This document shows positions 1 through 64,000 of a stretch of DNA of 64,000 nucleotides, in pieces. The stretch spans positions 128,001 to 192,000 of the forward strand of contig CAWDVR010000002.1 of NCBI GenBank assembly GCA_963805975.1, read 5' to 3'. How positions within the stretch are numbered: position 1 is the stretch's first letter; each line of letters opens with the position of its first letter. The stretch is from an uncultured Acidobacteriota bacterium. Lineage in GTDB: Bacteria > Acidobacteriota > Thermoanaerobaculia > Multivoradales > SZUA-115. Made by a program: the position numbers and the translations under genes. Below the pieces are notes generated by a model. That model had not been told where the DNA came from, ran no database searches, and saw only the letters and a program-made list of their open reading frames with translations.

Positions 1-1
1 G

Positions 2-118
2 GACGGCACCTTCGAGCCGGTGAGCCCGGAAGGCCACGCCGCCCATCAGGGCGACGTCTTTCGCGTCGGGGAACGAGGGCCGTTCTTCCGCCTCACCTCG
101 CGCCGGGCAAGAGCGTGA
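2..118 (+). CDS. 3' end of an upstream gene (partial), probably another vWA-TM paralogue ending in an FHA-like tail
   Basis: Frame 2 reads DGTFEPVSPEGHAAHQGDVFRVGERGPFFRLTSRRARA* with TGA at 116-118 overlapping the next GTG (GTGA); resembles the tail of the 2418-4772 protein (DGGWEALPEEETSLRLGALYRNDLATLFFEVRHG). Confidence 0.6.
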   Translation, partial: DGTFEPVSPEGHAAHQGDVFRVGERGPFFRLTSRRARA

Positions 119-2421
119 AGACCTGGTGGCAGAGCCTTCGCCTCCTGGCGTGCTGCGCGGTGGCGGTCGCGGCCGGCCTGCCGGCGGCGGGCAGCCAGCA
201 CGTGCGGGTGGTGCTCGACACCTCCGGCTCGATGGCGACCAACGACCCGCCGCGCCTGACGATCCTCGCCACGCTCTTGCTCCACGACCTGGCCGATCTC
301 GGGCGCAATCTGGGTGACAGCTTCGAGGTGCTGCCCTTCGATCCGACGGCGGAGTGGCGGGACCCCGCCGCCGCGCCGCCGCTCGCGGTCGGCCCGCGGG
401 TGCGGGCGCGCTTCGGCGCCCGGGACGCGCTGGTCGCCGAGATTTCGTCTCTGCAGTACAACGCCCGCAACACCTACTTCTATCCTGGCCTCCGGGCGGC
501 CATCACCGATCTCGAGCAAGGCACCAGCCGTGACGTGCGCGCGCTGGTGCTGGTGACCGACGGCGTGCCGGTGGAGGCGACCCGCGAAGCGGAGCTCGCC
601 CTCATCCAGCGTGAGCTCCTGCCGCGTCTCCAGACGGGGGGCATCCGGCTCTACGTGCTGGCCTTCGGCCCCGAGGCCACGACCCACCGCGCTTTTTTCG
701 AGTCTCTGCTGGGCGGCCACGGGCAACGCGCTCCCGGCCAGCTGTTCGTCGATCGTGACGGCAGCGAGCTGCTGGCCACGATGAGCGAGATCTTCGCCCA
801 GGGCTTCGGCTACACTCGCTCCCATCCCCAGGCGCTCGCCGGCGGCTCCGATCTCGACCTCGAAGGCGGCGGCAAGGCCCAGCGCTCGGCCGTGGTGGTG
901 TCGTCGCCGCACGGAGGCGCGATCCCGAGCCTCAACCTCGTGCCACCGGCCGGCGGCAGCGTCAACGCTCCCGGGGGCGTCGTGGGCGCGGCCACCAACG
1001 GCGCGAGCTACGCGCTGACCTGGGCGCTCTCTCCCCATCCCGGGCGCTACCGCGCCAGCTCCAGTGCCGCCGCTGCTCGCGTCGTGGTGTTGCGCCCCAG
1101 CCGTCTGGCGCTCGAAGTGCAGAGCTCGACGCCGTCCACCCAGGCGCGACAGGTGATGGCCCGCACGCCGGTGCCCTGGCTGGTCGTGGCCCGGCCCGAG
1201 GGCGGCACGGGAGATCCCGGGCCGGTGAATATTTCATTTCGCACCCACGGGCCGCGCCGTACTCAGCCCGGGCCGGATGCGAGCCTCTACGAATGGTCGA
1301 GCGAGGCCGGCGCTCCGGCGGCAGGCTCTGACCAGTCATTGCCCGAAGGGCGGTCGTTTCCGGTCGAGGTGTCGTTTCCGCGCGACCCCCAGGAGGGAGA
1401 GGCCTCGTACCGCGGCTATCTCGAAGTCGAAGCCTGGCGGGGCGAGGCACGGGTCGGCGGCCTCACCGGCGAGAAGGCTTACCCGGTCGATGTCTTCCCG
1501 TTCCTGGACATCACGCCGTCACCGCTGGCCGGCGATGCGTTGCCGGCGGGCGACCGCAAGCGCCGGCCGCGGGCGCTGCGCAGCGGCGAGCGCGGCTGCG
1601 CCCTCTTTCATCTGCGCCTCACTTCCGGGCGCCTGCCTCATCTCAAGCAGCCGCGCTATTCGCTGCGGGCGACGCTCGACCGCTCGACCCAGGCGTTCCA
1701 AGGCGAGCTTGCCGGTGCCCTGGTGACGCTCGACGGCAAGTCCCTGGGGGTCGAAGGCCAAGCGAGCGCAGTCCCCTACCCCTGGCAGCTCGGCCAAGAG
1801 CTGAGCCAGGCCGACCTCCTGGGCGAGCACGCGATCTGTCTACAGGTGGGGCGGCCCAAAGCCGGCGACCCGGACAAGGCCCTGGAGCTGCCGCTTCGCC
1901 TGACCCTGCTCGAGAGCCCCTACGACAGCGCGCCGGTGATCGAGCCCTTCACGTTCCGGGTATGGATCAGCCCGCCGACTTTAGTCGAGCGCATCGGCCC
2001 CTGGCTCGGCCTGGCTTTCGCCGTGCTCTGCGGCGTGCTCGGCCTGGCGATCCTGCGCTGGCGATCCTCTTTGCCCCAGGACCTCGCTTACGCGCTGCAG
2101 CGCGACGAGCCGGGCGGTTCCTTGCCGCAGGCCACCTGGGCGGAGCTCACCTTCGAACGCCCGCCAGGGCTGGCGCGTTGGCTGGGGCTGGCGCCCGCCC
2201 TGCCGGTGCTGGCACTGGGCGAAGGCCGCCCGCTCGCCTGGGTGCGGCCGGCCAAGGTCGAGCTGTTCCATCTGCAACCGGCCGACGGAGTTCGGGTCGA
2301 GGACCCTACCGGCCAGGCGCTCGCCACGGCTCGCGGCGGCCGCTACACGCTCGAGGTCCACCGCGGCTACCGCCTGCTGGCCGGCGGCGAGCGCTACCTG
2401 CTGCGCCTGGAGTACCGGTGA
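115..2421 (+). CDS. Exported vWA-domain protein with a C-terminal TM helix and cytoplasmic beta-rich tail (768 aa)
   Basis: Signal-peptide-like N-terminus; MIDAS VVLDTSGSM, NTYF, LVLVTDG, LYVLAFG; TM segment WLGLAFAVLCGVLGLAILRWR. Confidence 0.85.
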   Translation: MKTWWQSLRLLACCAVAVAAGLPAAGSQHVRVVLDTSGSMATNDPPRLTILATLLLHDLADLGRNLGDSFEVLPFDPTAEWRDPAAAPPLAVGPRVRARFGARDALVAEISSLQYNARNTYFYPGLRAAITDLEQGTSRDVRALVLVTDGVPVEATREAELALIQRELLPRLQTGGIRLYVLAFGPEATTHRAFFESLLGGHGQRAPGQLFVDRDGSELLATMSEIFAQGFGYTRSHPQALAGGSDLDLEGGGKAQRSAVVVSSPHGGAIPSLNLVPPAGGSVNAPGGVVGAATNGASYALTWALSPHPGRYRASSSAAAARVVVLRPSRLALEVQSSTPSTQARQVMARTPVPWLVVARPEGGTGDPGPVNISFRTHGPRRTQPGPDASLYEWSSEAGAPAAGSDQSLPEGRSFPVEVSFPRDPQEGEASYRGYLEVEAWRGEARVGGLTGEKAYPVDVFPFLDITPSPLAGDALPAGDRKRRPRALRSGERGCALFHLRLTSGRLPHLKQPRYSLRATLDRSTQAFQGELAGALVTLDGKSLGVEGQASAVPYPWQLGQELSQADLLGEHAICLQVGRPKAGDPDKALELPLRLTLLESPYDSAPVIEPFTFRVWISPPTLVERIGPWLGLAFAVLCGVLGLAILRWRSSLPQDLAYALQRDEPGGSLPQATWAELTFERPPGLARWLGLAPALPVLALGEGRPLAWVRPAKVELFHLQPADGVRVEDPTGQALATARGGRYTLEVHRGYRLLAGGERYLLRLEYR

Positions 2422-4772
2422 GGGCTGCCACGACGGCCGCCGTGGCCGCTTTGCTCGCGGCGGGCGGGGCATGCCCGCTGCTCGCGGCCGGTGGCACGGG
2501 CCCCAAGAGCGTCGCTCTGGTGCTCGACACTTCGCGCTCGATGATCGAGAACGACCCGCAGCGCTACACCTCGGAGATCAGTCAGATCGTCTCCGACCTG
2601 CTGTCCGACGGCGACGAGCTCACCGTGGTGCGCATGCCCAAGGACGGTTTCTTCTACACCCCGGATTGCTCGGAAGGCGTCACGCCGGCCCTCGCCCGCA
2701 CCTCCGCCGGCGCGGATCGCCTCGGCTTCAAGCGCAGCCTCGACGCGCTGGTGCGCTACGACACCGGCACTTTCTTCGCCGCCCCCATCCGGACCGCGAT
2801 CGCCGCGCTACGCCGGCACCCCGACCGACCGCGCCTGTTGCTGGTCGTGGCGGATTCCGGCGGCCTCGGCGACTGCGAGACCGCGCTGACGAGAGAGCTC
2901 TCGGCCCTTGAGCGCGACGGCGCAACGCTCGCCGCCATCAACCTCGGCGGTGATGCGGGTGCCTTCGACCGCAATCCCGCTTTCGGGCTCACCGCCTCGG
3001 CGCGCGACGCCGAAGAGCTGATCGCCGCCGTGGCGCGGGTCTACCAGCGCTTTCTGGGCGGCCGGCAGGTGGCGACCGGCAACGCGCGCGGCAAAGTGCA
3101 GGTGGAGATCGCGCCGGCGGTCCGCGAAGCCTTCCTGGTCTTTGCCGCCGACGGCCCGCTGGGCGTGGTCTCCGAGGCCGCGGGCAATCCTGGCGCCCAC
3201 ACCGTCGATCTCGACTTTCGCGGCGGCGGCGGGGCTCAAGGCCTCGACGGCCGCCAGCGCGAGTACCGCATCGTTCGCCTCCAGCGGCCCAACGCCGGCC
3301 GCTGGACCTTCGAGGCCAGCGGGCTCACCTCCCAGGCCGGCTGGATGCTGATCCAGGACTCGGCGGTCGGAGTGCGCCTGGTCTCCTCGCCCACCGTGAC
3401 CGCCGGGATGGCGGCGACGATTGAGGCCCAGCTGGTGGACGAGGAGACCGGAGCGGCCATCACGGACTCCTCGTTTCTGCAAGGGCTGGGGATGACCGCG
3501 CAGATCGAAGGCCGCAACGTCACCCTGCGCGACGACGGCCAGGGCGGCGATCGGCTCGCCGGCGACGGGATCTTTTCCACCGCCGTCGAGATGAACCGGC
3601 TCGGGCAGCACGAGATCCCGGTGCACTTGGCGAGCTCGCTCCTCGATCGCGACCGCACTCTCGGGCTCGAAGTCGCGGCCAGCAGCTGGGAGCTGCGGGT
3701 GAGCTCTCCCGCTGTCGCCGAAGCCGGCAGCCCGGTCGAGCTGGCGGTCGAAACCGTGCCGATCGGCCGAGCCGAAGCTCTCAAGGCTCCGGAGCGGATC
3801 GACGTGACCGCCGCCGGCCAGGTGGTTCAGCTGACCAGCAGCCCGGCCCGGAAGGGCCTCTATACCGGGTCCTGGGTACCGGCCGAGCCGGGCACCGTGA
3901 CGCTCGAGTACCAGCCGGTCGGCGGCTCCGCGGCCCTGCCGGTCAGCGCCACCATGACCGTCAACAGCGTCTTGAAACTGGGCCCGGCCCAGCCCGTCAC
4001 GCTCGTGCCGGTGCAGGCGCACGGGGAGGCCACGGGCGAGCTCGCGCTCGCCCGTGCGACCGTACACGGCACCTTCGTGCTCGAAGCCAGCAGCGACTTC
4101 GCTCGCCGGCGCGCCCTGCTGGAGATCGATCCGGGCAGCGGCTGGGTCGCTCTGGGCGCGACGCCGGTGCCGCTCGAACTCGGCTCCGGCCGCCCGGCGA
4201 TCTGGCGCCTGCGGCTGCGCGCCGCGGCCTGCCCCGAGCCGGCGAGCGCCGGCGACCCCTTCGTCATCCACCTCGTGCAGCGGGGCGGCAGCGCCCGGCT
4301 CTCGATCCCGCTCGCGGTGGTGATCGAGCCCGAGCCGTGGTGGATCTGCTGGTGGCCCGTGCTGGCGCTGGCGCTGGCAGGCCTGGCGGCGGCGGTGGTG
4401 ATCCACGGCTTCGTCTCACCGTCTCGTTTCGCGCCACGCCTGGGCGTCCTGCTGTCGCCGGAGCTCGACCTGGGAGAAGGCTTCTTCCATCCCATCCGCG
4501 GCACTCGCGGCAGCGGCAGCGGTTTTTACCGTGACGCCACGGTCTTCGTCTGCGGCGACTACCGGCTGTCGGGTCGGACCGACGGCGCCGTGGCGCGGCT
4601 GCGGGCCGACGGTCGCGGCGTGCGCATCCGCACCGTGCCAGGAGCCACCCTGCTGCGCCAGAACGCCGACGGCGGCTGGGAGGCGTTGCCGGAGGAAGAA
4701 ACCAGCCTGCGGCTGGGCGCGCTCTACCGCAACGATCTCGCCACTCTCTTCTTCGAGGTTCGCCATGGCTGA
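2418..4772 (+). CDS. Exported vWA-domain protein with a CLCA/choice-of-anchor-X-like DDG motif, TM helix and cytoplasmic tail (about 784 aa)
   Basis: GTG at 2418 overlaps the upstream TGA; LVLDTSRSM, GTFF, LVVADSG; LRDDGQGGDRLAGDGIFS; TM segment WWPVLALALAGLAAAVVIHGF. Confidence 0.85.
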   Translation: MRAATTAAVAALLAAGGACPLLAAGGTGPKSVALVLDTSRSMIENDPQRYTSEISQIVSDLLSDGDELTVVRMPKDGFFYTPDCSEGVTPALARTSAGADRLGFKRSLDALVRYDTGTFFAAPIRTAIAALRRHPDRPRLLLVVADSGGLGDCETALTRELSALERDGATLAAINLGGDAGAFDRNPAFGLTASARDAEELIAAVARVYQRFLGGRQVATGNARGKVQVEIAPAVREAFLVFAADGPLGVVSEAAGNPGAHTVDLDFRGGGGAQGLDGRQREYRIVRLQRPNAGRWTFEASGLTSQAGWMLIQDSAVGVRLVSSPTVTAGMAATIEAQLVDEETGAAITDSSFLQGLGMTAQIEGRNVTLRDDGQGGDRLAGDGIFSTAVEMNRLGQHEIPVHLASSLLDRDRTLGLEVAASSWELRVSSPAVAEAGSPVELAVETVPIGRAEALKAPERIDVTAAGQVVQLTSSPARKGLYTGSWVPAEPGTVTLEYQPVGGSAALPVSATMTVNSVLKLGPAQPVTLVPVQAHGEATGELALARATVHGTFVLEASSDFARRRALLEIDPGSGWVALGATPVPLELGSGRPAIWRLRLRAAACPEPASAGDPFVIHLVQRGGSARLSIPLAVVIEPEPWWICWWPVLALALAGLAAAVVIHGFVSPSRFAPRLGVLLSPELDLGEGFFHPIRGTRGSGSGFYRDATVFVCGDYRLSGRTDGAVARLRADGRGVRIRTVPGATLLRQNADGGWEALPEEETSLRLGALYRNDLATLFFEVRHG

Positions 4773-4789
4773 CCGTCAAGGAGCTCACC

Positions 4790-7700
4790 ATGTCTGAGGA
4801 ATACCGCGCTGGACAGAGCACCATCACGCCAACCCTTGTCGTGGGCCTGGGTGGCACCGGCTCCGACATCGTCGACCGCATCGCCGGCCGCGCCGCCACC
4901 CTGCCCAACTGGGAAAGCCAGCTGCGCCCCTTGACCTCGTTCGTGGCCATCGACACCAACGAGCTCGATCAGCACGGCCTCGCTCACATCCCCGACGGCA
5001 ACCGCTTGAACATCGCCGCCTTCGACAAGGCGCGCGTGATCGATCACTTCCGCCGCTCGCAGAACCAGCAGGCCCTGCAATGGCTGGACCGCGCCTATCA
5101 ACCCCGCCCCGGCTTCAAGCCGGGCGCCGGCCAGATCCGCGTCGAATCGCGCCTGGGCTTCTTCTTCCATTCGCCGGAGATCCGCCAGCGCCTGCGCTCG
5201 CTGGTGCGCGAAACCCTCCGGCCCGGCATCGTGTGGCGCCAGGCCACGCCTCCGAAGTACAACGTCTACGTTTTCACGACGCTGGCCGGCGGCACCGGCT
5301 CGGGCTGCTTTCTCTCCGCCGCGTATCTGATCGAGGCGGTGATCCGCGAGCAGGAGTGGCAGCCGCGGATCGTCGCCAACCTGCTCTTGTCCACCTTGAT
5401 GCAGGACAAGGTCGGCCCCGAGCTCCACCCCGACATCCACGCCAATACCTATGCCGCCTTGAAGGAACTCGAGCACCTGACCAAGCTCGACTACCCGCAG
5501 GTGCGGCGCGAAGGCCGCACCGCGGAGGACTTCGTCTACTGCCGCGACGAGACTTCGCAGCAGATCCTCCAGGTCGGGAGCCGGCCGTTCTTCCTGAGCT
5601 TCCTGTTCGATCGCCCGTCGCATCTCGGCCTGCCCGAGGCCAAGCACGCCATCGCCGATGCCGCGTTCCTACAGATCTTCACGCCGATCATCGACAACCT
5701 GGCCGGCGAGCTCGACAACTACGAGAAGCACCTCGAGTCGCTCACCCTGTTCCCGGGCGAGCTCAAAAACGTCGGTCTGGGCTACACCAAGAACTTCGGC
5801 GCCTTCGGGGCGGTCGCCCTGGCGCTGCCCGGCCGCGACCTGCTCGAGTACTGCGCCCTGCGCTTCGCCGCCCAGGCGATGCGCAGCCAGATCACCTTCG
5901 GGGTCGACCCGAACGATCCGACCGACGATCGCGCCCGCGCCCTGGCACGCCTGGCGGTCAACTACGCGGACCCCAAGTTCCTCAACCTGGCGGACGCCGA
6001 GCGGGAGCGCGAGATCAACCGCGCCTTCGTCGCCTCGGTGCAGGAGATGGCACGCCAGGACGCGGTCGACGACATGACGCGTGGCTTCTGGTATCAGCTC
6101 GTCGCGAGCATCGACGAGGGGCCGCTCACCGGCACCGACCCGGACGGCAAGCCGATCCACGGGGAGTCGCTGGTCGCCGTGGTCGAGCGCCAGCTCGACG
6201 AGGCCCGCCGGCCGCTGCTCAACAAGGTCTCGATCAAGGAGCGCGCCTTTGCTTTTCACAAAGAGGGCGTGAGCCAGTACAACGAGCTGGTGAGCCGCCT
6301 GAAGGAAGACATCCGCAATGCCCGGGTGATCGTCGACGAAGGCTGCCGGGGCCTGGTGGCGAGCGCCGAGGAGGGCGAGGTGATCGCCGGGCTGAAGCTC
6401 GACCCGATCGCCGAGCGCTACCTCGCGCTGCGCAAGCTGGCGCATCTCGAAACCGAAGTCTTGCCCAAGGCGGAGCAGGAGCTGAGCAGCGCTCAAGTGC
6501 TGGAGCTCAACAACCCTGCGGTGCAGAAGCGCTTCGAGGAGCTGTACCAGAAGCTGCAAGACGAGGCGCGCGCGCGGCGCTGGCCCAATCGCGATCAGAG
6601 CTTTCTCGACGCCCGCAGCGAAGCCGAGGAGTACTACGGCAAGGTTGCGAAAGCGGCGCGCCGCATCCTCGACCTCGAAGTGCGCCTCCGGCAGCTGCGC
6701 GCGCTCACCGACTATCTGCGGCGCCGGGCCCGGCAGTATGCCCGCCTGGCCAACCGCATGAACGGCCTGGTGCAGGACCTGGAAGCCGACGCCGAGCGGC
6801 TGCGCCGGGGCGAGGTGGCGATCGAGCTGCCGCTGGCGCTCAAGGTGGAAGTCTTCGAAACCTTGGACGAGCCGCGGCGCCGCATCTGGGACCGCGTCTA
6901 CAACGCCCTGTTCCTCGACGGCGGCCGCTACCTCGCCACCTTCGATCGCCAGCTGCTGGCCGAAACCGTGGCGCGCGAGCTCAAGCCGGTCGTCGGCGCC
7001 GACGGCCGGGTGAGTGACAAGACCGTCGACCAGACCGTCACCGACCTGCGCCGCGCGCTCTGCCGACTCGGCCGCGAACGGCTGCGGCCGGCGATCCTGG
7101 GCGATGCGGACGCCACCGGGCTCGACCTCGAAACCGGCCTGGCGCTCGAGGCGCGCTTGATGCTGGCGCCGATGAAACGCCCGGGCGAAACCGTGACGCC
7201 GGAGGAGATCGAGGAGTACCGCGAGAAGAAGTTCCGCGCCCTGGCGCAGCTCGCCGGCGTGCTCGCCCGGGTGAGCGCGGCGGATGCCAAGGCGCTCGAC
7301 GACGGGGTCAAGACCAACCGCACCCGGCAGCTGATCCTGGGGCACTCCGGCGCGCGCGCCGAGTCGGTCGACGGCCGCTTCGTCGATCGCCTGAAGAGTG
7401 TGCTCTCTGCCGGCGGCCACCAGGTCGAGAAGGACTACTGGCACAACCCGCGGCTCGCCATCGTGCACGACGTCGAGCTGCCGATCCCGCTGTACTACTT
7501 CCAGCCAGTGGTGGGCGAGATCGAAGAGGCGTATTTGAAGATCGCCGCCGAGGAGCGCCGCGGCTACAACCTGCACACCGACTTCAACTGGGAAAAGTCG
7601 CTGCCCAACCTGAACCCGCGGCGCTCGGAGCTGACGGTGGGCTGGTCGCTCAGCCAGCTGGCCGAGGGCCTGGTGAGCCGCATCATCCTCTTCCGCGACG

Positions 7701-8080
7701 GTCGCTGGCAGTGGCAGGGGGAGCGCGACGGCAAGGCCGAGATCCTCGGGCCCACGCTGTCGAGCGCCCTCTACCGGATGGGCGAGATCCATCGCTTCGA
7801 GGACCTGCAGCGGGAGTTCGAGCGGCAGGTGCGCCAGGCCCGCGCGGCCCTGCCGGCGGAAGAGCTGTCGGTCCGGCGCCAGCAGCTGGCGCAGCGGATC
7901 GAGGGCTTGGTCGCGGACATGTCGCGGCGCGAGCTCAACGGCGAGATGAGCCGTGAAGACATCCTCGACCGGCCGATCCTGCGCACCCTGATGCTCTACC
8001 TACCCACCGGCCATGCCCACGACGATCGCACTGTCTCGGCCAGCGCCGGCTACAGCCAGCTCACCGAGGAAGGAGCCTGA
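4790..8080 (+). CDS. Tubulin/FtsZ-like (Tubulin_2, FtsZl-type) GTPase with a long helical C-terminal region (1096 aa)
   Basis: AAGGAG RBS; LVVGLGGTG, AIDTN, GAGQIR, TLAGGTGSG signature, ANTYAALKEL. Confidence 0.9.
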   Translation: MSEEYRAGQSTITPTLVVGLGGTGSDIVDRIAGRAATLPNWESQLRPLTSFVAIDTNELDQHGLAHIPDGNRLNIAAFDKARVIDHFRRSQNQQALQWLDRAYQPRPGFKPGAGQIRVESRLGFFFHSPEIRQRLRSLVRETLRPGIVWRQATPPKYNVYVFTTLAGGTGSGCFLSAAYLIEAVIREQEWQPRIVANLLLSTLMQDKVGPELHPDIHANTYAALKELEHLTKLDYPQVRREGRTAEDFVYCRDETSQQILQVGSRPFFLSFLFDRPSHLGLPEAKHAIADAAFLQIFTPIIDNLAGELDNYEKHLESLTLFPGELKNVGLGYTKNFGAFGAVALALPGRDLLEYCALRFAAQAMRSQITFGVDPNDPTDDRARALARLAVNYADPKFLNLADAEREREINRAFVASVQEMARQDAVDDMTRGFWYQLVASIDEGPLTGTDPDGKPIHGESLVAVVERQLDEARRPLLNKVSIKERAFAFHKEGVSQYNELVSRLKEDIRNARVIVDEGCRGLVASAEEGEVIAGLKLDPIAERYLALRKLAHLETEVLPKAEQELSSAQVLELNNPAVQKRFEELYQKLQDEARARRWPNRDQSFLDARSEAEEYYGKVAKAARRILDLEVRLRQLRALTDYLRRRARQYARLANRMNGLVQDLEADAERLRRGEVAIELPLALKVEVFETLDEPRRRIWDRVYNALFLDGGRYLATFDRQLLAETVARELKPVVGADGRVSDKTVDQTVTDLRRALCRLGRERLRPAILGDADATGLDLETGLALEARLMLAPMKRPGETVTPEEIEEYREKKFRALAQLAGVLARVSAADAKALDDGVKTNRTRQLILGHSGARAESVDGRFVDRLKSVLSAGGHQVEKDYWHNPRLAIVHDVELPIPLYYFQPVVGEIEEAYLKIAAEERRGYNLHTDFNWEKSLPNLNPRRSELTVGWSLSQLAEGLVSRIILFRDGRWQWQGERDGKAEILGPTLSSALYRMGEIHRFEDLQREFERQVRQARAALPAEELSVRRQQLAQRIEGLVADMSRRELNGEMSREDILDRPILRTLMLYLPTGHAHDDRTVSASAGYSQLTEEGA

Positions 8081-8084
8081 AGCG

Positions 8085-10526
8085 GTGCACCGCGCCACGA
8101 TTCTGCTGGGCTGGGGCAAGCTCGGGCGCGAGGTCCTGCGCCGGATGCTGGTCACCGCCGCGCTGCGCGATGCCCTGGCCTGGGAAACCGGCGGCGGCGA
8201 TCCGCTGGACAGAAAGCGGCGCCTCGCCGGCCTCGAGCTCTTCTGTCTGACCGAGCCGCCGGCCGAGGGTGACGGCCGCCAGAGCTTCACTGGCCTGTTC
8301 GGTGAGACCGATCTCGAGCTGCTGGCGGACGTCGAGGCCCAGATCCGCGACCTCGACGCCGGGGCCGAGGGCGGGGAGGCCGTGGCACGAGCGGTGGTCG
8401 AGGGCGCCAAGCGCCTGCTGGCTGCAAACGGCGAGGCCGACGCCAGCCGGCCGCCCGGGCTCGACCTGCTGGTGGTGGCGCACCCGCACGACCGTGAAGC
8501 GCTCGGCCGGCTGGAAACGGTGATGGATCGGGTGTTCGCCGCGCTCGGGCGGCTCGGCGTCCTGCAGCGCAGCGTACCCGGGGCCGAACCGCTGGCGGCA
8601 GTGGCTCTGCTCGATCTCGACGGCGAATGGGACCCGGCGCCGGCGGCACGGGCCCTGCGGGCGACGCTGGCGGAGATCCTGGAGCGTTGGGAGGGGCGCC
8701 GGCGAACGGGCGAGATCACCTTCACCCGGGTCTACCTGAGCGGCGAGATGGGGCGCCACCAAGTACGGCGCAGCGAGCTGCGCATCGACGAGCTCAGCCT
8801 GTTTCTCGAGCTGATGCTGTTCGAGGGCCGGCAGCACGAGTCGCTCCGGCGGCTCTTTCAGCCCCAGCCCGTGCAGGAGCCCGGGCTCGGCACTTTCGGC
8901 GTGCGCCTCTTCGAGCACAACCACTCGCTGCTCAAACAGCTGGCGGCGGCGCGCTTCGGGGGTCTGTGGCTGCGCTACCTGGCCGGCGCGGTCCCGGCCG
9001 ACGACGATCGCCCCAGCTCGCCGCTCGCCGAGCGGCTGGCGCCGTTTCATCCCGCGCGCCTCAACCAGCTCTTGGGCTGGGACGAGGTCGAACGCAATCT
9101 CGGGCGCGAGCTCGGTGCGCTCGAAGACGAGCTGCTGGCGATCCCGCCCGAGCGCGACGACTGGGCGCAAGCCGTGCGCGCCCGCTACGAGCAGCACGCC
9201 GCCGCCATCACGGCCGAGCTCGGCGAGAGCGCCGGTCAATCCGCGGCGCGGCTGACGGTCGAGCTCAAGCGCTTTCCGGAGGTGCTCGCGGCCGGCATCA
9301 CCAGCGCGCTTTGCGACCCGCATCGGCCCATCCCCCTGGGAGCCGTGCTGGCAGAGCTCGCCCCTCTGCACGAAGCCACGCGCAGGCTGCCCGCGGCCGT
9401 GCGCCACGGCGAGCGCGCGACGGAATCGTTCTGGCAGCGCCTGGGCCGGCTGGCGGCAAGCTATCGGTCGCTCGCCGGCGAGCGCTTCGCCAGCAAATGG
9501 GTATGGGCCCTCCTGACCTTGCTGGCGAGCGTCGGCTGGCTGGCTTTTGCCCGCCAGGCTCTGGAGGGCTTGCCCGCGCCGGGCCCACTGACCCACCCGG
9601 CCGTGAGCACGCTGCTTTCCGGGCTCCAGGGATTGGCTCATCCCACCATCGCCAGCCTGCTCCTGCTGGCGCTGGCGGCGGCGTTCTTCTTCGGGCTCGC
9701 GGCCCCGGCCCTCGATCGGCGCCTGATGCGCCTGGCGCGCTTTTTCGTCGATCGCCGGCAAGGCCGGCTGGTCGACGCTCTGCGTGCCGCCCTGGCGCGG
9801 AGCGGCGAGCTTGCCGCTCCTCTGGAGGCGACCGTCTCCAGCCTGCAGCGCGACTTGGCGGTGAGCGCGGCCAGCGCCGTGGGCCGCGAAGTGGACCGCG
9901 CGGTACGCCGCATCGAAGAGCTGCGGCGCGAGGCCCTTTGGCTCTCCGAACAGCTCGGACAGTTCCTGGCGCTCTTCGGCCTGACGCTCGACAGTGATAC
10001 GCCGGCGCTCGAGTTGGTGCGCAAGGATGGTACCGGCATTCGCCAGCGCACCGAGCGGGCGAGCGAGCTCACCGCGCTGCTGCGCGCTCACCCTCCGGAG
10101 CCGGCGCTCTATCGCTCCGTCCAGGGCGAGCAGTGGGTCTTCCAGGGCTGGAACGAGCCTGGAGGCTCGATCTTCCTCGACCCACTCGAGTTCATCGCCC
10201 GCCTGAGCCAGCGCTTCCAGGCGCCATCCGGCAGCCTGGGAGAGCCGCGGGACGGCGATGCCGAGCACCAGGAGCTGCTGAGCTTCCTGGCCCAGCGCGG
10301 CAGTGCCAATCTGGCCTTCGACTGGCGCCAGCAGGATGGCGTGGCGGCGCCGCAGCGCCTGGCCGTGCTGCCTCAGCGCTGGAGAATGCTCGGCGGCGTC
10401 ACGGCCCAGCTCACCGACGTCAGCATCGACGGCAGCCGAACGCTGTCGAGCGCCGAGGACGACCGTGCCTATCTGATCAATCTTCAGCTCGGCCTGCCTT
10501 CCAGGCTGCTCGGAGAACAGCCATGA
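8085..10526 (+). CDS. Degenerate tubulin-like paralogue with two TM helices (about 813 aa)
   Basis: AGGAG RBS then GTG; TILLGWGKLGREVL corresponds to TLVVGLGGTGSDIV; LGTFGVRLF..LLKQLAAARF corresponds to FGAFGAVAL..LLEYCALRF; no GGGTGSG; two hydrophobic helices. Confidence 0.65.
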   Translation: MHRATILLGWGKLGREVLRRMLVTAALRDALAWETGGGDPLDRKRRLAGLELFCLTEPPAEGDGRQSFTGLFGETDLELLADVEAQIRDLDAGAEGGEAVARAVVEGAKRLLAANGEADASRPPGLDLLVVAHPHDREALGRLETVMDRVFAALGRLGVLQRSVPGAEPLAAVALLDLDGEWDPAPAARALRATLAEILERWEGRRRTGEITFTRVYLSGEMGRHQVRRSELRIDELSLFLELMLFEGRQHESLRRLFQPQPVQEPGLGTFGVRLFEHNHSLLKQLAAARFGGLWLRYLAGAVPADDDRPSSPLAERLAPFHPARLNQLLGWDEVERNLGRELGALEDELLAIPPERDDWAQAVRARYEQHAAAITAELGESAGQSAARLTVELKRFPEVLAAGITSALCDPHRPIPLGAVLAELAPLHEATRRLPAAVRHGERATESFWQRLGRLAASYRSLAGERFASKWVWALLTLLASVGWLAFARQALEGLPAPGPLTHPAVSTLLSGLQGLAHPTIASLLLLALAAAFFFGLAAPALDRRLMRLARFFVDRRQGRLVDALRAALARSGELAAPLEATVSSLQRDLAVSAASAVGREVDRAVRRIEELRREALWLSEQLGQFLALFGLTLDSDTPALELVRKDGTGIRQRTERASELTALLRAHPPEPALYRSVQGEQWVFQGWNEPGGSIFLDPLEFIARLSQRFQAPSGSLGEPRDGDAEHQELLSFLAQRGSANLAFDWRQQDGVAAPQRLAVLPQRWRMLGGVTAQLTDVSIDGSRTLSSAEDDRAYLINLQLGLPSRLLGEQP

Positions 10527-13420
10527 GGTGGTTGGACCAGGTGGTGCTGCCGGTCGGTACGCTCGCCCTCACGACCTTGGGAGCCCGGCTGGCGCATGCC
10601 GAGCTCGGTCGCCGCCGTCTCGGCCATCGCACGGCCTTCTGGCGGCGGGTGGCGCTCGAGGCCGGGTTGACGCTCGGCCTCCTGAGCCTGATCTCGAGCT
10701 GGCTGGAGCCGTTGCTCCCCACTCTCTGGCAGCGCGGCTGGCACGCCCACTTCGATCTCGTGCCTGGCCAGCTGAGCTTGCGCCTCGGCTATCTCGCCGC
10801 GCTCGCGCTGCCGGTGGCGGTATGGGGAGCGCTGGTGGTCGTGGGCCTGATCCTCGCGGACCGGGCTCGGGGACGCTGGACCGGAAGGCAGCGGGCAGCG
10901 GGGCCGGCGGAGAGCGGGCGTCTCTGGGTACTGGCGGCGGCGTTGCCGCTCGCCGCCGCCCTGCTGGCGGGCTGGCCCCGTCTCGGCGGCGGGCCGGGGG
11001 CTTATCCGGCTTTTACCTGGGCAACACTCGCCGTCGCGCTGGTATCGCTGCTCGCCGCCGCGCTCACCACGAGCCCCGAAGGCCCGGTGACGGCGGCGAA
11101 GCCCGCGGCCGAACGGACCGACGACCCGCCGCGAGTACCCTGGCCCCAGGCCCTGCGCAACCACGGCTTGGACCTGGCGACGATGGCGCGCTGGCCGGCG
11201 AGCAAGCCGCGCCGCGAGCACGGCGAGGTGGCGCGTTCGGAGACGACGACGGACCTCGGAGCACGGCTGGCACGCTCCGGCGCGCGACAGGTCCCGCGGG
11301 AGCTGATCGAAACGGTCGAGACACTGCTGACCGGCGCCCGTGGTGCCGGCAGGCACGGCCGCGCACTGCTGGTGTTCGGCGCCGAGGACGACGGTCGCCT
11401 CGAAACTGTAGCGGCAGCCGCCGGCAGCATGGCCCAGCGCTTCCTGCGCCGGACGCTGGTGATCTGCCCGCACGGTGCCTCGGGCTTGGCGGCAGAGCTG
11501 AAGCGCTTCCTGCCGGCCGGCTCGCCGGAGATCCAGGCCTTCGACCGGCCTGGTGAGATCGACCGGAGCAAGCTGATCTGGGTCGCGACGGCCGAAGCCT
11601 GCTCCGAATCTCTCCTCTTCCAGCTCGCCAGCAACGAGCTGGCGCCCGGATTGGGCCTGGTCGTCTGGTGGGATCTGCACCGCTTCAGCGGTGTGCCGGC
11701 GGCCAACCTCTGGGCGGTTTCACATCGTCTCTACCGCCTGCTGGCGCGCTTCGGCTCCGGCGACGTACGCACTCTCGCCCTGGCTTGGCGCTCCCGCCAT
11801 CCCGGCGCGCAGGTGGAGCGTTACGTTCACCGCCTGTTGCCGCACGCGGAGGCCGACCGGCGCGAGATCCTGCTCGAGCCTTCCTGGCGGCAACCGACCG
11901 AGCTTCATCTGTTGGGCTCCACCGAGCGTTTCTTCAAGCTCGAGCCCACCGTCCTCGCCGATCGCACCCACCCCTTGGTGGCAGCCGCCAAGGCGTCGCT
12001 CGACGCTGCCTGGCCTACGCACCTGGACTTGCCGCCGGCGGCGGCGAGCGCCATGACGCTGCCGCTCGAGCGGGTGCGGGCGAGCGAGCGCCGTCTCGGC
12101 GAGGCGCTGTCGGCGCAGCCCGCGGCGGCGGCGGCGCGCCTGCTCACGATCGAGCCGTGGGACGTGCTGGCCCTGCCCGAGCGCATCAGCGAGCTCGGCC
12201 GTGCGACTTCGGAGAGCGACCCTCACCATGTCGGCGTGATGACGACGGGCAACCCCTACGTCGAGTACCTGCTGCATACATTGGCGGAGCAGCCGGCGGC
12301 GCTCCCCACCGCTTCACGCCGCATGGTGGCGGCCGTGGGTCAGCCCCGCATCCTCCACCGCCACCTGCTGCGGGCGCTGGCCGAGCTGCCGGATACCGGG
12401 GCGAATCTGCGACGCGACTTTCTCGCTTACGAGGGTGCGGTGGAGCAGACGCTCGCCGAACTGCACGCCAAGAACGAGCTGGCCCGCAGCGAGATCCGCA
12501 CGCTGGGGCCGGACCGCAAGCTCTGCCGCGATTTCAAGTACCACAGCTTCTCACCGCCGGACCGCAGATATGTGCCGTTCGACAGCGTCGGCGGCGAGCT
12601 GATCGACGTGCGTGATTCGGCGGCGGCGCAGGATCACCGCGGCGTGGTGCTGTCGGTCGACAGCGAGCGCCTGCTCATCAAGGCCTACCCCCATCGTGTT
12701 TTCACGCACGGCGGGCGGCGCTATCAAGTGCGCGAGTGGCTCTCGATCGACGAGGCCTTGCGCCGCGGCTTTGTCGAGTGCGAGCTCGAGGCGAATCCCG
12801 TCTCGAGCTTGCGCCTGCGCCGGCATACCTTGCAGGCCGTGCGACCCGAAGGCAACCGGGTCAACCTCGGGCGGCCGGAGCGTGGCCTCGCTCGCCAGCT
12901 CGCGCACCTCACCTACGAAGAGTGGGTGGACGGCGCACTGCACTGGAGCCGCGATCCCGCCGGCCGCATCCAGTCGCGATCGCTGCTGCTCGAGCGCGCG
13001 CTGCCGTTGCGCCTCGCGACCTCGGCGCTGCGCCTGTTCTTCCCCGACGACGCGAGCCGGCCGGCCCTCGAAGCGATCGCCCAGGCCTTCCGTTCGATCT
13101 TGCCGGTACACCTCGGTGTCGACGAGGACGATCTCGAAGTGGTGGCCTTCGGCGGCATGGCCGGTGAGCAGGGGCCGCGCGGCATCGCCTTGGTCGAGCT
13201 CTATTCCGGCGGCTTCGGCCTGCTCGAGCCGGTGGCCGAAGATCTCGACTTCCTCTTTGATCTGCTGGCGCGCATTCGCGCCTGGCTCAACTCCTGTCCT
13301 TGCCGCAGCACCGAAGGTTGTGAGCGGTGTCTGCGCTCGATCTCTGCTCTCGCCTGCAACGCGGGTCTGAGGCGGAGCCGGGCCGCCGCGCTCGAAACCC
13401 TGGCGCGCGTGCTGGGCTGA
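10523..13420 (+). CDS. Multi-TM protein fused to an inactivated Hrq1/YprA/MrfA-type SF2 helicase with DUF1998 Zn site (about 965 aa)
   Basis: ATGA overlap; about 5 N-terminal TM segments; VVWWDLHRFSGV at the DEAH position; YPHRVFTHGGRRYQV; LVELYSGGFG; CPCRSTEGCERC. Confidence 0.8.
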   Translation: MRWLDQVVLPVGTLALTTLGARLAHAELGRRRLGHRTAFWRRVALEAGLTLGLLSLISSWLEPLLPTLWQRGWHAHFDLVPGQLSLRLGYLAALALPVAVWGALVVVGLILADRARGRWTGRQRAAGPAESGRLWVLAAALPLAAALLAGWPRLGGGPGAYPAFTWATLAVALVSLLAAALTTSPEGPVTAAKPAAERTDDPPRVPWPQALRNHGLDLATMARWPASKPRREHGEVARSETTTDLGARLARSGARQVPRELIETVETLLTGARGAGRHGRALLVFGAEDDGRLETVAAAAGSMAQRFLRRTLVICPHGASGLAAELKRFLPAGSPEIQAFDRPGEIDRSKLIWVATAEACSESLLFQLASNELAPGLGLVVWWDLHRFSGVPAANLWAVSHRLYRLLARFGSGDVRTLALAWRSRHPGAQVERYVHRLLPHAEADRREILLEPSWRQPTELHLLGSTERFFKLEPTVLADRTHPLVAAAKASLDAAWPTHLDLPPAAASAMTLPLERVRASERRLGEALSAQPAAAAARLLTIEPWDVLALPERISELGRATSESDPHHVGVMTTGNPYVEYLLHTLAEQPAALPTASRRMVAAVGQPRILHRHLLRALAELPDTGANLRRDFLAYEGAVEQTLAELHAKNELARSEIRTLGPDRKLCRDFKYHSFSPPDRRYVPFDSVGGELIDVRDSAAAQDHRGVVLSVDSERLLIKAYPHRVFTHGGRRYQVREWLSIDEALRRGFVECELEANPVSSLRLRRHTLQAVRPEGNRVNLGRPERGLARQLAHLTYEEWVDGALHWSRDPAGRIQSRSLLLERALPLRLATSALRLFFPDDASRPALEAIAQAFRSILPVHLGVDEDDLEVVAFGGMAGEQGPRGIALVELYSGGFGLLEPVAEDLDFLFDLLARIRAWLNSCPCRSTEGCERCLRSISALACNAGLRRSRAAALETLARVLG

Positions 13421-13436
13421 GGAACCGAGGCCCCTC

Positions 13437-15365
13437 ATGCCATGGATCGGATTCGCTGACCGGCCCGCCCTGGGCCAGCTCAAGGCCCAGATGGCTGGCT
13501 GCCGGCAACGCGTGCCGGCTCGCTGCCAGGGCTTCGAGCGCACATTGCTCGAGGTCGAGCGCGAGATCGAGATCGCGTTCCGTCGCTGGTGGCCCCTGCG
13601 GCCGCGTGAGGACGAGCTGGCACGGCTCCGGAAGCGCACGCTCGAGCTCGCGGCCGACAGTGAAGCCTTTGCCGCTTTCGCCGCCGCCCTGACGCCGCTC
13701 GAGGAAAAAGTCCGCTGGCTGCGCCATGAAGCCCTGCGCACGCCGAACCCCGAGGTGCAGAACTGGCTCATCCGCCACTGCGATGGCTGGGTTGGGGCCC
13801 TGTCACGACTCGGCCAGGCGCAACGAGCCGCCGAGCTCGCCGCGGAGCGGAAGCGTTTGCTCGAAGTGGAAGCTGAGGTGCGCCTGGCCGAGGAGGCCAT
13901 CACCGTGCTGGCCGAGCTGGCGCGGGCGGCGGCGACCCTGCCGGGCGAAGTCGGAGTGGCGCCGCTCGCGGCCCAGCTCCTCGGGTTGCGGCAGGACGTG
14001 CTCCACGCACAAGTCACGGCCGAGCTGCTGCGCAAGGCACGGCGCTTCCTCGCGCCGCTCGCCAACCTCCAGCCCCCGAGCCCGGTGCAAGGCCAGGCCG
14101 AGGACCTGATCGTGCTCGTCACGGTGCTTCAAAGCTGGAGCGGCGCCACTGGCCTCCTGGTGTCACAAGTCGAGGCGCTGGTGGCGCGGGTGCTCAGCCA
14201 TCAGGGGCCCCCGGACGAGCTCGCTGCCCAGGGCCGAGAGCTGCTCGAACAGCTGCTCGCTCTCGCCCGCAGCCGGCGCGAGGCGAGCCTGCGGAATCTC
14301 GACCAGCAGAACCAAGCCCTGGCCAACGGCTGCGGCAGACAGCCAGAGCAGAAATCGCTCGAGGCCGGCCTCGAAGCGCTGGCCAAGAAGAACGTGGCCG
14401 AGCCCGCCGACCATCAAGCCTGGGAAAGCGACCTCGAGCAGCTGCGCCGGCGCTTCGCGGACCTGGCCAAGGTCCTCGAGCAGCGCCTGCAGGCCACGCT
14501 CGGAGAACGGCTCGATGCTGCCACCGAGGTGCTGCGGCGGCTCGAGCAGGAATCCGACCTGCCCGCCGCGGTCGCTACCGAGTGCGATCGGCTTTCCGGC
14601 AGCTGGCGAGATCTCGCCGAGCGGCGCGGATGGAGCGAGGTGCTGCCGGGCCTGGCCGACGCGAAGGAGCTGCACGAGACGCTCTTGGCGCTCGAAGCCA
14701 GCGTGATTGCCGAGCGGGCCGCCACACGATCGCTCGACGAGCGGCGGCCCGCGCTCATCGACGAGCTCCAGGCCTTGTCCGCGGCTCAGCTGCGGCCACA
14801 GGAGCGAGCCGAGCGCGACCTTTGCCTGCGCGAGCTCGACGAGCTCGGGCCGGCGCCCACCACCGATCTGCGGCAGCGGCGCCTGCGCGTGGAACCGGTC
14901 GTGGCCCAGGGTGAAGACCTGCTCGAGCGCCTGCGCCAGGCGGAGGGGCGCGTGCGCGCACGGCACGCGGACTTGCTGCGCCGGCTCGAGGCCTTTCATC
15001 GCGCCGACTACGGGCTGGAGACAAGCCCGCTGCGCGATCGGGTGGAAGGCTTGATCCACGGCGTGCCCGCGACGCCCCAGGCCTGGAACGCCGTCGAGGA
15101 CCAGCTCGCGCTCGCCGAGGAGCTGCTCATTCGCCTCGACCGGCATGGCCGGCGCCGCGCGGCCGCACAGGTCGCGGGTCTGCTCGAAGCCCTGGACCGG
15201 AGCCGAACGGTGCGGCTTGAGCCGGTGTTGCGGCGCGAGATCGACGAGCTCGTGGCCAAAGCGTTGCAGTCGGGGAGCCACACCCTGCCGCCGAGCTCGT
15301 GGCGGCGGCGAGCCGAGCAGCTCTTGCGGCGCGCCGGTGCACCCGTGCTGCGAGGAGGTGTGTGA
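13437..15365 (+). CDS. Large alpha-helical/coiled-coil protein of unknown function (642 aa)
   Basis: GAGG RBS; L/E/R/A-rich heptad-like composition; stop overlaps the next ATG (TGATG). Confidence 0.75.
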   Translation: MPWIGFADRPALGQLKAQMAGCRQRVPARCQGFERTLLEVEREIEIAFRRWWPLRPREDELARLRKRTLELAADSEAFAAFAAALTPLEEKVRWLRHEALRTPNPEVQNWLIRHCDGWVGALSRLGQAQRAAELAAERKRLLEVEAEVRLAEEAITVLAELARAAATLPGEVGVAPLAAQLLGLRQDVLHAQVTAELLRKARRFLAPLANLQPPSPVQGQAEDLIVLVTVLQSWSGATGLLVSQVEALVARVLSHQGPPDELAAQGRELLEQLLALARSRREASLRNLDQQNQALANGCGRQPEQKSLEAGLEALAKKNVAEPADHQAWESDLEQLRRRFADLAKVLEQRLQATLGERLDAATEVLRRLEQESDLPAAVATECDRLSGSWRDLAERRGWSEVLPGLADAKELHETLLALEASVIAERAATRSLDERRPALIDELQALSAAQLRPQERAERDLCLRELDELGPAPTTDLRQRRLRVEPVVAQGEDLLERLRQAEGRVRARHADLLRRLEAFHRADYGLETSPLRDRVEGLIHGVPATPQAWNAVEDQLALAEELLIRLDRHGRRRAAAQVAGLLEALDRSRTVRLEPVLRREIDELVAKALQSGSHTLPPSSWRRRAEQLLRRAGAPVLRGGV

Positions 15366-16138
15366 TGTCTAGTGACTTAGGAACACCCCGGCAGATCTGC
15401 CTGTGGGGGCCGGTGAGCGCGGGCAAGACGGCGCTGCTCGCTCAGCTCGTCCACGCCGCACCGCTCGCCACGGATTCCTGGGAGGTGCTGCCTGCGGCCG
15501 AGGCGCAGGATTTCGTCGAGTCGACCCGGCATCGCATGCGCGAGCAGAATCGTTTTCCCGCGGCCACCACCGCCGGCGGCGGTCTGGCGCTGGCCTTTCA
15601 CTTTCGCCACCGGCGCCTGGGCAGCACCGCGACGCTGGCGGTCGAGGATCGGGCGGGCGACGATTCGCAAGCCTTCACGCCGCTCGGCGAGACGATCACC
15701 CGGGCGGAAGGCCTGGTGATGCTGCTCGACTCGACCTACGAGCCGGCGGTCCTCGAGGGTTTCCTGCTCCGCACGCTCGAGCGGCTCTCTTACGCCCGCG
15801 GTGCGCACTCCGGCCGCGATCCGCGACCGATCGCGGTCTGCCTCTCGAAGGCCGATCTCTACATCCAAACACCGGACGACCTGGCGAGCGCGAGCGCCGA
15901 GCCCGATGCCTTCGTGCGGCGGCGGCTCGACGAGCGCTGCCTGGCACCGCTCGCCACCTACTGCGAACGCTTCCAGCTCTTCCCGGTGTCGGCGATCGGC
16001 CTGCGCCTGCGCTGGGGGGCGATCGAACCGGTGGTGTTCGTGGATGAATCCGGCACCGAGCGCCTGTGCCCCCACACCACGCCGCTCAATCTCCTGGCCC
16101 CGTTTACCTGGGTGCTCGACCAATTGCAGGAGGCCTGA
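15365..16138 (+). CDS. TRAFAC-class P-loop GTPase, double-GTPase type (about 257 aa)
   Basis: G1 GPVSAGKT, G2 PAATT, G3 DRAG, G4 SKAD, G5 VSA; C-terminal PLNLLAPFTWVL. Confidence 0.85.
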   Translation: MSSDLGTPRQICLWGPVSAGKTALLAQLVHAAPLATDSWEVLPAAEAQDFVESTRHRMREQNRFPAATTAGGGLALAFHFRHRRLGSTATLAVEDRAGDDSQAFTPLGETITRAEGLVMLLDSTYEPAVLEGFLLRTLERLSYARGAHSGRDPRPIAVCLSKADLYIQTPDDLASASAEPDAFVRRRLDERCLAPLATYCERFQLFPVSAIGLRLRWGAIEPVVFVDESGTERLCPHTTPLNLLAPFTWVLDQLQEA

Positions 16139-17622
16139 TGGCAAGCGCGCTTTCCTGGCCGGCATTCAGCGGTATTCAAGGCCGCTCGTGGCAGCTGCCG
16201 CAGGAGCTCCGCGTCCGGCGTGGCATCTGGGGAAAAGTGCATGGCGCGCGCACCGATTTTCGCTGGATCGCCCAAAGCTCCGGCTTCGGTCATGGTGCAC
16301 AGCCGCTGGAAAAGCTCTTCTGGATGGGGCTCGAAGAGCAACCCACTCGCGCCGCCTTCTGGCGGGCGACCCCGGCTCGGTGGCTGGCGATCTCGGCCTA
16401 CCCCAGTCGCGCGGTGGATTGGAACGGGCGGCGGGGTTTCTGCGAGCGGCAGGTCCTCGAGTGGACGCCCGACCCCACCACCGAAACCCTGCCGGCGGCA
16501 GCCGCGGCACTCCTGCTGCTGCCTCGGGCCGAGACCTTCGACGACAGCCTGTGGTGGGATCAGGCGCTGCAACTCGCGGACTCCCCGGATCTCGTGCTGC
16601 CGCTGGTGGAAGATCGATCTCTGTACGTCCAGGTCGACGAGATCGCCCTTGCGGACGCGGTTCGACGGGGGCTCGACGAGCTGCGCAGCAGCGCTGCCGA
16701 CGGCGAGCTGCTGCCCGGTCTCGCGGCGCTCTACACGGCCCTTCGCGCCGGCCAGCAACCGGCTCTGCTGAGCGGGCTGCTCCAACCTCTTTCGGGGGTC
16801 GCTCTCGCCACCCTACTGTTGCTCCTGCCGCGCGAGCAGGCCGACCGCCTGTCGCTGGCCGGATGGCTCTTCGCCCACGGCGTGGCACCCTCGCGCCTGG
16901 CGGACAACTGGGACGTGGTCGCCCTGCCGCCACCGGCAGGAGAGCGTTCCATCACGCCCGACGACGAGGGCCTGCGCATGGCCGAGGCCCTGCTCGCGGG
17001 CGAGCCGCCGGGCGAGCTCGTCCCGCTCCCTCGCGCACCCAGGGCGAGCGCAGCCGTGACGAGCTCGTCACCCATCCAGTCCTGGATATCCCAGCCCCAG
17101 GCGCCACAGCCTTCAGAGCCCCCAGAAGAAGCTCGGCCGCTCGCCGCCCCCGGCCCGGAGGCGCCGGCGGTACTGCACGAGATCTTCCGGTTCGCCAGCG
17201 CCGGCAATCGCCGCTGGCTCGCGCCGGAAGCGATCGCACAGGTCTATCGGCAGCAAGCTCGCGGCGGTGCGCTCGCACCGGCCGACCGCGAGCTGCTCTG
17301 CGGCTGGATCGCTCAGCTCGCGACCCACCGCCCCCCTCACGCCGACGCGGACCAATGGCTGACGAAGGTGGACCTGCTGCGCGCGCTCGCCCTCGCCCTG
17401 GCGCCGTCTCCCGAAATCCTGGACCGTCTCGGAAGCTTCGCCAGTCAGCGGGTGCCGCCGCTGCTCTACGCCCCGATCTTCCAGGCCGGCCCGGAGATGC
17501 TGCGCGACCGCTTGGGCGATGCGGCTTTCCGCGCCGTTGCGAAAGAAAGCCGGGGTTGCCACTCGCCGCGCTGGCGACAGTGGGTCGAAGAATGGCTGGC
17601 GCCGCCCTCCGACGGCTTGTAG
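16138..17622 (+). CDS. GTPase-associated protein, GAP1-N-like (about 494 aa)
   Basis: TGATG coupling to the GTPase; WGKVHGARTDFRWIAQSSGF and VDWNGRRG motifs; Pro-rich linker then a helical domain. Confidence 0.6.
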   Translation: MASALSWPAFSGIQGRSWQLPQELRVRRGIWGKVHGARTDFRWIAQSSGFGHGAQPLEKLFWMGLEEQPTRAAFWRATPARWLAISAYPSRAVDWNGRRGFCERQVLEWTPDPTTETLPAAAAALLLLPRAETFDDSLWWDQALQLADSPDLVLPLVEDRSLYVQVDEIALADAVRRGLDELRSSAADGELLPGLAALYTALRAGQQPALLSGLLQPLSGVALATLLLLLPREQADRLSLAGWLFAHGVAPSRLADNWDVVALPPPAGERSITPDDEGLRMAEALLAGEPPGELVPLPRAPRASAAVTSSSPIQSWISQPQAPQPSEPPEEARPLAAPGPEAPAVLHEIFRFASAGNRRWLAPEAIAQVYRQQARGGALAPADRELLCGWIAQLATHRPPHADADQWLTKVDLLRALALALAPSPEILDRLGSFASQRVPPLLYAPIFQAGPEMLRDRLGDAAFRAVAKESRGCHSPRWRQWVEEWLAPPSDGL

Positions 17623-17655
17623 CGACTTCGTGCTCACCACCTGCAACCCGTAGGC

Positions 17656-18759
17656 TTAGGGGCCAGGCGGTGAGCTCGCTTCGGCGATGACGCTCTCCGC
17701 CACGCCATAGCAACACCCAAACCCCAGCAGGCGCGGTACTCGCTGGATCGCCTGCGCCGCACGGCTCGGTTGGAAGCCGGCCAGCTCGAAGGCGAGCTCT
17801 GGCACGCTGGCCAGCGTCACATACTGGCGCCGGGCGAACTCCGGCAGATGCTGGCGGCGGTTCCAGTTCGGGTCGGCGGCAAACCCGGGATCGTGAAAGA
17901 TCGTCGCCACCAGCGCGCCCATCGCGTGGAGCTTGCCGAGCGGCCCCTCGATCTCCTGGGCGCGCGGCAGGAAGTCCGCTCCCTCCGGCGCCGGGTCGGC
18001 GAGCGAGTGGCCGGGTGAATCACCGAGCATCACGATGATGCGCTGCGTCTGCTCGGGCAGCGGCAGCTCCGCGCACACCGCCAGCGCGTCCGCGAGCGCA
18101 TCGACAAAATCGCCCCCGGAGGTCGGCGGCACCGCGGCGAGCCGCGCGGGCAGCTCGGCCCACGAAAACAACGGCAGCCGGAGCCCTTCGGCCCCCGTGG
18201 GCCAAAGCTTGTAGCGCGGTTGCAAGTCCGGCGCATCGAGCATGGACAGCTTCTCGTCGCCAAACGCGAGCACGCCCAGGCGTGCCTTCCGGTCGGTGCC
18301 GAGCTCGCGCGCCAGCTCCACCAACCGCTCGACGACCTTGGGCCAGCGATCGCTTGCCACGAGCTGCGGCCGCGGGCCGTCTGTGCCACCACGGGCGGTG
18401 CCGTCGATCACGAAGATCAGCTCCAGCTCCGCGGCTTCCGGCTCGCGGCGGGCCGGCGCAAGGGGCGCGAAGCGCTCGTCCGGCGGCAGCACGAACAGCG
18501 CGCGGTTCTCACTCCAGGCGTGCAGCTCGCCCGCGGCGTCGAGCTCGAGATGAAGGCTGATCTTCTCCTCTTCCGTCGCCGGCACCTCGAAACGCCAGCG
18601 GATCGCGTCGTGTGCGGCGCACGCGAGATGGAGACCCTGCGCACCGGGCAACGAGCGCAGGCGCAGCCGGCACCGCCGCTGCTCGGCGGTGAAGGGCAGC
18701 GGAAGAGACTCGATACGGCCGGTCGTCGAATCGATCGCCTGGAAAGACCAGGGAATCAC
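17656..18759 (-). CDS. Cytoplasmic vWA-domain protein with a degenerate MIDAS (367 aa)
   Basis: GTGA overlap; LIFVIDGT, GVLAFGD, GGDFVDALADAL, IIVMLGDSPGH. Confidence 0.8.
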   Translation of the reverse strand: MIPWSFQAIDSTTGRIESLPLPFTAEQRRCRLRLRSLPGAQGLHLACAAHDAIRWRFEVPATEEEKISLHLELDAAGELHAWSENRALFVLPPDERFAPLAPARREPEAAELELIFVIDGTARGGTDGPRPQLVASDRWPKVVERLVELARELGTDRKARLGVLAFGDEKLSMLDAPDLQPRYKLWPTGAEGLRLPLFSWAELPARLAAVPPTSGGDFVDALADALAVCAELPLPEQTQRIIVMLGDSPGHSLADPAPEGADFLPRAQEIEGPLGKLHAMGALVATIFHDPGFAADPNWNRRQHLPEFARRQYVTLASVPELAFELAGFQPSRAAQAIQRVPRLLGFGCCYGVAESVIAEASSPPGP

Positions 18760-21365
18760 GGCTTGTCTCCCGAGCCGGAGCCGCCCTCTTTCTCGCCGGC
18801 CTTCTGCGGCGGGCGCGTTGACACATTGCTCGGGCGATGGTCCGGGATGTGCTCGAGCTTTTCCTCGATAGCCGCGAGCCGCCTCCCGTTCTGGTCGACG
18901 AAGCTTTGGAGCGACGGCGCCAGGGTGCGCGCCGCAAAGGCGAGGCTGGCGGCGAGCAGCAGCACGGCCAGCAGGCGGCCGGCGGGCACCGGCCGGAGCA
19001 AGTAGCGGCCCGCCCGCTCGGTATGCGTCGAAGCGGAGCCGGAACCTGCCGGCGCCACTCTGCCGGAGGTCGGAAAGATGTGCTCTTCGACGACGGAGAG
19101 CCGGTAGTCGAGGCTCGGCCGCGTGATGGTTTCGAGAATCAGCGCCGAGAGCTCGCGGGGCAGGCCGCCGAGAGACACCACGAGCTTGCCGAGGAGGTCC
19201 TCCGCCTCGGGGTCGACCGGGATCACGAGATGCTGCCCAGGAGCCAACAGGAGGCGCTCATTCTGCAAGGGCCGCCAGACCGGCGCACCTCCAGACGGCG
19301 CCAGGAGCAGATAACGCGCCGCTCGAGAGGCCGTCGAAGAGAAGAGCGCGATCTCGACCGGTAGCTCGGGGGGCGGCTCGGAGGGCGCGGTCACCATCAG
19401 CCCGCCGCCGGCATTGCGAAGCTGGGTTTCGAGATCTCCCAGCGTGGGCGGGTTGCGGCGGCGGCCTTTCAAAAAAGACCACCACGGCTCGGCGCCGGGC
19501 GTCTGGCGGCTCCAGACCAATACCTGGGCCGGCCGGCCGTCGAGCTGGGCGTCGATGCGCCGCGGCTCGGGAGTTTCCTCTTGGCGTGGATAGAAGAATG
19601 TGACGCGCTCGTGCATGGGCAGGGCCTCCCTGCGAAAAGATGAAGAGCCGAGGAGCTGGCCCAAGGAACTCTTGCGGCGCAGCACATCGGCCAGCCGCCG
19701 TGTTTCGTCGGACCCCAGAAAGCGACGCTGCCGCCAGAGCCCCGCGAGAGCCACGGAGGCGCGCTCGGCAGGCACACTCTGGGGCGCGCTCGCGTTGCGT
19801 TGCTCGATGGCTTCGACGCGGTCGTTCCAGGCCGACAGGTCGCCCCCCGGGGAAAAGGCGCCGGTGGCTCGAGGGCGCGAGCTCTCCGCCCGAAGCTTCT
19901 CGTCGCGACCGGAGCTCGGCGCCGCGGCCGGCGGTCGCGCCGCGGCCAGCGCGGGCAGCCAGCCCAGGAGCTGGCTCTCGAGCGGGCCCTCTGCCAGGCC
20001 AGCGAGGCTGGCGTCTCGAGCCGCCTTCTGATGAAGCTCCTTCTGAGGGGCCAGGCCGACCGTGAGCCGGCACAACTGTTCGAGTTGGAGGAGCTCGAAC
20101 GGCGGCGCGAGAGGCCAGGCCCGCCGGCCTTGCGGCCAGAGCTCGGCGATGTCTCGCTGCGAGAGCCCGCCGGGCTCGAGGTCCTTGAGAACCCGCTTCC
20201 AGTCCTCCAGCAGCACTTCGGGCGCATCGGCAGCCTGCCAGCAGGGAGAGATGAGCCAGGCGAGTGCCGCCGAGTGCAACGCTGCGGTTCCGAGCGCGGT
20301 CTGCGTGCGCCACCACGACCACCATCGAGAGGTGATCAGATCGCTCACCGTCGCTGACGGCGCCGTGCCGATGTCCCGGTCGAAATCGGCGGCGGCCCGG
20401 CGCCATTCGGCCTCGCCGCTCGGATCACCGCGTTGCTCCAGGCGCGCCATCCGGATCGCCATCAAATGCTGCCGCGCGGGCAAGGAGCCGCCCTTCGGCG
20501 CATGACGCTCGACGAACGGCAAGAGCGCCTCCGGGTTGGTCAGAGCGAGCTCGACGGCAGCCGCGGCATAGCTCTGAACCTCGGTCGACAGGCGGGGCCC
20601 GGATCGCAGCACTCCGTCTCGATCCAGCAGCAAGGCCTCGCGGGCATGCGACAGCGCTTGGACGGCCACTTCTTCCGGGACCACCAGCAAGTTGGCCCCT
20701 TGGCGCAGGAACGCCGCCGGCTGGCGGGTGAAGATCCGGATCCTGGCCGTGGCCCGCAGCAGCGGCGGCAGCGCGGCGCGCGCGAAACCGGCCAGGCTCG
20801 GGATCGGGCCACCGGTCACGAAGGTCGCCATCGGAACTGCCACCAGCAGAGAGCGGCGCGTGGCGAGAGCGGCGTAGAGGCTCGCCAGCCAGCGCGTTGC
20901 GACCTCGGGCTCGGCGGCGATCGCCTCGGCCCAACGCGGAGCTGGCGGCGACGGTATCCGGACTTCTTCGCGCCGGCCCTCCGACCAGGGTTGCTCGAAG
21001 GCCTCGGAACGGCCCAGGAGAAAACCGGGGTCTGGCGAAACGGGCAGCGCCCGGGCATGGGCGAAGTAAGCCGGCCGGCGATCGAAGACCCCAGCCGCGC
21101 ACAGGCGAACGACCCAGGTAAAGCCGTGGGTGACGAGGCAGGACCACGCTTCCAGGTCCTTGCCCAACAGGCGATGGTCGGACGTCACGGCGTCGAGCGT
21201 CATCCAATCGCGCAGTGTCTCGAGCAGCTCGGTGTCGTCCGCCAGCGGCCCCTCCGCAGCCAAATACTGCTCTCCGTCAGCGACCGGGCGGCCCGGCCCC
21301 TCGCCGATCCCATGTCGGGATTGACCGCGAAAGAGCGCTAACGACCGAGGCTCGTTCATCGCCAT
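18756..21365 (-). CDS. Large GAP1-N-like GTPase-associated protein with a C-terminal TM helix (about 869 aa)
   Basis: ATG 5 nt after the GTPase stop; GVFDRRPAYFAHARAL motif; TM segment LLAVLLLAASLAFAA near the C-terminus. Confidence 0.6.
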   Translation of the reverse strand: MAMNEPRSLALFRGQSRHGIGEGPGRPVADGEQYLAAEGPLADDTELLETLRDWMTLDAVTSDHRLLGKDLEAWSCLVTHGFTWVVRLCAAGVFDRRPAYFAHARALPVSPDPGFLLGRSEAFEQPWSEGRREEVRIPSPPAPRWAEAIAAEPEVATRWLASLYAALATRRSLLVAVPMATFVTGGPIPSLAGFARAALPPLLRATARIRIFTRQPAAFLRQGANLLVVPEEVAVQALSHAREALLLDRDGVLRSGPRLSTEVQSYAAAAVELALTNPEALLPFVERHAPKGGSLPARQHLMAIRMARLEQRGDPSGEAEWRRAAADFDRDIGTAPSATVSDLITSRWWSWWRTQTALGTAALHSAALAWLISPCWQAADAPEVLLEDWKRVLKDLEPGGLSQRDIAELWPQGRRAWPLAPPFELLQLEQLCRLTVGLAPQKELHQKAARDASLAGLAEGPLESQLLGWLPALAAARPPAAAPSSGRDEKLRAESSRPRATGAFSPGGDLSAWNDRVEAIEQRNASAPQSVPAERASVALAGLWRQRRFLGSDETRRLADVLRRKSSLGQLLGSSSFRREALPMHERVTFFYPRQEETPEPRRIDAQLDGRPAQVLVWSRQTPGAEPWWSFLKGRRRNPPTLGDLETQLRNAGGGLMVTAPSEPPPELPVEIALFSSTASRAARYLLLAPSGGAPVWRPLQNERLLLAPGQHLVIPVDPEAEDLLGKLVVSLGGLPRELSALILETITRPSLDYRLSVVEEHIFPTSGRVAPAGSGSASTHTERAGRYLLRPVPAGRLLAVLLLAASLAFAARTLAPSLQSFVDQNGRRLAAIEEKLEHIPDHRPSNVSTRPPQKAGEKEGGSGSGDKP

Positions 21366-21370
21366 GACGT

Positions 21371-22468
21371 TTACATCAGGGCGTTGGTGGACGCGCACAG
21401 GGTCAGCAGCAGCGGCAGCTCGACGTGGGCCGGCACGGGCGGACCGATCGCTCGACGGCGGGAAGCCGGCAGCACGGCCCCCTCGAACTCGTTGATCCGT
21501 GCTCCTTCGACCGCCGAGAGCGGGATCAGCCAGGGCCGGCCATGACCGAGGTCGAGCTTCGATGGGATGGCGGCCACGAAGGGGTCGCTCGCGGCCGCGA
21601 AGCGCTGCCCCAAGAGCTCGGAAAGCTGGCGGGCATTTTCCAGGTAGCGGGCGAGCCCGCGCGCCGACCGCAGCTCGCGCAGGTAGGTTTCCGGCGCGGT
21701 GAGGTACGGCAGGATCCAGCGCTCGCGCAGCTCCGGCAGGCCACCCCGCACGTCGTCCGCCATCGTCAGAGCGACGATGCTCTCCACCGGCTGGGTGCGA
21801 CGGTGGCGATGGCGCAGCTCGAGGATGTTCTGCACCACCTGCTCGAAGCGCACCAGCCGGTTCTCGCGCTCTTCCCAGTCGAGGTCGCTGAGCTCGGCCG
21901 ACGGGAAGGCGATCCACAAAGGCAGGCAGAAAATCAGCACGCGCGCGTCGAGGATGCCGGCGCCCCAAAGGTCCTGGTTGGAGCCGTCCGGCACCATCTC
22001 GAAGAAGCCTTCACCGGAGCCGTCGAAGAAGTCGACATCGATCGCGCCCCGCCGGCGCCCGAGGAGGCCGAGGCGGTACGACAGCCGCAGCCGATACCAG
22101 CATTGCGTCAGCAGAGCGGTTTGCGCCAGACGCTCCCAGGACGTGAAGTCCTGCAAGAAACGCGGGATGTTGAGCGCTTCCGGTTGGTCACGACGATCCT
22201 GGGCGCGCCAGAGGCGGCTCGCGTCCTGCTCCAGAAAATAGGTGAGCGCGCCGGATTGCGCGCCGGCGTAGGTGCGATAGACCATCGCCTGAAAGAGGTA
22301 GCTCTTGCCGACTCCCTTGCCGCCGACAATGCCGACCTTGAAGGTGTCCTCGCGGGCGAAGCTCTCGTGATCGGGCTCGGCAGCCGGGCTCGATGGTGGT
22401 AACTCCCTCGAGTCTTCCTCGACGAGGTCCGGGCTCGGTGCGGGATCGTCATCGTTTCTCGGGCTCAC
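21371..22468 (-). CDS. TRAFAC-class P-loop GTPase, second double-GTPase type (about 365 aa)
   Basis: GGGGAG RBS plus GTG at 22468; G1 GGKGVGKS, G3 FFDGSG, variant G4 LTMAD, G5 LSA; C-terminal PAHVELPLLLTL. Confidence 0.85.
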   Translation of the reverse strand: MSPRNDDDPAPSPDLVEEDSRELPPSSPAAEPDHESFAREDTFKVGIVGGKGVGKSYLFQAMVYRTYAGAQSGALTYFLEQDASRLWRAQDRRDQPEALNIPRFLQDFTSWERLAQTALLTQCWYRLRLSYRLGLLGRRRGAIDVDFFDGSGEGFFEMVPDGSNQDLWGAGILDARVLIFCLPLWIAFPSAELSDLDWEERENRLVRFEQVVQNILELRHRHRRTQPVESIVALTMADDVRGGLPELRERWILPYLTAPETYLRELRSARGLARYLENARQLSELLGQRFAAASDPFVAAIPSKLDLGHGRPWLIPLSAVEGARINEFEGAVLPASRRRAIGPPVPAHVELPLLLTLCASTNALM

Positions 22469-22478
22469 AGGATCTCCC

Positions 22479-24122
22479 CTATTCCCAGAAGGCTCGGACC
22501 TCGATCGCGTCGCGCTGGGCAAAATGCTTGATAGAGCTCGAATGCACGCGCAGGCGGTAGCGCCCCGCGATGAGCCGGAAACCCTTCATCGCCGTACCGC
22601 TGCGGTCCGCGGCCAGCTGCAGCGTGGGGTGGGCGCGCTCGACGGCGCGCGCGAAGGGTTCCATGACGGCGGCTTGATAGCTTTCCGTGCTGGCCGACGA
22701 GGGCTCGGGGAAGAGGAGATAGACCTCGTCCGGCAGCTCGCGGTCGAAGTCGAGGAGGGGGCTCGCGGACTTGTACACGAGGCGCGCGTCGATCAGCAGC
22801 TCGGCACCTTTCCCCAAGGGATTCCGGGCATAGGCGAAGCAATCGATCCGCAGATAGTTCTGGCCGTCCTCGGAGTAGCGGTGCCGGAGGCAGCCGGGCT
22901 GGGCCCCCATCGACCAGGCGGCGCGGGCGGTCACATCCATCAAGGCCCGCAGATCCACGGGGCAATAGGCACGGTAGCTCGACTTGAACACGGGCTGATC
23001 GAGCAGCTCGGCAAGCTCCGGGCCTCGCCCCTGCGGCATCGCCCAGCCATCGGTCCAACTGTTCCGCATGGCGGAGTGGCGCCGCTGCCAGCGTTCCCTC
23101 TCGGCCTCGAAGAGCTGTCTCGTCTCGGCGCCGCCGGCTTCGGGACGAAGCTCGCCTAGCAGGCGAGCCAACTCGTAGTAGTAACGATCGACCGTGCGAC
23201 TGCGCGTCGCGAAGCGCGGGTCTTGAACCCAGGCCGACCGTTCCCGGTCGAACCAGATCGCTGGCCAACCCAATTGCCCCAAGCTGGGAGCCCGCTCGGA
23301 CGAAAGAGCCTTGCCGGCCGTTCGTATGGCGTTCCGCGCCGCGGCCGCCAGCTCCGCGTCCCGTCCCAGGGTCGCGGCGGCGGCCCACAGCTGCCGATGC
23401 CGCATGAAGCGCACGGGGTGATACGTCGCCAGCGCTGCGAGCCGGGCTTCCACCTCTTTCCAACTCTCCTCGGAGGCCTCCGGCCGCGGCTTGGCGGCGA
23501 GCTCGGCATCTCGGGCCATCGCTTCGAGCCCGTGGACGGCCCGATCGATCGCCGACTGCCAGAAGAGATCCGAGGCTCGTGCGGCGAGAGGCAAGCCGAT
23601 CGTCAGGAAGAGCGCTATCGAGATCATCGCCACGAGCACGATCCACTCCGTCCCGCGACGGATCGCGGCCGGCCGCGCCAAGCGCAGCGACAGCACCAGG
23701 GAGCTCGCCATCGATGCGACCGCCCAGGCTTGCAGCAAGGGGGCGTTCGCCCAGGCGGATCCCCACGAGAGCAGCAGAAGCAGGAGGCCCGTGCTGGCGG
23801 CCAAAAAGAGCGGCCACAGGCGCGGGAAGAGGCGTCCAGGCCGCTCTCTCCCGGCCCAGGCCACGCTCAGGGCGAGGACCGCCGCCGAGCCGGCCAGCAG
23901 CCCGGCGGGCACGGGCGCCCGAAACAGGACTCGCAGCTCCCGAGTCGACGACAGCACCAGGAGGGTCGCGGCGAAGATGGCCAGCGACAACCACGTGAGC
24001 GCTCGCGCGGGCAACGACCACAACCAGAGCCGGCCGAGCCCCAACGCTTGGGTCGGCAGAGGAACTGCCCCGGCGAGCTCAGGCCTCGGCATGCTGCAGG
24101 TCTCCATGTGCCACGGTCGCAC
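22479..24122 (-). CDS. Multi-pass membrane protein with a large soluble C-terminal domain; start uncertain (24092-24122)
   Basis: 4-5 hydrophobic segments in the N-terminal third; stop 10 nt before the GTPase start. Confidence 0.7.
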   Translation of the reverse strand: MRPWHMETCSMPRPELAGAVPLPTQALGLGRLWLWSLPARALTWLSLAIFAATLLVLSSTRELRVLFRAPVPAGLLAGSAAVLALSVAWAGRERPGRLFPRLWPLFLAASTGLLLLLLSWGSAWANAPLLQAWAVASMASSLVLSLRLARPAAIRRGTEWIVLVAMISIALFLTIGLPLAARASDLFWQSAIDRAVHGLEAMARDAELAAKPRPEASEESWKEVEARLAALATYHPVRFMRHRQLWAAAATLGRDAELAAAARNAIRTAGKALSSERAPSLGQLGWPAIWFDRERSAWVQDPRFATRSRTVDRYYYELARLLGELRPEAGGAETRQLFEAERERWQRRHSAMRNSWTDGWAMPQGRGPELAELLDQPVFKSSYRAYCPVDLRALMDVTARAAWSMGAQPGCLRHRYSEDGQNYLRIDCFAYARNPLGKGAELLIDARLVYKSASPLLDFDRELPDEVYLLFPEPSSASTESYQAAVMEPFARAVERAHPTLQLAADRSGTAMKGFRLIAGRYRLRVHSSSIKHFAQRDAIEVRAFWE

Positions 24123-24233
24123 CGGATAGACACTGCGGAGCCTGCTTTGTTGCCATGGAGCTACCGCAGAGCGGGATCGGACCTGCTCCGCGGTGACGTG
24201 CTAGTAGGGCGAGTTACGGAAAGCTGCGAGGCG

Positions 24234-24255
24234 CCGGCTCGCGAAAGCGAGCCGG
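24234..24255. other. Perfect 9-bp hairpin with a GAAA tetraloop
   Basis: CCGGCTCGC-GAAA-GCGAGCCGG. Confidence 0.6.
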
Positions 24256-24378
24256 TCCCGATTCTCACGTCGTCAGAGCACGATGGCGGCCCAGGCCGGC
24301 TGCCCGGAGGCATGTCAGCATCGATGGCCGAGCGAGCTTGGCAGCGGGGGTTCAATGGACACGGTGGCGCCTCATGCT

Positions 24379-25781
24379 CTAGCAGCCCGTGGCGGAAGCC
24401 AGGTGTCTCGGCGCTGACCCAGGGTGCAAGCCGAGGGCCCGGCCGAGCACCTGGGGGAGTGTGTGGAGCCATCGGATCGGCGAGGAGGTCGATCTGAGGT
24501 GTCGCAGCTGCGAGCCAGACCCGGACGGTGGCCAGCAGCCTCCCGGGGCGACCCTGCAGCCCCCGCGGTGTTCCTGCACCGAGAAGCTGGCGCATCACGA
24601 GCCCAAGGTTGAAGGCTCCGAGATGGATCAACACTCGTTTGAGGATGTTGGCGTGGCCTCTGAGGTGGACCCGCCGCAGGCCTCCGGTTTCATAGCTGTG
24701 GGCCATGCTGCGTTCGGTCTTCTCGGCTCGCCAGCGGGCGAGCTTGCGTCCTCGGTGGCCTTGGACTCGCCGGCGGTTGGCGTAGGTGGCCCTCTTCTCG
24801 CTCGTGCGCCTCTTCCAGCGACGCCGTGGCCTCTTCGGCTCCGGGATGTAGGTGCGCAGGCCCAGCGTGCCGGCGTGCTCGAGCACGGCTGCGCTGTGAT
24901 ACCCGCGGTCCGCCACCAGTTCGGTCATCACCGGCTCGTCCTCGTCGAGCTCTTCGATCACCGCAGCCAGGTTCTCCAGGGCCTCCGAAAAGGTCTCTTC
25001 CAAGCTCTGCGTGTCGCCCCGGTCCGCCGGCTGCACGGTCACCGCCACCACCGCTCCCGTCTCCAAGTCCACCGCGTGCTCGGCCTTGTGGGCCAGATGC
25101 GTGCGGCCGTCCTTCATCCGGGTGATCTTGGCGTCCGGGTCGTGAGGGTTCGTCCAGTCGTCGTTGGAGGCTTTCCCCTTGCGGTTCTTGTCCTGTCGAG
25201 CCAGCTCGGCTCTCGTCGGCGTCGGCTGACCCGACTCCTCGGCCAGACGGCGCAGAAACTCTCCGTACCCTTCGCCCGTCTCCCGCCGCACGATGCTCTT
25301 CATCGCTGCGTTGGCTTCCAGGGTCGTGGCATCCACACCCAGCGTCTGGCCCTTGAGCAGACCCTTCTCCGCCAGGACCTTGAGCACCCAGGCGAAGATC
25401 TCTTGGTGGGTCTCCACATCGATCAGACGCCGGTTGCGAGAGATCGTCGAGTGGTCCGGCGTCGCATCCGACAGCGAGTAGCCCAGAGAGTCCCGCAAGG
25501 TCAGCGAGTCGGCTACCCTCCAGGCGATCCCGCGCTCCGAGTCGATCCCCTCGAAAGTAGCCGAGCAGAAGCAGCCGAAAGTACACCCCTGGCGGCAGCG
25601 ACGGCCGACCCAGCCGCTCGGCGTAGAAAACCCGGCACTGCTCCTCGGCGAAGCCATCGAAGCCGTGATCGGACAAGAGTCGATTCAACCGCTCGTAGAA
25701 CGGGTGGCCGGGCCTGCGAGCCAGATCCTGCGTCGCGATCCACAGCCCGCCCTGCCGGCCCTTGCGCCTACCCATCGCCAT
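24379..25781 (-). mobile_element. IS1182/IS5-like DDE transposase (DUF772 + DDE), frameshifted, with its left end missing
   Basis: GHPFYERLN, GRPSLPPGVYFR, DATTLEANA, DPDAK, ADRGY, ERSMAH; extra T at about 25555 (TAC TTT CGA vs TAC TTC GAG); probable right end CTAG-CAGCCCGTGGCGGAA at 24379. Confidence 0.85.
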
Positions 25782-26080
25782 CCTGTTGCCCCCTGCGCAG
25801 GCTCGTCCGAAGGGAGGCCGACCGCGGATTTCGGATCGCGCAGCCTTGCGAGGCATCCTGTTTGTGCTGATGACGGGTACGCCTTGGGAGATGCTGCCCA
25901 CCGAGCTGGGCTGCGGTTCGGGAATGACCTGCTGGCGCCGGCTTCGCGATTGGCAGAAGGCTGGCGTCTGGGATCGTCTCCACCAAGTCCTCTTGGATCG
26001 GTTCGGCGAAGCCGACCGCATCGACTGGACGAGGGCGGTGGTGGATACCTCGACGGTGGCCTCGCGGACGGCGGTTTTTT
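25780..26080 (+). pseudogene. IS5-family transposase orfA fragment (DUF4096-like), truncated at both ends
   Basis: GGRPRISDRAALRGILFVLMTGTPWEMLPTELGCGSGMTCWRRLRDWQKAGVW..VVDTSTV; similarity ends at the T-run near 26075-26081. Confidence 0.85.
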
Positions 26081-26359
26081 TCCCACCCGACTTCGCTTCT
26101 GCCGGACGGGCGAGCCTCTCGCCCGTTGCCAGGGTACAGTGGCCCTGGATTTTCTCGCCGCTCCACAAGGGGGTTAGGGTCTCCGCACGACACAGTCGGG
26201 ATCGCGTGCGAAGGGCGCGCGTGTACCCCGCCGCCTCGTTGGAAGCCCTCCAGGGCATCCAAACCTGAGCGCCCGATAGAGGCTTCCTGAAACGCATGCT
26301 CAGCGCATGCCGGAGCGAGAGGAAGGTCCCAGGCTAGCCAGCACCCCCTTGTAACCTGC

Positions 26360-27721
26360 TCATTTCAAGAGACTTACAGGGTGACTCTGACGGCTGCCAG
26401 AATGGAACCTGTGCCGGCCGTCCTTCGCCGCAGCCACCATCTCCTCGTACACCGCCAGCGTCTGGCGCGCCATCACCTCGTCGTTGAATTGGGCGTGCAC
26501 CACCTCGCGCCCGCGCCGGCCGAGATCGAGCCGGAGGGTGCGGTCGTCGAGCAGCGTGGCGAGGCCCGCGGCCAGAGCCTCCACGGACCCGGGCTCCACC
26601 AGCAGGCCGCCGCCGGTGGCTTCCACCATCTCCGGGAACGAGCCGTGGCGGGGCTGCACCACGGGCACGGCGTTGGCGAGGGCCTCGAGCACCGGCAAGC
26701 CCTTGGCTTCGCGGTAGACCGTGGGCACGGAAAGAATATCGAGCGCGCGCAGGAACCGGATCTTACCCGCGTGGTCCACTTCCCCGACGTATTCGAAGCG
26801 GTCGCCCAGGCCCGCCTGCCGCACGCGCTCGGCCAGGGCCTCGAAAAACGGCCGGTCCTTGTCGCTCATGTAGCCGGCGGCCCGCAGCCTGAGCCGCTCG
26901 CGGCCGGGTTCCCGGGCGAGCTGGAGAAAAGCCCCGACCAGCAGGTGGAAGCCCTTTTCCGGGCAGATGCGGGCCAGATAGCCGAGCGTCGAGCCGTCGC
27001 GCGCCTCGATGCCGAGGTCGCCGTCGCGGTGGCCGTCGAGGCGGAGGCCGAGCGGCACCACCCGCATGCGCTCCGGTGCAACGCCCAGCATCTCCCCCAT
27101 CTCCGCCGCGTAGTACCGGCTGGGGGCGAGGAAGAGGTCGGCGTCGCCTGCCCGCCGGGCGAGCGCGGCCACGGCGCGGGAGCGGTAGGGCTCGCCCAGG
27201 TCCTCGAGGAAGAGGTCCTCGCCCTGCACCGAGACCAGCACCGGCACGCCCGCCGCCCGGCGGATGCGCCGCACCATGCCGAGGAACATCGAGTTGGTGA
27301 TGTGCACCACGTCCGGGCGGTAGTCGCCGGCCAGCCACTCCACGAGCTTGTCGAGCTCCTTGGCCTGGTGGCCGTTCTCGCCTTCGAGCACCGAGAGCGT
27401 CAGCGCGGAGAGCTCGCGCGCGTTGGTCGTCGAGCTGAAACGCGACACCCAGGAGAGGAGCGCCGGGCGGTCGAGCAGGCGGTCCAGGAATCGGGGCGTG
27501 TGCCGGAAGAGGCCCAGCTTCTGCTGCAGGAAGACGTTGATCGCGCCGTAGAAGACGCGGTGGACCGAGACGTCCTGCTCGTCGGTGCGCAGCGGCGTGT
27601 AGGTGGGGATCAGCGCCACCTCGTGGCCCTGGCGCATCAGGGCTGCGGCCACCGTGTTGTCGTGGATGCAGCTCCCGCAGTACATGCCGGCGGCACCGGC
27701 GGCGACGTAGGCGATCCTCAT
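26360..27721 (-). CDS. Glycosyltransferase family 4 with an N-terminal CxxC (about 453 aa)
   Basis: ATGA overlap; MRIAYVAAGAAGMYCGSC; ARICPEKG; EAKGLPVLEALA. Confidence 0.88.
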   Translation of the reverse strand: MRIAYVAAGAAGMYCGSCIHDNTVAAALMRQGHEVALIPTYTPLRTDEQDVSVHRVFYGAINVFLQQKLGLFRHTPRFLDRLLDRPALLSWVSRFSSTTNARELSALTLSVLEGENGHQAKELDKLVEWLAGDYRPDVVHITNSMFLGMVRRIRRAAGVPVLVSVQGEDLFLEDLGEPYRSRAVAALARRAGDADLFLAPSRYYAAEMGEMLGVAPERMRVVPLGLRLDGHRDGDLGIEARDGSTLGYLARICPEKGFHLLVGAFLQLAREPGRERLRLRAAGYMSDKDRPFFEALAERVRQAGLGDRFEYVGEVDHAGKIRFLRALDILSVPTVYREAKGLPVLEALANAVPVVQPRHGSFPEMVEATGGGLLVEPGSVEALAAGLATLLDDRTLRLDLGRRGREVVHAQFNDEVMARQTLAVYEEMVAAAKDGRHRFHSGSRQSHPVSLLK

Positions 27722-29205
27722 GCCGCGCTCCCGCCGAAGAACGGCCGCAGAGCTTCGGGCCGCGGCGGTCGGGTGGCGAGCGAGACCGCGACCAGGGCCA
27801 CCGCCGCTCCGAGCACCACCGCAGTCACCGGCAGCAGGCCGGAGCCCCACAGCGTGCCATCCGGGCCCAGGGGGTAAGCGGGAGCGTTCCAGCCGCGAGC
27901 GAGGAAGAAGACCCAGAGCAGCGCCGCCGTCGCCACCGAAGCGATGGCGCCCTGGCGGCTGGCCCGCCGCCAGTAGAGCGCTGCGACCACCAGCGGGAAG
28001 AGGCCGGCAAAGCCGGTGAAGCACCAGATCCCCATGCGGAAGATGCTGCGGTCCACCAGCTCGGAGAGCAGCCACGCGGCGGCGACCACCAGGGTGATGA
28101 AGACGCGGCCCACGGTGACCTGCCGGCGCTCGCTCATGCCCTGGCCCATGCTCGTCCTGCGGACCACGTCCTGGGTGAACATGTTGCCGAGCGCCAGCAC
28201 CTGCGAGTCGGTCGAGGCCATCACCGCAACGAACACGCCCGCGGTCAGCACCCCGGCCATGGCAGGCGGCGCGTGGAGGCCGATCATCTGCACCAGGACC
28301 GAGCTCGCCGCCGCCGGCGCCAGGTTGGGGAAGTCGAGCCGTGCCAGGAGGCCCAGGAGCACGCTCGGTAGCCAGACCGCGGCGACGCAGAACGGGTACG
28401 CCACCACGGCGAGGCGGAAGGTCTCCGCCCGCCGTGCCGTCAGCCAGTGCGCGAAGAGGTGCGGGAACATGGCCGCCGAGAGCGGGATCAACATGTAGGA
28501 GACAAGCTCCGCGAGCGGGATCTTGCCGCCCCAGGTGAGGAGCTCCGGGTGCGCGCGCCCGACCTCGCCCATCAACGCCTCGAAGCCGCCGCCGCGCCGG
28601 GCGATGACCCAGAACGTGGCGCCGCCCAGGGCCAGGAAGACCACGGTCTGGAACACGTTCACCCAGGCGGTGCCGCGCATGCCGCCGGTGAGCACGTAGG
28701 CCAGCACCACGACCGACATCAGCAGGCTCCCGGCCCAGGTGGGGAGCGAGCCGCCGCTCGCCTGGGCGAGCGTCAGCCCGGCGCCCTTGACCCCGATCAG
28801 GAGATACGGGACGAGCAGGGCGACCAGCACCACGAAGAGCAGCAACCCCAGGCCCGGCGAGTCCCAACGGGCACGGAAGTACTGGACCTGCGTCAAGTAG
28901 CCGTGGCGCTTGCCCAGCCGCCAGAGGGGCAGGCCGACGAAGAAGAACACCGCGGGCACCACCAGCGCCGAGGACGAGGCCATCAACGCGAAGACACCCA
29001 TGCCCCGCAGGTAGGACTCGCCCGAGGCGCCGAGGATCGAGAAGGCGGTCATGTGCGTGCCGACCAGCGACATCAGCAGCACGAAGGGCCCGAGGCCGCG
29101 CGACGCCGCGAAGTAGTCCTCGCCCGTGCCGCGCGCCAGGCGCTGCGAGAGGAGCCCGATCCCGACCAGCACGCCGAGATAGGCGAGGATCAGGCCGAGG
29201 ACCAT
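27718..29205 (-). CDS. Sodium:solute symporter (SSS) family transporter
   Basis: EDYFAASRGLG, TGGMRGTAWVNVFQ, AVMASTDSQ; about 13 TM segments. Confidence 0.92.
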   Translation of the reverse strand: MVLGLILAYLGVLVGIGLLSQRLARGTGEDYFAASRGLGPFVLLMSLVGTHMTAFSILGASGESYLRGMGVFALMASSSALVVPAVFFFVGLPLWRLGKRHGYLTQVQYFRARWDSPGLGLLLFVVLVALLVPYLLIGVKGAGLTLAQASGGSLPTWAGSLLMSVVVLAYVLTGGMRGTAWVNVFQTVVFLALGGATFWVIARRGGGFEALMGEVGRAHPELLTWGGKIPLAELVSYMLIPLSAAMFPHLFAHWLTARRAETFRLAVVAYPFCVAAVWLPSVLLGLLARLDFPNLAPAAASSVLVQMIGLHAPPAMAGVLTAGVFVAVMASTDSQVLALGNMFTQDVVRRTSMGQGMSERRQVTVGRVFITLVVAAAWLLSELVDRSIFRMGIWCFTGFAGLFPLVVAALYWRRASRQGAIASVATAALLWVFFLARGWNAPAYPLGPDGTLWGSGLLPVTAVVLGAAVALVAVSLATRPPRPEALRPFFGGSAA

Positions 29206-29426
29206 CAGCCGCCGTCCCCGGTGTCATCCCCGGCGCCGTCACGGGGCCAGGCGTAGCGCACCAGGAGCGCCATCGCGACCCCGCAGGCGATGCAGTAGCC
29301 GAGGTGATACGCCAGGCTCACCGGCAGCCCGAGCACCAGGCGGCCGTCCGCCGCCAGCCAGAGGTCGTGGTGCAGGAGGAAGAGAAGGGCGAGGCCTCCG
29401 CCGATCGCCGCGCGTGGTCTGGACAT
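29205..29426 (-). CDS. Small 2-TM SSS accessory protein, DUF3311-like (73 aa)
   Basis: LHHDLW..LVLGLPVSLAYH; TGATG-coupled to the SSS gene. Confidence 0.75.
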   Translation of the reverse strand: MSRPRAAIGGGLALLFLLHHDLWLAADGRLVLGLPVSLAYHLGYCIACGVAMALLVRYAWPRDGAGDDTGDGG

Positions 29427-29461
29427 CGCAATGACGGAGCCGGTCGCCGCGGAGCCGGCCC

Positions 29462-30772
29462 CTAGCTCAGCTCCGCGGAAGCGGGCTCGCGGGCCTCGAA
29501 CGAGGAGGCTTCCAGCCGTGGCGCCACGGGAAGCTGGACGATCTGCTCGATCGCCTCGAAGATGGCCGTCGGCTGGTTGGGGAAGACGTTGCCGATCAGC
29601 AGGTCGATCAGCTCGCTGCGACACTCGGGAAACCGCTTCATGAAGGTCGAGAAGCGGAACTCCTTGTCGTAGAAGGCATAGACCAGCTTGCGCAAGGCAT
29701 CGACACCGTCGAAGAAGGACTCGCCCCAGCCGCCGAGCTGAGCGGCCGAGAGGTCGCCCTTGGCCAGCCCTTCGACGATGGCGTCCGCGGCCAGCTCGCC
29801 CGACTTGAAGGCGAAGAGCACCCCGGTCGAGTACATCGGGTCGATGAAGTTGACGGCGTCCCCCACCAGCACCCAGCCGTCGCCGGCCACGCGGCGCGAG
29901 CGGTAGGAGAAGTCCCGCCGCGCCTTCATCGGCTCCATCTGGCGGGCGCCCGCGAGCCGAGGCTGGAGAGACGGGCAGCGCGCCAGCTCCTCCTCGAACA
30001 CCTGCTGCGGGTCCGCCGCGCGGCCCTGGACCATGTGGTCGATCGGACCCACCACGCCCACGCTGACGACGTTGTCCGGCAGCGGGATGTACCAGAACCA
30101 GGCATCCTGGTCCACGGTGTGGATGATCAGCGTCGCGCCCTCGTCGAGCCCCGGGTCGCGGAACGCACCTTCGAAATGGGAGAAGTAGGCGACGTTCCTG
30201 AGGTTGGGCTCGACTTCGATCAGGCCGAAGCGGCTACCCAGGTGCGTGCTGTGCCCTGAGGCGTCGACCACCACGCGGGCCGAGAGCTCGGCGCTCTCGC
30301 CGTTCGGGGTTTGCACCCGCACGCCGCGCGCGCGATCGCCGTCGAAGAGCACCTCGGAGACCGAGAGGCCCCGGTGCACTTCCACCCCGAGCTCGGCGGC
30401 GTTGTCGAGCAGGAGCTGGTCGAACTCCCTCCGATTCACCTGCCAGGTCTGCGAGCTCTCGTGCGGGTCGTTCTCGAAGAAGTAGAAGGGGGACGAGGCA
30501 CGGCCGGACTTGCTGTAGAACTGCACGCTGTACTTCTTCGGAAAGTGGCTGGCCTTCATCTTCTCGAGCACGCCCAGCCGCTGGAGCGTCCAGTAGGTGG
30601 CGGGGATCAGCGACTCGCCGATCTTGAACTGGGGCTCCGCGGAGCGCTCGGCCAGGAGCACGCGGTGGCCCTTCTGGGCGACCAGCGCCGCCACGGTGGA
30701 GCCGGCAGGGCCGCCGCCGATGACGATAGCGTCGTAGGAAGTCTCTCGGGTGATCATTCTCGGCTTCTCCAT
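29462..30772 (-). CDS. Flavin-dependent halogenase-family oxidoreductase
   Basis: GGGPAG, KIGESL, WFWYIP (WxWxIP motif), GDAVNFIDPMYSTG. Confidence 0.85.
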   Translation of the reverse strand: MEKPRMITRETSYDAIVIGGGPAGSTVAALVAQKGHRVLLAERSAEPQFKIGESLIPATYWTLQRLGVLEKMKASHFPKKYSVQFYSKSGRASSPFYFFENDPHESSQTWQVNRREFDQLLLDNAAELGVEVHRGLSVSEVLFDGDRARGVRVQTPNGESAELSARVVVDASGHSTHLGSRFGLIEVEPNLRNVAYFSHFEGAFRDPGLDEGATLIIHTVDQDAWFWYIPLPDNVVSVGVVGPIDHMVQGRAADPQQVFEEELARCPSLQPRLAGARQMEPMKARRDFSYRSRRVAGDGWVLVGDAVNFIDPMYSTGVLFAFKSGELAADAIVEGLAKGDLSAAQLGGWGESFFDGVDALRKLVYAFYDKEFRFSTFMKRFPECRSELIDLLIGNVFPNQPTAIFEAIEQIVQLPVAPRLEASSFEAREPASAELS

Positions 30773-30797
30773 CGGTCGGTCGGTCGAGGTCAGACGC

Positions 30798-32931
30798 TCA
30801 CAGCTTGTAGTCGACGCGCAGCGACACCGAGCGCGACTCGCCCGGGATCACCGAGCCGGAGCCGAAGGCCCGGGTCTCGTGCTCCTCGTCTGCCAGGTTC
30901 TTCAGGTTGACGGTCAGCCGCCAGTCGCCGAGCGTGTACCAGGCCGCGGCGTTGAACAGCACGTAGTCGTCGATCGACGCCGCGTTGTCCACGTCGATGA
31001 ACTGCGAGGAGAGGTAGCGGGCGCCGGCTCCCAACCCAAGGCCGCCCGTGAAGCGCTTCGACACCCACAGGTTGGCGAGGTGCTCGGGGGCGAAGGCCGC
31101 GGTGTTGCCGGAGCGGTCGAAGACCAGGAAGAAGGGCGGCACCGGCCCCAGCGAGACGAGCTGCGAGAACCGGGTCAGCTCGGAGTCGGTGTAGCCGTAG
31201 GCGAGCACGGCGTTCAGGCGGTTGCCGAGCTCCGCCGTCAGCTCCAGCTCGGCGCCGCGCGAGCGCTGGTCGCCGGCCTGCTGGGTGAAGCCGTTGGCGT
31301 CCGGGATGGCCATGTTCTCGCGCTCGATCTGGAACAGCGAGACCGTGCTGCGCAGCCGGCCCGCGAACAGCTCCTTGCGCATCCCAACCTCGAGCCCCTG
31401 GCTCTCCTCGGGCTGGCGCTCCCCTACCACCCGCGCCGAGGGCGGGGCGAAGGCGCGCGAAGCGTTGGCGTAGAGCGAGAAGCCCGGCAGCGGCGCGTAG
31501 ACCACGCCGAGGATCGGCGACGCCTCGCCGTCCGAGCGCGACGACCGCGTGGAGACGTCCTCGAACTCGATGGCGTCGTAGCGCACGCCGACCAGCACCT
31601 GCACCTGGTCCGAGAGCGTCATCTGGTCGAGCACGTAGGGCGCCACGATGGTCGTCTTGCTGTCGCCGGCCTGCGACTGGCCCGGAATCAGGAACAGCGG
31701 CTCGCGGGTGCTGTCGACCGGGTTCGCGAGGTCCACGAAATCGAGGTTCGCCACGTCGAGCGTGAACTGGTCGGTGTTGCGGGCCAGCTCCACCCCCGCC
31801 ACCACGCGGTGTCGGATGGCGCCGGTCTCGGCCGTCCCCACCACCTCGAGCTGGTTGCCGAGAAACTCCTGGCGGTCGTCGAGGAGAGTGAGGGCGCGGG
31901 CCACCAGGAAGCCGCCGAAGCCGTTCGGAAAGGCGCCCACCAGGAGCGTGCCGTTGGTCTCCCAGTCGAGGCCGCGGTAGTAAGTCTTGTTGCGCAGGGT
32001 GACACGGTCCGAGATCTGGGTCTCGAAGTCCACCTGGTAGCGGGCGATCTCCTGCGCCGAGCGGTCGAAGGAGCTCTCGTAGGCGTTGTCGCGGGACACG
32101 TCCGGCAACTGGCCGCCCACCAGCGGCAGACCGGCGTCCGGAGAGGCATCGAAGTCCAGCACCTCGGCGTTGAACAGCAGCCGCGTACGGTCGGACAGCC
32201 GCCAGGTGGCGGCCGGGTTCACGCCCCACACCCGCGAGTCCTTGCCCTCGCGGTGGCCTTCGCTGTCGCGGTAGAGCGCGTTCAGGCGGAAGTCGACGTT
32301 GCCGCCGAGGTTCGCCTGGTTCCAGTCCACCTGGCCGCCGTAGGTGCCGAAGCTGCCGCCCTCCAGGCTCACGACGCCGAAGCTCTCCGGCACCGGCTGC
32401 TTGCGCACCATGTTGACCGCGCCGGCGAGCGGGTTGCTGCCGTAGAGGAAGCCGCCCGGGCCCTTGAGCACTTCGACCCGCTCGACGTTGTAGAGCTGGT
32501 AGAAGCTGACCTCGGGCTCGGGCAGCGCCGTCGATCGACACCAGGCTGCCGTCCACCGAGTCGAAGCCGCGCACCACGAAGAAGTCGAAGATGCCGGCGC
32601 CGGTCTGCACGTTCAGGCCGGAGACGTTCTGCAAGGCGTCGCCGAGCACCTGCGCGCCTTGCTCCTCGAGCAGCGGGTTGCCGACCACGCCGACGTTGGC
32701 CGGGGTCCAGGCGAGCGGCACCGGCAGCTTGGTGGCGATGGTGTTGGAGGTCGGCGCGTAGGGCAGGCTGTCGATGACGAACAGCTCCTCCTCGACCGTC
32801 GCCACGGGTTCAGCCTGCGCGGTCTCCGCCACGGCCCCTCCCTGCGGGGCCGTGCTCTGGGCCTCCACCGCCGCCCAAGGCAGCAGGCCCAACCCCATGA
32901 GCAGCATTCGCAACCAGCGACTTCTCGACAT
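30798..32931 (-). CDS. TonB-dependent receptor (siderophore-receptor-like) with an apparent +1 frameshift at about 32526
   Basis: Signal peptide; plug ATKLPVPL..VVRGF; after removing one G the frame reads IDGLPEPEVSFYQLYNVERVEVLKGP; barrel ends VDYKL. Confidence 0.85.
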
Positions 32932-32969
32932 CAACGTTTCTCCTCACATCGAATGGAAAACAGGTCTTC

Positions 32970-34205
32970 TCAAGCTTTCAAATCGAGCACTACCAGCTCC
33001 GCCTCCGTCCGCACGTAGAGGCGCCCCTCGGCCAGTGTCGGCATGGTCCAGGTCTTCCCCTTGACCACCGCCACGCGCACCTTCTCGCGGAAAGCCTGGG
33101 GTGTCGCTTCCACCAGGCCCAGCTCGCCCTGGTCGGAGAGCACCAGGAGGTGCCCGTCGGCCCACAGGAGCGAGCCCTTGCCGTAGCCGCGCGCCTTCCA
33201 CCGCTCCTCGCCCGTGACGGCGTCGATGGCCTTGAGCGTGGCGTCGTCGAAGCCGTAGAGCACGCCGTCGACGAGAACCGAGCTGTTGAAGTGGTTTTTC
33301 ATCACCCGGCTGCGCCAGAGCTGTTCCACGGCCACGCCGGCGCCCTCCTTCTTCATGCGCAGCACCTGGGCGCCTTTGTCGTAGCTCGAGGAGATGAACA
33401 CCTTGTCCGGCGCGATGAACACCGGCGCCGCGGCGTTGACGTCGTAGCTGGTCTCCCAGGGCACGCGCCAGTAGACCTGGCCGGTGGCGGGCGCCACCGA
33501 GACCAGCGAGCTGCCGGTGAAGAACAGGGCCTGGCGCACGCCCTCGAAGGTGAGGGCGATGGGCGTCGAGTAGCCCGGCTTGTCGGTCTCGACCGTCCAG
33601 CGCACCTTGCCGGTGGCTTTTTCGAAGGCCACCAGGGAGCAGTTCCGCCGCCCGCCGACGTCGACCAGCAGCAGGTCGCCCTCGACGATCGGCACGGTCG
33701 AGATTCCCCACTGCGGCACCCGTGCCTCGAACTCGGTCACCAGGTCTTTGCGCCACTTCTGGGCGCCGGTCTTGGCGTCGACCGCGTAGAGCTTGCCCGA
33801 GGCGCCGAGCGCGAACACCAGGTCGCCGTCCACGGTGGGCGTGGAGCGCGGGCCGCTGCCCATCTCGTCGTTACGGTCGCGGTCCAGCCGCACCCGCCAG
33901 AGCTCCTTGCCGGTCGCTGCCTCGTAGGCGGCCAGCACCTCGTCGCCACCGGAACCAAAGAGCGTGTAGGCCTTGCCCGCCACCACCGCGATTCCCGAGT
34001 AGCCGGTGCCGAGCGCCTTACGCCACAGCACCTTGGGGCCGCCCGCGGGCCAGGCCTGGGAGATCTTCTCGGCCGAGCGCCCGTCGCGGCTCGTGCCCCG
34101 GTACTGCGGCCAGTCGTCGGCGCGGGCTCCCCAGGACGCGAGGCTCAGGCCGACGGCGCAGGCGAGACCGGCGAGGCGAGAGGCGAGAGATGGCGTCATG
34201 GGCAA
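32970..34205 (-). CDS. Secreted PQQ-like (BamB-type) beta-propeller protein
   Basis: DWPQYRG start; repeated AxDxxTGKxxW motifs. Confidence 0.88.
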   Translation of the reverse strand: MPMTPSLASRLAGLACAVGLSLASWGARADDWPQYRGTSRDGRSAEKISQAWPAGGPKVLWRKALGTGYSGIAVVAGKAYTLFGSGGDEVLAAYEAATGKELWRVRLDRDRNDEMGSGPRSTPTVDGDLVFALGASGKLYAVDAKTGAQKWRKDLVTEFEARVPQWGISTVPIVEGDLLLVDVGGRRNCSLVAFEKATGKVRWTVETDKPGYSTPIALTFEGVRQALFFTGSSLVSVAPATGQVYWRVPWETSYDVNAAAPVFIAPDKVFISSSYDKGAQVLRMKKEGAGVAVEQLWRSRVMKNHFNSSVLVDGVLYGFDDATLKAIDAVTGEERWKARGYGKGSLLWADGHLLVLSDQGELGLVEATPQAFREKVRVAVVKGKTWTMPTLAEGRLYVRTEAELVVLDLKA

Positions 34206-34226
34206 GCTCCAGTTCGAGATCGAAGC

Positions 34227-35567
34227 TCAGGTGTAGCGAGCGTTGCGGTACTCCGGGTCGTAGAGCTCGGGCAGCAGCGAATCGACCCGCAGCAGGCCCT
34301 CGGGCGTGAGGCGGATCGAGTCCACCCCCACCTCGAGCATGCCACGAGCGGCCAGCCGCTCGAAGGCCGGTGCCAGCTCCCGCAGCGCGTCGACGCCGAA
34401 CTTGTCGCGAAAGTACGCGCCGGACAGCCGCCCGAGCTTCATCTGCAGGATGGCCTCGCGCAGCCAGCGGTCGCGCTCGCCGGTGCCGAAGGCGCGGCCG
34501 AGCGCCAGCTCGCCCCGCTGCAGGCGAGCCAAATACTCGCCCCAGCCGTCGACGTTCTGGAACAGCACGCCGCTCAGGTGGCCGAAGGAGGCGACCCCGG
34601 TTCCCAGCATGTCCGCGCCGTGCCAGTTGGCGTCGCGGTAGACGAAGCGGCTGCCGCGTCCGGTCTTCACCATCGTATACGCGCTCGACTGCTCGTAGCC
34701 CGCTTTCGCCAGCTCTTCGAAGGCATGCTGCTGCCAGGCGCGCTTGGTCTCCCAATCGGCGAGCGGCTCGGAGAGCGAACCGTCGAGCACCCCGGCGGCG
34801 AAGCGGGTGTTGTAGGGCAGCTCCATCTGGTAGATGGTCACGCTGTCCGGCGCCAGCTCGACCGTCTTGGCAACGGTCTCCCGCCAGGCGCGCCAGCTCT
34901 CCCCCACCATGCCGGCGATCAGGTCGACGTTGAGCTGGTCGAATCCCTGGGCCTCGATCCACGGCAGGCAGCGGAAGATCTCCTTCGAGACGTGGGCGCG
35001 GCCGTTGCCGCGCAGGATCTCGTCGTCGAAGTTCTCGATGCCGAGCGAGAGCCGCGTGACGCCCATCGCCTTGATCGCCGCCAGCTTGCCTTCCGAGAGC
35101 GTGCCGGGCTCGCACTCGAAGGTCACCTCGGCGGCACCGTCCCAGGGGATCGCCGCCTTGAGGCGCTTGGCCAGGCCCTCGAGCTGCGCCACCGACAGGA
35201 AAGAAGGAGTGCCGCCGCCCACGTAGACGAAGGACAGCGGCCGGCCGGCGACAGCGGGCTTTTGCGCCAGCAGCTCGACCTCGGTCGCGAGGGCCCCCAG
35301 GTAGCTTCCGATCTCGTCGTGGTTCTTGTCGGTGTAGACCCGGAAGTAGCAGAACTTGCACCGCTTGCGGCAGAAAGGGATGTGCAGGTAGAGACCCAGC
35401 GGTACGCCTGGCCGCGGCGGTGCATCGAGCGCCGCCACGGCGGCGCCCACGGCTTCTTCCGACCAGAACGAGAAGGGCGGGTAGTTGGAGACGAAAAGGC
35501 TGCCGACCTCGACTTCGTGCAGCTCGAGGCCGGTGGCGGGCTCTGCCTGGATCGTCGCGAGGCTCAT
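34227..35567 (-). CDS. HemN-like radical SAM enzyme (about 446 aa)
   Basis: ATGA overlap; YLHIPFCRKRCKFC, YVGGGTPS, TFECEP, RLSLG, NVDLIAG. Confidence 0.9.
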   Translation of the reverse strand: MSLATIQAEPATGLELHEVEVGSLFVSNYPPFSFWSEEAVGAAVAALDAPPRPGVPLGLYLHIPFCRKRCKFCYFRVYTDKNHDEIGSYLGALATEVELLAQKPAVAGRPLSFVYVGGGTPSFLSVAQLEGLAKRLKAAIPWDGAAEVTFECEPGTLSEGKLAAIKAMGVTRLSLGIENFDDEILRGNGRAHVSKEIFRCLPWIEAQGFDQLNVDLIAGMVGESWRAWRETVAKTVELAPDSVTIYQMELPYNTRFAAGVLDGSLSEPLADWETKRAWQQHAFEELAKAGYEQSSAYTMVKTGRGSRFVYRDANWHGADMLGTGVASFGHLSGVLFQNVDGWGEYLARLQRGELALGRAFGTGERDRWLREAILQMKLGRLSGAYFRDKFGVDALRELAPAFERLAARGMLEVGVDSIRLTPEGLLRVDSLLPELYDPEYRNARYT

Positions 35568-36721
35568 GGTGGGGAAGCTCCTGGTGGTCTTGCCTCGGCT
35601 TTCGCCGCTCCGAAGGCATAGAGCTGGCCGTCCACGGTGCCGATGACCAGGCGGCCGGCGGCGACCGCCGGTGAGGACGCGAAGGCCGACCCGGTCTCGT
35701 ACTGCCAGGCCGTGCGGCCGCTCTCGAGGTCGAGAAGGTAGAGGTGGCCCGAGAGTGTCGCCACCACGACTCGATCCCCGGCGACGACCGGCGAGGCGTC
35801 CACCCGCGCCGGGGTCTCGAAGCTCCATTTCTCCTTGCCCGTCGCGGGGTCGAGCGCGCGCAGCAGCTTGTCGCGCCCGCCGACGATCACCGCCTTCGGC
35901 GTCACCGCGGCGGAGGAGTAGTACGGGAACTTGCGGCTCTCGTGCTCGTAGCGCCAGGCCACCTTGAGGCCCGCAAGGTCGACCCCGAGCACCTGGTTCT
36001 CGAAGGTGCCCACGAAGGCGCGGCCACCGGCGATCGCCGGGCTCGCCGCCGCGTAGCCGTCGAGGCCCACCTTGCCCGCCTCCTGGCCGTCGGCGACGCG
36101 GATGGCACGCAGGTAGCCGTCGCAGCCCGAGATGTAGACCAGCCCGTCGGCCACCGCCGGCGTGGCGTGGACGTAGGACTGGGTCTCGACCTTCCAGGCG
36201 AGGCTGCCGTCGGCCACCTTCAGGGCGTAGAGGAAGCCGTCGTAGGAGCCGAAGAGCACCAGCTTCTCGCCGCCGCTCGGCTGTACCAGCGTGGGCGAGG
36301 AGGTGACGCCGGCGTCGGTCTTGAAAGTCCAGCGCGGCTTGCCGGTCGCGGCATCCAAGGCGTGGAAGGTGCCGGCCTCGTCGCCGAAGTAGACGGTGCC
36401 GGCGGCGACCGCCGGCGAGGACTTGATCTCGCCGCCCGCCTTGTACTTGAAGCGCTCCTTGCCGGTCTCGAGGTCGAGCGCATAGAAGTTGCCGTCGAGC
36501 GAGCCGACGTAGACCACACCGCCGGCGATCGCCGCCGTGCCCTCGAAGCCGTCGGCCGCCTCGAAGGTCCAGAGCGGCTTGAGCGCGGCGGGCAGGGCCT
36601 CCCTGGCGACGCCGGTGAGCGCCGCGTCGCCGCGGAACGAGGTCCAGTCGGCGGCGGCCGGCAGGGCGACGAGGAGGGCGGCGCCGAGGGCCAGGATGAG
36701 GAGATCAGTATGCCGCTTCAT
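35564..36721 (-). CDS. Secreted PQQ-like (BamB-type) beta-propeller protein
   Basis: Signal peptide; DWTSFRG; regular SSP..GxxYALD..TG..W repeats. Confidence 0.9.
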   Translation of the reverse strand: MKRHTDLLILALGAALLVALPAAADWTSFRGDAALTGVAREALPAALKPLWTFEAADGFEGTAAIAGGVVYVGSLDGNFYALDLETGKERFKYKAGGEIKSSPAVAAGTVYFGDEAGTFHALDAATGKPRWTFKTDAGVTSSPTLVQPSGGEKLVLFGSYDGFLYALKVADGSLAWKVETQSYVHATPAVADGLVYISGCDGYLRAIRVADGQEAGKVGLDGYAAASPAIAGGRAFVGTFENQVLGVDLAGLKVAWRYEHESRKFPYYSSAAVTPKAVIVGGRDKLLRALDPATGKEKWSFETPARVDASPVVAGDRVVVATLSGHLYLLDLESGRTAWQYETGSAFASSPAVAAGRLVIGTVDGQLYAFGAAKAEARPPGASPP

Positions 36722-37895
36722 AGAGCCTCAGGAGATCGCCCGTGGACACCGGCCGCGGGTTGAAGGTGGCGGTCCACTCCTGCGCCGCGCGCTCGGCGAG
36801 GTCCGGCAGGCGGGAGCTCTCGACGCCGCAGTCGGACAGCCGCTCGGGCAGGCCCGCCAGCCGGCGCAGCGCCTCGACCCGCGCCGCCAGCGCCTCGGCG
36901 CCGGCCGGCACCAGCTCGCGGTACAGCGGCTCGGCCACGGCCGCGTTCCAGCGCACCACGTGCGGCAGCATGAGGCCCACGGCCACGCCGTGGACGATGC
37001 CGTAGGCGGCGGTCAGCGGGTTGGCGGTGGCGTGGGCGGCGCCGAGCATCGCGGCCTCGATGGCGGCGCCCGCGAGGTGAGCGCCGAGCAGCAGGTCGGC
37101 CCGCGCCGGTCCGTCCGGCGCCAGCACCGTCTCGAGAGCCCCGTCCAGCAGCCGCCACGCCTCTCGTGCGTAGAGGCTCGAGACCGGCGTGCGCTGGGTG
37201 GTCACCAGGCTCTCGACGGCGTGCGACAGGGCATCGATCCCCGCCGCCACCAGCACCCCGGGCGGCGCCGTGGCCAGGAGGTCGGGATCGAGCAGCACTG
37301 CCGAGAAGCGCGCCTTGCGGTCGCCGCAGGCCATCTTGCGGCCATGGGCCATCCCCGGCGCGGCCTCCGCCTGGGTGATGAGGGCGTAGGACTGGGCGTC
37401 GCTGCCCGTGCCGGCGGTGGTGGGCACGCCGATCGACGGCAACATGGACGAACGGGCGCGACCGAAGCCCCAGTAGTCCTCCATGCGACCGCCGTTGGTG
37501 GCCAGGAAGTTGATGCCCTTGGCGGCGTCGAGCACGCTGCCGCCGCCCACGGCCACCAGCAGATCGGCCCCCAGGTCGGCCGCCGCTCGCGCGCCGGCCT
37601 CGACCTCGCGGGTCGTCGGGTTCTCGCTCACGCCGTCGAAGATGCGGACGTCGAAGCCGGCGCGGATCAGCTTCTGGGCGGCAAGGGCCGGGTAACCGGC
37701 GGCGCGCAGGCCGGGATCGGTCACCACCAGCACCCGGCCTGCCGCAAGCTCGCCGGCCACCGCACCGACCTCGTGCAGCACGCCGGGGCCGAAGGTGACG
37801 GGGATCGAGCCGATCTCGGCCGTCCAACGGCCCGCGGCAGGTGCGCTGGCGGCGGCGGTCTCGATCTGGCCGTCGAGCACGGCGGTCGGGCTCAC
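36705..37895 (-). CDS. Iron-containing alcohol dehydrogenase (about 396 aa)
   Basis: GTGA overlap; GGGSVLDAAK, PTTAGTGS, DALSHAVE, GAAHA, HGVA. Confidence 0.92.
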   Translation of the reverse strand: MSPTAVLDGQIETAAASAPAAGRWTAEIGSIPVTFGPGVLHEVGAVAGELAAGRVLVVTDPGLRAAGYPALAAQKLIRAGFDVRIFDGVSENPTTREVEAGARAAADLGADLLVAVGGGSVLDAAKGINFLATNGGRMEDYWGFGRARSSMLPSIGVPTTAGTGSDAQSYALITQAEAAPGMAHGRKMACGDRKARFSAVLLDPDLLATAPPGVLVAAGIDALSHAVESLVTTQRTPVSSLYAREAWRLLDGALETVLAPDGPARADLLLGAHLAGAAIEAAMLGAAHATANPLTAAYGIVHGVAVGLMLPHVVRWNAAVAEPLYRELVPAGAEALAARVEALRRLAGLPERLSDCGVESSRLPDLAERAAQEWTATFNPRPVSTGDLLRLYEAAY

Positions 37896-39355
37896 GCCAC
37901 CGCCTCCAGGCCTCGCGGCGGGGGCGGCACCGCCGCCTGGAAGGCGCGGCGGCGGTAGAGGTGCTCGAAGAGGTTGCCCTCGTGCGGCTGGTCCCACATC
38001 ACGTGCGAGGTGGGGATGGCGCCCAGGTTCAGGCGCTCGACATGAGGCGAGGCGAGGAGCTCGCCGGCGAGCACCGGGTCCGCGGTGAGGGCCGTGACCA
38101 CCAGCGACGGGCCCATGCGCTCGACCAGCTCCGCGGCCGGCACCTCGACGACGGAGACGAAGGGGAACAGGAGCTCGGTCTGTGCCAGCGGGTGCCCGGG
38201 GTCCGAGCAGTAGACGACGGTGGGCAGCAGGAAGGCGCAACCGCCGGCTTCCCCGACACGGCCCTCGGGCCGGAAGCGGGCCGTCACGTCCTCGGCGCCC
38301 GCGATCTGTAGCTGTGCGTCGAGGTAGGCCGAGACCCGCTCGGCCGCTGCGCGGGACGGAAAGGCGGCGAGCCGGGCCTCCGGGTCGTCGAGCGCGCGCG
38401 CCGGGATCTGCGCCAGCCGCTCGGCCAGGGCCTCGGCGATCTCGCGGCCGTGGCGCGGCGTCCACACGCCCGAGGCGTTGACGCAGGAGCGGCCCCCGTT
38501 GTCGGCCACCGAGGCGGCCAGCACCTCGAGGTGCGACTCCCAGCGGCCGGCCTCGTCCGCGCCGAGCACCACCTTGCTCCAGCCCGGGCCGTGGATCTCG
38601 ACCCGCGGGTCGCCGCGCCAGGGGTCCACGGTCGAGGCATCGCCGAAGAGCAGCGAGCGCCCGCAGCGCTGCAGCAGCTCACCCGCCCCGGCGTAGCTCG
38701 TCGGGTAGAAGCCGAAGGCGGCGGCCGGCGCACCGGCGGCGATGAAGGCCTGCGCCACCCGCAGCGGCGTCCAGGGCTCCTGGCGGCCGGGCTTGAGCGC
38801 CAGGGCCACCTTGAGCGCGATCGCCGGCAGCCACAGGGCGTGCACGCCCGGCGAGTTGCTGGGGAGGATGGCGGCGAGGGCGTCCGCCTCGCGGCGGTAG
38901 GAAACGATCTGCGAGCCCACCAGGCCGTGCCCGCGGTCCAGCACTTCGAGGTCGAGGCCGCGGGTGAGGCCGCCGAGCACGGTCTCCATCTCGGCCAGCA
39001 CGTAGCGGATCTTCTCCATGTTGCGGCGCGCCAGGGCCTCGGGCAGGCCGGTGGTGCCGGAGAGCTGGCGGACGTAGTCGCCCGGCGACTGCGAGCCCTC
39101 TCCGAGCGGCAGCTCGCTGGATACGAAATGCTCGGCGGCGCGGCGGGAGACGGCGAGGAGCTCGCGCACCGAGAGGGCTTCGAGGGCGCGCCGGCCCTGG
39201 CCGGCGGAGAGCAGGTCGCGGGCGACCAGGCCAGGGTTGGCCTGGCTGACCTCGGCCACCGGCTCGCCGGTCGCGAGGTGCGGCAGGACGGTCCGCTCGA
39301 GGCTGTAGTACGGGCGGCCCCAGCGCAGGACCGGAATATGGACAGGGGCTGCCAC
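37892..39355 (-). CDS. Aldehyde-dehydrogenase-fold reductase, GriD/EhpG/LuxC-like (about 487 aa)
   Basis: GAGGTG RBS plus GTG; LPSNSPG, LKPG, HGPGWSK, NGGRSCVN (catalytic Cys), ELLFP. Confidence 0.82.
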   Translation of the reverse strand: MAAPVHIPVLRWGRPYYSLERTVLPHLATGEPVAEVSQANPGLVARDLLSAGQGRRALEALSVRELLAVSRRAAEHFVSSELPLGEGSQSPGDYVRQLSGTTGLPEALARRNMEKIRYVLAEMETVLGGLTRGLDLEVLDRGHGLVGSQIVSYRREADALAAILPSNSPGVHALWLPAIALKVALALKPGRQEPWTPLRVAQAFIAAGAPAAAFGFYPTSYAGAGELLQRCGRSLLFGDASTVDPWRGDPRVEIHGPGWSKVVLGADEAGRWESHLEVLAASVADNGGRSCVNASGVWTPRHGREIAEALAERLAQIPARALDDPEARLAAFPSRAAAERVSAYLDAQLQIAGAEDVTARFRPEGRVGEAGGCAFLLPTVVYCSDPGHPLAQTELLFPFVSVVEVPAAELVERMGPSLVVTALTADPVLAGELLASPHVERLNLGAIPTSHVMWDQPHEGNLFEHLYRRRAFQAAVPPPPRGLEAVA

Positions 39356-39781
39356 AAGGGCACCTCGGGAATCTCTATGCGCCATCATCGGCGTCAGCAA
39401 GCCTCATGAGTTTGGGTCCGGCAACAGCCCCAAGAGAGACAGCAAGAACAGTGCCCGGACAGCGGGACCCGAGGACGGCGGAAACTCCCTGCGCATGGGG
39501 GGGTTTACGCGGTTTCGGGGGCAGGGTTTGGCACGCCCGCCCCCTGAGTACGACAAGATGACGCTTTTCTACTACGAAGGCAGTAGGAGAGCGCGAAGAC
39601 ACGGGCTTGATCAAAGGCCTGATCGCGGGTGGGGGCCGGCGCCACCCTCCGCGGTCTCTTCAGGCGCAAAGACCCTGGCGCGGGCGCCGATTCAACCGGG
39701 GTGACGCTGCGGGAATCAGGCCCGAGCCCCTCGCGGAGCTCGGGTCGGCTTGGTTCAGGTACCCAGGGAGCCTCGGAGCGC

Positions 39782-41065
39782 TCAGCCGCGCCGCTTCCAC
39801 AACCAGACGAGACCCAGGCCCAGAGGAGCGCCGAGCAGCAGGTTGGCGTGCGACGCCTTCCTCACCGGCACCGGCGCGGTCCGGTTCGCCCGGCCGGGGC
39901 TCGGCCTCGCGGCGACGTACGAGCGCGTGTCCCGCCGCCAGCCGCCGTCCCTGGCGCGCTGCAGCGAGTGCCGGGCGGAGTTCCCTTCGGCCCTCTCGGT
40001 GAGGACCGGCATCCCCGGCCGCACCAGCTTGCGAAGTGCGCTGCCGGCCGCAACCGGCCCCAGCACCACGGCGTCCATCTCCTCGTCGGCCGTGGCCTCG
40101 AAGCCGGCGGAAAAGTCGGTGGTCTTCGAGTAGTAGAGCGCCATGGCCGCGTTCTCGCTTTGCAACTGGAGGTCCAGGGTGAGGTCCGCGCCCTTCACGT
40201 CCGGCCCGCCGATCAGGAAGAAGCCGTCCGGGCGGCTGCGCAGCCCGGTGAGCGGGATGGCCTCGGCGTAGGAGCGCTCCGAGCCGCCGTCGAACAGCAC
40301 CAGGGTCATGTGGTCGAGAGGACGGTCGCCCAGGCCACCGTCGTAGAGCTCGATGAAGCTGCTGCCACCGCCCGCGCCGTCGTCGGTGTCGAGCTCGTTG
40401 ATCACCACCGCCGGGTTCACGGCCTCGCCGCTGTAGGCGACGGTCGCGGTCCCCGGCTGGACGGTGCAGGCGATCCGCTCGCTCTCGCTCCTGACGGTCA
40501 CCGCGTTCTGCAACTGGAAGACCGTCCCCGCCGTCGGCGGGTAGGAGGTGATGCCGGTCGCCACGTAGACCGCCTCGGTGCTGTGCAGGATCTCGGTAGT
40601 ACCGGTCTGCGGGTTGGTGGCTTGGAAGCGCCAGAAGAGGTGGCACTCGGCGGTCACTGGGAAGAACGGCGCGCCCTGCGAGCTCTGCGAGGTCATGCGA
40701 TAGAAGGAGCGGCCGGCCGCCGTGTCGAGGGTCACGGTCGCGTTGCCGAGCGAGCCCATGGTGCCCTGGGCCTGGATCATCGTCCAGTCGGCCTCTTGCA
40801 CCGTGGCGGACTTGATCTGGAGGGCCCCCATCTCGGAGTAGGAGTCCAGGTTGACCTGGACCGTGAAGGTGCTGGGGACCGTGGGCGGTGGAAAGACAGA
40901 GGTCCCGGGCGTGGCGCTGACGGCCGTGCAGATCATGGTTTTGGCGCAGCCGTTGCCGCTGCACCCGCCGCCGCCTGCGTGGCTGATGCCGGGGAGGGCG
41001 ACGCCGAGGACGGCGAGCCAGCACAGGACAGCAGGCAGAGCACGACTACACCTCGACTTGAGCAT
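39782..41065 (-). CDS. Secreted surface protein: uncharacterised N-terminal domain, lamin-tail-like domain, C-terminal TM/basic anchor (427 aa)
   Basis: Signal peptide; GGGGCSGNGC; VVINELD..FIELY..PSPGRAN; LGLGLVWLWKRRG. Confidence 0.8.
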   Translation of the reverse strand: MLKSRCSRALPAVLCWLAVLGVALPGISHAGGGGCSGNGCAKTMICTAVSATPGTSVFPPPTVPSTFTVQVNLDSYSEMGALQIKSATVQEADWTMIQAQGTMGSLGNATVTLDTAAGRSFYRMTSQSSQGAPFFPVTAECHLFWRFQATNPQTGTTEILHSTEAVYVATGITSYPPTAGTVFQLQNAVTVRSESERIACTVQPGTATVAYSGEAVNPAVVINELDTDDGAGGGSSFIELYDGGLGDRPLDHMTLVLFDGGSERSYAEAIPLTGLRSRPDGFFLIGGPDVKGADLTLDLQLQSENAAMALYYSKTTDFSAGFEATADEEMDAVVLGPVAAGSALRKLVRPGMPVLTERAEGNSARHSLQRARDGGWRRDTRSYVAARPSPGRANRTAPVPVRKASHANLLLGAPLGLGLVWLWKRRG

Positions 41066-41092
41066 GGAGCGGTCTCCTTTCCGAGCCGATGA

Positions 41093-41125
41093 AGCTGTTT
41101 GGAATGCAGCGGTTTGGAATACAGC
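41093..41125. repeat. 15-bp tandem direct repeat upstream of the 39782-41065 gene
   Basis: AGCTGTTTGGAATGC / AGCGGTTTGGAATAC / AGC. Confidence 0.6.
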
Positions 41126-41291
41126 AAGAGTGACCCGGAAAGGCGCAAGCGGGACAGGCCGGACGACTCGTGGACCTGCGGACCGGAGCGTCCCAGCCCG
41201 CGACCACGGAGGTTTCTTTCGAGGCGCAGAAGTGGTCTGAGCTGCCGCAACGAAGCGAGCAGTGACGGCCCTATCTCAGATGAGGCACCAC

Positions 41292-41321
41292 CCGGAAGGC
41301 AGGGGCGGCCCCACCTTCCGG
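41292..41321. terminator. GC-rich hairpin downstream of the 41366-42049 gene
   Basis: CCGGAAGG..GGGG-CGG-CCCC..CCTTCCGG; no clear U-tract. Confidence 0.4.
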
Positions 41322-41365
41322 TCCGTTTTCGGATGGCCTTCGAGAGGACCTCGCCTGCTTGGGCG

Positions 41366-42049
41366 CTAGCGGGACCGCGAATCCCCCGGCCGCCGCTCAG
41401 GGATTACCACTTCGTTGTCCAGGACTTTTCCGACCACGACGCCGGGCCGGTCGAGCTCTTCGAGGTAGACGGGGGAGACGAGGCGGTAGCGAGTGCCAGC
41501 CGGCGGCGGGAAGGAATACAGGTTCTCGGTCCTCATGATGGCCGGGTTCATCGAACGATAGACCTTGCCCTGCAGGGCAGCCACCGTGTAAAAGAAATGG
41601 AAGCGCATCTCCTGGATCGCGGGGAACTCTGTGCCGGCCACCTGTTCCCAGACGGCGCTCCTCACCGGGCGGGAGGCATCGAGCCAGAAACGGGTCTCAC
41701 CAACTCCCTCGGCGAATGCGATCCCTTCGAGATTGACGAGCTCGAGAGGGACCGTCTTCAAACCGTTCTTCGAGAACGGCAGGCCGACTCGGGCGATCAG
41801 TGGAGATGAGCTGGTCGCTCTCGTCTCGAAGGTCCCAAGCCCCTCGAGAGAGACGAGCTTGCCCTCGTCGCATCCATCGCCACATTCTTCTGGATGGTGG
41901 GGACATACTGCCGTCGATTCCGTCGTCGGCAGCATGGCTCTCCCGGGCGCGGCACTCTGGGCCGAGGTCGCCCAGAACGCTCCTCCCACGATCAGAGACA
42001 GGACGAAGAGCAGACCCAGTGTTCTCGTTGTATTGCTTCTCATCGGCAT
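41366..42049 (-). CDS. Secreted protein of unknown function sharing a domain with both neighbours (227 aa)
   Basis: AAGGAG RBS; signal peptide; EFPA..MRFHF..SFPPPAGTRYRL. Confidence 0.78.
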   Translation of the reverse strand: MPMRSNTTRTLGLLFVLSLIVGGAFWATSAQSAAPGRAMLPTTESTAVCPHHPEECGDGCDEGKLVSLEGLGTFETRATSSSPLIARVGLPFSKNGLKTVPLELVNLEGIAFAEGVGETRFWLDASRPVRSAVWEQVAGTEFPAIQEMRFHFFYTVAALQGKVYRSMNPAIMRTENLYSFPPPAGTRYRLVSPVYLEELDRPGVVVGKVLDNEVVIPERRPGDSRSR

Positions 42050-42375
42050 CTCCTTTCAGATTGGCTCGAGAGCCTGGAAGAGCCCCGAGTCCGTTTGCCG
42101 CGAGAGTCGGTGGCGGATCGAGTGATTTTCAGTATTACGCGCTATATCAGCAGAAGGAGCGTCCCCTGATCGCTCGGGGCTGCTTGAAATGGAGCCTCTG
42201 TATATAGCGGTGCTGGAGAGAGGCTCAACGGGACAGCCCTCGGGCAAGCCGCCTCTATTAAGTGATCTGTGGAAGGAGAGCTTTGACGCGGATCTCCGGG
42301 GGAACGTCCGGTCGGCTGCTTCCGAGCCTGGCTCCGGTCAGGTTTCCTACGGCTGCGTCGGCGGGTTGGGAGGGG

Positions 42376-43638
42376 CTAGCCCCGCGACCTCCAGAGCCAA
42401 AGCAGCCCGGCGGCGAACGGCGCGAGCAGCCACAGGCGTGCCTGACGGAGCGGACGGGTCGCGGGACGGGCCGACTGGTTCAGCTCGCCGGGTGTCGGAG
42501 CAGCAGCCGCGAACGCTCGCGTGTCGCGCCTCCAGCCGCCGTCCGGGAAGCGCTGCAGAGAGTGCCGATCGGCGCCACCCTCGGAGTGCTCCGTCAAGAG
42601 CGGCATCCCCGGTCGCAGGAGGCGGCGAAGGCCGCTCCGCAGTGCGAGCGGTCCCAGCACCACGGCGTCTACCAGTTCGTCCGGCGTGGCTAGAAAACCG
42701 GCGGCGAAGTCGGTCTCCTGCGAGTAGTAGAGCGCCACCGCCGCTCCTTCGCCGCGCAGTGGAAGCTCGACCTCGAGGTCCGCTCCTTCGAACCCCGGAC
42801 CTCCGATCACGAACAGCCCGTCGTCCCGGCTGCGATGGCCGTCCAGGGACATGCCTCCGGTGTAGGCCTGGCCGGAGGCGTCGAACAACACGAGAGTCAG
42901 GCCATCGAGGGCACGGTTGCCCACGCCACCGTCGTGGAGCTCGACAAAGGCACTTGCGCTTCCGTCGCCGCCCACGGCGTCGAGCTCGTTGATCACCACC
43001 GCCGGGTCCATGGCTTCGCCGCTGTAGGCAACGGTGCCGGACCCGGCCGGGAACTCGCAGCGCAGGGCCTCGCTCTCGCTCGTCAGTGTGACGTTGTTCT
43101 GGAGCCGGAAGGTCGTGCCCGGCCGGGGTGGGTAGGAATCGATGCCAGAAGCCGCGTAGATGGCTTCGCTGCTGCGCATCACCAGAGCTTCTCCGGTCGT
43201 GGGGTCGGTCACCTGGAAGCGCCAGAAGAGGTGGCACTCCGCCCGTGCCGGGAAGAACGGCTGGCCGCTGGGCTGCTGCGAGACCATGCGATAAAACGAG
43301 CGCTGGTCAGGGTTCAGTGTGACGGCCGCGTTGCCGAGCTGTCCCATCGTTCCCTGGGCCTCGACCATCAACCAGTCACTCTCTTGCATGAGCGGAGAGA
43401 CGATCCTCAGGTTCCCCATCTCGGAGTAGGAGTCGAGCGCCACCACCACGGCGAAGCGCTCCGGAAGACTGGAGGCGGGACCGTAGAACCGAGGCTCGCA
43501 GCTTCCACTCTTTATGCAGCCGTTGCCGGAGCAACCGCCGCCTCCAGCGTAGCTGGGGCCCGGCGCCGTGACGAGCGCGACGACGATCGAGCCCAAGACT
43601 CCGAGTACGCGAGCGTGAGGTGCTCTCGGACCGTGCAT
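42376..43638 (-). CDS. Paralogue of the 39782-41065 protein (about 420 aa)
   Basis: GGGGGAG RBS; GGGGCSGNGC, LDSYSEMG, AECHLFWRFQ, VVINELD, PTPGELN, LLWLWRSRG. Confidence 0.8.
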   Translation of the reverse strand: MHGPRAPHARVLGVLGSIVVALVTAPGPSYAGGGGCSGNGCIKSGSCEPRFYGPASSLPERFAVVVALDSYSEMGNLRIVSPLMQESDWLMVEAQGTMGQLGNAAVTLNPDQRSFYRMVSQQPSGQPFFPARAECHLFWRFQVTDPTTGEALVMRSSEAIYAASGIDSYPPRPGTTFRLQNNVTLTSESEALRCEFPAGSGTVAYSGEAMDPAVVINELDAVGGDGSASAFVELHDGGVGNRALDGLTLVLFDASGQAYTGGMSLDGHRSRDDGLFVIGGPGFEGADLEVELPLRGEGAAVALYYSQETDFAAGFLATPDELVDAVVLGPLALRSGLRRLLRPGMPLLTEHSEGGADRHSLQRFPDGGWRRDTRAFAAAAPTPGELNQSARPATRPLRQARLWLLAPFAAGLLWLWRSRG

Positions 43639-43709
43639 GGCTTCTCCCCCCTTGTTTGCAGCCGCTCTGCAATCAAGGTGAAAGGAAGCGCCACGGAGGG
43701 GACAGATCC

Positions 43710-44804
43710 CTAGTACACCCCGACCACCACGCTCTCCTGCAGGCGGGAGAAGAGGCGGAGGTTGGTGACGCCGTCCCAGGGGTAGCGGTCGATGGGCTCG
43801 GCGCGCTCGCCCTCGTCGCGCTCGAGGAAACGCGGCATGAAGAACTCCTTGGTGAGCGTGGTGAGCATCACGCGGCCGGTCTCGCCGTAGTCGACCCTGC
43901 GCTCGGGGTCGTCGGGATCGACGATCTCGAAGGTCGCCCGCGGCACGGGCGGGTAATAGGTGATGGCGTAGTCCGGCTTCTCGGGGTCGAAGGGTCGCGG
44001 GCAGGCGAGGCCCATCAACGTGTTGCCGTAGGTGGGGATGAAGTCGATCCCCGGCACCAGCTCTTCCCTGGCAAAACGGTGGAACTGCTCGTTCATCTCC
44101 GTGCCGCCGCAGAAGATGCCGGTAATACCCACCTTGCGCAAATCGATCTTCTCGCAGAGCGACTCGAGGAGCTTGGGGGTGGTGAACAGGCAGCGGATGG
44201 TGTCGTGGGCGCGCAGCAGCGTCAGCCCCTGGTCGACGACGTGCAGCTTGTAGGCCGCGAGCTCGCCGTGCTTGCCGGCCTTGATCAGCTTGTTGACCCA
44301 GCGCGGGTCGAGGTCCACGTGGAACGCGATGCCGCCGCGGTGCTGCGCGAGGTGCTCGATGGCGAGCCGCAGGCGCCTTGGCCCCGTCGGCCCCAGCATC
44401 AGCCAGTCGCCGCCCGGCGGAAAGGTCTCGTCGGACAGCGTGCTGCTGTACATCTCGTAGTCGATGCGGAAGTCGTCGATCGAGATGCGGCTCTTGGGCA
44501 CGCCGGTCGAGCCGCCGGTCTCGAACACCGAGATCGGCGAGCGCTGGTAGGCCTCCGGCACCCAGCGCCGCACGGGCCCGCCGCGCAGCCACTCGTCCTG
44601 GAAGTGGCCCAGGTGCTTGAGGTCGTCGTAGCCCTGGACCTTGTCGCGCGGATCGAACGGCAGCTTGGCGGCGTAGCCGAGCCAGAACGGGCAGCCGGTC
44701 TCGGGCGAGAAGTGCCAGGCGACCATGTCGCGCACGTGCGCGTCGAGGGCGAGGCGCGTCTCGCGGACCTTCTCGGAGCGGGCAGAGGGGGCGATGACTT
44801 CCAC
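43710..44804 (-). CDS. Minimal ANL-superfamily adenylating enzyme, GriC/EhpF-like (about 364 aa)
   Basis: GAGGAG RBS plus GTG; WHFSPETGCPFW, FETGGSTGVPK, YGNTLMG, ERDE, C-terminal VGVY. Confidence 0.8.
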   Translation of the reverse strand: MEVIAPSARSEKVRETRLALDAHVRDMVAWHFSPETGCPFWLGYAAKLPFDPRDKVQGYDDLKHLGHFQDEWLRGGPVRRWVPEAYQRSPISVFETGGSTGVPKSRISIDDFRIDYEMYSSTLSDETFPPGGDWLMLGPTGPRRLRLAIEHLAQHRGGIAFHVDLDPRWVNKLIKAGKHGELAAYKLHVVDQGLTLLRAHDTIRCLFTTPKLLESLCEKIDLRKVGITGIFCGGTEMNEQFHRFAREELVPGIDFIPTYGNTLMGLACPRPFDPEKPDYAITYYPPVPRATFEIVDPDDPERRVDYGETGRVMLTTLTKEFFMPRFLERDEGERAEPIDRYPWDGVTNLRLFSRLQESVVVGVY

Positions 44805-44817
44805 GCTCGGTCCCTCC

Positions 44818-46341
44818 TCAGCCCTGCGGCTTGGCCGGTGCGGCCGGCGGCGCGATCGCTGCGGCGTTGTCCTTGTCCCACTCGGCGAGCGGCTTCGACT
44901 TGGCGCCCTCCTTGAGGGCGAAGAGCCGGCTGCGGCTCGCCACGTAGAGCACGCCGTCCTCGGCCACGGGGGTGGTGTAGACGGCGTTGCCCACGTTCCA
45001 CTCGCCGAGGACCTTCTTGGTCTTCGACGCCTCGAGCACCACCACGTCGCCGTCCTCGTCCCCGAGATAGACCTTGCCGTCCGCCACGAAGGGCGAGCCC
45101 CAGATGGCGGCGAACACGTCGTGCTTCCAGATCTCCTTGCCGGTCTCCGGGTCGAGGGCATAGAGGAAGCCGGAGAGGTCGGCCGCGAACAGGATGCCGT
45201 TGGCCGACGCCACGGTGGACATGGTGCGGTGGAACTCGTCGCCGCCGCGGTGCCAGGTCTCCTTGCCGGTGATGTCGCCGTCCATCCAGGCGGGGATCGC
45301 GTAGAGATGGCCGGGCGCCTCGCCGTGCTCGGGGTCCTGCCCCACGCCCAGGTAGACGTGGTCGTTGGCGAGCACCGGGGTGGCCACGATGTAGTTCCTG
45401 GTGCCGGCGCCGCCGATCACGTACTTCGCGTCCTTGGGGTTGAGGTCGAAGCTCCAGAGAAGCTTGCCGGTCAGGGGCTCGAAGGAGTAGACCCAGCCGT
45501 TGCCGCCGGGGAAGATCACCTGCGCACGGCCGCGCACCACGCCGTAGACCGGGTTCGACCACTGCCCGTGCAGGATGCTGTTGCCGGGCAGGCTGCTCTC
45601 CCAGACCAGCTTGCCGGTGTTCTTGTTGACCGCGATGAAGCTCGGCGCGGCCGGCGCGGGGATGTTGACGTGGCCCTCGTCCACACCGTTGGCGGTCACC
45701 GTGTAGAGCAGATCGCCCACTACCATCGGGTTGCCGGCCGCCAGGTTGTGGGGGAAGACGTCGAGCTCGCCCATCATGTCGAGCCTCCAGACCACGTCCT
45801 CGTCGGTCTCGCTCTTCTCGGTCTCGCCGCTGAACGGCCCGTCGTTCTCGCCGTCCCGGAAGCCCTCGGTGTCGGCGGCGATGAGCTCGGCGCGGTTCGA
45901 GACGTAGTAGAGCCGGTCGCCTTCGACGTAGGGGCCCGAGCAGATGCCCTGGAGCGGCCAGTCGTTCACCCGGCCGGCCGAGAGCTTGGCGTGGGCGCTC
46001 TGCCACAGGAGCCTGCCGTCCTTCGAGCTGAACACCAGCATGTTGCCGCGATCGCCCGTGAGCTTGGGGTTCCGCTTGCCCTCGTTGTTGCTGCCCACGT
46101 AGACCTTGCCCTTGAAGAGCACCGGGCCGCCGTAGGACTGCGAGCCGAGGGTCGCCACCCAGAGCACGTTCTCGCCGGTCTCGACGTTCCACTTCGCGGG
46201 CAGGTTCTTGGCCGGCGAGACCATGTTGCGGGACCAGGTGCCGCCGAACATCGCGTAGCCGCCGGCCGGCGGCGCGGCGGGAGCGGCCAGTGCCCCGCCG
46301 GCGGCGAGGCTCAAAAGGGCAAGGGCGTATCGGGATCTCAT
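44818..46341 (-). CDS. Secreted PQQ-like beta-propeller protein (507 aa)
   Basis: Signal peptide; MFGGTWSRN; propeller repeats; DTEGFRDGENDGPF insert. Confidence 0.88.
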   Translation of the reverse strand: MRSRYALALLSLAAGGALAAPAAPPAGGYAMFGGTWSRNMVSPAKNLPAKWNVETGENVLWVATLGSQSYGGPVLFKGKVYVGSNNEGKRNPKLTGDRGNMLVFSSKDGRLLWQSAHAKLSAGRVNDWPLQGICSGPYVEGDRLYYVSNRAELIAADTEGFRDGENDGPFSGETEKSETDEDVVWRLDMMGELDVFPHNLAAGNPMVVGDLLYTVTANGVDEGHVNIPAPAAPSFIAVNKNTGKLVWESSLPGNSILHGQWSNPVYGVVRGRAQVIFPGGNGWVYSFEPLTGKLLWSFDLNPKDAKYVIGGAGTRNYIVATPVLANDHVYLGVGQDPEHGEAPGHLYAIPAWMDGDITGKETWHRGGDEFHRTMSTVASANGILFAADLSGFLYALDPETGKEIWKHDVFAAIWGSPFVADGKVYLGDEDGDVVVLEASKTKKVLGEWNVGNAVYTTPVAEDGVLYVASRSRLFALKEGAKSKPLAEWDKDNAAAIAPPAAPAKPQG

Positions 46342-46345
46342 GGCG

Positions 46346-48556
46346 CTAGTTCCTCGTCACGGAGACGTTGTCGAAGTAGATGGGAGAGGGCGAGAAACCG
46401 TAGAGCCCAGGCGCTCCAGCGGGGATGGGCAGCGGGTCCTCGGCGGTCAGGGTCCAGTCCGCGGGCTCGGCCTCGCCCTTCTTCCACACCTTCACCTGGA
46501 CGACCGACTTGCCGCCCGCGGTCGTCGCCACCTTGAGCTTCATGGTGTACCAGGTGGCCGGCTGCCAGGGGAACGGTACCTGCTTCGAGGCGCGCAGCTC
46601 CGACTCCCAGGAGCGGACCTGGATCTGCTGCTGGGCGCCCATCAGGTCGGCGGCGTAGCCGCTGTTGATGAGCCCCATGTCCGGCAGCTTGCGGCCGGTC
46701 TGGATGCCCTGGAGGTCGGCCTGGATCGTGTACTCGCTCCACCACGCGGGCCCGACGAAGGTCTTGTGCCGGTGGATGCCCTCGGGAGCCGGGCCCTTCG
46801 CCAGCACCTTGCCACCCTCCACCTCGGCCACCTCGAAGCGGCCGAGCCCGGAGAGGAAATAGCCGGGCCGCTGCTTGACGGCGACGGCCTCGAAATCCTC
46901 GCGGAGCGCCGGCTCGCCGAAGGCGCGCACCCGCGCCGCGGCCGTGAGCTCGCCGGCCTTGGCGGTGACCTTCCCGGCCTGGACGGCCTTGGCGGCATCG
47001 AGGCTCAGCTTGCCGGCATCCACCGTGCCCGCGAGCCCTTCGAGCGCCCAGGTCACCTGGGGCGCGGTCACCTCGCGGCCCTTGGCGTCGAAGGCCAGCA
47101 ACTTGAAAGTCGCGTTGCCGCCCTGCTTCAGGCTGACCTCGCCCGGGACGATCAGGAGCTTGGTCGGCGTGGCGCCGGCGGGCGCGGGATCTTGCGGCGG
47201 GCCGGGAACGGTCTTCGGCCCGGGCTGGATCTTGGCCACCTTGGTCTTGTCCCCCAAGGCGTAGAACCCTTCCTCGCTGGTGAAGTACAGCCGCCCGTAG
47301 GCGACGGCGAACGAGCCGTAGATCTCGGCCGGCCGGCCGTCGGGCATGTGCAGCTCGACGACGCTCAACCCCTCGGCCGAGGTGGGTCCGATCTTGACGA
47401 TGTGCACCCGGCCGTTGACCTCCGTGACGTAGACCTTGCCGTCCGCCACCACGGGCGAGGCCTTGCCCACGGTGCCGAGATCGAAGGTCCAGTCGATGTG
47501 GCCGCTCGCGGCATCCACCTGGTAGAGGTTGGCGGAGTTGTCGACGATGTAGAGCTTGCCCTTCGAGTAGGCCGGGGTCGAGAAGCCGGCCTCGATGTGG
47601 ACGCGCCACTTCTCGTTCGTCTTGGAGACGTCGCCGCTGCCGCGCGGGTCGATCGCCACCATGCGGCCCATCTCCTCGCTGTCCATGTTCTCCTCGGAAT
47701 GCGCGAGGAAGATGGTGCCGTCCGCGCCCACCACCGGCGAGGTGTTGATCGAGCGCTTGGAGAGCTGGAAGCTCCACACCTTCTCGCCGGTGCGCGCATC
47801 GGTGGCGTAGACCCAGCCCTCGGAGTAGCCGGCCACCAGCAGGCGCCGGCCGTCGACGATCACCACCGCCGGCGTCGACTGGCTGTTCATGTCCTCGGGC
47901 GGCGTCGAGGGGTTGGCCACCCAGATCAGGTCGCCGTTCTTCTTGTCGAAGGCGTAGAGCCGGTGGCGCGGCGGCGAGAGCTCGGCCCAGCCGGTAGACA
48001 CGAAGGGCACGATCACCCGGCCCTCGTCCACCAGCGGCGTCTGGGTGCGGCCACCGAAGCCGGAGGCGAAACCGAAGTCCTCCACCAAATTGCGCTCCCA
48101 GACGATCTTGCCGTCGCGGTCGAGGCAGAGGAAGGTGCCGCCCACGCCTTGCACGTAGAGGTAGCCGGTCTCGGGGTCGCCGGCGACGCTCGCCCAGCCC
48201 ACGCGGTTCCAGGGCACGGAGGTGTGGTAGACGTTGAAGCGATGGTCCCAGAGCTTCTGGCCGGTGGCGGCGTCGAAGCAGCCCACCCACTCCTGGCGCA
48301 GGTCGCCCTCGCCGGTCCGGCCGTTGGCGCAGGCGCGGCCGTCGAAGACCACCGGTGTCGAGCGCCCGGTGAGGTCGGCCCGCCAGAGCAGGTTCTCTCC
48401 GGCCTTGGACCAGGAGGACACGAGCCCGGTCTCGGTCGAGACGCCGTCGTTGTTGGGCCCCCGCCAGCCGGCCCACTCTTCCGCGGCAGCAGGGGCGACT
48501 ACCCCGGCCAGCGCGAGCAGGACCGTGACGACACTCACCGTGGGAAACGAACGCAT
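46346..48556 (-). CDS. Secreted PQQ-like beta-propeller with C-terminal Ig-like and ConA/DUF1080-like domains (about 736 aa)
   Basis: AGGAGG RBS; EWAGWRGP; propeller repeats; ends IYFDNVSVT. Confidence 0.85.
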   Translation of the reverse strand: MRSFPTVSVVTVLLALAGVVAPAAAEEWAGWRGPNNDGVSTETGLVSSWSKAGENLLWRADLTGRSTPVVFDGRACANGRTGEGDLRQEWVGCFDAATGQKLWDHRFNVYHTSVPWNRVGWASVAGDPETGYLYVQGVGGTFLCLDRDGKIVWERNLVEDFGFASGFGGRTQTPLVDEGRVIVPFVSTGWAELSPPRHRLYAFDKKNGDLIWVANPSTPPEDMNSQSTPAVVIVDGRRLLVAGYSEGWVYATDARTGEKVWSFQLSKRSINTSPVVGADGTIFLAHSEENMDSEEMGRMVAIDPRGSGDVSKTNEKWRVHIEAGFSTPAYSKGKLYIVDNSANLYQVDAASGHIDWTFDLGTVGKASPVVADGKVYVTEVNGRVHIVKIGPTSAEGLSVVELHMPDGRPAEIYGSFAVAYGRLYFTSEEGFYALGDKTKVAKIQPGPKTVPGPPQDPAPAGATPTKLLIVPGEVSLKQGGNATFKLLAFDAKGREVTAPQVTWALEGLAGTVDAGKLSLDAAKAVQAGKVTAKAGELTAAARVRAFGEPALREDFEAVAVKQRPGYFLSGLGRFEVAEVEGGKVLAKGPAPEGIHRHKTFVGPAWWSEYTIQADLQGIQTGRKLPDMGLINSGYAADLMGAQQQIQVRSWESELRASKQVPFPWQPATWYTMKLKVATTAGGKSVVQVKVWKKGEAEPADWTLTAEDPLPIPAGAPGLYGFSPSPIYFDNVSVTRN

Positions 48557-48735
48557 ACGCATCTTCCTCCTTGGGGGGCTCCTGGCAGGGACTGTCGTGA
48601 CCGGCTCCGCACCGCCCGAGATTTCTACCACAACTGTCGTAAATCGGGATGGAGGCGAAATCCTTGGCCCCTTGTCACCGTATAGACTGTTTGAGCTCGA
48701 CTCACGACTCTCCAACCGCCTGGAGCACCAAGACC

Positions 48736-49587
48736 ATGAAGCGCTTCCTACCCATTCTCCTGCTCGCGATCGCCTTTCCTGCCGCCGGCCAGCAGCCTGC
48801 CCCGCAGCCGCTGCCGCCGGAAGACCGCGGCGCCGAGCTGCACGAGGCCGCGCGCAAAGGTGATCTCGCCCAGGTCCAGCTGCTGCTCGGCGCCGGCGTG
48901 CCGGTCAACATCAAGAGCGAGTACGGCGCCACCGCGCTCTCGTTCGCCGCCGACAAGGGCCACCTGGACCTGGTGAAGTTCCTGATCTCGCATGGCGCCG
49001 AGGTCGACGTCACCGACACCTTCTACCAGTCGACGCCGATCATCTGGGCGGCCTACAACGGGCGTGCCGAGGTGGTGCGGGTGCTGGTCGAGGCCGGGGC
49101 CGACGCTTCGGGCGCCCTGGGGATGGCGGTCGAGCGCGACAAGCTGGAGGTGGTCCGCGCGCTGCTCGACTCCGGCAAGCTCAAGCCCGAGGCCCTGCCG
49201 GGGACCCTCGCCGCGGCCAAGGCCTCCGGCAAGACCGAGGTGGTCAAGCTGCTGGAAGCCGCCGGGGTGAAGCCCCCGCCGCCGGCCAACGCCAAGATCG
49301 ACCCCGCGATCCTCGCCTCCTACGCCGGCCGCTACGAGAACGACCAGTTCTTCCTCGTGCTCTCGGTGGCCGACGGCAACCTGCACGTCGCCTTCATGGG
49401 CCAGCCGCCCTCGGCCCTGGGCGCCGTGGACGCCACCCACTTTCGCCTCCTGGTCTATGAGGCCGTGAGCCTCGAGATCAAGTCCGAGAACGGCAAGGTG
49501 ACGGCGGTAGAGGTCGACCAGGCGGGCAGCAAGACGACCGCCAAGCGGGTCGAGGCCGCGCCCGCCGCCACCCCGTCCAACCCCTGA
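48736..49587 (+). CDS. Secreted ankyrin-repeat protein with a C-terminal DUF3471-like domain (about 283 aa)
   Basis: MKRFLPILLLA signal; GATALSFAADKGH, TPIIWAAYNG; LASYAGRY. Confidence 0.88.
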   Translation: MKRFLPILLLAIAFPAAGQQPAPQPLPPEDRGAELHEAARKGDLAQVQLLLGAGVPVNIKSEYGATALSFAADKGHLDLVKFLISHGAEVDVTDTFYQSTPIIWAAYNGRAEVVRVLVEAGADASGALGMAVERDKLEVVRALLDSGKLKPEALPGTLAAAKASGKTEVVKLLEAAGVKPPPPANAKIDPAILASYAGRYENDQFFLVLSVADGNLHVAFMGQPPSALGAVDATHFRLLVYEAVSLEIKSENGKVTAVEVDQAGSKTTAKRVEAAPAATPSNP

Positions 49588-49619
49588 TCGTCAACTCCTG
49601 ATCGCCCAACTCCTGATCA
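49578..49619. repeat. Triple 13-bp direct repeat (14-15 bp spacing) spanning the ankyrin stop codon
   Basis: CAACCCCTGATCG, CAACTCCTGATCG, CAACTCCTGATCA. Confidence 0.75.
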
Positions 49620-49644
49620 AGAATCCTCCCGAGAGAGTCGAGAT

Positions 49645-51030
49645 ATGACCACCAAGCCCCGGATCCTGCTCACCGCTCTCGCCCTGGGCGCCGCCACGCT
49701 GGCCGCCGTCCCGAGCGGAGCTGCCCAGAACTGGCCCGCCTTCCGTGGCGCCAACGCCTCCGGCGTGGCCGAGGGCGCCAAGCCGCCGCTCGACTGGAAC
49801 GTGAAGGAAGGCAAGAACGTGGCGTGGAAGGCGGCCATCCCCGGCTTCTCTCACGCCAGCCCCGTGGTCTGGGGCGAGTCCCTGTTCCTGGCCTCCGCGG
49901 TCCACCTGGCCGGCGAGCCGCAACTGCGCACCGGCCTCTACGGCGACGTGGACGTGACCCAGAACGAAGGCGAGATCTCCTGGCGCGTCTACGCGCTCGA
50001 CAAGAAGAGCGGCAAGACCCTCTGGGAGCACGAGGTCTTCAAGGGCAAGGCGCTCGCCGACCGCCACATCAAGGCCACGCACGCCAACTCCACCCCCGCC
50101 ACCGACGGCAAGCGCGTGGTGTTCTTCTTCGGCTCGCTCGGTCATCTCTACGGCTTCGACCTCGCCGGCACCCAGAAGTGGAAGGTGGAGCTCGGGCCCG
50201 TCGACACCGGCTGGTTCTACGACCCGTCCTACCAGTGGGGCCACTCGAGCTCGCCCATCCTCTGGGACGGCAAGGTGATCCTGCAGGTGGACCGCGCCAA
50301 GGACGCTTTCCTCGCCGCCTACGATGCCGAGACCGGCAAGGAGCTCTGGAAGACGCCGCGGCCGGGGATCTCCTCCTGGGGCACGCCGACCGTGGTCGAG
50401 GGGCCGAACGGCCCCGAGATCGTGACCGACGGCGGCAAAGGCGTCATCGGCTACGACGCCAGGACGGGAAAAGAGGTGTGGAAGCTCACGCCCACCTCCG
50501 AGGTGACCGTGGCGACGCCGGTGACGGGCCACGGCCTGGTCTACATCTCGAACGGCTACCGGCCGGTGCAGCCGGTCTACGCGATCCGGCCCGGTGGCCG
50601 CGGTGACATCTCGCTCGCCAAGGACACCACCGCCAACGATCACGTCGCCTGGAGCCACCCCAAGGGCGGCACCTACATCCCGACGCCGATCGTGGTCGGC
50701 GACCAATTCTACACACTGGCCAACGACGGCCGCCTGACCTGCTATGACGCCAAGACCGGCGCCCAGGTCTACCAGCAGAGGGTGGGCGGAGGCCGGGCGG
50801 CCTTCACCGCCTCCCCGGTGGCGGCCGACGGCCGGATCTACCTCTCGAGCGAGGACGGCGACGTCTACGTGGTCAAGGCCGGCGCCACCTACGAGAGCCT
50901 GGGCGTGAGCTCCTTCGGAGAATCCATCATGGCGAGCCCCGCGATCTCCGGCGACGTGCTCTTCGTGAGGACCCGGAGCCACCTGTTCGCCCTCCAGGCC
51001 GCTCTCCCTGCGCCGGCCGGCGCTCCCTGA
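49645..51030 (+). CDS. Secreted PQQ-like beta-propeller protein (461 aa)
   Basis: NWPAFRG, HASPVVW, ANSTPATDG. Confidence 0.9.
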   Translation: MTTKPRILLTALALGAATLAAVPSGAAQNWPAFRGANASGVAEGAKPPLDWNVKEGKNVAWKAAIPGFSHASPVVWGESLFLASAVHLAGEPQLRTGLYGDVDVTQNEGEISWRVYALDKKSGKTLWEHEVFKGKALADRHIKATHANSTPATDGKRVVFFFGSLGHLYGFDLAGTQKWKVELGPVDTGWFYDPSYQWGHSSSPILWDGKVILQVDRAKDAFLAAYDAETGKELWKTPRPGISSWGTPTVVEGPNGPEIVTDGGKGVIGYDARTGKEVWKLTPTSEVTVATPVTGHGLVYISNGYRPVQPVYAIRPGGRGDISLAKDTTANDHVAWSHPKGGTYIPTPIVVGDQFYTLANDGRLTCYDAKTGAQVYQQRVGGGRAAFTASPVAADGRIYLSSEDGDVYVVKAGATYESLGVSSFGESIMASPAISGDVLFVRTRSHLFALQAALPAPAGAP

Positions 51031-51130
51031 CGTAGGGGCCCCTCCTCCACTTGGAATGGCGGGCCGCTCGTGCGGCTCGCCGCGCTTCGCACACTATTCC
51101 AAGAAAGCCTGCGCATTCAGATCTGCATAG

Positions 51131-51139
51131 TGATACAAT
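51131..51139 (+). promoter_or_regulatory. Possible extended -10 promoter for the second ankyrin copy
   Basis: TG-A-TACAAT in an AT-richer gap about 34 nt before the ATG, with a GAGGAG RBS in between. Confidence 0.4.
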
Positions 51140-51172
51140 CTCTCCAGCTTTCAATCTTTGAGGAGCACGAAT

Positions 51173-52069
51173 ATGAGCTCCTTGGTTCTGCTGACTCGGC
51201 GGACGTTCGCAGGCCTTCTCTGTAGCTTGGCTCTGACGACGTCCGCGCTACCCGCCGCGGCGACCCCTGCCACGGATCCGGGCTCCCGGCTCCGAGACGC
51301 GGCAACACGAGGTGACCTCGCCGCCCTGCAGGCACTGCTCGATGCCGGCGCGGACGTCAACGCCGCGAGCGAATACGGGGCCACGGCGCTGGCACTCGCG
51401 GCCGACCGCGGCCAGCCGGAGGCAGTGAAGATCCTTCTCGAGCACGGCGCTCGCGTGGGCGCGGTCGACTCCTTCTACAATTCGACGCCCATCCTCTGGG
51501 CTGCCTACAACGGCCACACCGAGGTCGTGAAGCTGCTGCTGGCGGCGGGCGCCGATTCCGGCCCGGCCGTTGCCATGGCTGTCGAGCGCAACCAGCCCGA
51601 GGTGATCCGAGTCGTCCTCGACTCGGGTCGAGTGAAGCCGGAATCTCTGGCCGGCGTGCTGGTGGGCGCCAGGACCGCCGGCAAAGCCGCGATCGTCACG
51701 CTGCTCGAGGCGGCGGGGGTACCGCCCCCGCCGGCGGCCGCCGGCGGGATCGATCCCGCCATCCTCGCCCGCTACGCCGGGCGCTACGAGAGCGACCAGT
51801 TCCATTACATCCGTGGCGAGGACGTCTACCTCGAGATCAGCGCCGCCGAAGGCGCGCTCCGGGTCTCGTTTCTCGGTCAGCCTCCGATGGCGCTCACCGC
51901 GGTCGACGACACTCACTTCCGCCTCTCCACCTTCGCGGCGGTGACCTTGTCCTTCCTCGCCAAGGACGGCAAGGTCGTCGGCCTCGAGGTGGACCAGGCG
52001 GGCACCAAGCTGACCGCGCGCAGGGTGGAAGCGGCAGGCGGCGCGCGGGCTTCGAGCTCCGAACCCTGA
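51173..52069 (+). CDS. Secreted ankyrin-repeat protein, paralogue of 48736-49587 (about 298 aa)
   Basis: SEYGATALALAADRG, STPILWAAYNG, IDPAILARYAGRYE. Confidence 0.88.
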   Translation: MSSLVLLTRRTFAGLLCSLALTTSALPAAATPATDPGSRLRDAATRGDLAALQALLDAGADVNAASEYGATALALAADRGQPEAVKILLEHGARVGAVDSFYNSTPILWAAYNGHTEVVKLLLAAGADSGPAVAMAVERNQPEVIRVVLDSGRVKPESLAGVLVGARTAGKAAIVTLLEAAGVPPPPAAAGGIDPAILARYAGRYESDQFHYIRGEDVYLEISAAEGALRVSFLGQPPMALTAVDDTHFRLSTFAAVTLSFLAKDGKVVGLEVDQAGTKLTARRVEAAGGARASSSEP

Positions 52070-52089
52070 GGCGCGACGAGGGGGCCGCG

Positions 52090-53481
52090 ATGCACGCCCT
52101 GGCCAGCGCCTCGTACAGAAGGTTCGGTGCGTGGTCGGCGGTCGCGTGGACCCTGCTCGCCGGCCCCGCGGCGGCGCAGAACTGGCCGCAGTTTCGCGGC
52201 ACCAACGCGGGCGGTGTGGCCGAGGGCGCGAGACCGCCCGTGTCGTGGAACGCCAAGGAAACCAAGAACGTCCGTTGGCAGACCGAGATCCCGGGGTTCT
52301 CGCACGCGAGCCCCATCGTCTGGGAGAGATCGATCTTCGTCGTCACGGCCGTGCACGCCGACGGTGAGCCGGCGTTGCGCACCGGGCTCTATGGCGACCT
52401 CGACACCACCGAGCAGGAGGGCGAGATCTCGTGGCGCCTCTATGCCCTGGACCGCGAGAGCGGCCGAGTGCTCTGGCAGCGGGAGGTCTTCCAGGGCAAG
52501 TCGCCGGTCCACCGCCACCTCAAAGGCACGCACGCCAACTCCACCCCGGCGACCGACGGCAAGCGCGTGGTGGTGCTGTTCGGCTCGATCGGCCGGCTGG
52601 CCGCCTTCGACCTCGCCGGGACCCCCCTGTGGAAGGTGGACCTCGGACCGATCGACACCGGCTGGTTCTACAACCCCGTCTATCAATGGGGTCACGCGAG
52701 CTCGCCGATCATCCGGCAGGATCGGGTCATCGTCCAGGTGGACCGCGCCGAGGACGCGTTTCTCGCGGCGTTCGACGCCGCCACCGGCAAGGAGCTGTGG
52801 CGGACGGCGCGCCCGCCGATCTCCTCCTGGGGCACGCCGACGGTGCTCGAAGGTCCGCAGGGGCCCGAGATCGTCACCGACGGCAGCAAGGGCGTGCGTG
52901 GCTACGACCCTGCCACGGGCCAGGAGCTGTGGACGCTCGCGCCAACCGCCGAGCTCACCGTCGCCACCCCGGTGGTCGGCCACGGTCTGGTCTACATCTC
53001 GAACGGCTACCGGCCCGTGCAGCCGGTCTACGCCATCCGGCCCGGAGGCAGGGGAGACATCTCCCTCGCCCAAGGCGCGACCTCGAATCAGCACGTGGCC
53101 TGGAGCCACCCCAAGGGCGGTACCTATATCCCGACGCCGATCGTGATCGGCGACCACCTGTGCACGCTGGCCAACGACGGCCGGCTCACCTGCTACGACG
53201 CCAAGAGCGGCGAGCGGGTCCACGAACGGCGCCTGGGGGGCGGGCGGGTGGCCTTCTCCGCCTCGCCGGTGGCGGCCGACGGCCGCCTCTACCTGGCGAG
53301 CGAAGACGGCGACGTCTACGTCCTCGCGGCCGGCGGCGAATACGAGCTGCTGGCGACCAGCTCGCTGGGCGAGCCGATCATGGCCACCCCGGCGATCTCC
53401 GGCGACACGCTCCTCGTACGCACGAGAAGCCACCTCTTTGCGCTGCAGGAGCAGAGGCCACAGCCAACGCCCACACCGTAG
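52090..53481 (+). CDS. Secreted PQQ-like beta-propeller, close paralogue of 49645-51030
   Basis: Long identical blocks such as LVYISNGYRPVQPVYAIRPGGRGDISLA. Confidence 0.9.
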   Translation: MHALASASYRRFGAWSAVAWTLLAGPAAAQNWPQFRGTNAGGVAEGARPPVSWNAKETKNVRWQTEIPGFSHASPIVWERSIFVVTAVHADGEPALRTGLYGDLDTTEQEGEISWRLYALDRESGRVLWQREVFQGKSPVHRHLKGTHANSTPATDGKRVVVLFGSIGRLAAFDLAGTPLWKVDLGPIDTGWFYNPVYQWGHASSPIIRQDRVIVQVDRAEDAFLAAFDAATGKELWRTARPPISSWGTPTVLEGPQGPEIVTDGSKGVRGYDPATGQELWTLAPTAELTVATPVVGHGLVYISNGYRPVQPVYAIRPGGRGDISLAQGATSNQHVAWSHPKGGTYIPTPIVIGDHLCTLANDGRLTCYDAKSGERVHERRLGGGRVAFSASPVAADGRLYLASEDGDVYVLAAGGEYELLATSSLGEPIMATPAISGDTLLVRTRSHLFALQEQRPQPTPTP

Positions 53482-53593
53482 TCCTTTCGCTCGGGCACAC
53501 TGATCGGAAGCCTGCCGTCTGGAACAGGTCGAGCCGGATGGCATACGACGCCACGGAATGGACCGCCCGGCACCTGCGTTCTGGCAGTGTGGT

Positions 53594-54568
53594 ATGAAAA
53601 CGTCCATGATCTGCCTCAGGAAACTACCCGCGTTTACCGCTTCGATTGCACCGGCGCTCGCCACCGCCCTTCTGGCACCGGCCTGCGGCGCTGAAGAGCG
53701 CACCATCTCCTCGCCGCCGCCGCTCGCGGCCGAGCTCGTCTCCGAGACCGACGCCCGCGAGATCCACACCCGTGGCGGCGCCGCCACGTTCGAGGAGCAG
53801 GTGCTGGAGCGAGTGAACCAGGAGCGGGCTGCCAACGTGCCGTCGCTCCCACCGCTCAAGGGCGTCAACCTGTTGGACAACTCGTCCGGGACCCACAGCT
53901 CCAACATGGCGACGCGCAACTTCCACATGCACTGCGATCCGGACTTCAACACCAACGTGGGCGACCGCATGACCGCCGCCGGCTACACCTGGAATGCCGC
54001 GGCCGAGAACATCGCTGCCGGCTACACGACCCCCGACGCGGTGATGAATGGCTGGATGGCGAGCGCCGGCCACCGCGCCAACATCCTCTCGGTTCTCTAT
54101 CGCGAGATCGGCGTGGGCTATGTTCTCCAGGGTGGCGATCAGGCGAACGTCCGCCAGAGCCCCCCGACCGGGCTCTGCCCCTTCACCAGCTCTAACAACG
54201 GCCCCTACAGTCACTACTGGACCCAGAACTTCGGCCTGCGCAGCAACGTGTATCCGGTGGTCATCGAGGGCGAGGCTTTCGACACCTCGAACCCGCAGGT
54301 CGATCTCTACCTCTACGGCACCGGCTGGGCGCAGGAGATGCGGCTGCGCAACGAGGCCGGTCCGTGGGGCGCCTGGCAGCCCTTCTCGAGCAACGTGGGC
54401 TGGATCCTCTCGGGCGGCGACGGCACCAAGACGGTGAACGTCGAGCTGCGCAACGGCGCGACCGTGCGCAGCGCCAGCGACTCGATCCTCCTCACGGGCA
54501 GCGACTTCCTGTTCGGCGACGGCTTCGAGTCCGCCGACACCTCGGCCTGGAGCTTGACCGTTCCTTGA
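53594..54568 (+). CDS. CAP/SCP-domain secreted protein with a C-terminal FxDGFESxDTSAWS tag; start uncertain
   Basis: VNQERA, HSSNM..FHMH, AENIAAG, WMASAGHRANIL, YWTQNFG. Confidence 0.88.
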   Translation: MKTSMICLRKLPAFTASIAPALATALLAPACGAEERTISSPPPLAAELVSETDAREIHTRGGAATFEEQVLERVNQERAANVPSLPPLKGVNLLDNSSGTHSSNMATRNFHMHCDPDFNTNVGDRMTAAGYTWNAAAENIAAGYTTPDAVMNGWMASAGHRANILSVLYREIGVGYVLQGGDQANVRQSPPTGLCPFTSSNNGPYSHYWTQNFGLRSNVYPVVIEGEAFDTSNPQVDLYLYGTGWAQEMRLRNEAGPWGAWQPFSSNVGWILSGGDGTKTVNVELRNGATVRSASDSILLTGSDFLFGDGFESADTSAWSLTVP

Positions 54569-55014
54569 GCCCGGTCGTCCGGCCGCTGGTGCCCGCCGAC
54601 CACCCGGCCTGGGTGCGCCTGCGCGGCGAGCTCTGGCCGGATCTCGCCAGCGAGGCCCTGGCCGGCGAGGCCGCCGCGCTGGCCGATCACTCTCCCGACT
54701 ACTGCGCATTCGTGGCGGAGACCGCCGGGGGCGAGATGGTGGGCTTCCTCGAAGCCAGCCTGCGTCCCTGGGCCGAGGGCTGCGAGACCCAGCCCGTTGG
54801 CTATGTCGAAGGCTGGTACGTGCGGCCCGCGTTCCGCAACCGTGGACTGGGCCGGCGGCTGGTGGAGGCTGCAGAGGCCTGGGCGAGGTCGCGCGGTTGC
54901 TCCGAGATGGCCTCGGACGCCCTGGTCGACAACCACGAGAGCCACGCCGCTCACCGGCGGCTGGGCTACGAGGAAGTCGAACGGGTGGTGCTGTACCGCA
55001 AGACTCTCGGTTGA
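54565..55014 (+). CDS. GNAT acetyltransferase, aminoglycoside 6'-N-acetyltransferase AAC(6')-I-like (149 aa)
   Basis: TTGA overlap; EASLRPWAEGC..VGYVEGWYV..RNRGLG..WARSRGCSEMASD..HRRLGYEEVER. Confidence 0.82.
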   Translation: MSPVVRPLVPADHPAWVRLRGELWPDLASEALAGEAAALADHSPDYCAFVAETAGGEMVGFLEASLRPWAEGCETQPVGYVEGWYVRPAFRNRGLGRRLVEAAEAWARSRGCSEMASDALVDNHESHAAHRRLGYEEVERVVLYRKTLG

Positions 55015-55111
55015 CCCGAGGCACCCGAATTCCGCAGCATCTTCCGCGCTGAGACATTGTATCCTTCAGGGCATCAGCGTCCGAGCATGTCGCTAATGCA
55101 GGAGAGAAGTA

Positions 55112-56506
<1,395 letters not shown>

Positions 56507-56520
56507 CGAGCACGCGCGAT

Positions 56521-56560
56521 GTTGCATTCTGCAACGTTCTGTTGCGTTGAAACGTTTCAA
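56521..56560. promoter_or_regulatory. Palindromic upstream activator sequences
   Basis: GTTGCA-TTC-TGCAAC (56521-56535) and TTGAAACGTTTCAA (56547-56560). Confidence 0.6.
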
Positions 56561-56591
56561 GACACCGGCCGATAAACTCTAAACCCTTTCT

Positions 56592-56604
56592 CATCAAATA
56601 CTTG
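56592..56604 (+). promoter_or_regulatory. IHF-binding site
   Basis: CATCAAATACTTG vs consensus WATCAANNNNTTR (1 mismatch), between the UAS and the promoter. Confidence 0.6.
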
Positions 56605-56609
56605 GCAGG

Positions 56610-56625
56610 TGGCACGGAGCCTGCT
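56610..56625 (+). promoter_or_regulatory. Sigma54 -24/-12 promoter
   Basis: TGGCACGGAGCCTGCT vs consensus TGGCACGNNNNTTGCW. Confidence 0.8.
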
Positions 56626-56701
56626 CTATAGGGCGTGTGAATCGGGATCACAACGAACCTGAGACAGACGCCCGCTGGGCACTCACGCAAAGGAGATCGT
56701 C

Positions 56702-56977
56702 ATGAACGCTCGCCGCCACCGTTTCGCCGCCACTCTTTTCGCAGCTCTCACCCTTTTCGCGCTCGCCGCCGGCGCCGCCCCGGCCGACCTCCAGACCCTC
56801 GACGCCGCCCAGGCCCAGGTCACCCTCGCCTCGGCACCCGCGCTGGAGCTCGACGAGGACCTCGCCGAGCCCACCTGCAAAGCGCCCATACCCTGCCTCA
56901 ACCCCATCGCCTTCTGTATCTGCCTGGAGGAAGGCGGGCGCGAGATGGCCTGCTTCATGTTCAGCTGCCCGGAGTGA
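56702..56977 (+). CDS. Small secreted protein with a C-terminal 6-Cys domain (91 aa)
   Basis: AAGGAG RBS; signal peptide; acidic spacer; C-x5-C-x6-CxC-x9-C-x4-C; lies behind the sigma54 promoter. Confidence 0.75.
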   Translation: MNARRHRFAATLFAALTLFALAAGAAPADLQTLDAAQAQVTLASAPALELDEDLAEPTCKAPIPCLNPIAFCICLEEGGREMACFMFSCPE

Positions 56978-58391
56978 CCGGCGACTTCGCTCCTTCGGCG
57001 AGCGCAAAGAGCTTGCTCGCCGTGACCACGTAGAGAACGCCGTCCTTCGCCACCGGCGCGGTGTAGACGGCGTTCCCGAGGTTGGTCTCGGCGAGCTTCT
57101 TCATCTCGCGGCCGGCGGCGAGCACCACCAGGTCGCCGTCCTCGTCGCCAAGATAGACCTTGCCGTCCGCCACCAGCGGCGAGCCCCACACGGCAGCAAA
57201 GGTGTCGTACTTCCACAGCAGCTTGCCAGTCTTGGCGTCCAAGGCGTGCAGGAAGCCGGCGAGGTCGGGCGCGTAGAGGACGCCGTCGGCGATGGCCACC
57301 GTCGAGAGCGTGGTCGCAAAGTCTTCGCCCCCCAGGCTCCAGGCGGCGCCTTTCTCCGTGACGTCGCCCTCGAGCGTGGCATCGATCGCCCACAGCCGGC
57401 CGTCGGTCGAGCCGTGCTCCGGATCGTGGCCCACGCCGACGTAGACCCGGTCGCCGTCGACCACGGGTGCGGCGACGATGGCGTCCTTGCCGCGTTCGCC
57501 ACCGGCGGCGGCCGGCCGGTTGGCGTCGAACTTCCACAACAGCTTGCCGGTCTCGGGCGCGAAGGCATAGACCCAGCCGTCACCGCCCGGGAAGACCACC
57601 TGCGGCCGGCCGGCAACCACGCCGAAGGCCGGGCTCCCCCACTGGCCGTCGTTCAAGTGGGCGCCCGGCGAGGCGTCGCTCCAGCGCAGCTTGCCGGTCG
57701 AACGATCCACGGCCACGAAGCTCGGCGCCTGCGGCGCCGCCACCTTGCGGCCCTCACCGGGACCATTGCTGGTCACGGCGAAGACCAGGTCGCCCACCAC
57801 CAGCGGCGAGGACGCGGTCATGAAGCGCGGTACCACGCCCAGCTCGCCGATCAGGTCGAGCTTCCAGACCACGTCCGCGTCCGTCGTCCCGGCAGCCGCC
57901 TCCTGCTTGAAGGGGCCATCGTTCTCGCCATCCCGGAAGCCTTCCAGGTCGACGGCCACCATCTCACCGCGGTTCGAGAGGTAATAGGCGCGGTCGCCCT
58001 CGATGGCGGGCGTCGAGCAGACCCCCTGGCCGGGCCAGTCCTGGGAGCGGCCGACGGCGAGCTTCTCGTGCACCGCCTGCCAGAGGTACGAGCCGTCCGC
58101 GGCGGCGAAGGCCATCACCACGCCGCGGTCGCCGGCCACCTTGGGATCGCGCGGCGCCTCGTTGTTGGTGCCCACCAGCACCTTGCCGCCGGCCACCACC
58201 GGCCCCGCGTAGGCCTCGCTCCCCAGCGCCGCCACCCACTTCACGTTGCTACCGGTAGCGAGGTCGAAGGAAGCGGGCAGGCCCTTCTCGTCCGAGACGC
58301 GGTTGCGAGACGGCGAAGAAGCCGGTGCCGGAAGGGTGACGAGGACCGCTACGGCTGCCACCAAGGCAATGGTTTTCTCCAGGCTTCTCAT
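56961..58391 (-). CDS. Secreted PQQ-like beta-propeller, paralogue of 44818-46341
   Basis: DWPGQGVCS, DLEGFRDGENDGPF, WGSPLVADGKVYLGDEDGD. Confidence 0.88.
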   Translation of the reverse strand: MRSLEKTIALVAAVAVLVTLPAPASSPSRNRVSDEKGLPASFDLATGSNVKWVAALGSEAYAGPVVAGGKVLVGTNNEAPRDPKVAGDRGVVMAFAAADGSYLWQAVHEKLAVGRSQDWPGQGVCSTPAIEGDRAYYLSNRGEMVAVDLEGFRDGENDGPFKQEAAAGTTDADVVWKLDLIGELGVVPRFMTASSPLVVGDLVFAVTSNGPGEGRKVAAPQAPSFVAVDRSTGKLRWSDASPGAHLNDGQWGSPAFGVVAGRPQVVFPGGDGWVYAFAPETGKLLWKFDANRPAAAGGERGKDAIVAAPVVDGDRVYVGVGHDPEHGSTDGRLWAIDATLEGDVTEKGAAWSLGGEDFATTLSTVAIADGVLYAPDLAGFLHALDAKTGKLLWKYDTFAAVWGSPLVADGKVYLGDEDGDLVVLAAGREMKKLAETNLGNAVYTAPVAKDGVLYVVTASKLFALAEGAKSPVTPGS

Positions 58392-58594
58392 CGACGCTGA
58401 ACCTCCCGCCGGGGGACTTCCCGAGCCGGCGCACAGCTTATGTCACCGAGCTGATCGAGCCTCGACGCGAGGATGTCAGCCGGGTAGAATCCACGCAGTT
58501 TTTGGCATCGTGACGAGTCGATCCGCGGGCTCCACCGAGCGGGCGAGTGCGCCGGGCGCTTCCGCCTGGCTGACGGTTCTTTGGAGGAAATGCC

Positions 58595-61083
58595 ATGAGT
58601 CCGAGACCCTGCATTTCGAGGTACGTGCGGCGAACGCTCGGTAACGCGGAGTGGGCCTGTGCCCTGGCGCTGGCCGGCTGGCTCGCCGGAGCGCCCGCCA
58701 CCCTCTGGGCGCAAGACCCGCCGCCGGCTGAGGAAGCGCAGGCGGCAGCCGAGGAAGAGGCTCCGCCGCAGGAGGTGGCGGAGGAGATCACTGTCACCTC
58801 CCGGCTCTTCGAGGAATCGATCCAGGACGTTCCGCTGTCGGTCGTCGCACCCAGCGGAGAAGTGCTCCGTGCGCGGGGCGCGGAGGACCTCGAGGGCATC
58901 GCCGCCAACGTGCCCGGCTTCACCGTGCAGAACCTCGGTCCGGGCCAGAGCCAGGTGGCCATGCGCGGCGTCTCGGCCGGTCAGATCGTCCGCGACCAGC
59001 CCGGCGTCAAGGAGCAGGTGGGCATCTATCTCGACGACTCCCCCATCTCGCTCTCGCTCTTCACTCCCGACATCGACCTCGTCGACATGGCGCGCGTCGA
59101 GGTGCTGCGTGGCCCCCAGGGCACGCTCTTCGGCTCGGGCTCGCTCTCCGGCACGGTGCGCTACATCACCAAGCAGCCCGAGCTCGGGCTCTCCGAGTCG
59201 TTCGCCGAGATCTCCGGCGGCGCGATCAGCGACGGTGAGATCGGCGGCAGCGTCAAGGCCGGGGCCAACGTGCCGCTGGGCGAGAACGCGGCGATGCGGG
59301 TGGTGGGCTATTACACCAAGTACGGCGGCTACATCGACGCGGTGCAGCCGGGTCTCGGGGTCAACGAGGACGTGAACGGCGGCGACCGCACGGGCGTGCG
59401 GCTGGCGCTCACCTTCCAGCCCAGCGAGCGGCTCACCATCACGCCGCGCGTCATCTACCAGGAAGTGGACATGGATGGCTGGAACCGCGTGGATGCCTTC
59501 AATATCCTCGGCAACCCGTTCACCACCTCGCGGCCGGCGGTGGACCTGGGCGAGCGCGAGCAGTTCACGCAGATCGAGGAGCCGTTCACCGACGAGTTCC
59601 TGCTCGCCGACCTCAAGATCGAGTACGACTTCGGCGGCCTGGTCCTGACCTCGATCACCTCCTACACCGACCGCGACGTGCTGGTGGTACGCGATGCCAC
59701 GGCCCTCACCGCCAGCATCAGCGGCGGCTCGATCGGTCAGCCGGAGAACGTCTACTCGATCGACGCCCCTCTCGACGATGCCACGCAGGCGCAAGGTGCT
59801 CACCCAGGAGGTGCGGCTGGCGGGCGGCGACGAAGGGCTCGAACTGGCTGGGCGGCATGTTCTACACCGACATGCAGCGCGAGTACGGCCAGAGCTTGTT
59901 CGTCGACGGGTTCGAAGCCCTCAACACTCTCGGCATCCGGACCCAGGGCCTGCGGGCCCCGCGGGACGTGCTGTTCTTCTCCGATCTCTCGTACGACTTC
60001 CAGCAGCTCGCCCTCTTCGGCGAGGCCACCTGGGCGGCCACCGACCGGCTCGACCTGACCGGCGGCCTGCGCTACTACGACTTCGAGGAAGATCGCGACC
60101 AGGTGTTCGACGGCATCTTCGCCCACGACAACACCGGCACCGCGTTGGTGTCGCAGCCGGGCTCCACCTCGGCCGACGGCTTCGCCCCGCGCCTCATCGC
60201 GAGCTACGAGCTCTCCGAGCGGACCCGGCTCAACGCCCAGGTGTCGAAGGGCTTCCGCCTCGGCGGCATCAACGACCCGCTGAACGTGCCGCTGTGCACG
60301 CCGGCCGACCGGGAGACTTTCGGCGGTCACGATACCTGGAACGACGAGGAGCTATGGAACTACGAAGTGGGCTCGAAGTCCACCGTGATGGGCGGCCGCG
60401 GCACCTTCAACGCCGCCGTCTACTACATGGACATCTCGGACCTGCAGGCCACGGTCACCGCCGGCACCTGCTCCTCCCGCGTGGTGTTCAACGTGCCCAA
60501 GGCGCGCAGCCAGGGAATCGAGCTCGAGTTCCAGGCGGCGCCCAACGAGAACTTCGACTTCGCCATCTCGGCCAGCTATGCCGACTCCGAGCTGCGGTCG
60601 ACCCTGACGTCGACCGATTCCAACGGCATTGTGACCGTGATCCCCGGAGTCGAGGCGGGCAACCGCCTGCCCACCGTGCCCAAGTTCCAGGCGGTGGCCG
60701 CGGCCACCTACCAGTGGCAGATGGGCAACAGCCGGCTGGGATACACGACCGGCACCTACCAGTACGTGGGCTCCCGCTTCACCCAGATCGGTGACCAGGC
60801 GGCCGGTTTCGGCACGGTGAACATGCTGACCTTCGCCGGCACCATCGGCGGCCCGCTCACCCAGGGTACCTTCACCTTCGACCCCGAGCTGCCGGCCTAC
60901 GACCTGGTCAACCTGCGCCTGGGCATGCTGGTGGGCAACTGGGACGCGGCGTTGTTCGTCAACAACGTCACCGACGAGCGCGCCCTGCTGGCCCTCGACC
61001 AGGAGCGCGGCACCCGGGCCCGCGTGGGCTTCCTCACCAACCAGCCGCGGACTTTCGGGCTGAGCGCCCGCGTGAGCTTCTGA
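58595..61083 (+). CDS. TonB-dependent receptor with two apparent +1 frameshifts (about 59790 and 59840)
   Basis: EEITVT TonB box, RVEVLRGPQGTLFG; the three frames join as DDATQA/KVLTQEVRL/NWLGGMFY; ends ARVSF. Confidence 0.88.
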
Positions 61084-61096
61084 AGACTTGAGCGCG

Positions 61097-61120
61097 GCGG
61101 CCGAGCGAGGGCTCGGCCGC
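61097..61120. terminator. Hairpin between convergent genes
   Basis: GCGGCCGAGC-GAGG-GCTCGGCCGC, 10-bp stem. Confidence 0.55.
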
Positions 61121-61665
61121 TAGCGCGACAGCGGCGCGCTCGAGACCGCTGCCGGCGGCTTGGGCGGCGCGGGGTTGGGGCGGTAGAGCGTCACCAGGCA
61201 GCCGCCCAGGGCGGCGAGCACGATGCCGGCGAAGAACTGCCAGCGCACGCTCCCCCAGCCCCCGGCCGGCGGGTGGAGCAGCACCGCCACCATCGCGTTG
61301 ACCACCGGCGCGCCCGCGAAGACGATCGACATCACCACCGCCGGCGTGCCCTTGGCGCCGAAGGCGAGCAGCACGCCGAAGGCGCCGATGGCCCCCACCG
61401 TGCCGGCGATGAGCGACCACCAGAGGCCGCTCGCAGGAAAGGTCCAGCTCGCGCCGCGGGCGGCGAGGAGCGCGAGCGGCGCCAGCACCGCGGTGATGAA
61501 GTAGGCGATGCCCACGAAGAGGAAGGCCTTGTAGCGGCCGTTGACCGCATCGCCCATGCCGAGCTGGCCATTGTGGAGAAAGATCCCGTACAGACCCCAC
61601 GCCGCCACCGTCAGCAGCGCGTAGATCAGCCACGCCATGCCCGCTCCCGAAGCGTCGCTCGCCAT
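61120..61665 (-). CDS. Small multi-TM protein, EamA/DMT-like (about 181 aa)
   Basis: About 5 TM segments; WGLYG, VMSIVFAGAPVVN. Confidence 0.75.
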   Translation of the reverse strand: MASDASGAGMAWLIYALLTVAAWGLYGIFLHNGQLGMGDAVNGRYKAFLFVGIAYFITAVLAPLALLAARGASWTFPASGLWWSLIAGTVGAIGAFGVLLAFGAKGTPAVVMSIVFAGAPVVNAMVAVLLHPPAGGWGSVRWQFFAGIVLAALGGCLVTLYRPNPAPPKPPAAVSSAPLSR

Positions 61666-61675
61666 GATCCCGTTC

Positions 61676-62074
61676 CTACGCCGGCACGTCGCCCTGGGCG
61701 GCGTCGTGGGCTTCGCGCAGGCGGGTGAGCTTGGCGAGGTGATCTCTCTGGGCGGCGACGGCCTGTTCGAGCACGCCGGCGGTGCCCGCATCCACGTCGC
61801 GGATCATCTTGGGGTAGAGGATGTCGTTCTCGTAGCTCTCCTCGGCGAGCGCGGCGCCGATGTCGAGCGCCGCGCCGCGCACCTGGCCGGCGGCCTCGAG
61901 CTGCGCCTGCGCCAGACCGTCCTTGGCCGTGGCGAGGTCCAGCCAGTGGAGCGCCAGGTTGGGGAAGCCGTCCGCCTGGGCGCGCGCCGCGTAGGCACGG
62001 AAGCGGGCGGCGCTGACCGCCTCGGCGGTGAAGGCGGTTTTCAGGTGCTCGAGCTGACGGGGTAGTCGCGACAC
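61676..62074 (-). CDS. Rubrerythrin-like ferritin-fold protein with degenerate iron ligands (about 132 aa)
   Basis: LKTAFTAEA..ARAQADGFPNLA; AEESYENDILYP. Confidence 0.75.
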   Translation of the reverse strand: MSRLPRQLEHLKTAFTAEAVSAARFRAYAARAQADGFPNLALHWLDLATAKDGLAQAQLEAAGQVRGAALDIGAALAEESYENDILYPKMIRDVDAGTAGVLEQAVAAQRDHLAKLTRLREAHDAAQGDVPA

Positions 62075-62338
62075 GGGAGCTTCTCCTCTCGCGGTGGCCG
62101 GAACAGGCCGGGATTCTATGCAACTGGCGGCAGCCGTGGAAGCGGCGCTCACAGAGCGGACAGGTCGCTTCGAGCTCCGAGCAGCCTGGGGAGGAGCGCA
62201 GCGTTACCCGCAGGGGGCGTCGAGCACCGCACCCAGGCCGCTCGGGGCTCGAGGCAACCTTGCCTCCCGCCCCCCGTAGTGTCACGCTAGTGGCCGGTGC
62301 GCGATGCCACCGGGCGAGACGGCTCGCCTTCCCCACCC

Positions 62339-64000
62339 ATGACCCGCCCCTCCATCCTGCGTGCTGCCGTCGTGGCGAGCGTTCTCCTCGCCACGGTGGG
62401 CGTGGCCGCGGCCGGCCTGCCCCTGCTGAGCTTCCTGGCCAAGGCCTTCCTGGTCGTCACCCTGCTCGCCTTCCTCACCTGGCTGGCGGCGAAGGCCTAC
62501 CAGGCTTTTCTCTGGAAGGTGGGCCGGCGGCTCACCTTCTCCTACTTCCTGATCGGCGTGGTGCCGATCCCGATGGTGGCGCTCCTCGCCGTCGGCACGG
62601 CCTACGTGCTCTCCACCTTCTTCCTCGGCCACCTCTACCGCGACGCTCTGGCCGATCTCCAGCACGCGCAGACCGAGGTCGCCGACTCCATGCTGGACAC
62701 CTTCGCCGCCCACCAGAAGCCGGGCGCCAGCTCGGCGGAAGGCTTCGCCTTCGACTACTACCGTCAGGGCAAGTGGGTGGGGGGAGCCGGCCTGGCCCCG
62801 GCCGCGTGGCCGGTCTGGCTGACCGCGGCACCGGCGGCGGAGAGCGGTTCGGGAGCGGCGGAGGTCGTCCACTACGTGCGCCGCGGGGAGCGAGCGCCGA
62901 CCCTGGCCGTGGCCGTCGAGCAAGGTGAGCTCGGCGTCGTCGTCACCTTCGAGGACGATGTCGCCGAGACCCTGCGCCGCCGCACCGGTGCCTGGGTGAC
63001 GCTCGACCAGAGCGGTGCCGAAGGCGAGGGGCCGCGCGTCGTCAAGATCGAGGACGAGGAGATCCGCATCCAACGGCGCCGGGGAAAAGGGTTGCGAAAG
63101 CTGCGGGACGACCCCGCCAGGACCGCCTTTTTCGAGGCGCAGGCCAAGGGCGACGGGTGGTGGGACCGGCCGACGATCGTCTGGGTCCAGGTGGCCGGGC
63201 CGGTCTACTCGCTCTCGACCGGCGAGGTGCTGAGCCGCGAGGTGGAGGCCATGGTGCAGGCCACGCCGCGCCTGCTGTCGCGCCAGCTCTTTGCCGTCAG
63301 CTCCGAGCTCAACACCGCTCTGTGGGCGGCGCTCGTGGGCGTGACCTTCGTGCTCTCGACCATCTATCTCTTCGCCGTGCTGGTGGCGCTCTACATGATC
63401 TTCGGCCTGTCGCGGGCCGTGAACCGCCTCTCGGCGGCGACGGGTGCGGTGCAGGCCGGCGATTTCTCCGTGCGCATCCCGGTGGGGCGCACCGACCAAG
63501 TGGGCGAGCTCCAGCGCTCCTTCAACCAGATGGCCTCCAACCTCGAGGGCCTGGTGGCCACCGCGGCGCAGAAGGAGGTGCTCGAAAAGGAGCTCGAGAT
63601 CGCGCGAGAGATCCAGGAGAGCCTGCTGCCCACCGACCTGCCGCAAGGCGAGGGAGTGGAGTTCGCGACCCTGTTCGAGCCCAGCGCGGCGATCGGCGGC
63701 GACTACTTCGACATCCTGCGGCTCGACGACCGGCGGCTGGCGGTGGTGATCGCCGACGTCTCCGGCCACGGCCTGCCCTCGGGGTTGCGCATGGCCATGC
63801 TCAAGGCCGCGCTGCTGATCCTGGTCGAAGAGGGGCAGGAGCCGGAGAGCATCCTCGAGCGGCTCGACCACCTGGTCCGCGCCCACGGCGGCCAGCGCTT
63901 CTTCGTCACCGCCACCCTGTCGCTGATCGACCTCGAGCTCGGCCGCCTGGACCTGACCAACGCCGGCCACCCGCCGACCTATCTGCTGCGCGGAGGTGAG
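62339..64000 (+). CDS. Membrane HAMP + SpoIIE/RsbU PP2C phosphatase (partial, runs off the window)
   Basis: Open frame from ATG 62339; TM segments; HAMP GDFSVRI..DQVGEL..FNQM; GGDYFD, IADVSGHG, NAGHPP. Confidence 0.9.
   Translation, partial: MTRPSILRAAVVASVLLATVGVAAAGLPLLSFLAKAFLVVTLLAFLTWLAAKAYQAFLWKVGRRLTFSYFLIGVVPIPMVALLAVGTAYVLSTFFLGHLYRDALADLQHAQTEVADSMLDTFAAHQKPGASSAEGFAFDYYRQGKWVGGAGLAPAAWPVWLTAAPAAESGSGAAEVVHYVRRGERAPTLAVAVEQGELGVVVTFEDDVAETLRRRTGAWVTLDQSGAEGEGPRVVKIEDEEIRIQRRRGKGLRKLRDDPARTAFFEAQAKGDGWWDRPTIVWVQVAGPVYSLSTGEVLSREVEAMVQATPRLLSRQLFAVSSELNTALWAALVGVTFVLSTIYLFAVLVALYMIFGLSRAVNRLSAATGAVQAGDFSVRIPVGRTDQVGELQRSFNQMASNLEGLVATAAQKEVLEKELEIAREIQESLLPTDLPQGEGVEFATLFEPSAAIGGDYFDILRLDDRRLAVVIADVSGHGLPSGLRMAMLKAALLILVEEGQEPESILERLDHLVRAHGGQRFFVTATLSLIDLELGRLDLTNAGHPPTYLLRGGE

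Follow-up and report, generated by a model that had tools for sequence, protein, structure and literature searches.

A 13-gene cassette encoding a tubulin-like GTPase, a predicted membrane pseudo-tubulin, vWA proteins, and two GTPase/GAP1-like pairs in an uncultured Acidobacteriota bacterium

The first 24,122 positions of the window (the whole stretch of 64,000 nucleotides analyzed here, from an uncultured Acidobacteriota bacterium) contain 13 genes that form a single system inherited as one cassette, as seen in translational coupling among the gene calls and in co-inheritance across the genomes compared. The cassette is a variant of two published computational predictions rather than an unrelated system, and combines an FtsZl1/Tubulin_2 GTPase with membrane proteins, vWA proteins, and two GTPase/GAP1-like pairs (Table 1).

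Table 1. Genes of the cassette, with positions counted from the start of the window
Gene	Position	Strand	Features
vWA0 (3' end)	1..118	+	Signal peptide, vWA with intact MIDAS, beta-sandwich domains, one TM, conserved cytoplasmic tail; start about 2 kb upstream of the window
vWA1	115..2421	+	Exported vWA, one TM, cytoplasmic tail; 768 aa
vWA2	2418..4772	+	Exported vWA, beta-sandwich domains, one TM; 784 aa
Tubulin (FtsZl1/Tubulin_2 GTPase)	4790..8080	+	Soluble, long coiled coil; 1096 aa
Pseudo-tubulin	8085..10526	+	Predicted tubulin fold closed by the C-terminus, interrupted by a helical (coiled-coil) stalk and a membrane hairpin of two helices; no T4 loop; 813 aa
Pseudo-helicase	10523..13420	+	SF2 body of the MrfA/YprA type with motifs I and II dead, preceded by five TMs; MZB zinc domain; 965 aa
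Coiled-coil protein	13437..15365	+	Helical and evolving quickly, probably a coiled coil; 642 aa, against about 770 aa in relatives
GTPase 1	15365..16138	+	DO-GTPase family; G1, G3, and G4 intact
GAP1a	16138..17622	+	GAP1-N2/M-like; predicted longin and DENN-like lobes; TagF signature residues invariant; 494 aa
vWA3	17656..18759	-	Cytoplasmic, vWA-like, altered MIDAS, N-terminal beta region; 367 aa
GAP1b	18756..21365	-	GAP1-N2/M-like N-terminus, shortened, fused in frame to truncated single-TM protein; 869 aa
GTPase 2	21371..22468	-	P-loop intact, DxxGE-type G3, atypical G4 (TMxD); likely start 22468
Five-TM protein	22479..24122	-	Large, probably periplasmic C-terminal domain with two invariant cysteines; about 547 aa

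Extent, conservation, and distribution of the cassette

The preliminary description of this DNA had proposed at least 13 genes with mostly overlapping junctions in two convergent operons, and the gene calls agree: 6 of the 11 same-strand junctions overlap (GTGA three times, TGATG twice, and ATGA once), the remaining 5 are spaced by 4 to 17 bases, and the plus-strand block (vWA0 to GAP1a) meets the minus-strand block (vWA3 to the five-TM protein) across 33 bases. The exported vWA proteins with transmembrane segments that it listed are also present, with the correction that a third gene of this kind, vWA0, is truncated by the start of the window, placing the 5' edge of the cassette about 2 kb before it. 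Pfam matches over the cassette were to Tubulin_2 (E 3.6e-45), MZB (MrfA Zn-binding; E 1.5e-8), and DO-GTPase2 (E 8.7e-7), and the VWA matches in the window were weak and under the Pfam cut-off. Four genes are shortened in the window's copy of the cassette, which might be degenerate.

The earlier proposal had been made to depend on conservation of gene order, and a neighborhood survey found the order kept across genomes in both Thermoanaerobaculia (Acidobacteriota) and Methylococcales (Gammaproteobacteria). Such recurrence, spanning two phyla, means that the arrangement is not due to chance. Among 10 other genomes fetched for comparison, the blocks are convergent in 6, form one same-strand run in 1 (G405), and are cut by a contig end in 3. 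That the two blocks are independent systems and neighbors by chance is a highly improbable and largely refuted explanation; they are encoded on opposite strands, and neither the two GTPases nor the two GAP1 domains could be aligned by profile, but wherever contigs permit the test (7 of 7 genomes) the blocks are adjacent, with two arrangements and two phyla represented, and GTPase 2 was detected in 5/5 tubulin-bearing genomes tested.

The distribution of the cassette is patchy. The pseudo-helicase was found in none of 7 genomes of the bacterium's own family, in 1 of 40 relatives, and in 7 of 124 genomes of another family, and full-length tubulin in 7/400 genomes of the class and 3/301 Methylococcales. 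The tubulin is the most conserved component, with 56 to 75% identity among the 119 relatives listed and 60 to 68% across phyla; a close orthologue (64% identity), known here from the protein alone, is assigned to the cultured species Methylovulum psychrotolerans. A quick tubulin tree requires two changes per label, with well-supported branches forcing only one, and does not force horizontal transfer. No paralogues of the cassette genes were found elsewhere in the same genome, and nine stretches around distant Tubulin_2 loci in five genomes gave no match to 10 cassette profiles.

The flanks contain CHAT/caspase, kinase, and transport genes, with no defence-island neighbors seen. In this genome, genes for a kinase, two FHA proteins, and a PP2C are transcribed divergently from vWA0; none of them was found next to the cassette in the other 10 genomes, which gave only distant kinase matches, and this genome holds about 19 CHAT and 31 kinase matches in all. 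The kinase/FHA/PP2C operon and the CHAT genes were rejected as cassette members, not being conserved immediate neighbors. A same-genus search for empty sites did not find the flanking FHA-trypsin gene in any of 5 relatives, and a contig end lies close to the transporter gene of the flank.

Both published predictions share much with the cassette. The FtsZl1 (Tubulin_2, PF13809)-vWA operons (Makarova & Koonin 2010, PMC2875224) likewise combine an FtsZl1 protein having an N-terminal GTPase domain and a coiled coil with exported or membrane vWA proteins with intact MIDAS, a diverged GTPase with a TxKD-type motif, and many unnamed membrane proteins. The cassette differs in having no OmpA-like gene and in its pseudo-tubulin and pseudo-helicase, which the accessible text of that paper does not name; a term search of all six supplements gave 0 matches for helicase, DUF1998, Acidobacter, or Methylo. 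For the GAP1-N2-type DO-GTPase "GTPase-centric" systems, a conflict role has been predicted for loci with DO-GTPase, GAP1-N2, tubulin, and vWA (Kaur et al. 2020, PMC7159879). Those systems and the cassette both have a pair of GTPases with GAP1-N2/M-like partners downstream or fused, a tubulin with a coiled coil, several vWA proteins, and TM components. The tubulin theme in the accessible account is confined to firmicutes and actinobacteria, whereas here it occurs in Acidobacteriota and Gammaproteobacteria; the cassette also has two GAP1 genes and a membrane pseudo-helicase, and the FNIII protein and zinc ribbons were undetected. The same account does not mention DENN, longin, or TagF. The link to FtsZl1 and double-GTPase loci drawn in the preliminary description held on testing. 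Predictions of FtsZl1 systems date from 2010, and the literature searched contained no experimental study of them.

Components with intact and with dead motifs

The tubulin carries its Tubulin_2 match (155 bits against a cut-off of 27) in the N-terminal domain and the T4 motif GGTG[SA]G in 120/120 sequences, features by which it is an FtsZl1/Tubulin_2 protein with intact motifs. The model of the adjacent pseudo-tubulin (pLDDT 81.7) matches the tubulin fold over a model range of residues 2 to 813 (Z 18.5, rmsd 4.4, 293 aligned). The T4 GTP-binding loop is missing from all 17 homologs and a T1-type GxGxxG is present in all 17, and the protein is predicted to be a tubulin fold split by a coiled coil with a membrane hairpin, a dead twin of the tubulin. 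Profile comparison of the two was not significant (best probability, 9.9%, with shallow alignments). No tubulin C-terminal domain was found in FtsZl1 by the earlier study (PMC2875224, accessible text); in the pseudo-tubulin, the model suggests closure of the fold by the far C-terminus, and the same closure in the active tubulin could explain structurally how the domain escaped notice. Foldseek matches of the stalk to alpha-pore-forming toxins were rejected (rmsd >30).

The pseudo-helicase aligns with YprA (PDB 6ZNP; E 2.7e-9) over the motif II region and MZB domain. It differs from the MrfA/YprA (Hrq1-like, DUF1998) helicases in its five N-terminal TMs and in lacking both the Walker A GK[ST] and the DE pair (DExH), which are absent from all 64 full-length homologs. 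The winged-helix/MZB region is retained, and about 30% of homologs have lost three of its four zinc cysteines (kept in 43 to 48 of 64). The FtsZ/tubulin-like GTPase, membrane pseudo-tubulin, and membrane pseudo-helicase of the preliminary description are all borne out. The coiled-coil protein has 24 to 29% identity to relatives; neither it nor the other variable parts, the GAP1b C-terminus and the TM protein, gave a family match.

Among the vWA proteins, vWA0 matches VWA (E 2.3e-6) and choice-of-anchor X and vWA1 matches VWA_2 under the cut-off (E 0.0013); the DxSxS motif is present in 12/12 vWA0, 11/11 vWA1, and 12/13 vWA2 sequences, and the vWA2 tail is homologous to that of vWA0. An FHA-like fold of these tails gained no support from Pfam, from PDB profiles, or from comparing their profiles with those of 13 FHA domains of the genome, where they did no better than controls. 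No FNIII match was found in cassette proteins with Pfam or NCBIfam, and the receptor beta-sandwich domains could be diverged equivalents. The further vWA protein described earlier, vWA3, owes that label to a motif pattern; DxSxS occurs in 0/11 homologs, with no family match and no PDB sequence match. An Hsp70-like pattern at its N-terminus was rejected, as no PDB match was found.

GTPases and GAP1-like partners

The two GTPase/GAP1-N-like pairs described earlier stand as pairs, though with unequal family assignments. GTPase 1 exceeds the DO-GTPase2 cut-off (29.3 bits against 27), as do 3/3 orthologues scanned, and is fused behind a GAP1a paralogue in 6/10 related loci. GTPase 2 has no Pfam DO-GTPase match in 6/6 sequences scanned, so that by sequence only GTPase 1 is formally placed in the family. 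No GAP1 match to a Pfam HMM was found in 15 proteins scanned, and GAP1-C was not detected; the Atlas feature scores of the GAP1-like proteins are 0.93 to 0.95 to clusters with GAP1-N2 (36 to 86% of members) and GAP1-M. Because Pfam matches are missing, the labels of GTPase 2 and of both GAP1 proteins rest on motifs, language-model features, and one model. Asp and Arg are invariant in 16/16 GAP1a and 8/8 GAP1b sequences, and GAP1b has an invariant G-P after the first predicted strand. GAP1b was found in 8 genomes, and in 7 of these the single open reading frame seen here is split between two genes. Profile comparisons of GAP1a with GAP1b and of GTPase 1 with GTPase 2, made with shallow alignments, were not significant.

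GAP1a, modeled over residues 1 to 280 only, best matches the type VI secretion protein TagF (Z 7.5, 222 aligned) and also matches both lobes of DENND1A, DENND1B, and DENND10 over 205 to 218 residues (Z 5.5 to 6.1, rmsd 5.0 to 5.5); Z scores below 8, at an rmsd of about 5, are at a level that the comparison tool calls common. A longin-DENN/TagF fold is predicted from these moderate matches. Residues G32, K33, D40, S90, D94, and R98 are invariant in 16/16 sequences, and from its loop position the invariant Arg may be the equivalent of the longin-DENN arginine finger. The longin-DENN regulators (the GEFs DENND1A/B and the GAPs FLCN, NPRL2, and SMCR8; accessible text of PMC3521125 and PMC12290439) share the two-lobe match and an Arg in the longin loop, but identity is only 7 to 8%, and the partner in the cassette is a DO-GTPase rather than Rab, Arf, or Rag. 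GAP1a also keeps, by pattern matching, the Fha-binding G-K, D-F, and S-D-R residues of TagF (PDB 9T0N and 6IZ8; PMC5995506), with one- and two-residue changes in spacing. TagF binds Fha, and the accessible text of PMC5995506 mentions no GTPase partner. The corresponding Arg of TagF lies in its Fha-binding surface (PMC5995506), so the invariant Arg of GAP1a need not be catalytic. No type VI secretion genes were present among the cassette neighbors scanned.

Proposed function and alternatives

With a probability of roughly 45%, the cassette encodes an inner-membrane machine in which vWA receptors trigger GTP-driven assembly of the tubulin on its dead twin, under two GTPase switches, in a conflict (probably defence) response; the topology is predicted from models and hydropathy. 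Three periplasm-facing receptors with intact MIDAS would bind ligand in a Mg-dependent manner and signal through their conserved cytoplasmic tails. FtsZl1 would assemble with GTP on the membrane-anchored pseudo-tubulin, which may anchor, nucleate, or cap the filament, as its fold is kept but the GTP loop is missing. The pseudo-helicase may be a scaffold or an ATP-independent nucleic-acid clamp, and each GAP1 may set a threshold by keeping the GTPase paired with it inactive, acting either as a GAP with an arginine finger or as a brake like TagF. The output would be mechanical (membrane deformation, containment, or leak), since the searches turned up no domain of a nuclease, toxin, or peptidase.

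Patchy presence, cross-phylum gene order, the GTPase 1-GAP1 fusion, and the IS remnants adjoining the cassette argue for this reading, as do the pseudo-tubulin, pseudo-helicase, and longin-DENN/TagF results, the invariant Asp and Arg, and the conflict role predicted by Kaur et al. (2020). Pfam and family searches recognized no enzymatic or hypervariable effector in the cassette proteins, and PADLOC gave only a weak DruE match over the shared MZB domain; because the FNIII protein and an enzymatic effector were undetected, we only infer a defence role. Against a conflict role, the core shows a strong conservation that an arms-race effector would lack. The earlier proposal of a trans-envelope machine with surface sensors is retained as a predicted membrane machine, confined to the inner membrane; "trans-envelope" and "surface" exceed the data because no outer-membrane component was found. 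Defence, contact recognition, and predation cannot be told apart from sequence.

Non-defensive membrane remodeling, as originally proposed for FtsZl1-vWA operons (accessible text of PMC2875224), is somewhat unlikely. The cassette would form vesicles or tubes or mediate cell-cell or surface adhesion, with the GTPase/longin-DENN pairs marking the assembly site as in MglA/MglB or Rab/DENN, which fits the head-stalk-membrane-tip shape of the pseudo-tubulin model, the longin/DENN likeness, the lack of an effector, and the strongly conserved core. The very patchy presence among close relatives is unlike a lineage-wide morphological role, although an optional organelle could be patchy. The TagF match and its conserved residues, together with the kinase, FHA, and PP2C genes as a release switch, could instead indicate an apparatus for secretion or for attack on contact, kept closed after translation by a brake resembling TagF; this is quite unlikely, given that those genes were not found next to the cassette in the other genomes, that the receptor tails show no FHA similarity, and that there is no outer-membrane channel, substrate, or toxin. 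TubZ-type tubulins move DNA, and with the MrfA/YprA ancestry and retained winged-helix/MZB region of the pseudo-helicase this would fit a device for DNA uptake, transfer, or anchoring in which the tubulin would move single-stranded DNA gripped by the pseudo-helicase. Such a device is improbable: there is no ATPase motor, relaxase, pilin, or ComEC-like channel, and the zinc cysteines are frequently lost.

A more far-reaching version of the receptor-triggered machine is unlikely. It would couple MIDAS receptors to a heteropolymer of active and dead tubulin, in the manner of integrins and the cytoskeleton, with the tubulin fold split by a dynamin-like membrane stalk and with two small GTPases, each under its own true longin-DENN arginine-finger regulator. 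GAP1, TagF, and eukaryotic DENN/FLCN/NPRL2 would then be one lineage, and the two-lobed DENN module would therefore predate eukaryotes and have already timed bacterial membrane remodeling.

If GAP1 acts on its GTPase, the pair would be a working longin-DENN-like switch in bacteria, bearing on the origin of eukaryotic trafficking regulators. By its motifs, this cassette subtype indicates which subunits are live and which are dead, and R98 of GAP1a and R97 of GAP1b are candidate single residues separating a GAP from a TagF-type adaptor.

Conservation and organization of the cassette

The cassette comprises 13 genes, as the preliminary description had proposed when it described a minimum of 13 tightly packed genes with overlapping junctions: 6 of the 11 same-strand junctions overlap, and the remaining gaps measure 4 to 17 bases. 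The window spans positions 128001 to 192000 of contig C2 of the genome (G000). The vWA0 gene starts about 2 kb upstream of the window, and the GC content of the cassette (0.68 to 0.73) agrees with that of the genome. At least 203 relatives of the tubulin were found, the best 119 of which share 56 to 75% identity with it; the named sources include Thermoanaerobaculia, Competibacteraceae, Methylovulum, and "Ca. Kentron". Gene neighborhoods were compared in 10 genomes, namely, the 7 from a set of 400 class genomes in which the tubulin match was nearly full length and the 3 from a set of 301 Methylococcales genomes. Block order recurs among them, with the two blocks convergent, as in the window, in six genomes (G401, G404, G834, G886, G1054, and G1100), joined in a single same-strand run in G405, and interrupted by contig ends in G402, G403, and G933. 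The G1100 cassette is spread over two contigs with the break inside the tubulin gene, and no GAP1b match was found in the G401 neighborhood. The tubulin is followed by the pseudo-tubulin in all six metagenome loci, two of which apparently come from the same organism as G405. The cassette is a real, conserved, single system.

It is also rare among close kin. The pseudo-helicase was found in 0 of 7 genomes of the same family (92 to 98% complete), 1 of 40 relatives, and 7 of 124 genomes of the G834 family (one of the seven unpublished), and full-length tubulin was found among 401 phylum genomes only in the genome under study, all of these being "not found" counts over genomes of which many are incomplete. 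A quick tubulin tree established neither horizontal transfer nor its direction. The class is also rich in other Tubulin_2 subtypes, with some match in 45 of 400 genomes. Such subtypes occur in G1132, where two copies are separated by 6 kb, and in another 38 class genomes; profile searches of the loci examined detected no further cassette gene. G404 carries a second, broken tubulin copy (a stop and frameshifts) facing the intact one, which suggests duplication or rearrangement.

The copy in the window appears to be streamlined. In 6 of 10 loci, GTPase 1 is fused to a GAP1a paralog that is missing from the GTPase 1 of the window; GAP1b here reaches about half of its normal length and continues, in the same frame, into a truncated membrane protein that has its own gene in 7 of 8 genomes; and the coiled-coil protein has 642 amino acids (aa) versus about 770 aa in relatives.

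Tubulin, pseudo-helicase, and receptor components

The expected FtsZ/tubulin-like GTPase proved to be a Tubulin_2 protein by Pfam, with no transmembrane helix (TM) and an intact T4 loop in 120 of 120 sequences. The pseudo-tubulin gave no sequence match in family searches or profile comparison; nevertheless, its model (pLDDT 81.7, built from a 17-sequence alignment) resembles tubulins, BtubA/B, CetZ, and Asgard tubulin (Z about 18, about 290 residues aligned within the range 2 to 813), with Foldseek alone returning E values of 2e-3 or weaker. None of the 17 sequences retains the T4 loop, and a two-helix membrane hairpin is predicted at residues 476 to 494 and 521 to 539, in agreement with the earlier proposal of a membrane pseudo-tubulin. 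From the alignment range (the tool reports the range only), the aligned length, and the secondary structure, we infer a split fold, in which an N-terminal GTPase domain would be followed by a helical stalk of about 450 residues bearing the hairpin and by the last strands closing the fold.

The membrane pseudo-helicase likewise bore out its first assignment. Its profile aligns with YprA around motif II and in the MZB domain and retrieves 122 cluster representatives at E values of 1e-30 or better, and five TMs are predicted at the N terminus. Among 64 full-length sequences (880 to 1,010 aa; fragments and distant long matches left out), none contains GK[ST] or DE; motif I is mostly xPDxCGQxE, and motif II has WW where DE is expected. 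Distant relatives (P0240 to P0278) are longer, up to about 1,400 aa, which suggests that further subtypes with fused domains may exist.

The vWA0, vWA1, and vWA2 proteins each have a hydrophobic N terminus, one TM, and a cytoplasmic tail, and DxSxS is kept in 12/12, 11/11, and 12/13 sequences, respectively. The vWA0 and vWA2 tails are homologs of each other, show good conservation, and had no match in PDB profile, Pfam, or FHA-domain profile comparisons. The vWA domains had been placed at the surface as part of a trans-envelope machine; that placement gained no support, since no outer membrane component was found, and the domains are therefore predicted to be periplasmic. The receptor genes differ among loci in both their number and their length, as would be expected of diversifying sensors; an extra vWA2, an extra vWA0, and a 1,218-aa form with repeated domains were seen.

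GTPases and their GAP1-like partners

Two pairs of a GTPase and a GAP1-N-like protein had been proposed. GTPase 1 is a DO-GTPase with intact G1, G3, and G4, and both GAP1a and GAP1b resemble GAP1-N2/M by language-model features; the pairing is less secure in that neither GAP1 protein matches GAP1 by Pfam hidden Markov model and that GTPase 2, with a P-loop, a DxxGE-type G3, and TMxD at G4, has no family match in a Pfam scan. The model of GAP1a residues 1 to 280 (pLDDT 83.8) has TagF as its top structural match (E value 3e-5, Z 7.5, root mean square deviation 4.8, 222 residues aligned), followed by longin domains, DENND1A/1B/10 across both lobes (Z 5.5 to 6.1, 205 to 218 aligned), FLCN, and GATOR1; the Z scores against TagF and DENN proteins are moderate. 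A wide structure search gave 13 rows at Z of 5 or more, all of which we take to be TagF or longin/DENN family proteins.

The invariant residues of GAP1a (G32, K33, D40, S90, D94, and R98, the last in the modeled loop joining strands four and five) mirror the G-K, D-F, and S-D-R residues of TagF, whose G-K and S-D-R are required for Fha binding (PMC5995506). In eukaryotic longin GAPs, the longin domain contains an arginine finger and a G-P motif (PMC12290439); in GAP1b, R97 and G23-P24 are invariant. GAP, GEF, and adaptor readings all stand; we favor a role as a GAP or brake.

Function, precedents, and neighboring genes

FtsZl1-vWA-GTPase operons (PMC2875224) and DO-GTPase/GAP1-N2 loci with tubulin and vWA (PMC7159879) were predicted previously, and a literature search made mostly outside subscription papers found no experimental study of such systems, in line with the preliminary description, and no paper tying GAP1 to DENN or TagF. 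The cassette is a variant of systems so far known computationally. In PMC7159879, the tubulin theme is confined to firmicutes and actinobacteria, whereas here it occurs in Acidobacteriota and Methylococcales; its main text mentions none of DENN, longin, TagF, DUF1998, or acidobacteria. The longin-DENN fusion has been placed in the eukaryotic stem (PMC3521125).

We favor a role in conflict, supported by the patchy distribution, the insertion sequence (IS) neighbors, and Kaur's prediction (PMC7159879). Non-defensive membrane remodeling by the same machine comes close behind, as no effector was found in the cassette and no defense genes were seen as neighbors.

The operon upstream of vWA0 (PP2C, zinc-ribbon-FHA, FHA-TM-trypsin, and Ser/Thr kinase genes) shares a short intergenic region with it and continues into a Gly-zipper lipoprotein gene, two TPR-CHAT genes, and a caspase gene. 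It could regulate the cassette in this genome and is not conserved beside the cassette in the 10 other genomes.

Coordinates of the cassette, its neighbors, and related loci
Feature	Location	Orientation or context	Basis
Cassette	window 1-24122
Two IS remnants (DDE_Tnp_1/DUF772; DUF4096), apparently frameshifted or nested	window 24161-26297	beyond right end of cassette, immediately upstream of five-TM gene	Pfam domain matches
Glycosyltransferase, sodium:solute symporter, flavin halogenase-like genes	window 26381-30772	single run
Seven PQQ_2/BamB-type beta-propeller proteins, two TonB-dependent receptors, radical SAM, aldehyde dehydrogenase-like gene	window 30798-61083
PP2C, two FHA proteins, Ser/Thr kinase	L001 (stretch reaching upstream of the window):12209-16879	upstream of and divergent from vWA0	domain matches
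Receptor gene variants	L019:1791-8004; L024:68-4588; L032:14196-16388
Broken second tubulin	G404:C143:28582-31512	upstream of TM-GTPase 2 block
Other Tubulin_2 subtype	G1132:C9:196365-203094

In the G834 family (stretches L039, L042, L045, and L051), three genes lie upstream of vWA0 on the same strand, possibly as a family-specific extension: one TPR-CHAT gene, one more gene for an exported vWA-like protein, and one membrane protein gene.

Follow-up and report, generated by a model that had tools for sequence, protein, structure and literature searches.

A predicted GTP-site-degenerate, membrane-spanning tubulin paralogue encoded next to an FtsZl1 tubulin in an acidobacterial operon

The window analysed here, a stretch of 64,000 nucleotides from an uncultured Acidobacteriota bacterium, contains two adjacent plus-strand genes, the second of which very probably encodes a dead, membrane-inserted paralogue of the tubulin encoded by the first. 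The upstream gene (4790-8080, + strand) specifies an FtsZl1 (Tubulin_2) tubulin-like GTPase of 1096 amino acids with no transmembrane segment, and the downstream gene (8085-10526, + strand) a protein of 813 amino acids, called here the partner. We describe the latter as a GTP-site-degenerate tubulin paralogue with two predicted transmembrane helices, on the grounds of its modelled fold, motif loss, hydropathy, purifying selection and synteny. It lacks two GTP-site motifs, carries a hydrophobic hairpin with N-in/C-in flanking charges, evolves under purifying selection, adjoins the tubulin gene and belongs to a larger operon. A direct complex between the two proteins is probable. For nucleation or tethering of filaments by the partner the chances appear to be roughly even, as they do for a role of the gene cluster in defence.

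The product of the upstream gene matched the Pfam family Tubulin_2 (PF13809) with 155 bits (E 3.6e-45) against a curated cut-off of 27. The features by which FtsZl1 proteins are recognised, namely a GG[G]TG(S/T)G loop, an N-terminal domain that precedes a long helical stretch, and a vWA gene together with a diverged GTPase gene in the same operon, were all found. A complete tubulin fold is predicted for it, with a helical insertion at about residues 348-830. The T3 motif GAGQ (residues 112-115; 5123-5134, + strand) is kept in all 35 near-clade tubulins and in 24 of the 26 distant ones, and the T4 signature loop GGTGSG (residues 167-172; 5288-5305, + strand) in all 61 aligned tubulins, GGTGSG itself being one of the two search patterns used to gather the loci. 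An acidic E-x-D-N-Y-E motif (residues 307-312) lies at the equivalent of helix H8, as judged by the order of structural elements; its D309 and N310 occur in 35 of 35 near-clade proteins, a count biased by the use of this motif as a search pattern. Judging from these acidic residues, the tubulin may hydrolyse GTP within a homopolymer, with the partner merely seeding or anchoring it. Forty-three of 50 aligned FtsZl1 sequences, the protein encoded at 4790 included, are devoid of a hydrophobic 19-mer window, and a canonical FtsZ is encoded elsewhere in the genome. We found no experimental study of the FtsZl1 family in the open-access literature.

Both reading frames lie where the sequence-only reading had placed them, the first at 4790-8080 and the second ending at 10526. 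The likely start of the partner is the GTG at 8085, 4 nt past the stop of the tubulin gene and 9 nt past an AAGGAG site; an ATG at 8013 was discarded, because it would make the two genes overlap and the homologues start close to 8085. Two likenesses pointed out in that reading are present in the sequences: a Rossmann-like start (LLGWGKLG, residues 7-14 of the partner, against VVGLGGTG, residues 17-24 of the tubulin) and a post-domain motif (GTFG..LLKQLAAARF, residues 269-291, against GAFG..LLEYCALRF, residues 337-359). The loss of GAGQ and GGTGSG, also noted there, turned out to be family-wide. The partner family was gathered from one protein search (four matches), four loci and a search of 1.84 billion representatives with a profile (167 matches at E up to 0.001); 88 sequences were aligned, 79 full-length and nine partial ones covering the N-terminal part, and compared with 50 aligned tubulins picked from the 120 matches listed. 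Of the 88 partner sequences, 0 have a GGxG[ST]G/GGTG[ST] loop, as opposed to 50 of 50 tubulins; GAG[QRN], sought at any position up to residue 330, is present in 4 of 88 as opposed to 50 of 50. On account of these losses of T4 and T3 the partner is filed as a pseudo-GTPase and not as an active member of the tubulin/FtsZ GTPases. Its N-terminal tubulin-type domain (residues 1-300; 8085-8984, + strand) retains the T1 glycines (G9 in 93%, G11 in 90% and G14 in 100%, 83/83, of the sequences), and the loop equivalent to T4 (residues 133-141) has a mean conservation of 0.37. Position 13 is occupied by an aromatic residue (F or Y) in 72 of 83 sequences, a candidate for filling the guanine pocket. Pfam searches with the partner and seven homologues gave no relevant family, and no match to Tubulin_2 at E up to 1 in any of the eight.

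After the T1/S4 core, the best-conserved stretch of the partner is the equivalent of helix H7 with the loop that follows (R233 in 99%, E236 in 92%, E242 in 84%, E247 in 84% and R250 in 91%). When mapped by helix and strand order only, the part from R233 to R250 falls where tubulins carry their activating face, and E247 and R250, at the end of the H7 equivalent, would suit a GAP-like or capping role. The partner could be a regulator which either caps the GTP site of the tubulin as an inhibitor or supplies hydrolysis-triggering residues like the catalytic face of alpha-tubulin, so that the tubulin would be held inactive or be recycled at the membrane. However, the tubulin has conserved acidic residues of its own at the H8 equivalent and may not need the partner for hydrolysis, and the conserved residues of the partner may be structural; we consider a purely regulatory partner unlikely. 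Prediction of a complex of the two tubulin halves of the partner with the N-terminal domain of the tubulin and GTP, in a design omitting both arms and the tubulin C-terminal domain, gave a score of 0.00 and a mark of 0.32, and speaks neither for nor against a complex.

The assignment of the partner as a tubulin paralogue is carried by its predicted structure. According to the models, both proteins have a complete tubulin fold with a helical insertion of about 460-490 residues after strand S7, and the hairpin of the partner is located inside this insertion. The sequence-only reading was to fall if the N-terminal 290 or so residues did not adopt a tubulin/FtsZ fold; structural comparison of the models did not bear this out. 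The partner model consists of a Rossmann-type N-terminal domain, with helices and strands in the same order as in the model of its tubulin neighbour, and a tubulin C-terminal domain, so that the modelled fold extends past the first 290 residues up to the C-terminal strands. These strands (residues ~745-813; 10317-10523, + strand) are predicted to complete the C-terminal domain, the structural alignments reaching residue 813 of the model and residue 383-397 of tubulin. Sequence likeness alone is weak. A BLASTP comparison of the partner with its neighbour returned nothing significant (best E 0.42). Profile-profile comparison gave probabilities of 26-56% (E 7e-4 to 1e-4), and block-shuffled templates scored equally high or higher for the N-terminal domain, in a shuffle that kept local motifs and is not a valid null; the profile signal therefore stems from local motifs and not from colinearity. 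Between the C-terminal parts profile-profile comparison detected no signal (probability 0.2%), and searches of PDB sequences with partner profiles yielded no tubulin and nothing beyond matches to amphipathic helices, for instance that of ApoA-I. The likeness between partner and tubulin is beyond chance, inasmuch as the match between the modelled folds carries it.

The predicted transmembrane hairpin (residues ~471-489 and 521-540; 9495-9704, + strand) corresponds to model helices 471-494 and 520-555, connected by an outer loop of 14-38 residues. Two transmembrane helices had been claimed for the partner. By a Kyte-Doolittle 19-mer window with a cut-off of 1.6, the second of them passes (2.48) and the first falls short (1.52); as a family trait, however, the two hydrophobic helices stand, the family means being 1.69 for the first window, 1.95 for the second and 0.77 for the next one. 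Among the 79 full-length partners, two windows exceed the cut-off in 50, one in 27 and none in 2. Lysine and arginine are richer on the flanks of the hairpin than in its loop in all 79, which indicates an N-in/C-in topology with both tubulin-fold halves in the cytoplasm. The earlier proposal that the partner is a pseudo-GTPase of tubulin/FtsZ fold, with a hairpin in the membrane, is thus upheld by modelled fold, motif loss and hydropathy.

The same reading likened the pair to the heteropolymers of alpha/beta-tubulin or BtubA/B, and this analogy holds only loosely. In both of these, each subunit keeps the GGGTGSG loop and binds GTP, and the Asgard AtubA/B heterodimers likewise keep the GTP loops in both subunits, whereas the partner has lost T3 and T4. 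Unlike the partner, none of these proteins has a 460-residue insertion or transmembrane helices, and identity to them is 7-12%.

Adjacency of the two genes was examined in 54 near-clade loci, 14 of which end within 1 kb of the tubulin, leaving 40 to be scored. The partner lies within 300 nt downstream of the tubulin in 33 of the 40, is separated from it in two and was not seen within 10 kb in five, counts that are not independent, as several loci are near-duplicates. Three of these last five loci share inserted genes with locus L036, where the partner sits 7.7 kb further on, and in another, L004, the tubulin is split over three frames. When 23 genes located after more distant tubulins, or after that of L004, were scored, 12 matched the profile of the partner N-terminal domain, most of the complete ones among them with central hydrophobic windows, and the remainder were other proteins, e.g. 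zinc-ribbon membrane proteins. In other FtsZl1 clades the tubulin is followed by a different gene, so that the FtsZl1 family as a whole can do without the partner. Two loci (L091, 6603-13101, and L093, 5869-15862) contain two Tubulin_2 genes each, both with good scores against the family; the two copies of L091 have retained GGTG-type loops, which means that paired copies are not always degenerate.

Both genes are under purifying selection, with dN/dS of 0.11-0.35 for the partner and 0.03-0.17 for the tubulin. The partner evolves about twice as fast, at a median identity over 595 pairs of 37% against 57%. It is present in 1 of 60 relatives and absent from a genome of the same genus. Across the phylum sample, Tubulin_2 was found in 11 of 400 other genomes and the partner profile in 0 of 400, with two candidates per genome scored; the system, though widespread, is patchy. 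Named carriers include Thermoanaerobaculia, Methylococcaceae, Competibacteraceae and Kentrum.

The first 17.6 kb of the window are a tightly coupled plus-strand run, from vWA genes through a GAP1-like gene, and the tubulin-partner pair is the core of this larger FtsZl1/DO-GTPase operon, which is of an already described kind and had escaped the sequence-only reading. One of three vWA-like copies lies just upstream of the window (VWA, E 2.3e-6). The other two (115-2421, + strand, VWA_2 E 0.0013; 2418-4772, + strand, VWA_2 E 0.0063; both below the curated cut-off) have a predicted signal peptide, a C-terminal transmembrane helix and a cytoplasmic tail, with hydrophobic windows at residues 8-26 and 629-647, and 7-25 and 648-666, respectively; the gene at 2418-4772 is kept upstream of the tubulin in related loci. 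The last ~130 residues of the vWA proteins (e.g. 4380-4772) form a common beta-rich cytoplasmic tail after the transmembrane helix, which by eye somewhat resembles an FHA-like sandwich.

Downstream of the partner, a protein with four transmembrane segments (10523-13420, + strand) resembles MrfA/YprA (DUF1998; MZB E 1.5e-8; YprA 6znp E 0.007) and has degenerate Walker A and B motifs, making it a predicted dead, membrane-anchored helicase. WDLH replaces the DELH of B. subtilis YprA/MrfA, the Walker A lysine is lost, and none of the aligned homologues has the GKT or DExH of an SF2 helicase, typically showing APDxCGQxE and WWxL-type motifs. Together with the dead tubulin, the operon would thus possess two membrane-anchored pseudo-enzymes. 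The tubulin-partner-helicase triple is conserved, also in the distant-clade loci L062, L067, L071, L074 and L094. There follow a helical, coiled-coil-like protein of no family (13437-15365, + strand; no Pfam match; related loci have homologues in the corresponding place), a TRAFAC GTPase of the DO-GTPase2 family with an intact P-loop (15365-16138, + strand; PF19993, E 8.7e-7, 29 bits against a cut-off of 27), whose aligned homologues nearly all keep GKT and [ST]KxD, and a GAP1-like protein (16138-17622, + strand). The latter is identified as GAP1-N2/GAP1-M by language-model features only (Atlas score 0.95 to a GAP1-N2 cluster); it and 17 homologues gave no Pfam match, and its position after the DO-GTPase and fusions in related loci fit.

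A convergent unit of four genes (17656-24122, - strand) encodes a multi-TM protein, a second P-loop GTPase, a large protein and a protein that is vWA-like by motif only, with no significant Pfam matches. The same four genes follow the frameshifted tubulin of the partnerless locus L004 and two of them stand behind the operon in G040, and the unit is probably part of the same system. Right at its end is a DDE transposase gene (DUF772 and DDE_Tnp_1; 24161-25657, - strand), which may delimit a mobile island, and further on ordinary neighbours were seen (26360-35828, - strand): a glycosyltransferase, a flavin halogenase-like protein, a TonB plug protein, a BamB-like propeller and a HemN-like radical SAM protein. 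Just upstream of the window, a divergent unit (L104 1776-9879, - strand) comprises PP2C, zinc-ribbon-FHA, FHA-trypsin, Ser/Thr kinase, glycine-zipper and TPR-CHAT protease genes, and related loci carry SIR2-TPR, GmrSD, caspase or CHAT genes. Variable genes within the operon encode SIR2-like and TPR, GmrSD N-domain and ion-channel/OmpA-like proteins (L005 8071-9921; L025 7740-9734; L044 5549-7474). PADLOC recognised no core gene, except for a weak DruE match on the DUF1998 end of the helicase.

The layout of the partner model, with its head, arm and hairpin, also recalls dynamins. Bacterial dynamin-like pairs are P-loop GTPases encoded by paralogous gene pairs, with a head, a stalk and a membrane paddle. 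What they share with the tubulin-partner pair is confined to architecture, in that paralogous genes encode proteins with a GTPase head and a long helical arm that holds a membrane segment. They are not tubulin folds, and the structural matches are insignificant: the weak Foldseek likenesses to OPA1, Mgm1 and Drp1 (probability 0.3-0.6) were rejected, as TM-scores of 0.12-0.17 and an rmsd of about 30 reflect long helices only. A dynamin-like machine for membrane remodelling or repair, in envelope stress or vesicle formation and not in defence, would agree with the many membrane proteins of the operon and with the membrane remodelling argued for in the accessible part of PMC2875224 (2010). However, the patchy distribution, the dead helicase and the nuclease and protease neighbours fit housekeeping poorly, and we find this explanation improbable, even though at the protein level it is compatible with a membrane-anchored tubulin and the two are not mutually exclusive. 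Less credible still is a partner acting as a latent pore-forming effector, a helical bundle in soluble form whose hydrophobic hairpin would insert and kill the cell once the tubulin/DO-GTPase switch releases it. Membrane pores are a frequent end of conflict systems according to the accessible part of PMC7159879, and the two best Foldseek E-values of the partner belong to ClyA-type tripartite pore-forming toxins; these were rejected as long-helix matches (TM-score 0.10, rmsd 33-45), do not appear among the VIA top 50, and the strict positive-inside pattern in 79 of 79 partners is what would be expected of an ordinary integral membrane protein. That the likeness reflects a generic Rossmann fold, or that the partner is a functionless duplicate in decay, is largely refuted and retains hardly any probability.

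Operons of this kind were predicted by Makarova and Koonin in 2010 (PMC2875224) and Kaur et al. in 2020 (PMC7159879), as far as the accessible parts of these papers go. With the FtsZl1 vWA operons described in the available text of the former, the present one shares an FtsZl1 protein of ~1100 residues with GGTGSG and a long helical middle, upstream vWA genes, a diverged GTPase and a nearby kinase. Unassigned genes of 775-890 amino acids (families B8 and B1) stand directly after FtsZl1 in its tables, as possible counterparts of the partner. The gene after FtsZl1 was not recognised there as a tubulin. No T6-H7 region or tubulin-like C-terminal domain could be identified for FtsZl1 in those sections, while our models align through both. 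The terms "helicase", "inactiv-" and "paralog" are absent from its neighbour table. The GAP1-N2-type DO-GTPase conflict systems, as presented in the accessible text of PMC7159879, have in common with our operon a DO-GTPase beside a GAP1-like gene, tubulin genes, TM-bearing vWA proteins and kinase/PP2C genes. In this text, two tubulin genes, with coiled coils, are described for the Firmicute versions and neither copy is called inactive or membrane-inserted, whereas here one is read as dead with a predicted membrane hairpin; its tubulin theme covers Firmicutes and Actinobacteria only, whereas relatives named here are Thermoanaerobaculia and Gammaproteobacteria. Also unlike those systems, ours has a dead MrfA-like helicase as a core gene. 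Pfam, which could miss divergent repeats, detected no FNIII protein among the operon genes. In the accessible portion of PMC9871819 the family is set aside as lacking the FtsZ_C/Tubulin_C Pfam domains, and the available part of a 2026 preprint (10.64898/2026.10.19.760177) refers to these tubulins solely through a citation of the 2020 paper. Our search of the open-access literature found no description of a GTP-dead, membrane-inserted FtsZl1 paralogue.

On balance, we favour a partner that serves as an inner-membrane, GTP-independent subunit at which the tubulin assembles, within a switch-controlled, probably defensive envelope system. In such a system, the exported vWA proteins would sense something at the envelope, and the DO-GTPase/GAP1-like pair, with the neighbouring kinase/PP2C/FHA module, would gate the response. 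GTP-bound tubulin might then assemble on the dead copy fixed in the membrane, through head-to-head contacts like those of a protofilament, perhaps joined by contacts between the arms. The resulting lattice could contain an invader or trigger the nearby proteases, and the membrane-anchored dead helicase would contribute to it by binding nucleic acids or as a scaffold. The long inserted arms could hinder protofilament contacts, a concern raised by a reviewer of PMC2875224 in its accessible part. More tentatively, and with considerable doubt, FtsZl1 systems may be imagined as a membrane-built heteropolymeric cytoskeletal immune machine, in which the pseudo-tubulin would be a nucleator, a counterpart of gamma-tubulin, the inserted arm would crosslink the lattice, the dead helicase would capture phage DNA, and vWA proteins and the DO-GTPase would fire assembly.

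The function of FtsZl1 has gone without a test since 2010, and PMC2875224, in its accessible part, left open whether the filament-making parts are present. Our model suggests that FtsZl1 has the full tubulin fold, with its C-terminal domain displaced about 490 residues downstream by the helical insertion, and the previously unassigned gene that follows it can be read as a dead, membrane-spanning tubulin copy. An integral-membrane pseudo-tubulin, if borne out, would represent a novel means of anchoring tubulin polymers to membranes.

What the first reader, a model, noticed from the sequence alone, without database searches (positions are those of the whole stretch)
26360..48556. Orphan biosynthetic or uptake cluster: GriC/GriD-like acid reductase, Fe-ADH, HemN-like radical SAM, halogenase, GT4
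Seen: co-oriented and mostly overlapping genes for these enzymes plus a TonB receptor, an SSS transporter with small subunit and four secreted beta-propellers; no PKS, NRPS or ACP in the window. Known: GriC/GriD (grixazone) and EhpF/G (phenazine) adenylate and reduce aryl carboxylates; WxWxIP flavoenzymes halogenate; HemN-like enzymes include class C methyltransferases. Inference: import of an aromatic acid, reduction to the alcohol, then halogenation, methylation and glycosylation, giving an unknown metabolite, envelope modification or ligand for the propeller proteins.
Basis: partly seen in the sequence, partly recalled or inferred. Interest (0 to 1): 0.78.

Follow-up and report, generated by a model that had tools for sequence, protein, structure and literature searches.

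The report
Supply line for orphan periplasmic propellers
These genes are part of a conserved system that occurs in almost exactly the same soil and marine bacteria as a large family of unexplained exported propeller-shaped proteins, and it likely makes a sugar-tagged small molecule and hands it to them through a membrane pump predicted to dock one of the propellers.

Summary
The genes are real and their order is kept across at least five phyla. This scan found the operon before on other DNA; I found it in no paper. What is new here is what it travels with. In 161 genomes of the host phylum the CxxC-GT4 (44), a double-length type VII ABC permease encoded elsewhere in this genome (43) and an expanded family of BamB/PQQ-like propellers (45) co-occur almost perfectly; 116 have none. 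In 131 Planctomycetota: GT4 39, propellers 41, neither 90. GriC/GriD, radical SAM and halogenase are accessory; some planctomycetes carry an Fe-S/NuoEF module instead. Propeller P3 and the permease each carry an invariant periplasmic Cys, and P3 is predicted to dock on the permease (score 0.69, best control 0.02; orthologues from one planctomycete). Best reading: a many-to-one supply line that makes a glycosylated small molecule and delivers it to the propellers. Substrate and product are unknown. Against a classical cofactor: the paralogues share no catalytic residues. Corrections: three unrelated genes interrupt the cluster, and the TonB receptor has a one-base frameshift, probably an assembly error.

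The parts
46346..48556 (-). P1: exported PQQ/BamB-like propeller with C-terminal extra domains (736 aa); conserved partner of P2
44818..46341 (-). P2: exported propeller with conserved His/Asp/Glu/Cys motifs (FPHNLA, GVDEGH, GQDPEHGE); possible metal or catalytic site (inferred)
   Evidence: found in 5 of 5 GriC-positive genomes tested
43710..44804 (-). EhpF/GriC-like stand-alone adenylating enzyme (accessory module)
   Evidence: E 7e-46 to EhpF
39782..43500 (-). Three inserted lineage-specific genes, not part of the conserved system (the first and third are 59% identical paralogues)
37892..39400 (-). GriD/EhpG-like ALDH-fold reductase; invariant Cys306, HGPG where ALDHs usually have the general-base Glu (motif recalled)
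36705..37895 (-). Iron-containing alcohol dehydrogenase, below every named NCBIfam cut-off
35564..36721 (-). P3: single-copy core propeller with invariant Cys200 in a conserved ring; orthologue predicted to dock on the type VII permease
   Evidence: (Cys in 120 of 120 homologues)
34227..35567 (-). HemN-like radical SAM enzyme, not HemN/HemW/HutW by cut-off; travels with the flavoprotein
32970..34199 (-). P4: exported propeller of the expanded family
30798..32934 (-). TonB-dependent receptor, siderophore-receptor type, split by one extra base near 32523 (probably an assembly error)
   Evidence: (TIGR01783 over cut-off)
29462..30772 (-). Flavin-dependent halogenase-like protein, closest to enzymes such as CndH, PltA and ChlB4
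29205..29426 (-). DUF3311 small membrane protein, usual partner of an SSS transporter
27718..29205 (-). Sodium:solute symporter
26360..27721 (-). GT4 glycosyltransferase with invariant N-terminal C15-x-x-C18 and intact E-x7-E signature; core marker of the system
48649..53481 (+). Two ankyrin + propeller gene pairs (P5, P6), members of the expanded client family
56961..58391 (-). P7: second copy of P2 (57% identical)
61120..61638 (-). Small membrane protein whose homologues sit beside GT4/ABC or P1 genes in other genomes

Best explanation
The cluster is part of a conserved, often scattered system whose constant parts (CxxC-GT4, a type VII ABC permease, propeller P3) occur in almost exactly the genomes that carry many PQQ/BamB-like propellers, and it likely makes a glycosylated small molecule and delivers it to those propellers as their ligand or cofactor. 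Shown: gene content, synteny, co-occurrence, invariant cysteines. Predicted: P3 docks on both periplasmic domains of the permease with its Cys-bearing face. Inferred steps: the TonB receptor and SSS/DUF3311 import a carboxylic acid precursor; GriC adenylates it, GriD reduces it to the aldehyde and Fe-ADH to the alcohol; the radical SAM/flavoprotein pair optionally decorates it, perhaps as a CoA thioester released by the linked hotdog thioesterase; GT4 adds a sugar; the ABC machine lifts the product out of the inner membrane onto P3; P3 passes it on to P1/P2 and the dispersed paralogues. Some planctomycetes without GriC would feed the same core from an Fe-S/NuoEF/NapH-like module.
For: Host phylum, 161 genomes at least 92% complete: GriC 43, GT4 44, permease 43, propeller profile 45; all 43 GriC genomes have GT4 and 4 to 11 propeller matches (11 was the scoring cap); 116 have none. 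Planctomycetota, 131 genomes: GriC 31, GT4 39, propellers 41, nested in that order, 90 with none. In 41 close relatives, GriC-positive genomes have 16-69 PQQ_2 matches (median 29, n=25) and GriC-negative ones 0-26 (median 2.5, n=16); five mixed families point the same way apart from one fragmented genome. The parts co-occur even when far apart on a chromosome (G172, G120, G190, G080). Fusions link the core: GT4-ABC ATPase (L138), GT4-hotdog thioesterase (P0018), P3-PPIase (L143). P3 Cys is invariant in 120 of 120 homologues and the permease periplasmic Cys in 144 of 144. Complex prediction: score 0.69, best of 3 controls 0.02; this mark was reached by 116 of 157 solved complexes and 2 of 215 mismatched pairs (counts hold only roughly for this job); runs agree in at least 90% of contacts, partner pLDDT at least 91; the interface includes the P3 Cys and its conserved ring. 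GriC/GriD chemistry: PMC10179220 passages. Hand-off from a type VII permease to a docked periplasmic partner: PMC12646458 passages.
Against: The dispersed paralogues share only structural W/G/P residues and the N-terminal WPxWRG motif, with no common polar active site. Neighbours of 14 dispersed paralogues show no cytochrome c or other consistent redox partner. Three genomes have propellers with no GT4 found (G130, G209, G315). The upstream chemistry is not fixed: GriC is missing in 8 of 39 GT4-positive planctomycetes and in G023 and G110; the radical SAM is missing in 5 of 42 and the flavoprotein in 6 of 42 GriC-positive genomes. That is awkward for one universal cofactor. The predicted interface is not enriched in conserved residues (permease 3 of 22 against 101 of 630 overall; P3 12 of 26 against 132 of 346), its tightest contacts are variable charged residues, and the permease Cys is not among the confident contacts. 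The complex was folded with orthologues from G319, not the window's own proteins. Kin are not independent, so Fisher P values overstate. Profile A1 held 4 operon-type P4 rows of 27. No substrate or product was identified.
Confidence: 0.42

Rival explanations
1. The system covalently modifies or anchors the propellers. It is a many-to-one maturation machine in which the GT4 product is attached to a shared feature such as the N-terminal WPxWRG motif after export, with the invariant cysteines of the permease and P3 acting as carriers.
For: Same co-occurrence. The N-terminal motif right after the signal peptide is the family's most distinctive shared feature. Single invariant periplasmic cysteines. 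A P3-PPIase fusion suggests handling of folding proteins. Precedents: PEP-CTERM and GlyGly-CTERM (search listing only).
Against: The motif also looks like the structural closure shared with PQQ dehydrogenases (profile matches their N-termini). No transferase or protease was seen among conserved neighbours. The two cysteines were not predicted in contact.
Confidence: 0.2
2. The product is an envelope glycolipid or glycoside. The ABC machine extracts it, and the propellers are carriers or assembly factors for it, as in Lol or Mla transport, rather than users of it.
For: Type VII permeases extract hydrophobic substrates (PMC12646458 passages). The propellers fold like BamB. Some GriC-negative planctomycetes have prenyltransferase and squalene-cyclase-like genes beside GT4.
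Against: It does not explain why one lipid needs 16-69 divergent, scattered paralogues. No acyl carrier, ketosynthase or acyltransferase is conserved with the system, and no flippase of the usual type was seen.
Confidence: 0.17
3. One reading: an ordinary but orphan biosynthetic cluster for a secreted halogenated aromatic metabolite or metal chelator, which the TonB receptor takes back up.
For: EhpF/GriC, halogenase and HemN-like relatives come from natural-product clusters. The receptor passes the siderophore-receptor cut-off. One dispersed propeller is fused to an esterase domain.
Against: GriC is 64-80% identical across phyla among the 80 best loci. The genes are kept even when scattered over the chromosome, and the halogenase, radical SAM and receptor are dispensable while GT4, permease and propellers are not.
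Confidence: 0.1
4. Uptake and detoxification or catabolism: an environmental acid is imported, reduced, glycosylated and pumped out, and the link to the propellers reflects shared lifestyle or ancestry.
For: Importers, reductases, a glycosyltransferase and an exporter fit a detoxification route, and whole families are all-positive or all-negative.
Against: All-or-none co-occurrence in two phyla and within mixed families, four propellers inside the operon, and predicted docking of P3 on the permease.
Confidence: 0.06

Closest known systems
GriC/GriD (grixazone, Streptomyces griseus) and EhpF/EhpG (D-alanylgriseoluteic acid, Pantoea/Enterobacter agglomerans)
   Same: Full-length homology to EhpF; adjacent ALDH-fold reductase with a conserved Cys; predicted acid-to-aldehyde chemistry (PMC10179220, PMC3175449 passages).
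   Different: No phenazine or 3,4-AHBA genes nearby; far wider and better conserved; followed by Fe-ADH and GT4; accessory to a larger system.
Type VII ABC hand-off systems YbbAP-TesA and LolCDE-LolA
   Same: Double-length FtsX/MacB-type permease with two periplasmic domains plus a LolD/YbbA-like ATPase; a periplasmic partner predicted to sit on both domains (PMC12646458 passages).
   Different: The partner is an eight-bladed-type propeller, not TesA or LolA. The permease has a much larger first periplasmic domain and an invariant Cys, and gives only weak PDB sequence hits (LolC, YtrF, MacB). It is tied to a dedicated glycosyltransferase.
Mycofactocin and PQQ cofactor systems (one biosynthesis locus, many client paralogues)
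   Same: Many-to-one pattern found by profiling; includes a radical SAM, a flavoenzyme and a glycosyltransferase (PMC3023750, search listing only; enzyme list recalled).
   Different: HemN-like rather than SPASM radical SAM, no precursor peptide seen, exported clients without a shared catalytic motif, and no PqqC over cut-off in this genome.
BamB and PQQ-dependent dehydrogenases
   Same: Same propeller fold (pLDDT 90.8; top fold hits BamB, TM about 0.67). Tuwongella immobilis has 28 such 'BamB' paralogues, five detected in single fractions (PMC8567305, one passage).
   Different: All below the BamB and PQQ-dehydrogenase cut-offs; a lipobox in only 1 of 155 genes checked; about 390-residue domain; many copies per genome.
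MshA/BshA (GT4 enzymes of mycothiol and bacillithiol synthesis)
   Same: Top fold hits for the GT4 model; GT4 enzymes acting on a small alcohol.
   Different: Only about 20% identity, far below their cut-offs; invariant CxxC at the acceptor-side loop; coupled to an ABC machine.

Membership tests
GriC/GriD-EhpF/EhpG two-protein carboxylic acid reductase | Stand-alone EhpF-type adenylating enzyme | tested here: met
   E 7e-46 over residues 23-352 to EhpF, the only PDB hit
GriC/GriD-EhpF/EhpG two-protein carboxylic acid reductase | Linked ALDH-fold reductase with catalytic Cys | tested here: met
   GriD within 10 kb in 45 of 52 loci; Cys306 conserved
GriC/GriD-EhpF/EhpG two-protein carboxylic acid reductase | ATP- and NAD(P)H-dependent reduction of an aryl carboxylate | not testable with these tools
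   Needs an assay; the EhpF structure paper was not held, so substrate-pocket residues were not compared
Phenazine or grixazone biosynthetic cluster | Core scaffold genes (phz or griH/griI type) in the cluster | tested here: not met
   None among window genes or conserved neighbours
Flavin-dependent halogenase | GxGxxG, WxWxIP and the conserved Lys | tested here: met
   GxGxxG at 19, WFWYIP at 225; Lys80 aligns with a Lys of CndH/PltA-type proteins and is invariant in 10 orthologues; its catalytic role is recalled
Flavin-dependent halogenase | Carrier protein for the thioester-bound substrate in the cluster | tested here: not met
   No ACP found; a PaaK-like ligase and hotdog thioesterase are neighbours in some relatives
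Flavin-dependent halogenase | Halogenation activity | not testable with these tools
   Related non-halogenating flavoproteins (QhpG, LodB, geranylgeranyl reductases) also score
HemN / HemW / HutW-ChuW | Curated HMM cut-off | tested here: not met
   162 vs 325, 151 vs 205, 184 vs 400 bits; separate HemW over cut-off in the genome
Class C radical SAM methyltransferase | HemN-like fold with CxxxCxxC and HemN_C domain | tested here: met
   (hits HemN and NocN)
Class C radical SAM methyltransferase | Methyl or methylene transfer to an sp2 carbon | not testable with these tools
   Needs an assay
BamB | TIGR03300 cut-off and lipoprotein signal | tested here: not met
   Best 209 vs 285 bits; lipobox in 1 of 155 (start calls are approximate)
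PQQ-dependent dehydrogenase | Family cut-off, conserved active site, PQQ synthesis in the genome | tested here: not met
   At most 92 vs 480 bits; no shared polar residues; PqqC 42 vs 240 bits
Type VII ABC transporter | FtsX/MacB permease with periplasmic core domains plus LolD-like ATPase | tested here: met
   (genes at G000 C2:85600-89723, outside the window)
YbbAP-TesA | YbbA cut-off, YbbP homology, TesA partner | tested here: not met
   YbbA model 209 vs 336 bits; no YbbP hit at E 0.01; no TesA among conserved neighbours
Mycofactocin-like peptide-derived cofactor | SPASM radical SAM and precursor peptide | tested here: not met
   The radical SAM is HemN-like; no conserved peptide of 50 aa or more besides DUF3311; shorter ORFs were not searched

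The most novel reading that the evidence does not exclude
An undescribed periplasmic cofactor or prosthetic group, made by a CxxC-glycosyltransferase pathway and loaded by a dedicated type VII ABC machine through a cysteine-bearing propeller, activates the tens of 'BamB/PQQ-like' propellers of Planctomycetota, Acidobacteriota, Poribacteria and Latescibacterota. These would then be a large hidden enzyme family, as mycofactocin clients proved to be.
Probability: 0.3. Interest if true: 0.93.

Novelty: new variant of a known kind. Interest (0 to 1): 0.8.

Why it matters
Many abundant soil, marine and sponge bacteria carry tens of exported propellers annotated as BamB or PQQ-binding, with no known job. 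The co-occurrence shown here ties them to one single-copy pathway. That makes the question directly testable: one deletion (GT4 or the permease) should affect the whole family at once. If the reading holds, it adds a new partner type and cargo to type VII ABC machines, gives a widespread role outside antibiotic clusters to the EhpF/GriC reductase family, and may reveal a new cofactor or protein modification.

Tried and rejected
Housekeeping HemN/HemW: rejected. PQQ-dependent dehydrogenases: rejected on cut-offs, lack of a shared active site and lack of PqqC. A canonical carboxylic acid reductase replacing GriC/GriD in G110: rejected; the neighbour is a convergent multi-module NRPS. Vut_1, amidohydrolase, MoaA and sulfite-oxidase-like neighbours were seen in only a few loci and set aside. 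Neighbours of 14 dispersed propellers gave no common theme. Expression: no RNA holder listed, which is no evidence either way. Essentiality in Planctopirus limnophila could not be read: the main data file was too large, supplement 5 had no annotation terms, and I did not confirm that this species has the system; that file may bear on whether the system is essential. The EhpF structure paper was not held. The GriC tree (quick method, 79 rows) splits several phyla into 2-5 groups; this hints at transfer but was not tested. The ESM atlas gave only GT4 clusters; the inserted genes could not be run there. Literature searches found no description of the operon or of its link to the propellers; most subscription journals are not in the library.
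Full report
Observation. Between 26360 and 48556 there are 16 genes on the minus strand. Three inserted genes (39782-43500) separate GriC from GriD. They have no family hit and were absent from all 80 related loci. The receptor is split by one extra base near 32523, which related contigs in 3 of 4 runs lack, so I read it as a probable assembly error. The closest named relatives are Thermoanaerobaculia and other Acidobacteriota, so I infer that host phylum.

Conservation. The order P1-P2-GriC-GriD-FeADH-P3-radical SAM-P4-receptor, followed by flavoprotein-(DUF3311-SSS)-GT4 where the flank reaches that far, recurs wholly or in part in Acidobacteriota, Poribacteria, Latescibacterota, Gemmatimonadota, Calditrichia and Planctomycetota. 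A second arrangement, GriC-GriD-GT4-ABC ATPase-large permease, occurs in Blastocatellia, Vicinamibacterales and Bryobacteraceae loci. The window's genome has that ABC pair about 40 kb before the window, preceded by a hotdog thioesterase. Earlier notes of this scan describe both arrangements on other DNA; two word look-ups for a link to the propeller expansion found nothing.

The link to the propeller family. The genome encodes at least 21 full propeller domains of this type. In 41 close relatives, the 25 with GriC had 16-69 PQQ_2 matches and the 16 without had a median of 2.5; the exceptions were G018 (17), G023 (19) and G029 (26; 89% complete). G023 proved to have the operon without GriC/GriD. 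I then profiled 161 genomes of the phylum: GriC 43, GT4 44, permease 43, propeller profile 45. The differences are G110 (no GriC), G158 (permease not found; 310 contigs) and G130 (propellers only); 116 genomes have none. In 131 Planctomycetota, GriC (31) is nested in GT4 (39), which is nested in propellers (41), and 90 have none. Whole families tend to share a state, so the number of independent contrasts is small and the P values overstate.

Core and accessory parts. The radical SAM was found in 37 of 42 and the flavoprotein in 36 of 42 GriC-positive genomes; five genomes lack both, and the two genes stay adjacent when displaced. The flavoprotein was in 15 of 15 GriC-positive and 0 of 7 GriC-negative propeller-bearing planctomycetes; two system-negative genomes gave weaker hits near E 1e-77. 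P3 was single-copy in 5 of 5 reduced systems, P2 in 5 of 5 and Fe-ADH in 4 of 5 GriC-positive genomes tested. Five of 5 GriC-negative planctomycetes tested have GT4 but no GriC or radical SAM match, and 3 of 3 tested have the permease. In four of those five, GT4 lies among NuoEF- and NuoG-like, NapH-like and 4Fe-4S proteins, in two with prenyltransferase or squalene-cyclase-like genes. Fusions join GT4 to the ABC ATPase (L138) and to the thioesterase (P0018), and P3 to a PPIase (L143).

Anatomy. GT4 folds as a GT-B enzyme nearest MshA and BshA at about 20% identity and keeps C15 and C18 in all 52 aligned rows. A dispersed paralogue folds like BamB; across paralogues only structural W, G and P residues and the N-terminal motif are shared. 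By contrast P3 has a Cys invariant in 120 of 120 homologues within a conserved S/Y/H/R/D ring, and P2 has conserved His/Asp/Glu motifs. The permease has one Cys invariant in 144 of 144 rows in its second periplasmic domain.

Docking test. I folded both periplasmic domains of the permease with P3, using adjacent genes of G319 because the window's own set exceeded the size limit. The model supports binding; it does not show it: score 0.69, best of 3 controls 0.02, a mark reached by 116 of 157 solved complexes and 2 of 215 mismatches (counts only rough for this job); runs agree in at least 90% of contacts and partner pLDDT is at least 91. P3 touches both domains with the face that carries the invariant Cys, near permease residues 410 and 415 (conserved in 132 and 133 of 144). 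The PDB sequence search with the permease gave only weak LolC/YtrF/MacB hits, and I know of no solved complex like this one (recalled). Against it: the interface is not enriched in conserved residues, and the permease Cys is not among the confident contacts.

Mechanism. The geometry matches YbbAP-TesA and LolCDE-LolA, where a type VII permease is proposed or shown to pass a hydrophobic substrate to a docked partner (PMC12646458, passages read). With GriC/GriD chemistry (PMC10179220, passages; PMC3175449, passages), the simplest chain is import of an acid, reduction to the alcohol, optional tailoring, glycosylation, extraction and loading onto P3. One single-copy pathway with many scattered clients is the pattern of cofactor and protein-maturation systems (PMC3023750, PMC1569441, PMC3237569; search listing only). 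I put delivery of a ligand or cofactor at 0.42, covalent modification of the propellers at 0.2, an envelope glycolipid at 0.17, a secreted metabolite at 0.1 and detoxification at 0.06. Every chemical step is inferred, and the variable upstream module means the molecule may differ between lineages.

Novelty. Each part belongs to a known family, but the system fails membership of phenazine or grixazone clusters, YbbAP-TesA, BAM, PQQ enzymes and mycofactocin. Searches found no description; the only relevant passage notes 28 'BamB' paralogues in Tuwongella immobilis (PMC8567305). A preprint on PQQ and lanthanide propellers (10.64898/2026.07.10.737718, passages) deals with other families. I rate it a new variant of a known kind, interest 0.8, because it turns an unexplained protein expansion into a one-knockout experiment.

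Noticed in passing
window 115-15365 (+): A run of six large co-oriented genes without Pfam hits except a Tubulin_2 domain (4790-8080) and a choice-of-anchor X motif; resembles tubulin-like conflict systems (recalled).
   Followed up: no
window 24161-26297: Two transposase remnants (DUF772/DDE and DUF4096 IS5-type) directly downstream of GT4; they may mark a rearrangement that separated the ABC genes from the operon.
   Followed up: no
window 39782-43500 (-): Three inserted, probably exported proteins of no known family; two are 59% identical paralogues and the third has two paralogues on contig C6.
   Followed up: partly
window 58595-61083 (+): A second TonB-dependent receptor, also split into two frames, next to P7 and the small conserved membrane protein.
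   Followed up: no
window 17656-24122 (-): Four co-oriented genes of 365-869 aa with no Pfam or NCBIfam hit in the frames scanned.
   Followed up: no
L130-L135 (G232, G319, G331, G250): GriC-negative planctomycetes place GT4 and propellers beside NuoEF/NuoG-like, NapH-like and Tat-type 4Fe-4S proteins, some with DUF116-polyprenyl synthase and squalene-cyclase-like genes: an undescribed electron-transfer module.
   Followed up: partly
L109:3334-5670 and L113:3367-5289: Dispersed propellers fused to an esterase domain and to an unassigned C-terminal domain; others are fused to ankyrin repeats (L112).
   Followed up: partly
L071:3256-3969 and L057, L079, L097: A Vut_1 putative vitamin transporter lies just upstream of GriC in four loci, possibly an alternative importer of the precursor.
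   Followed up: no
L120:3788-6243: The housekeeping HemN-type gene is in frame with an upstream stretch overlapping hemE, suggesting another local frameshift in this assembly.
   Followed up: no
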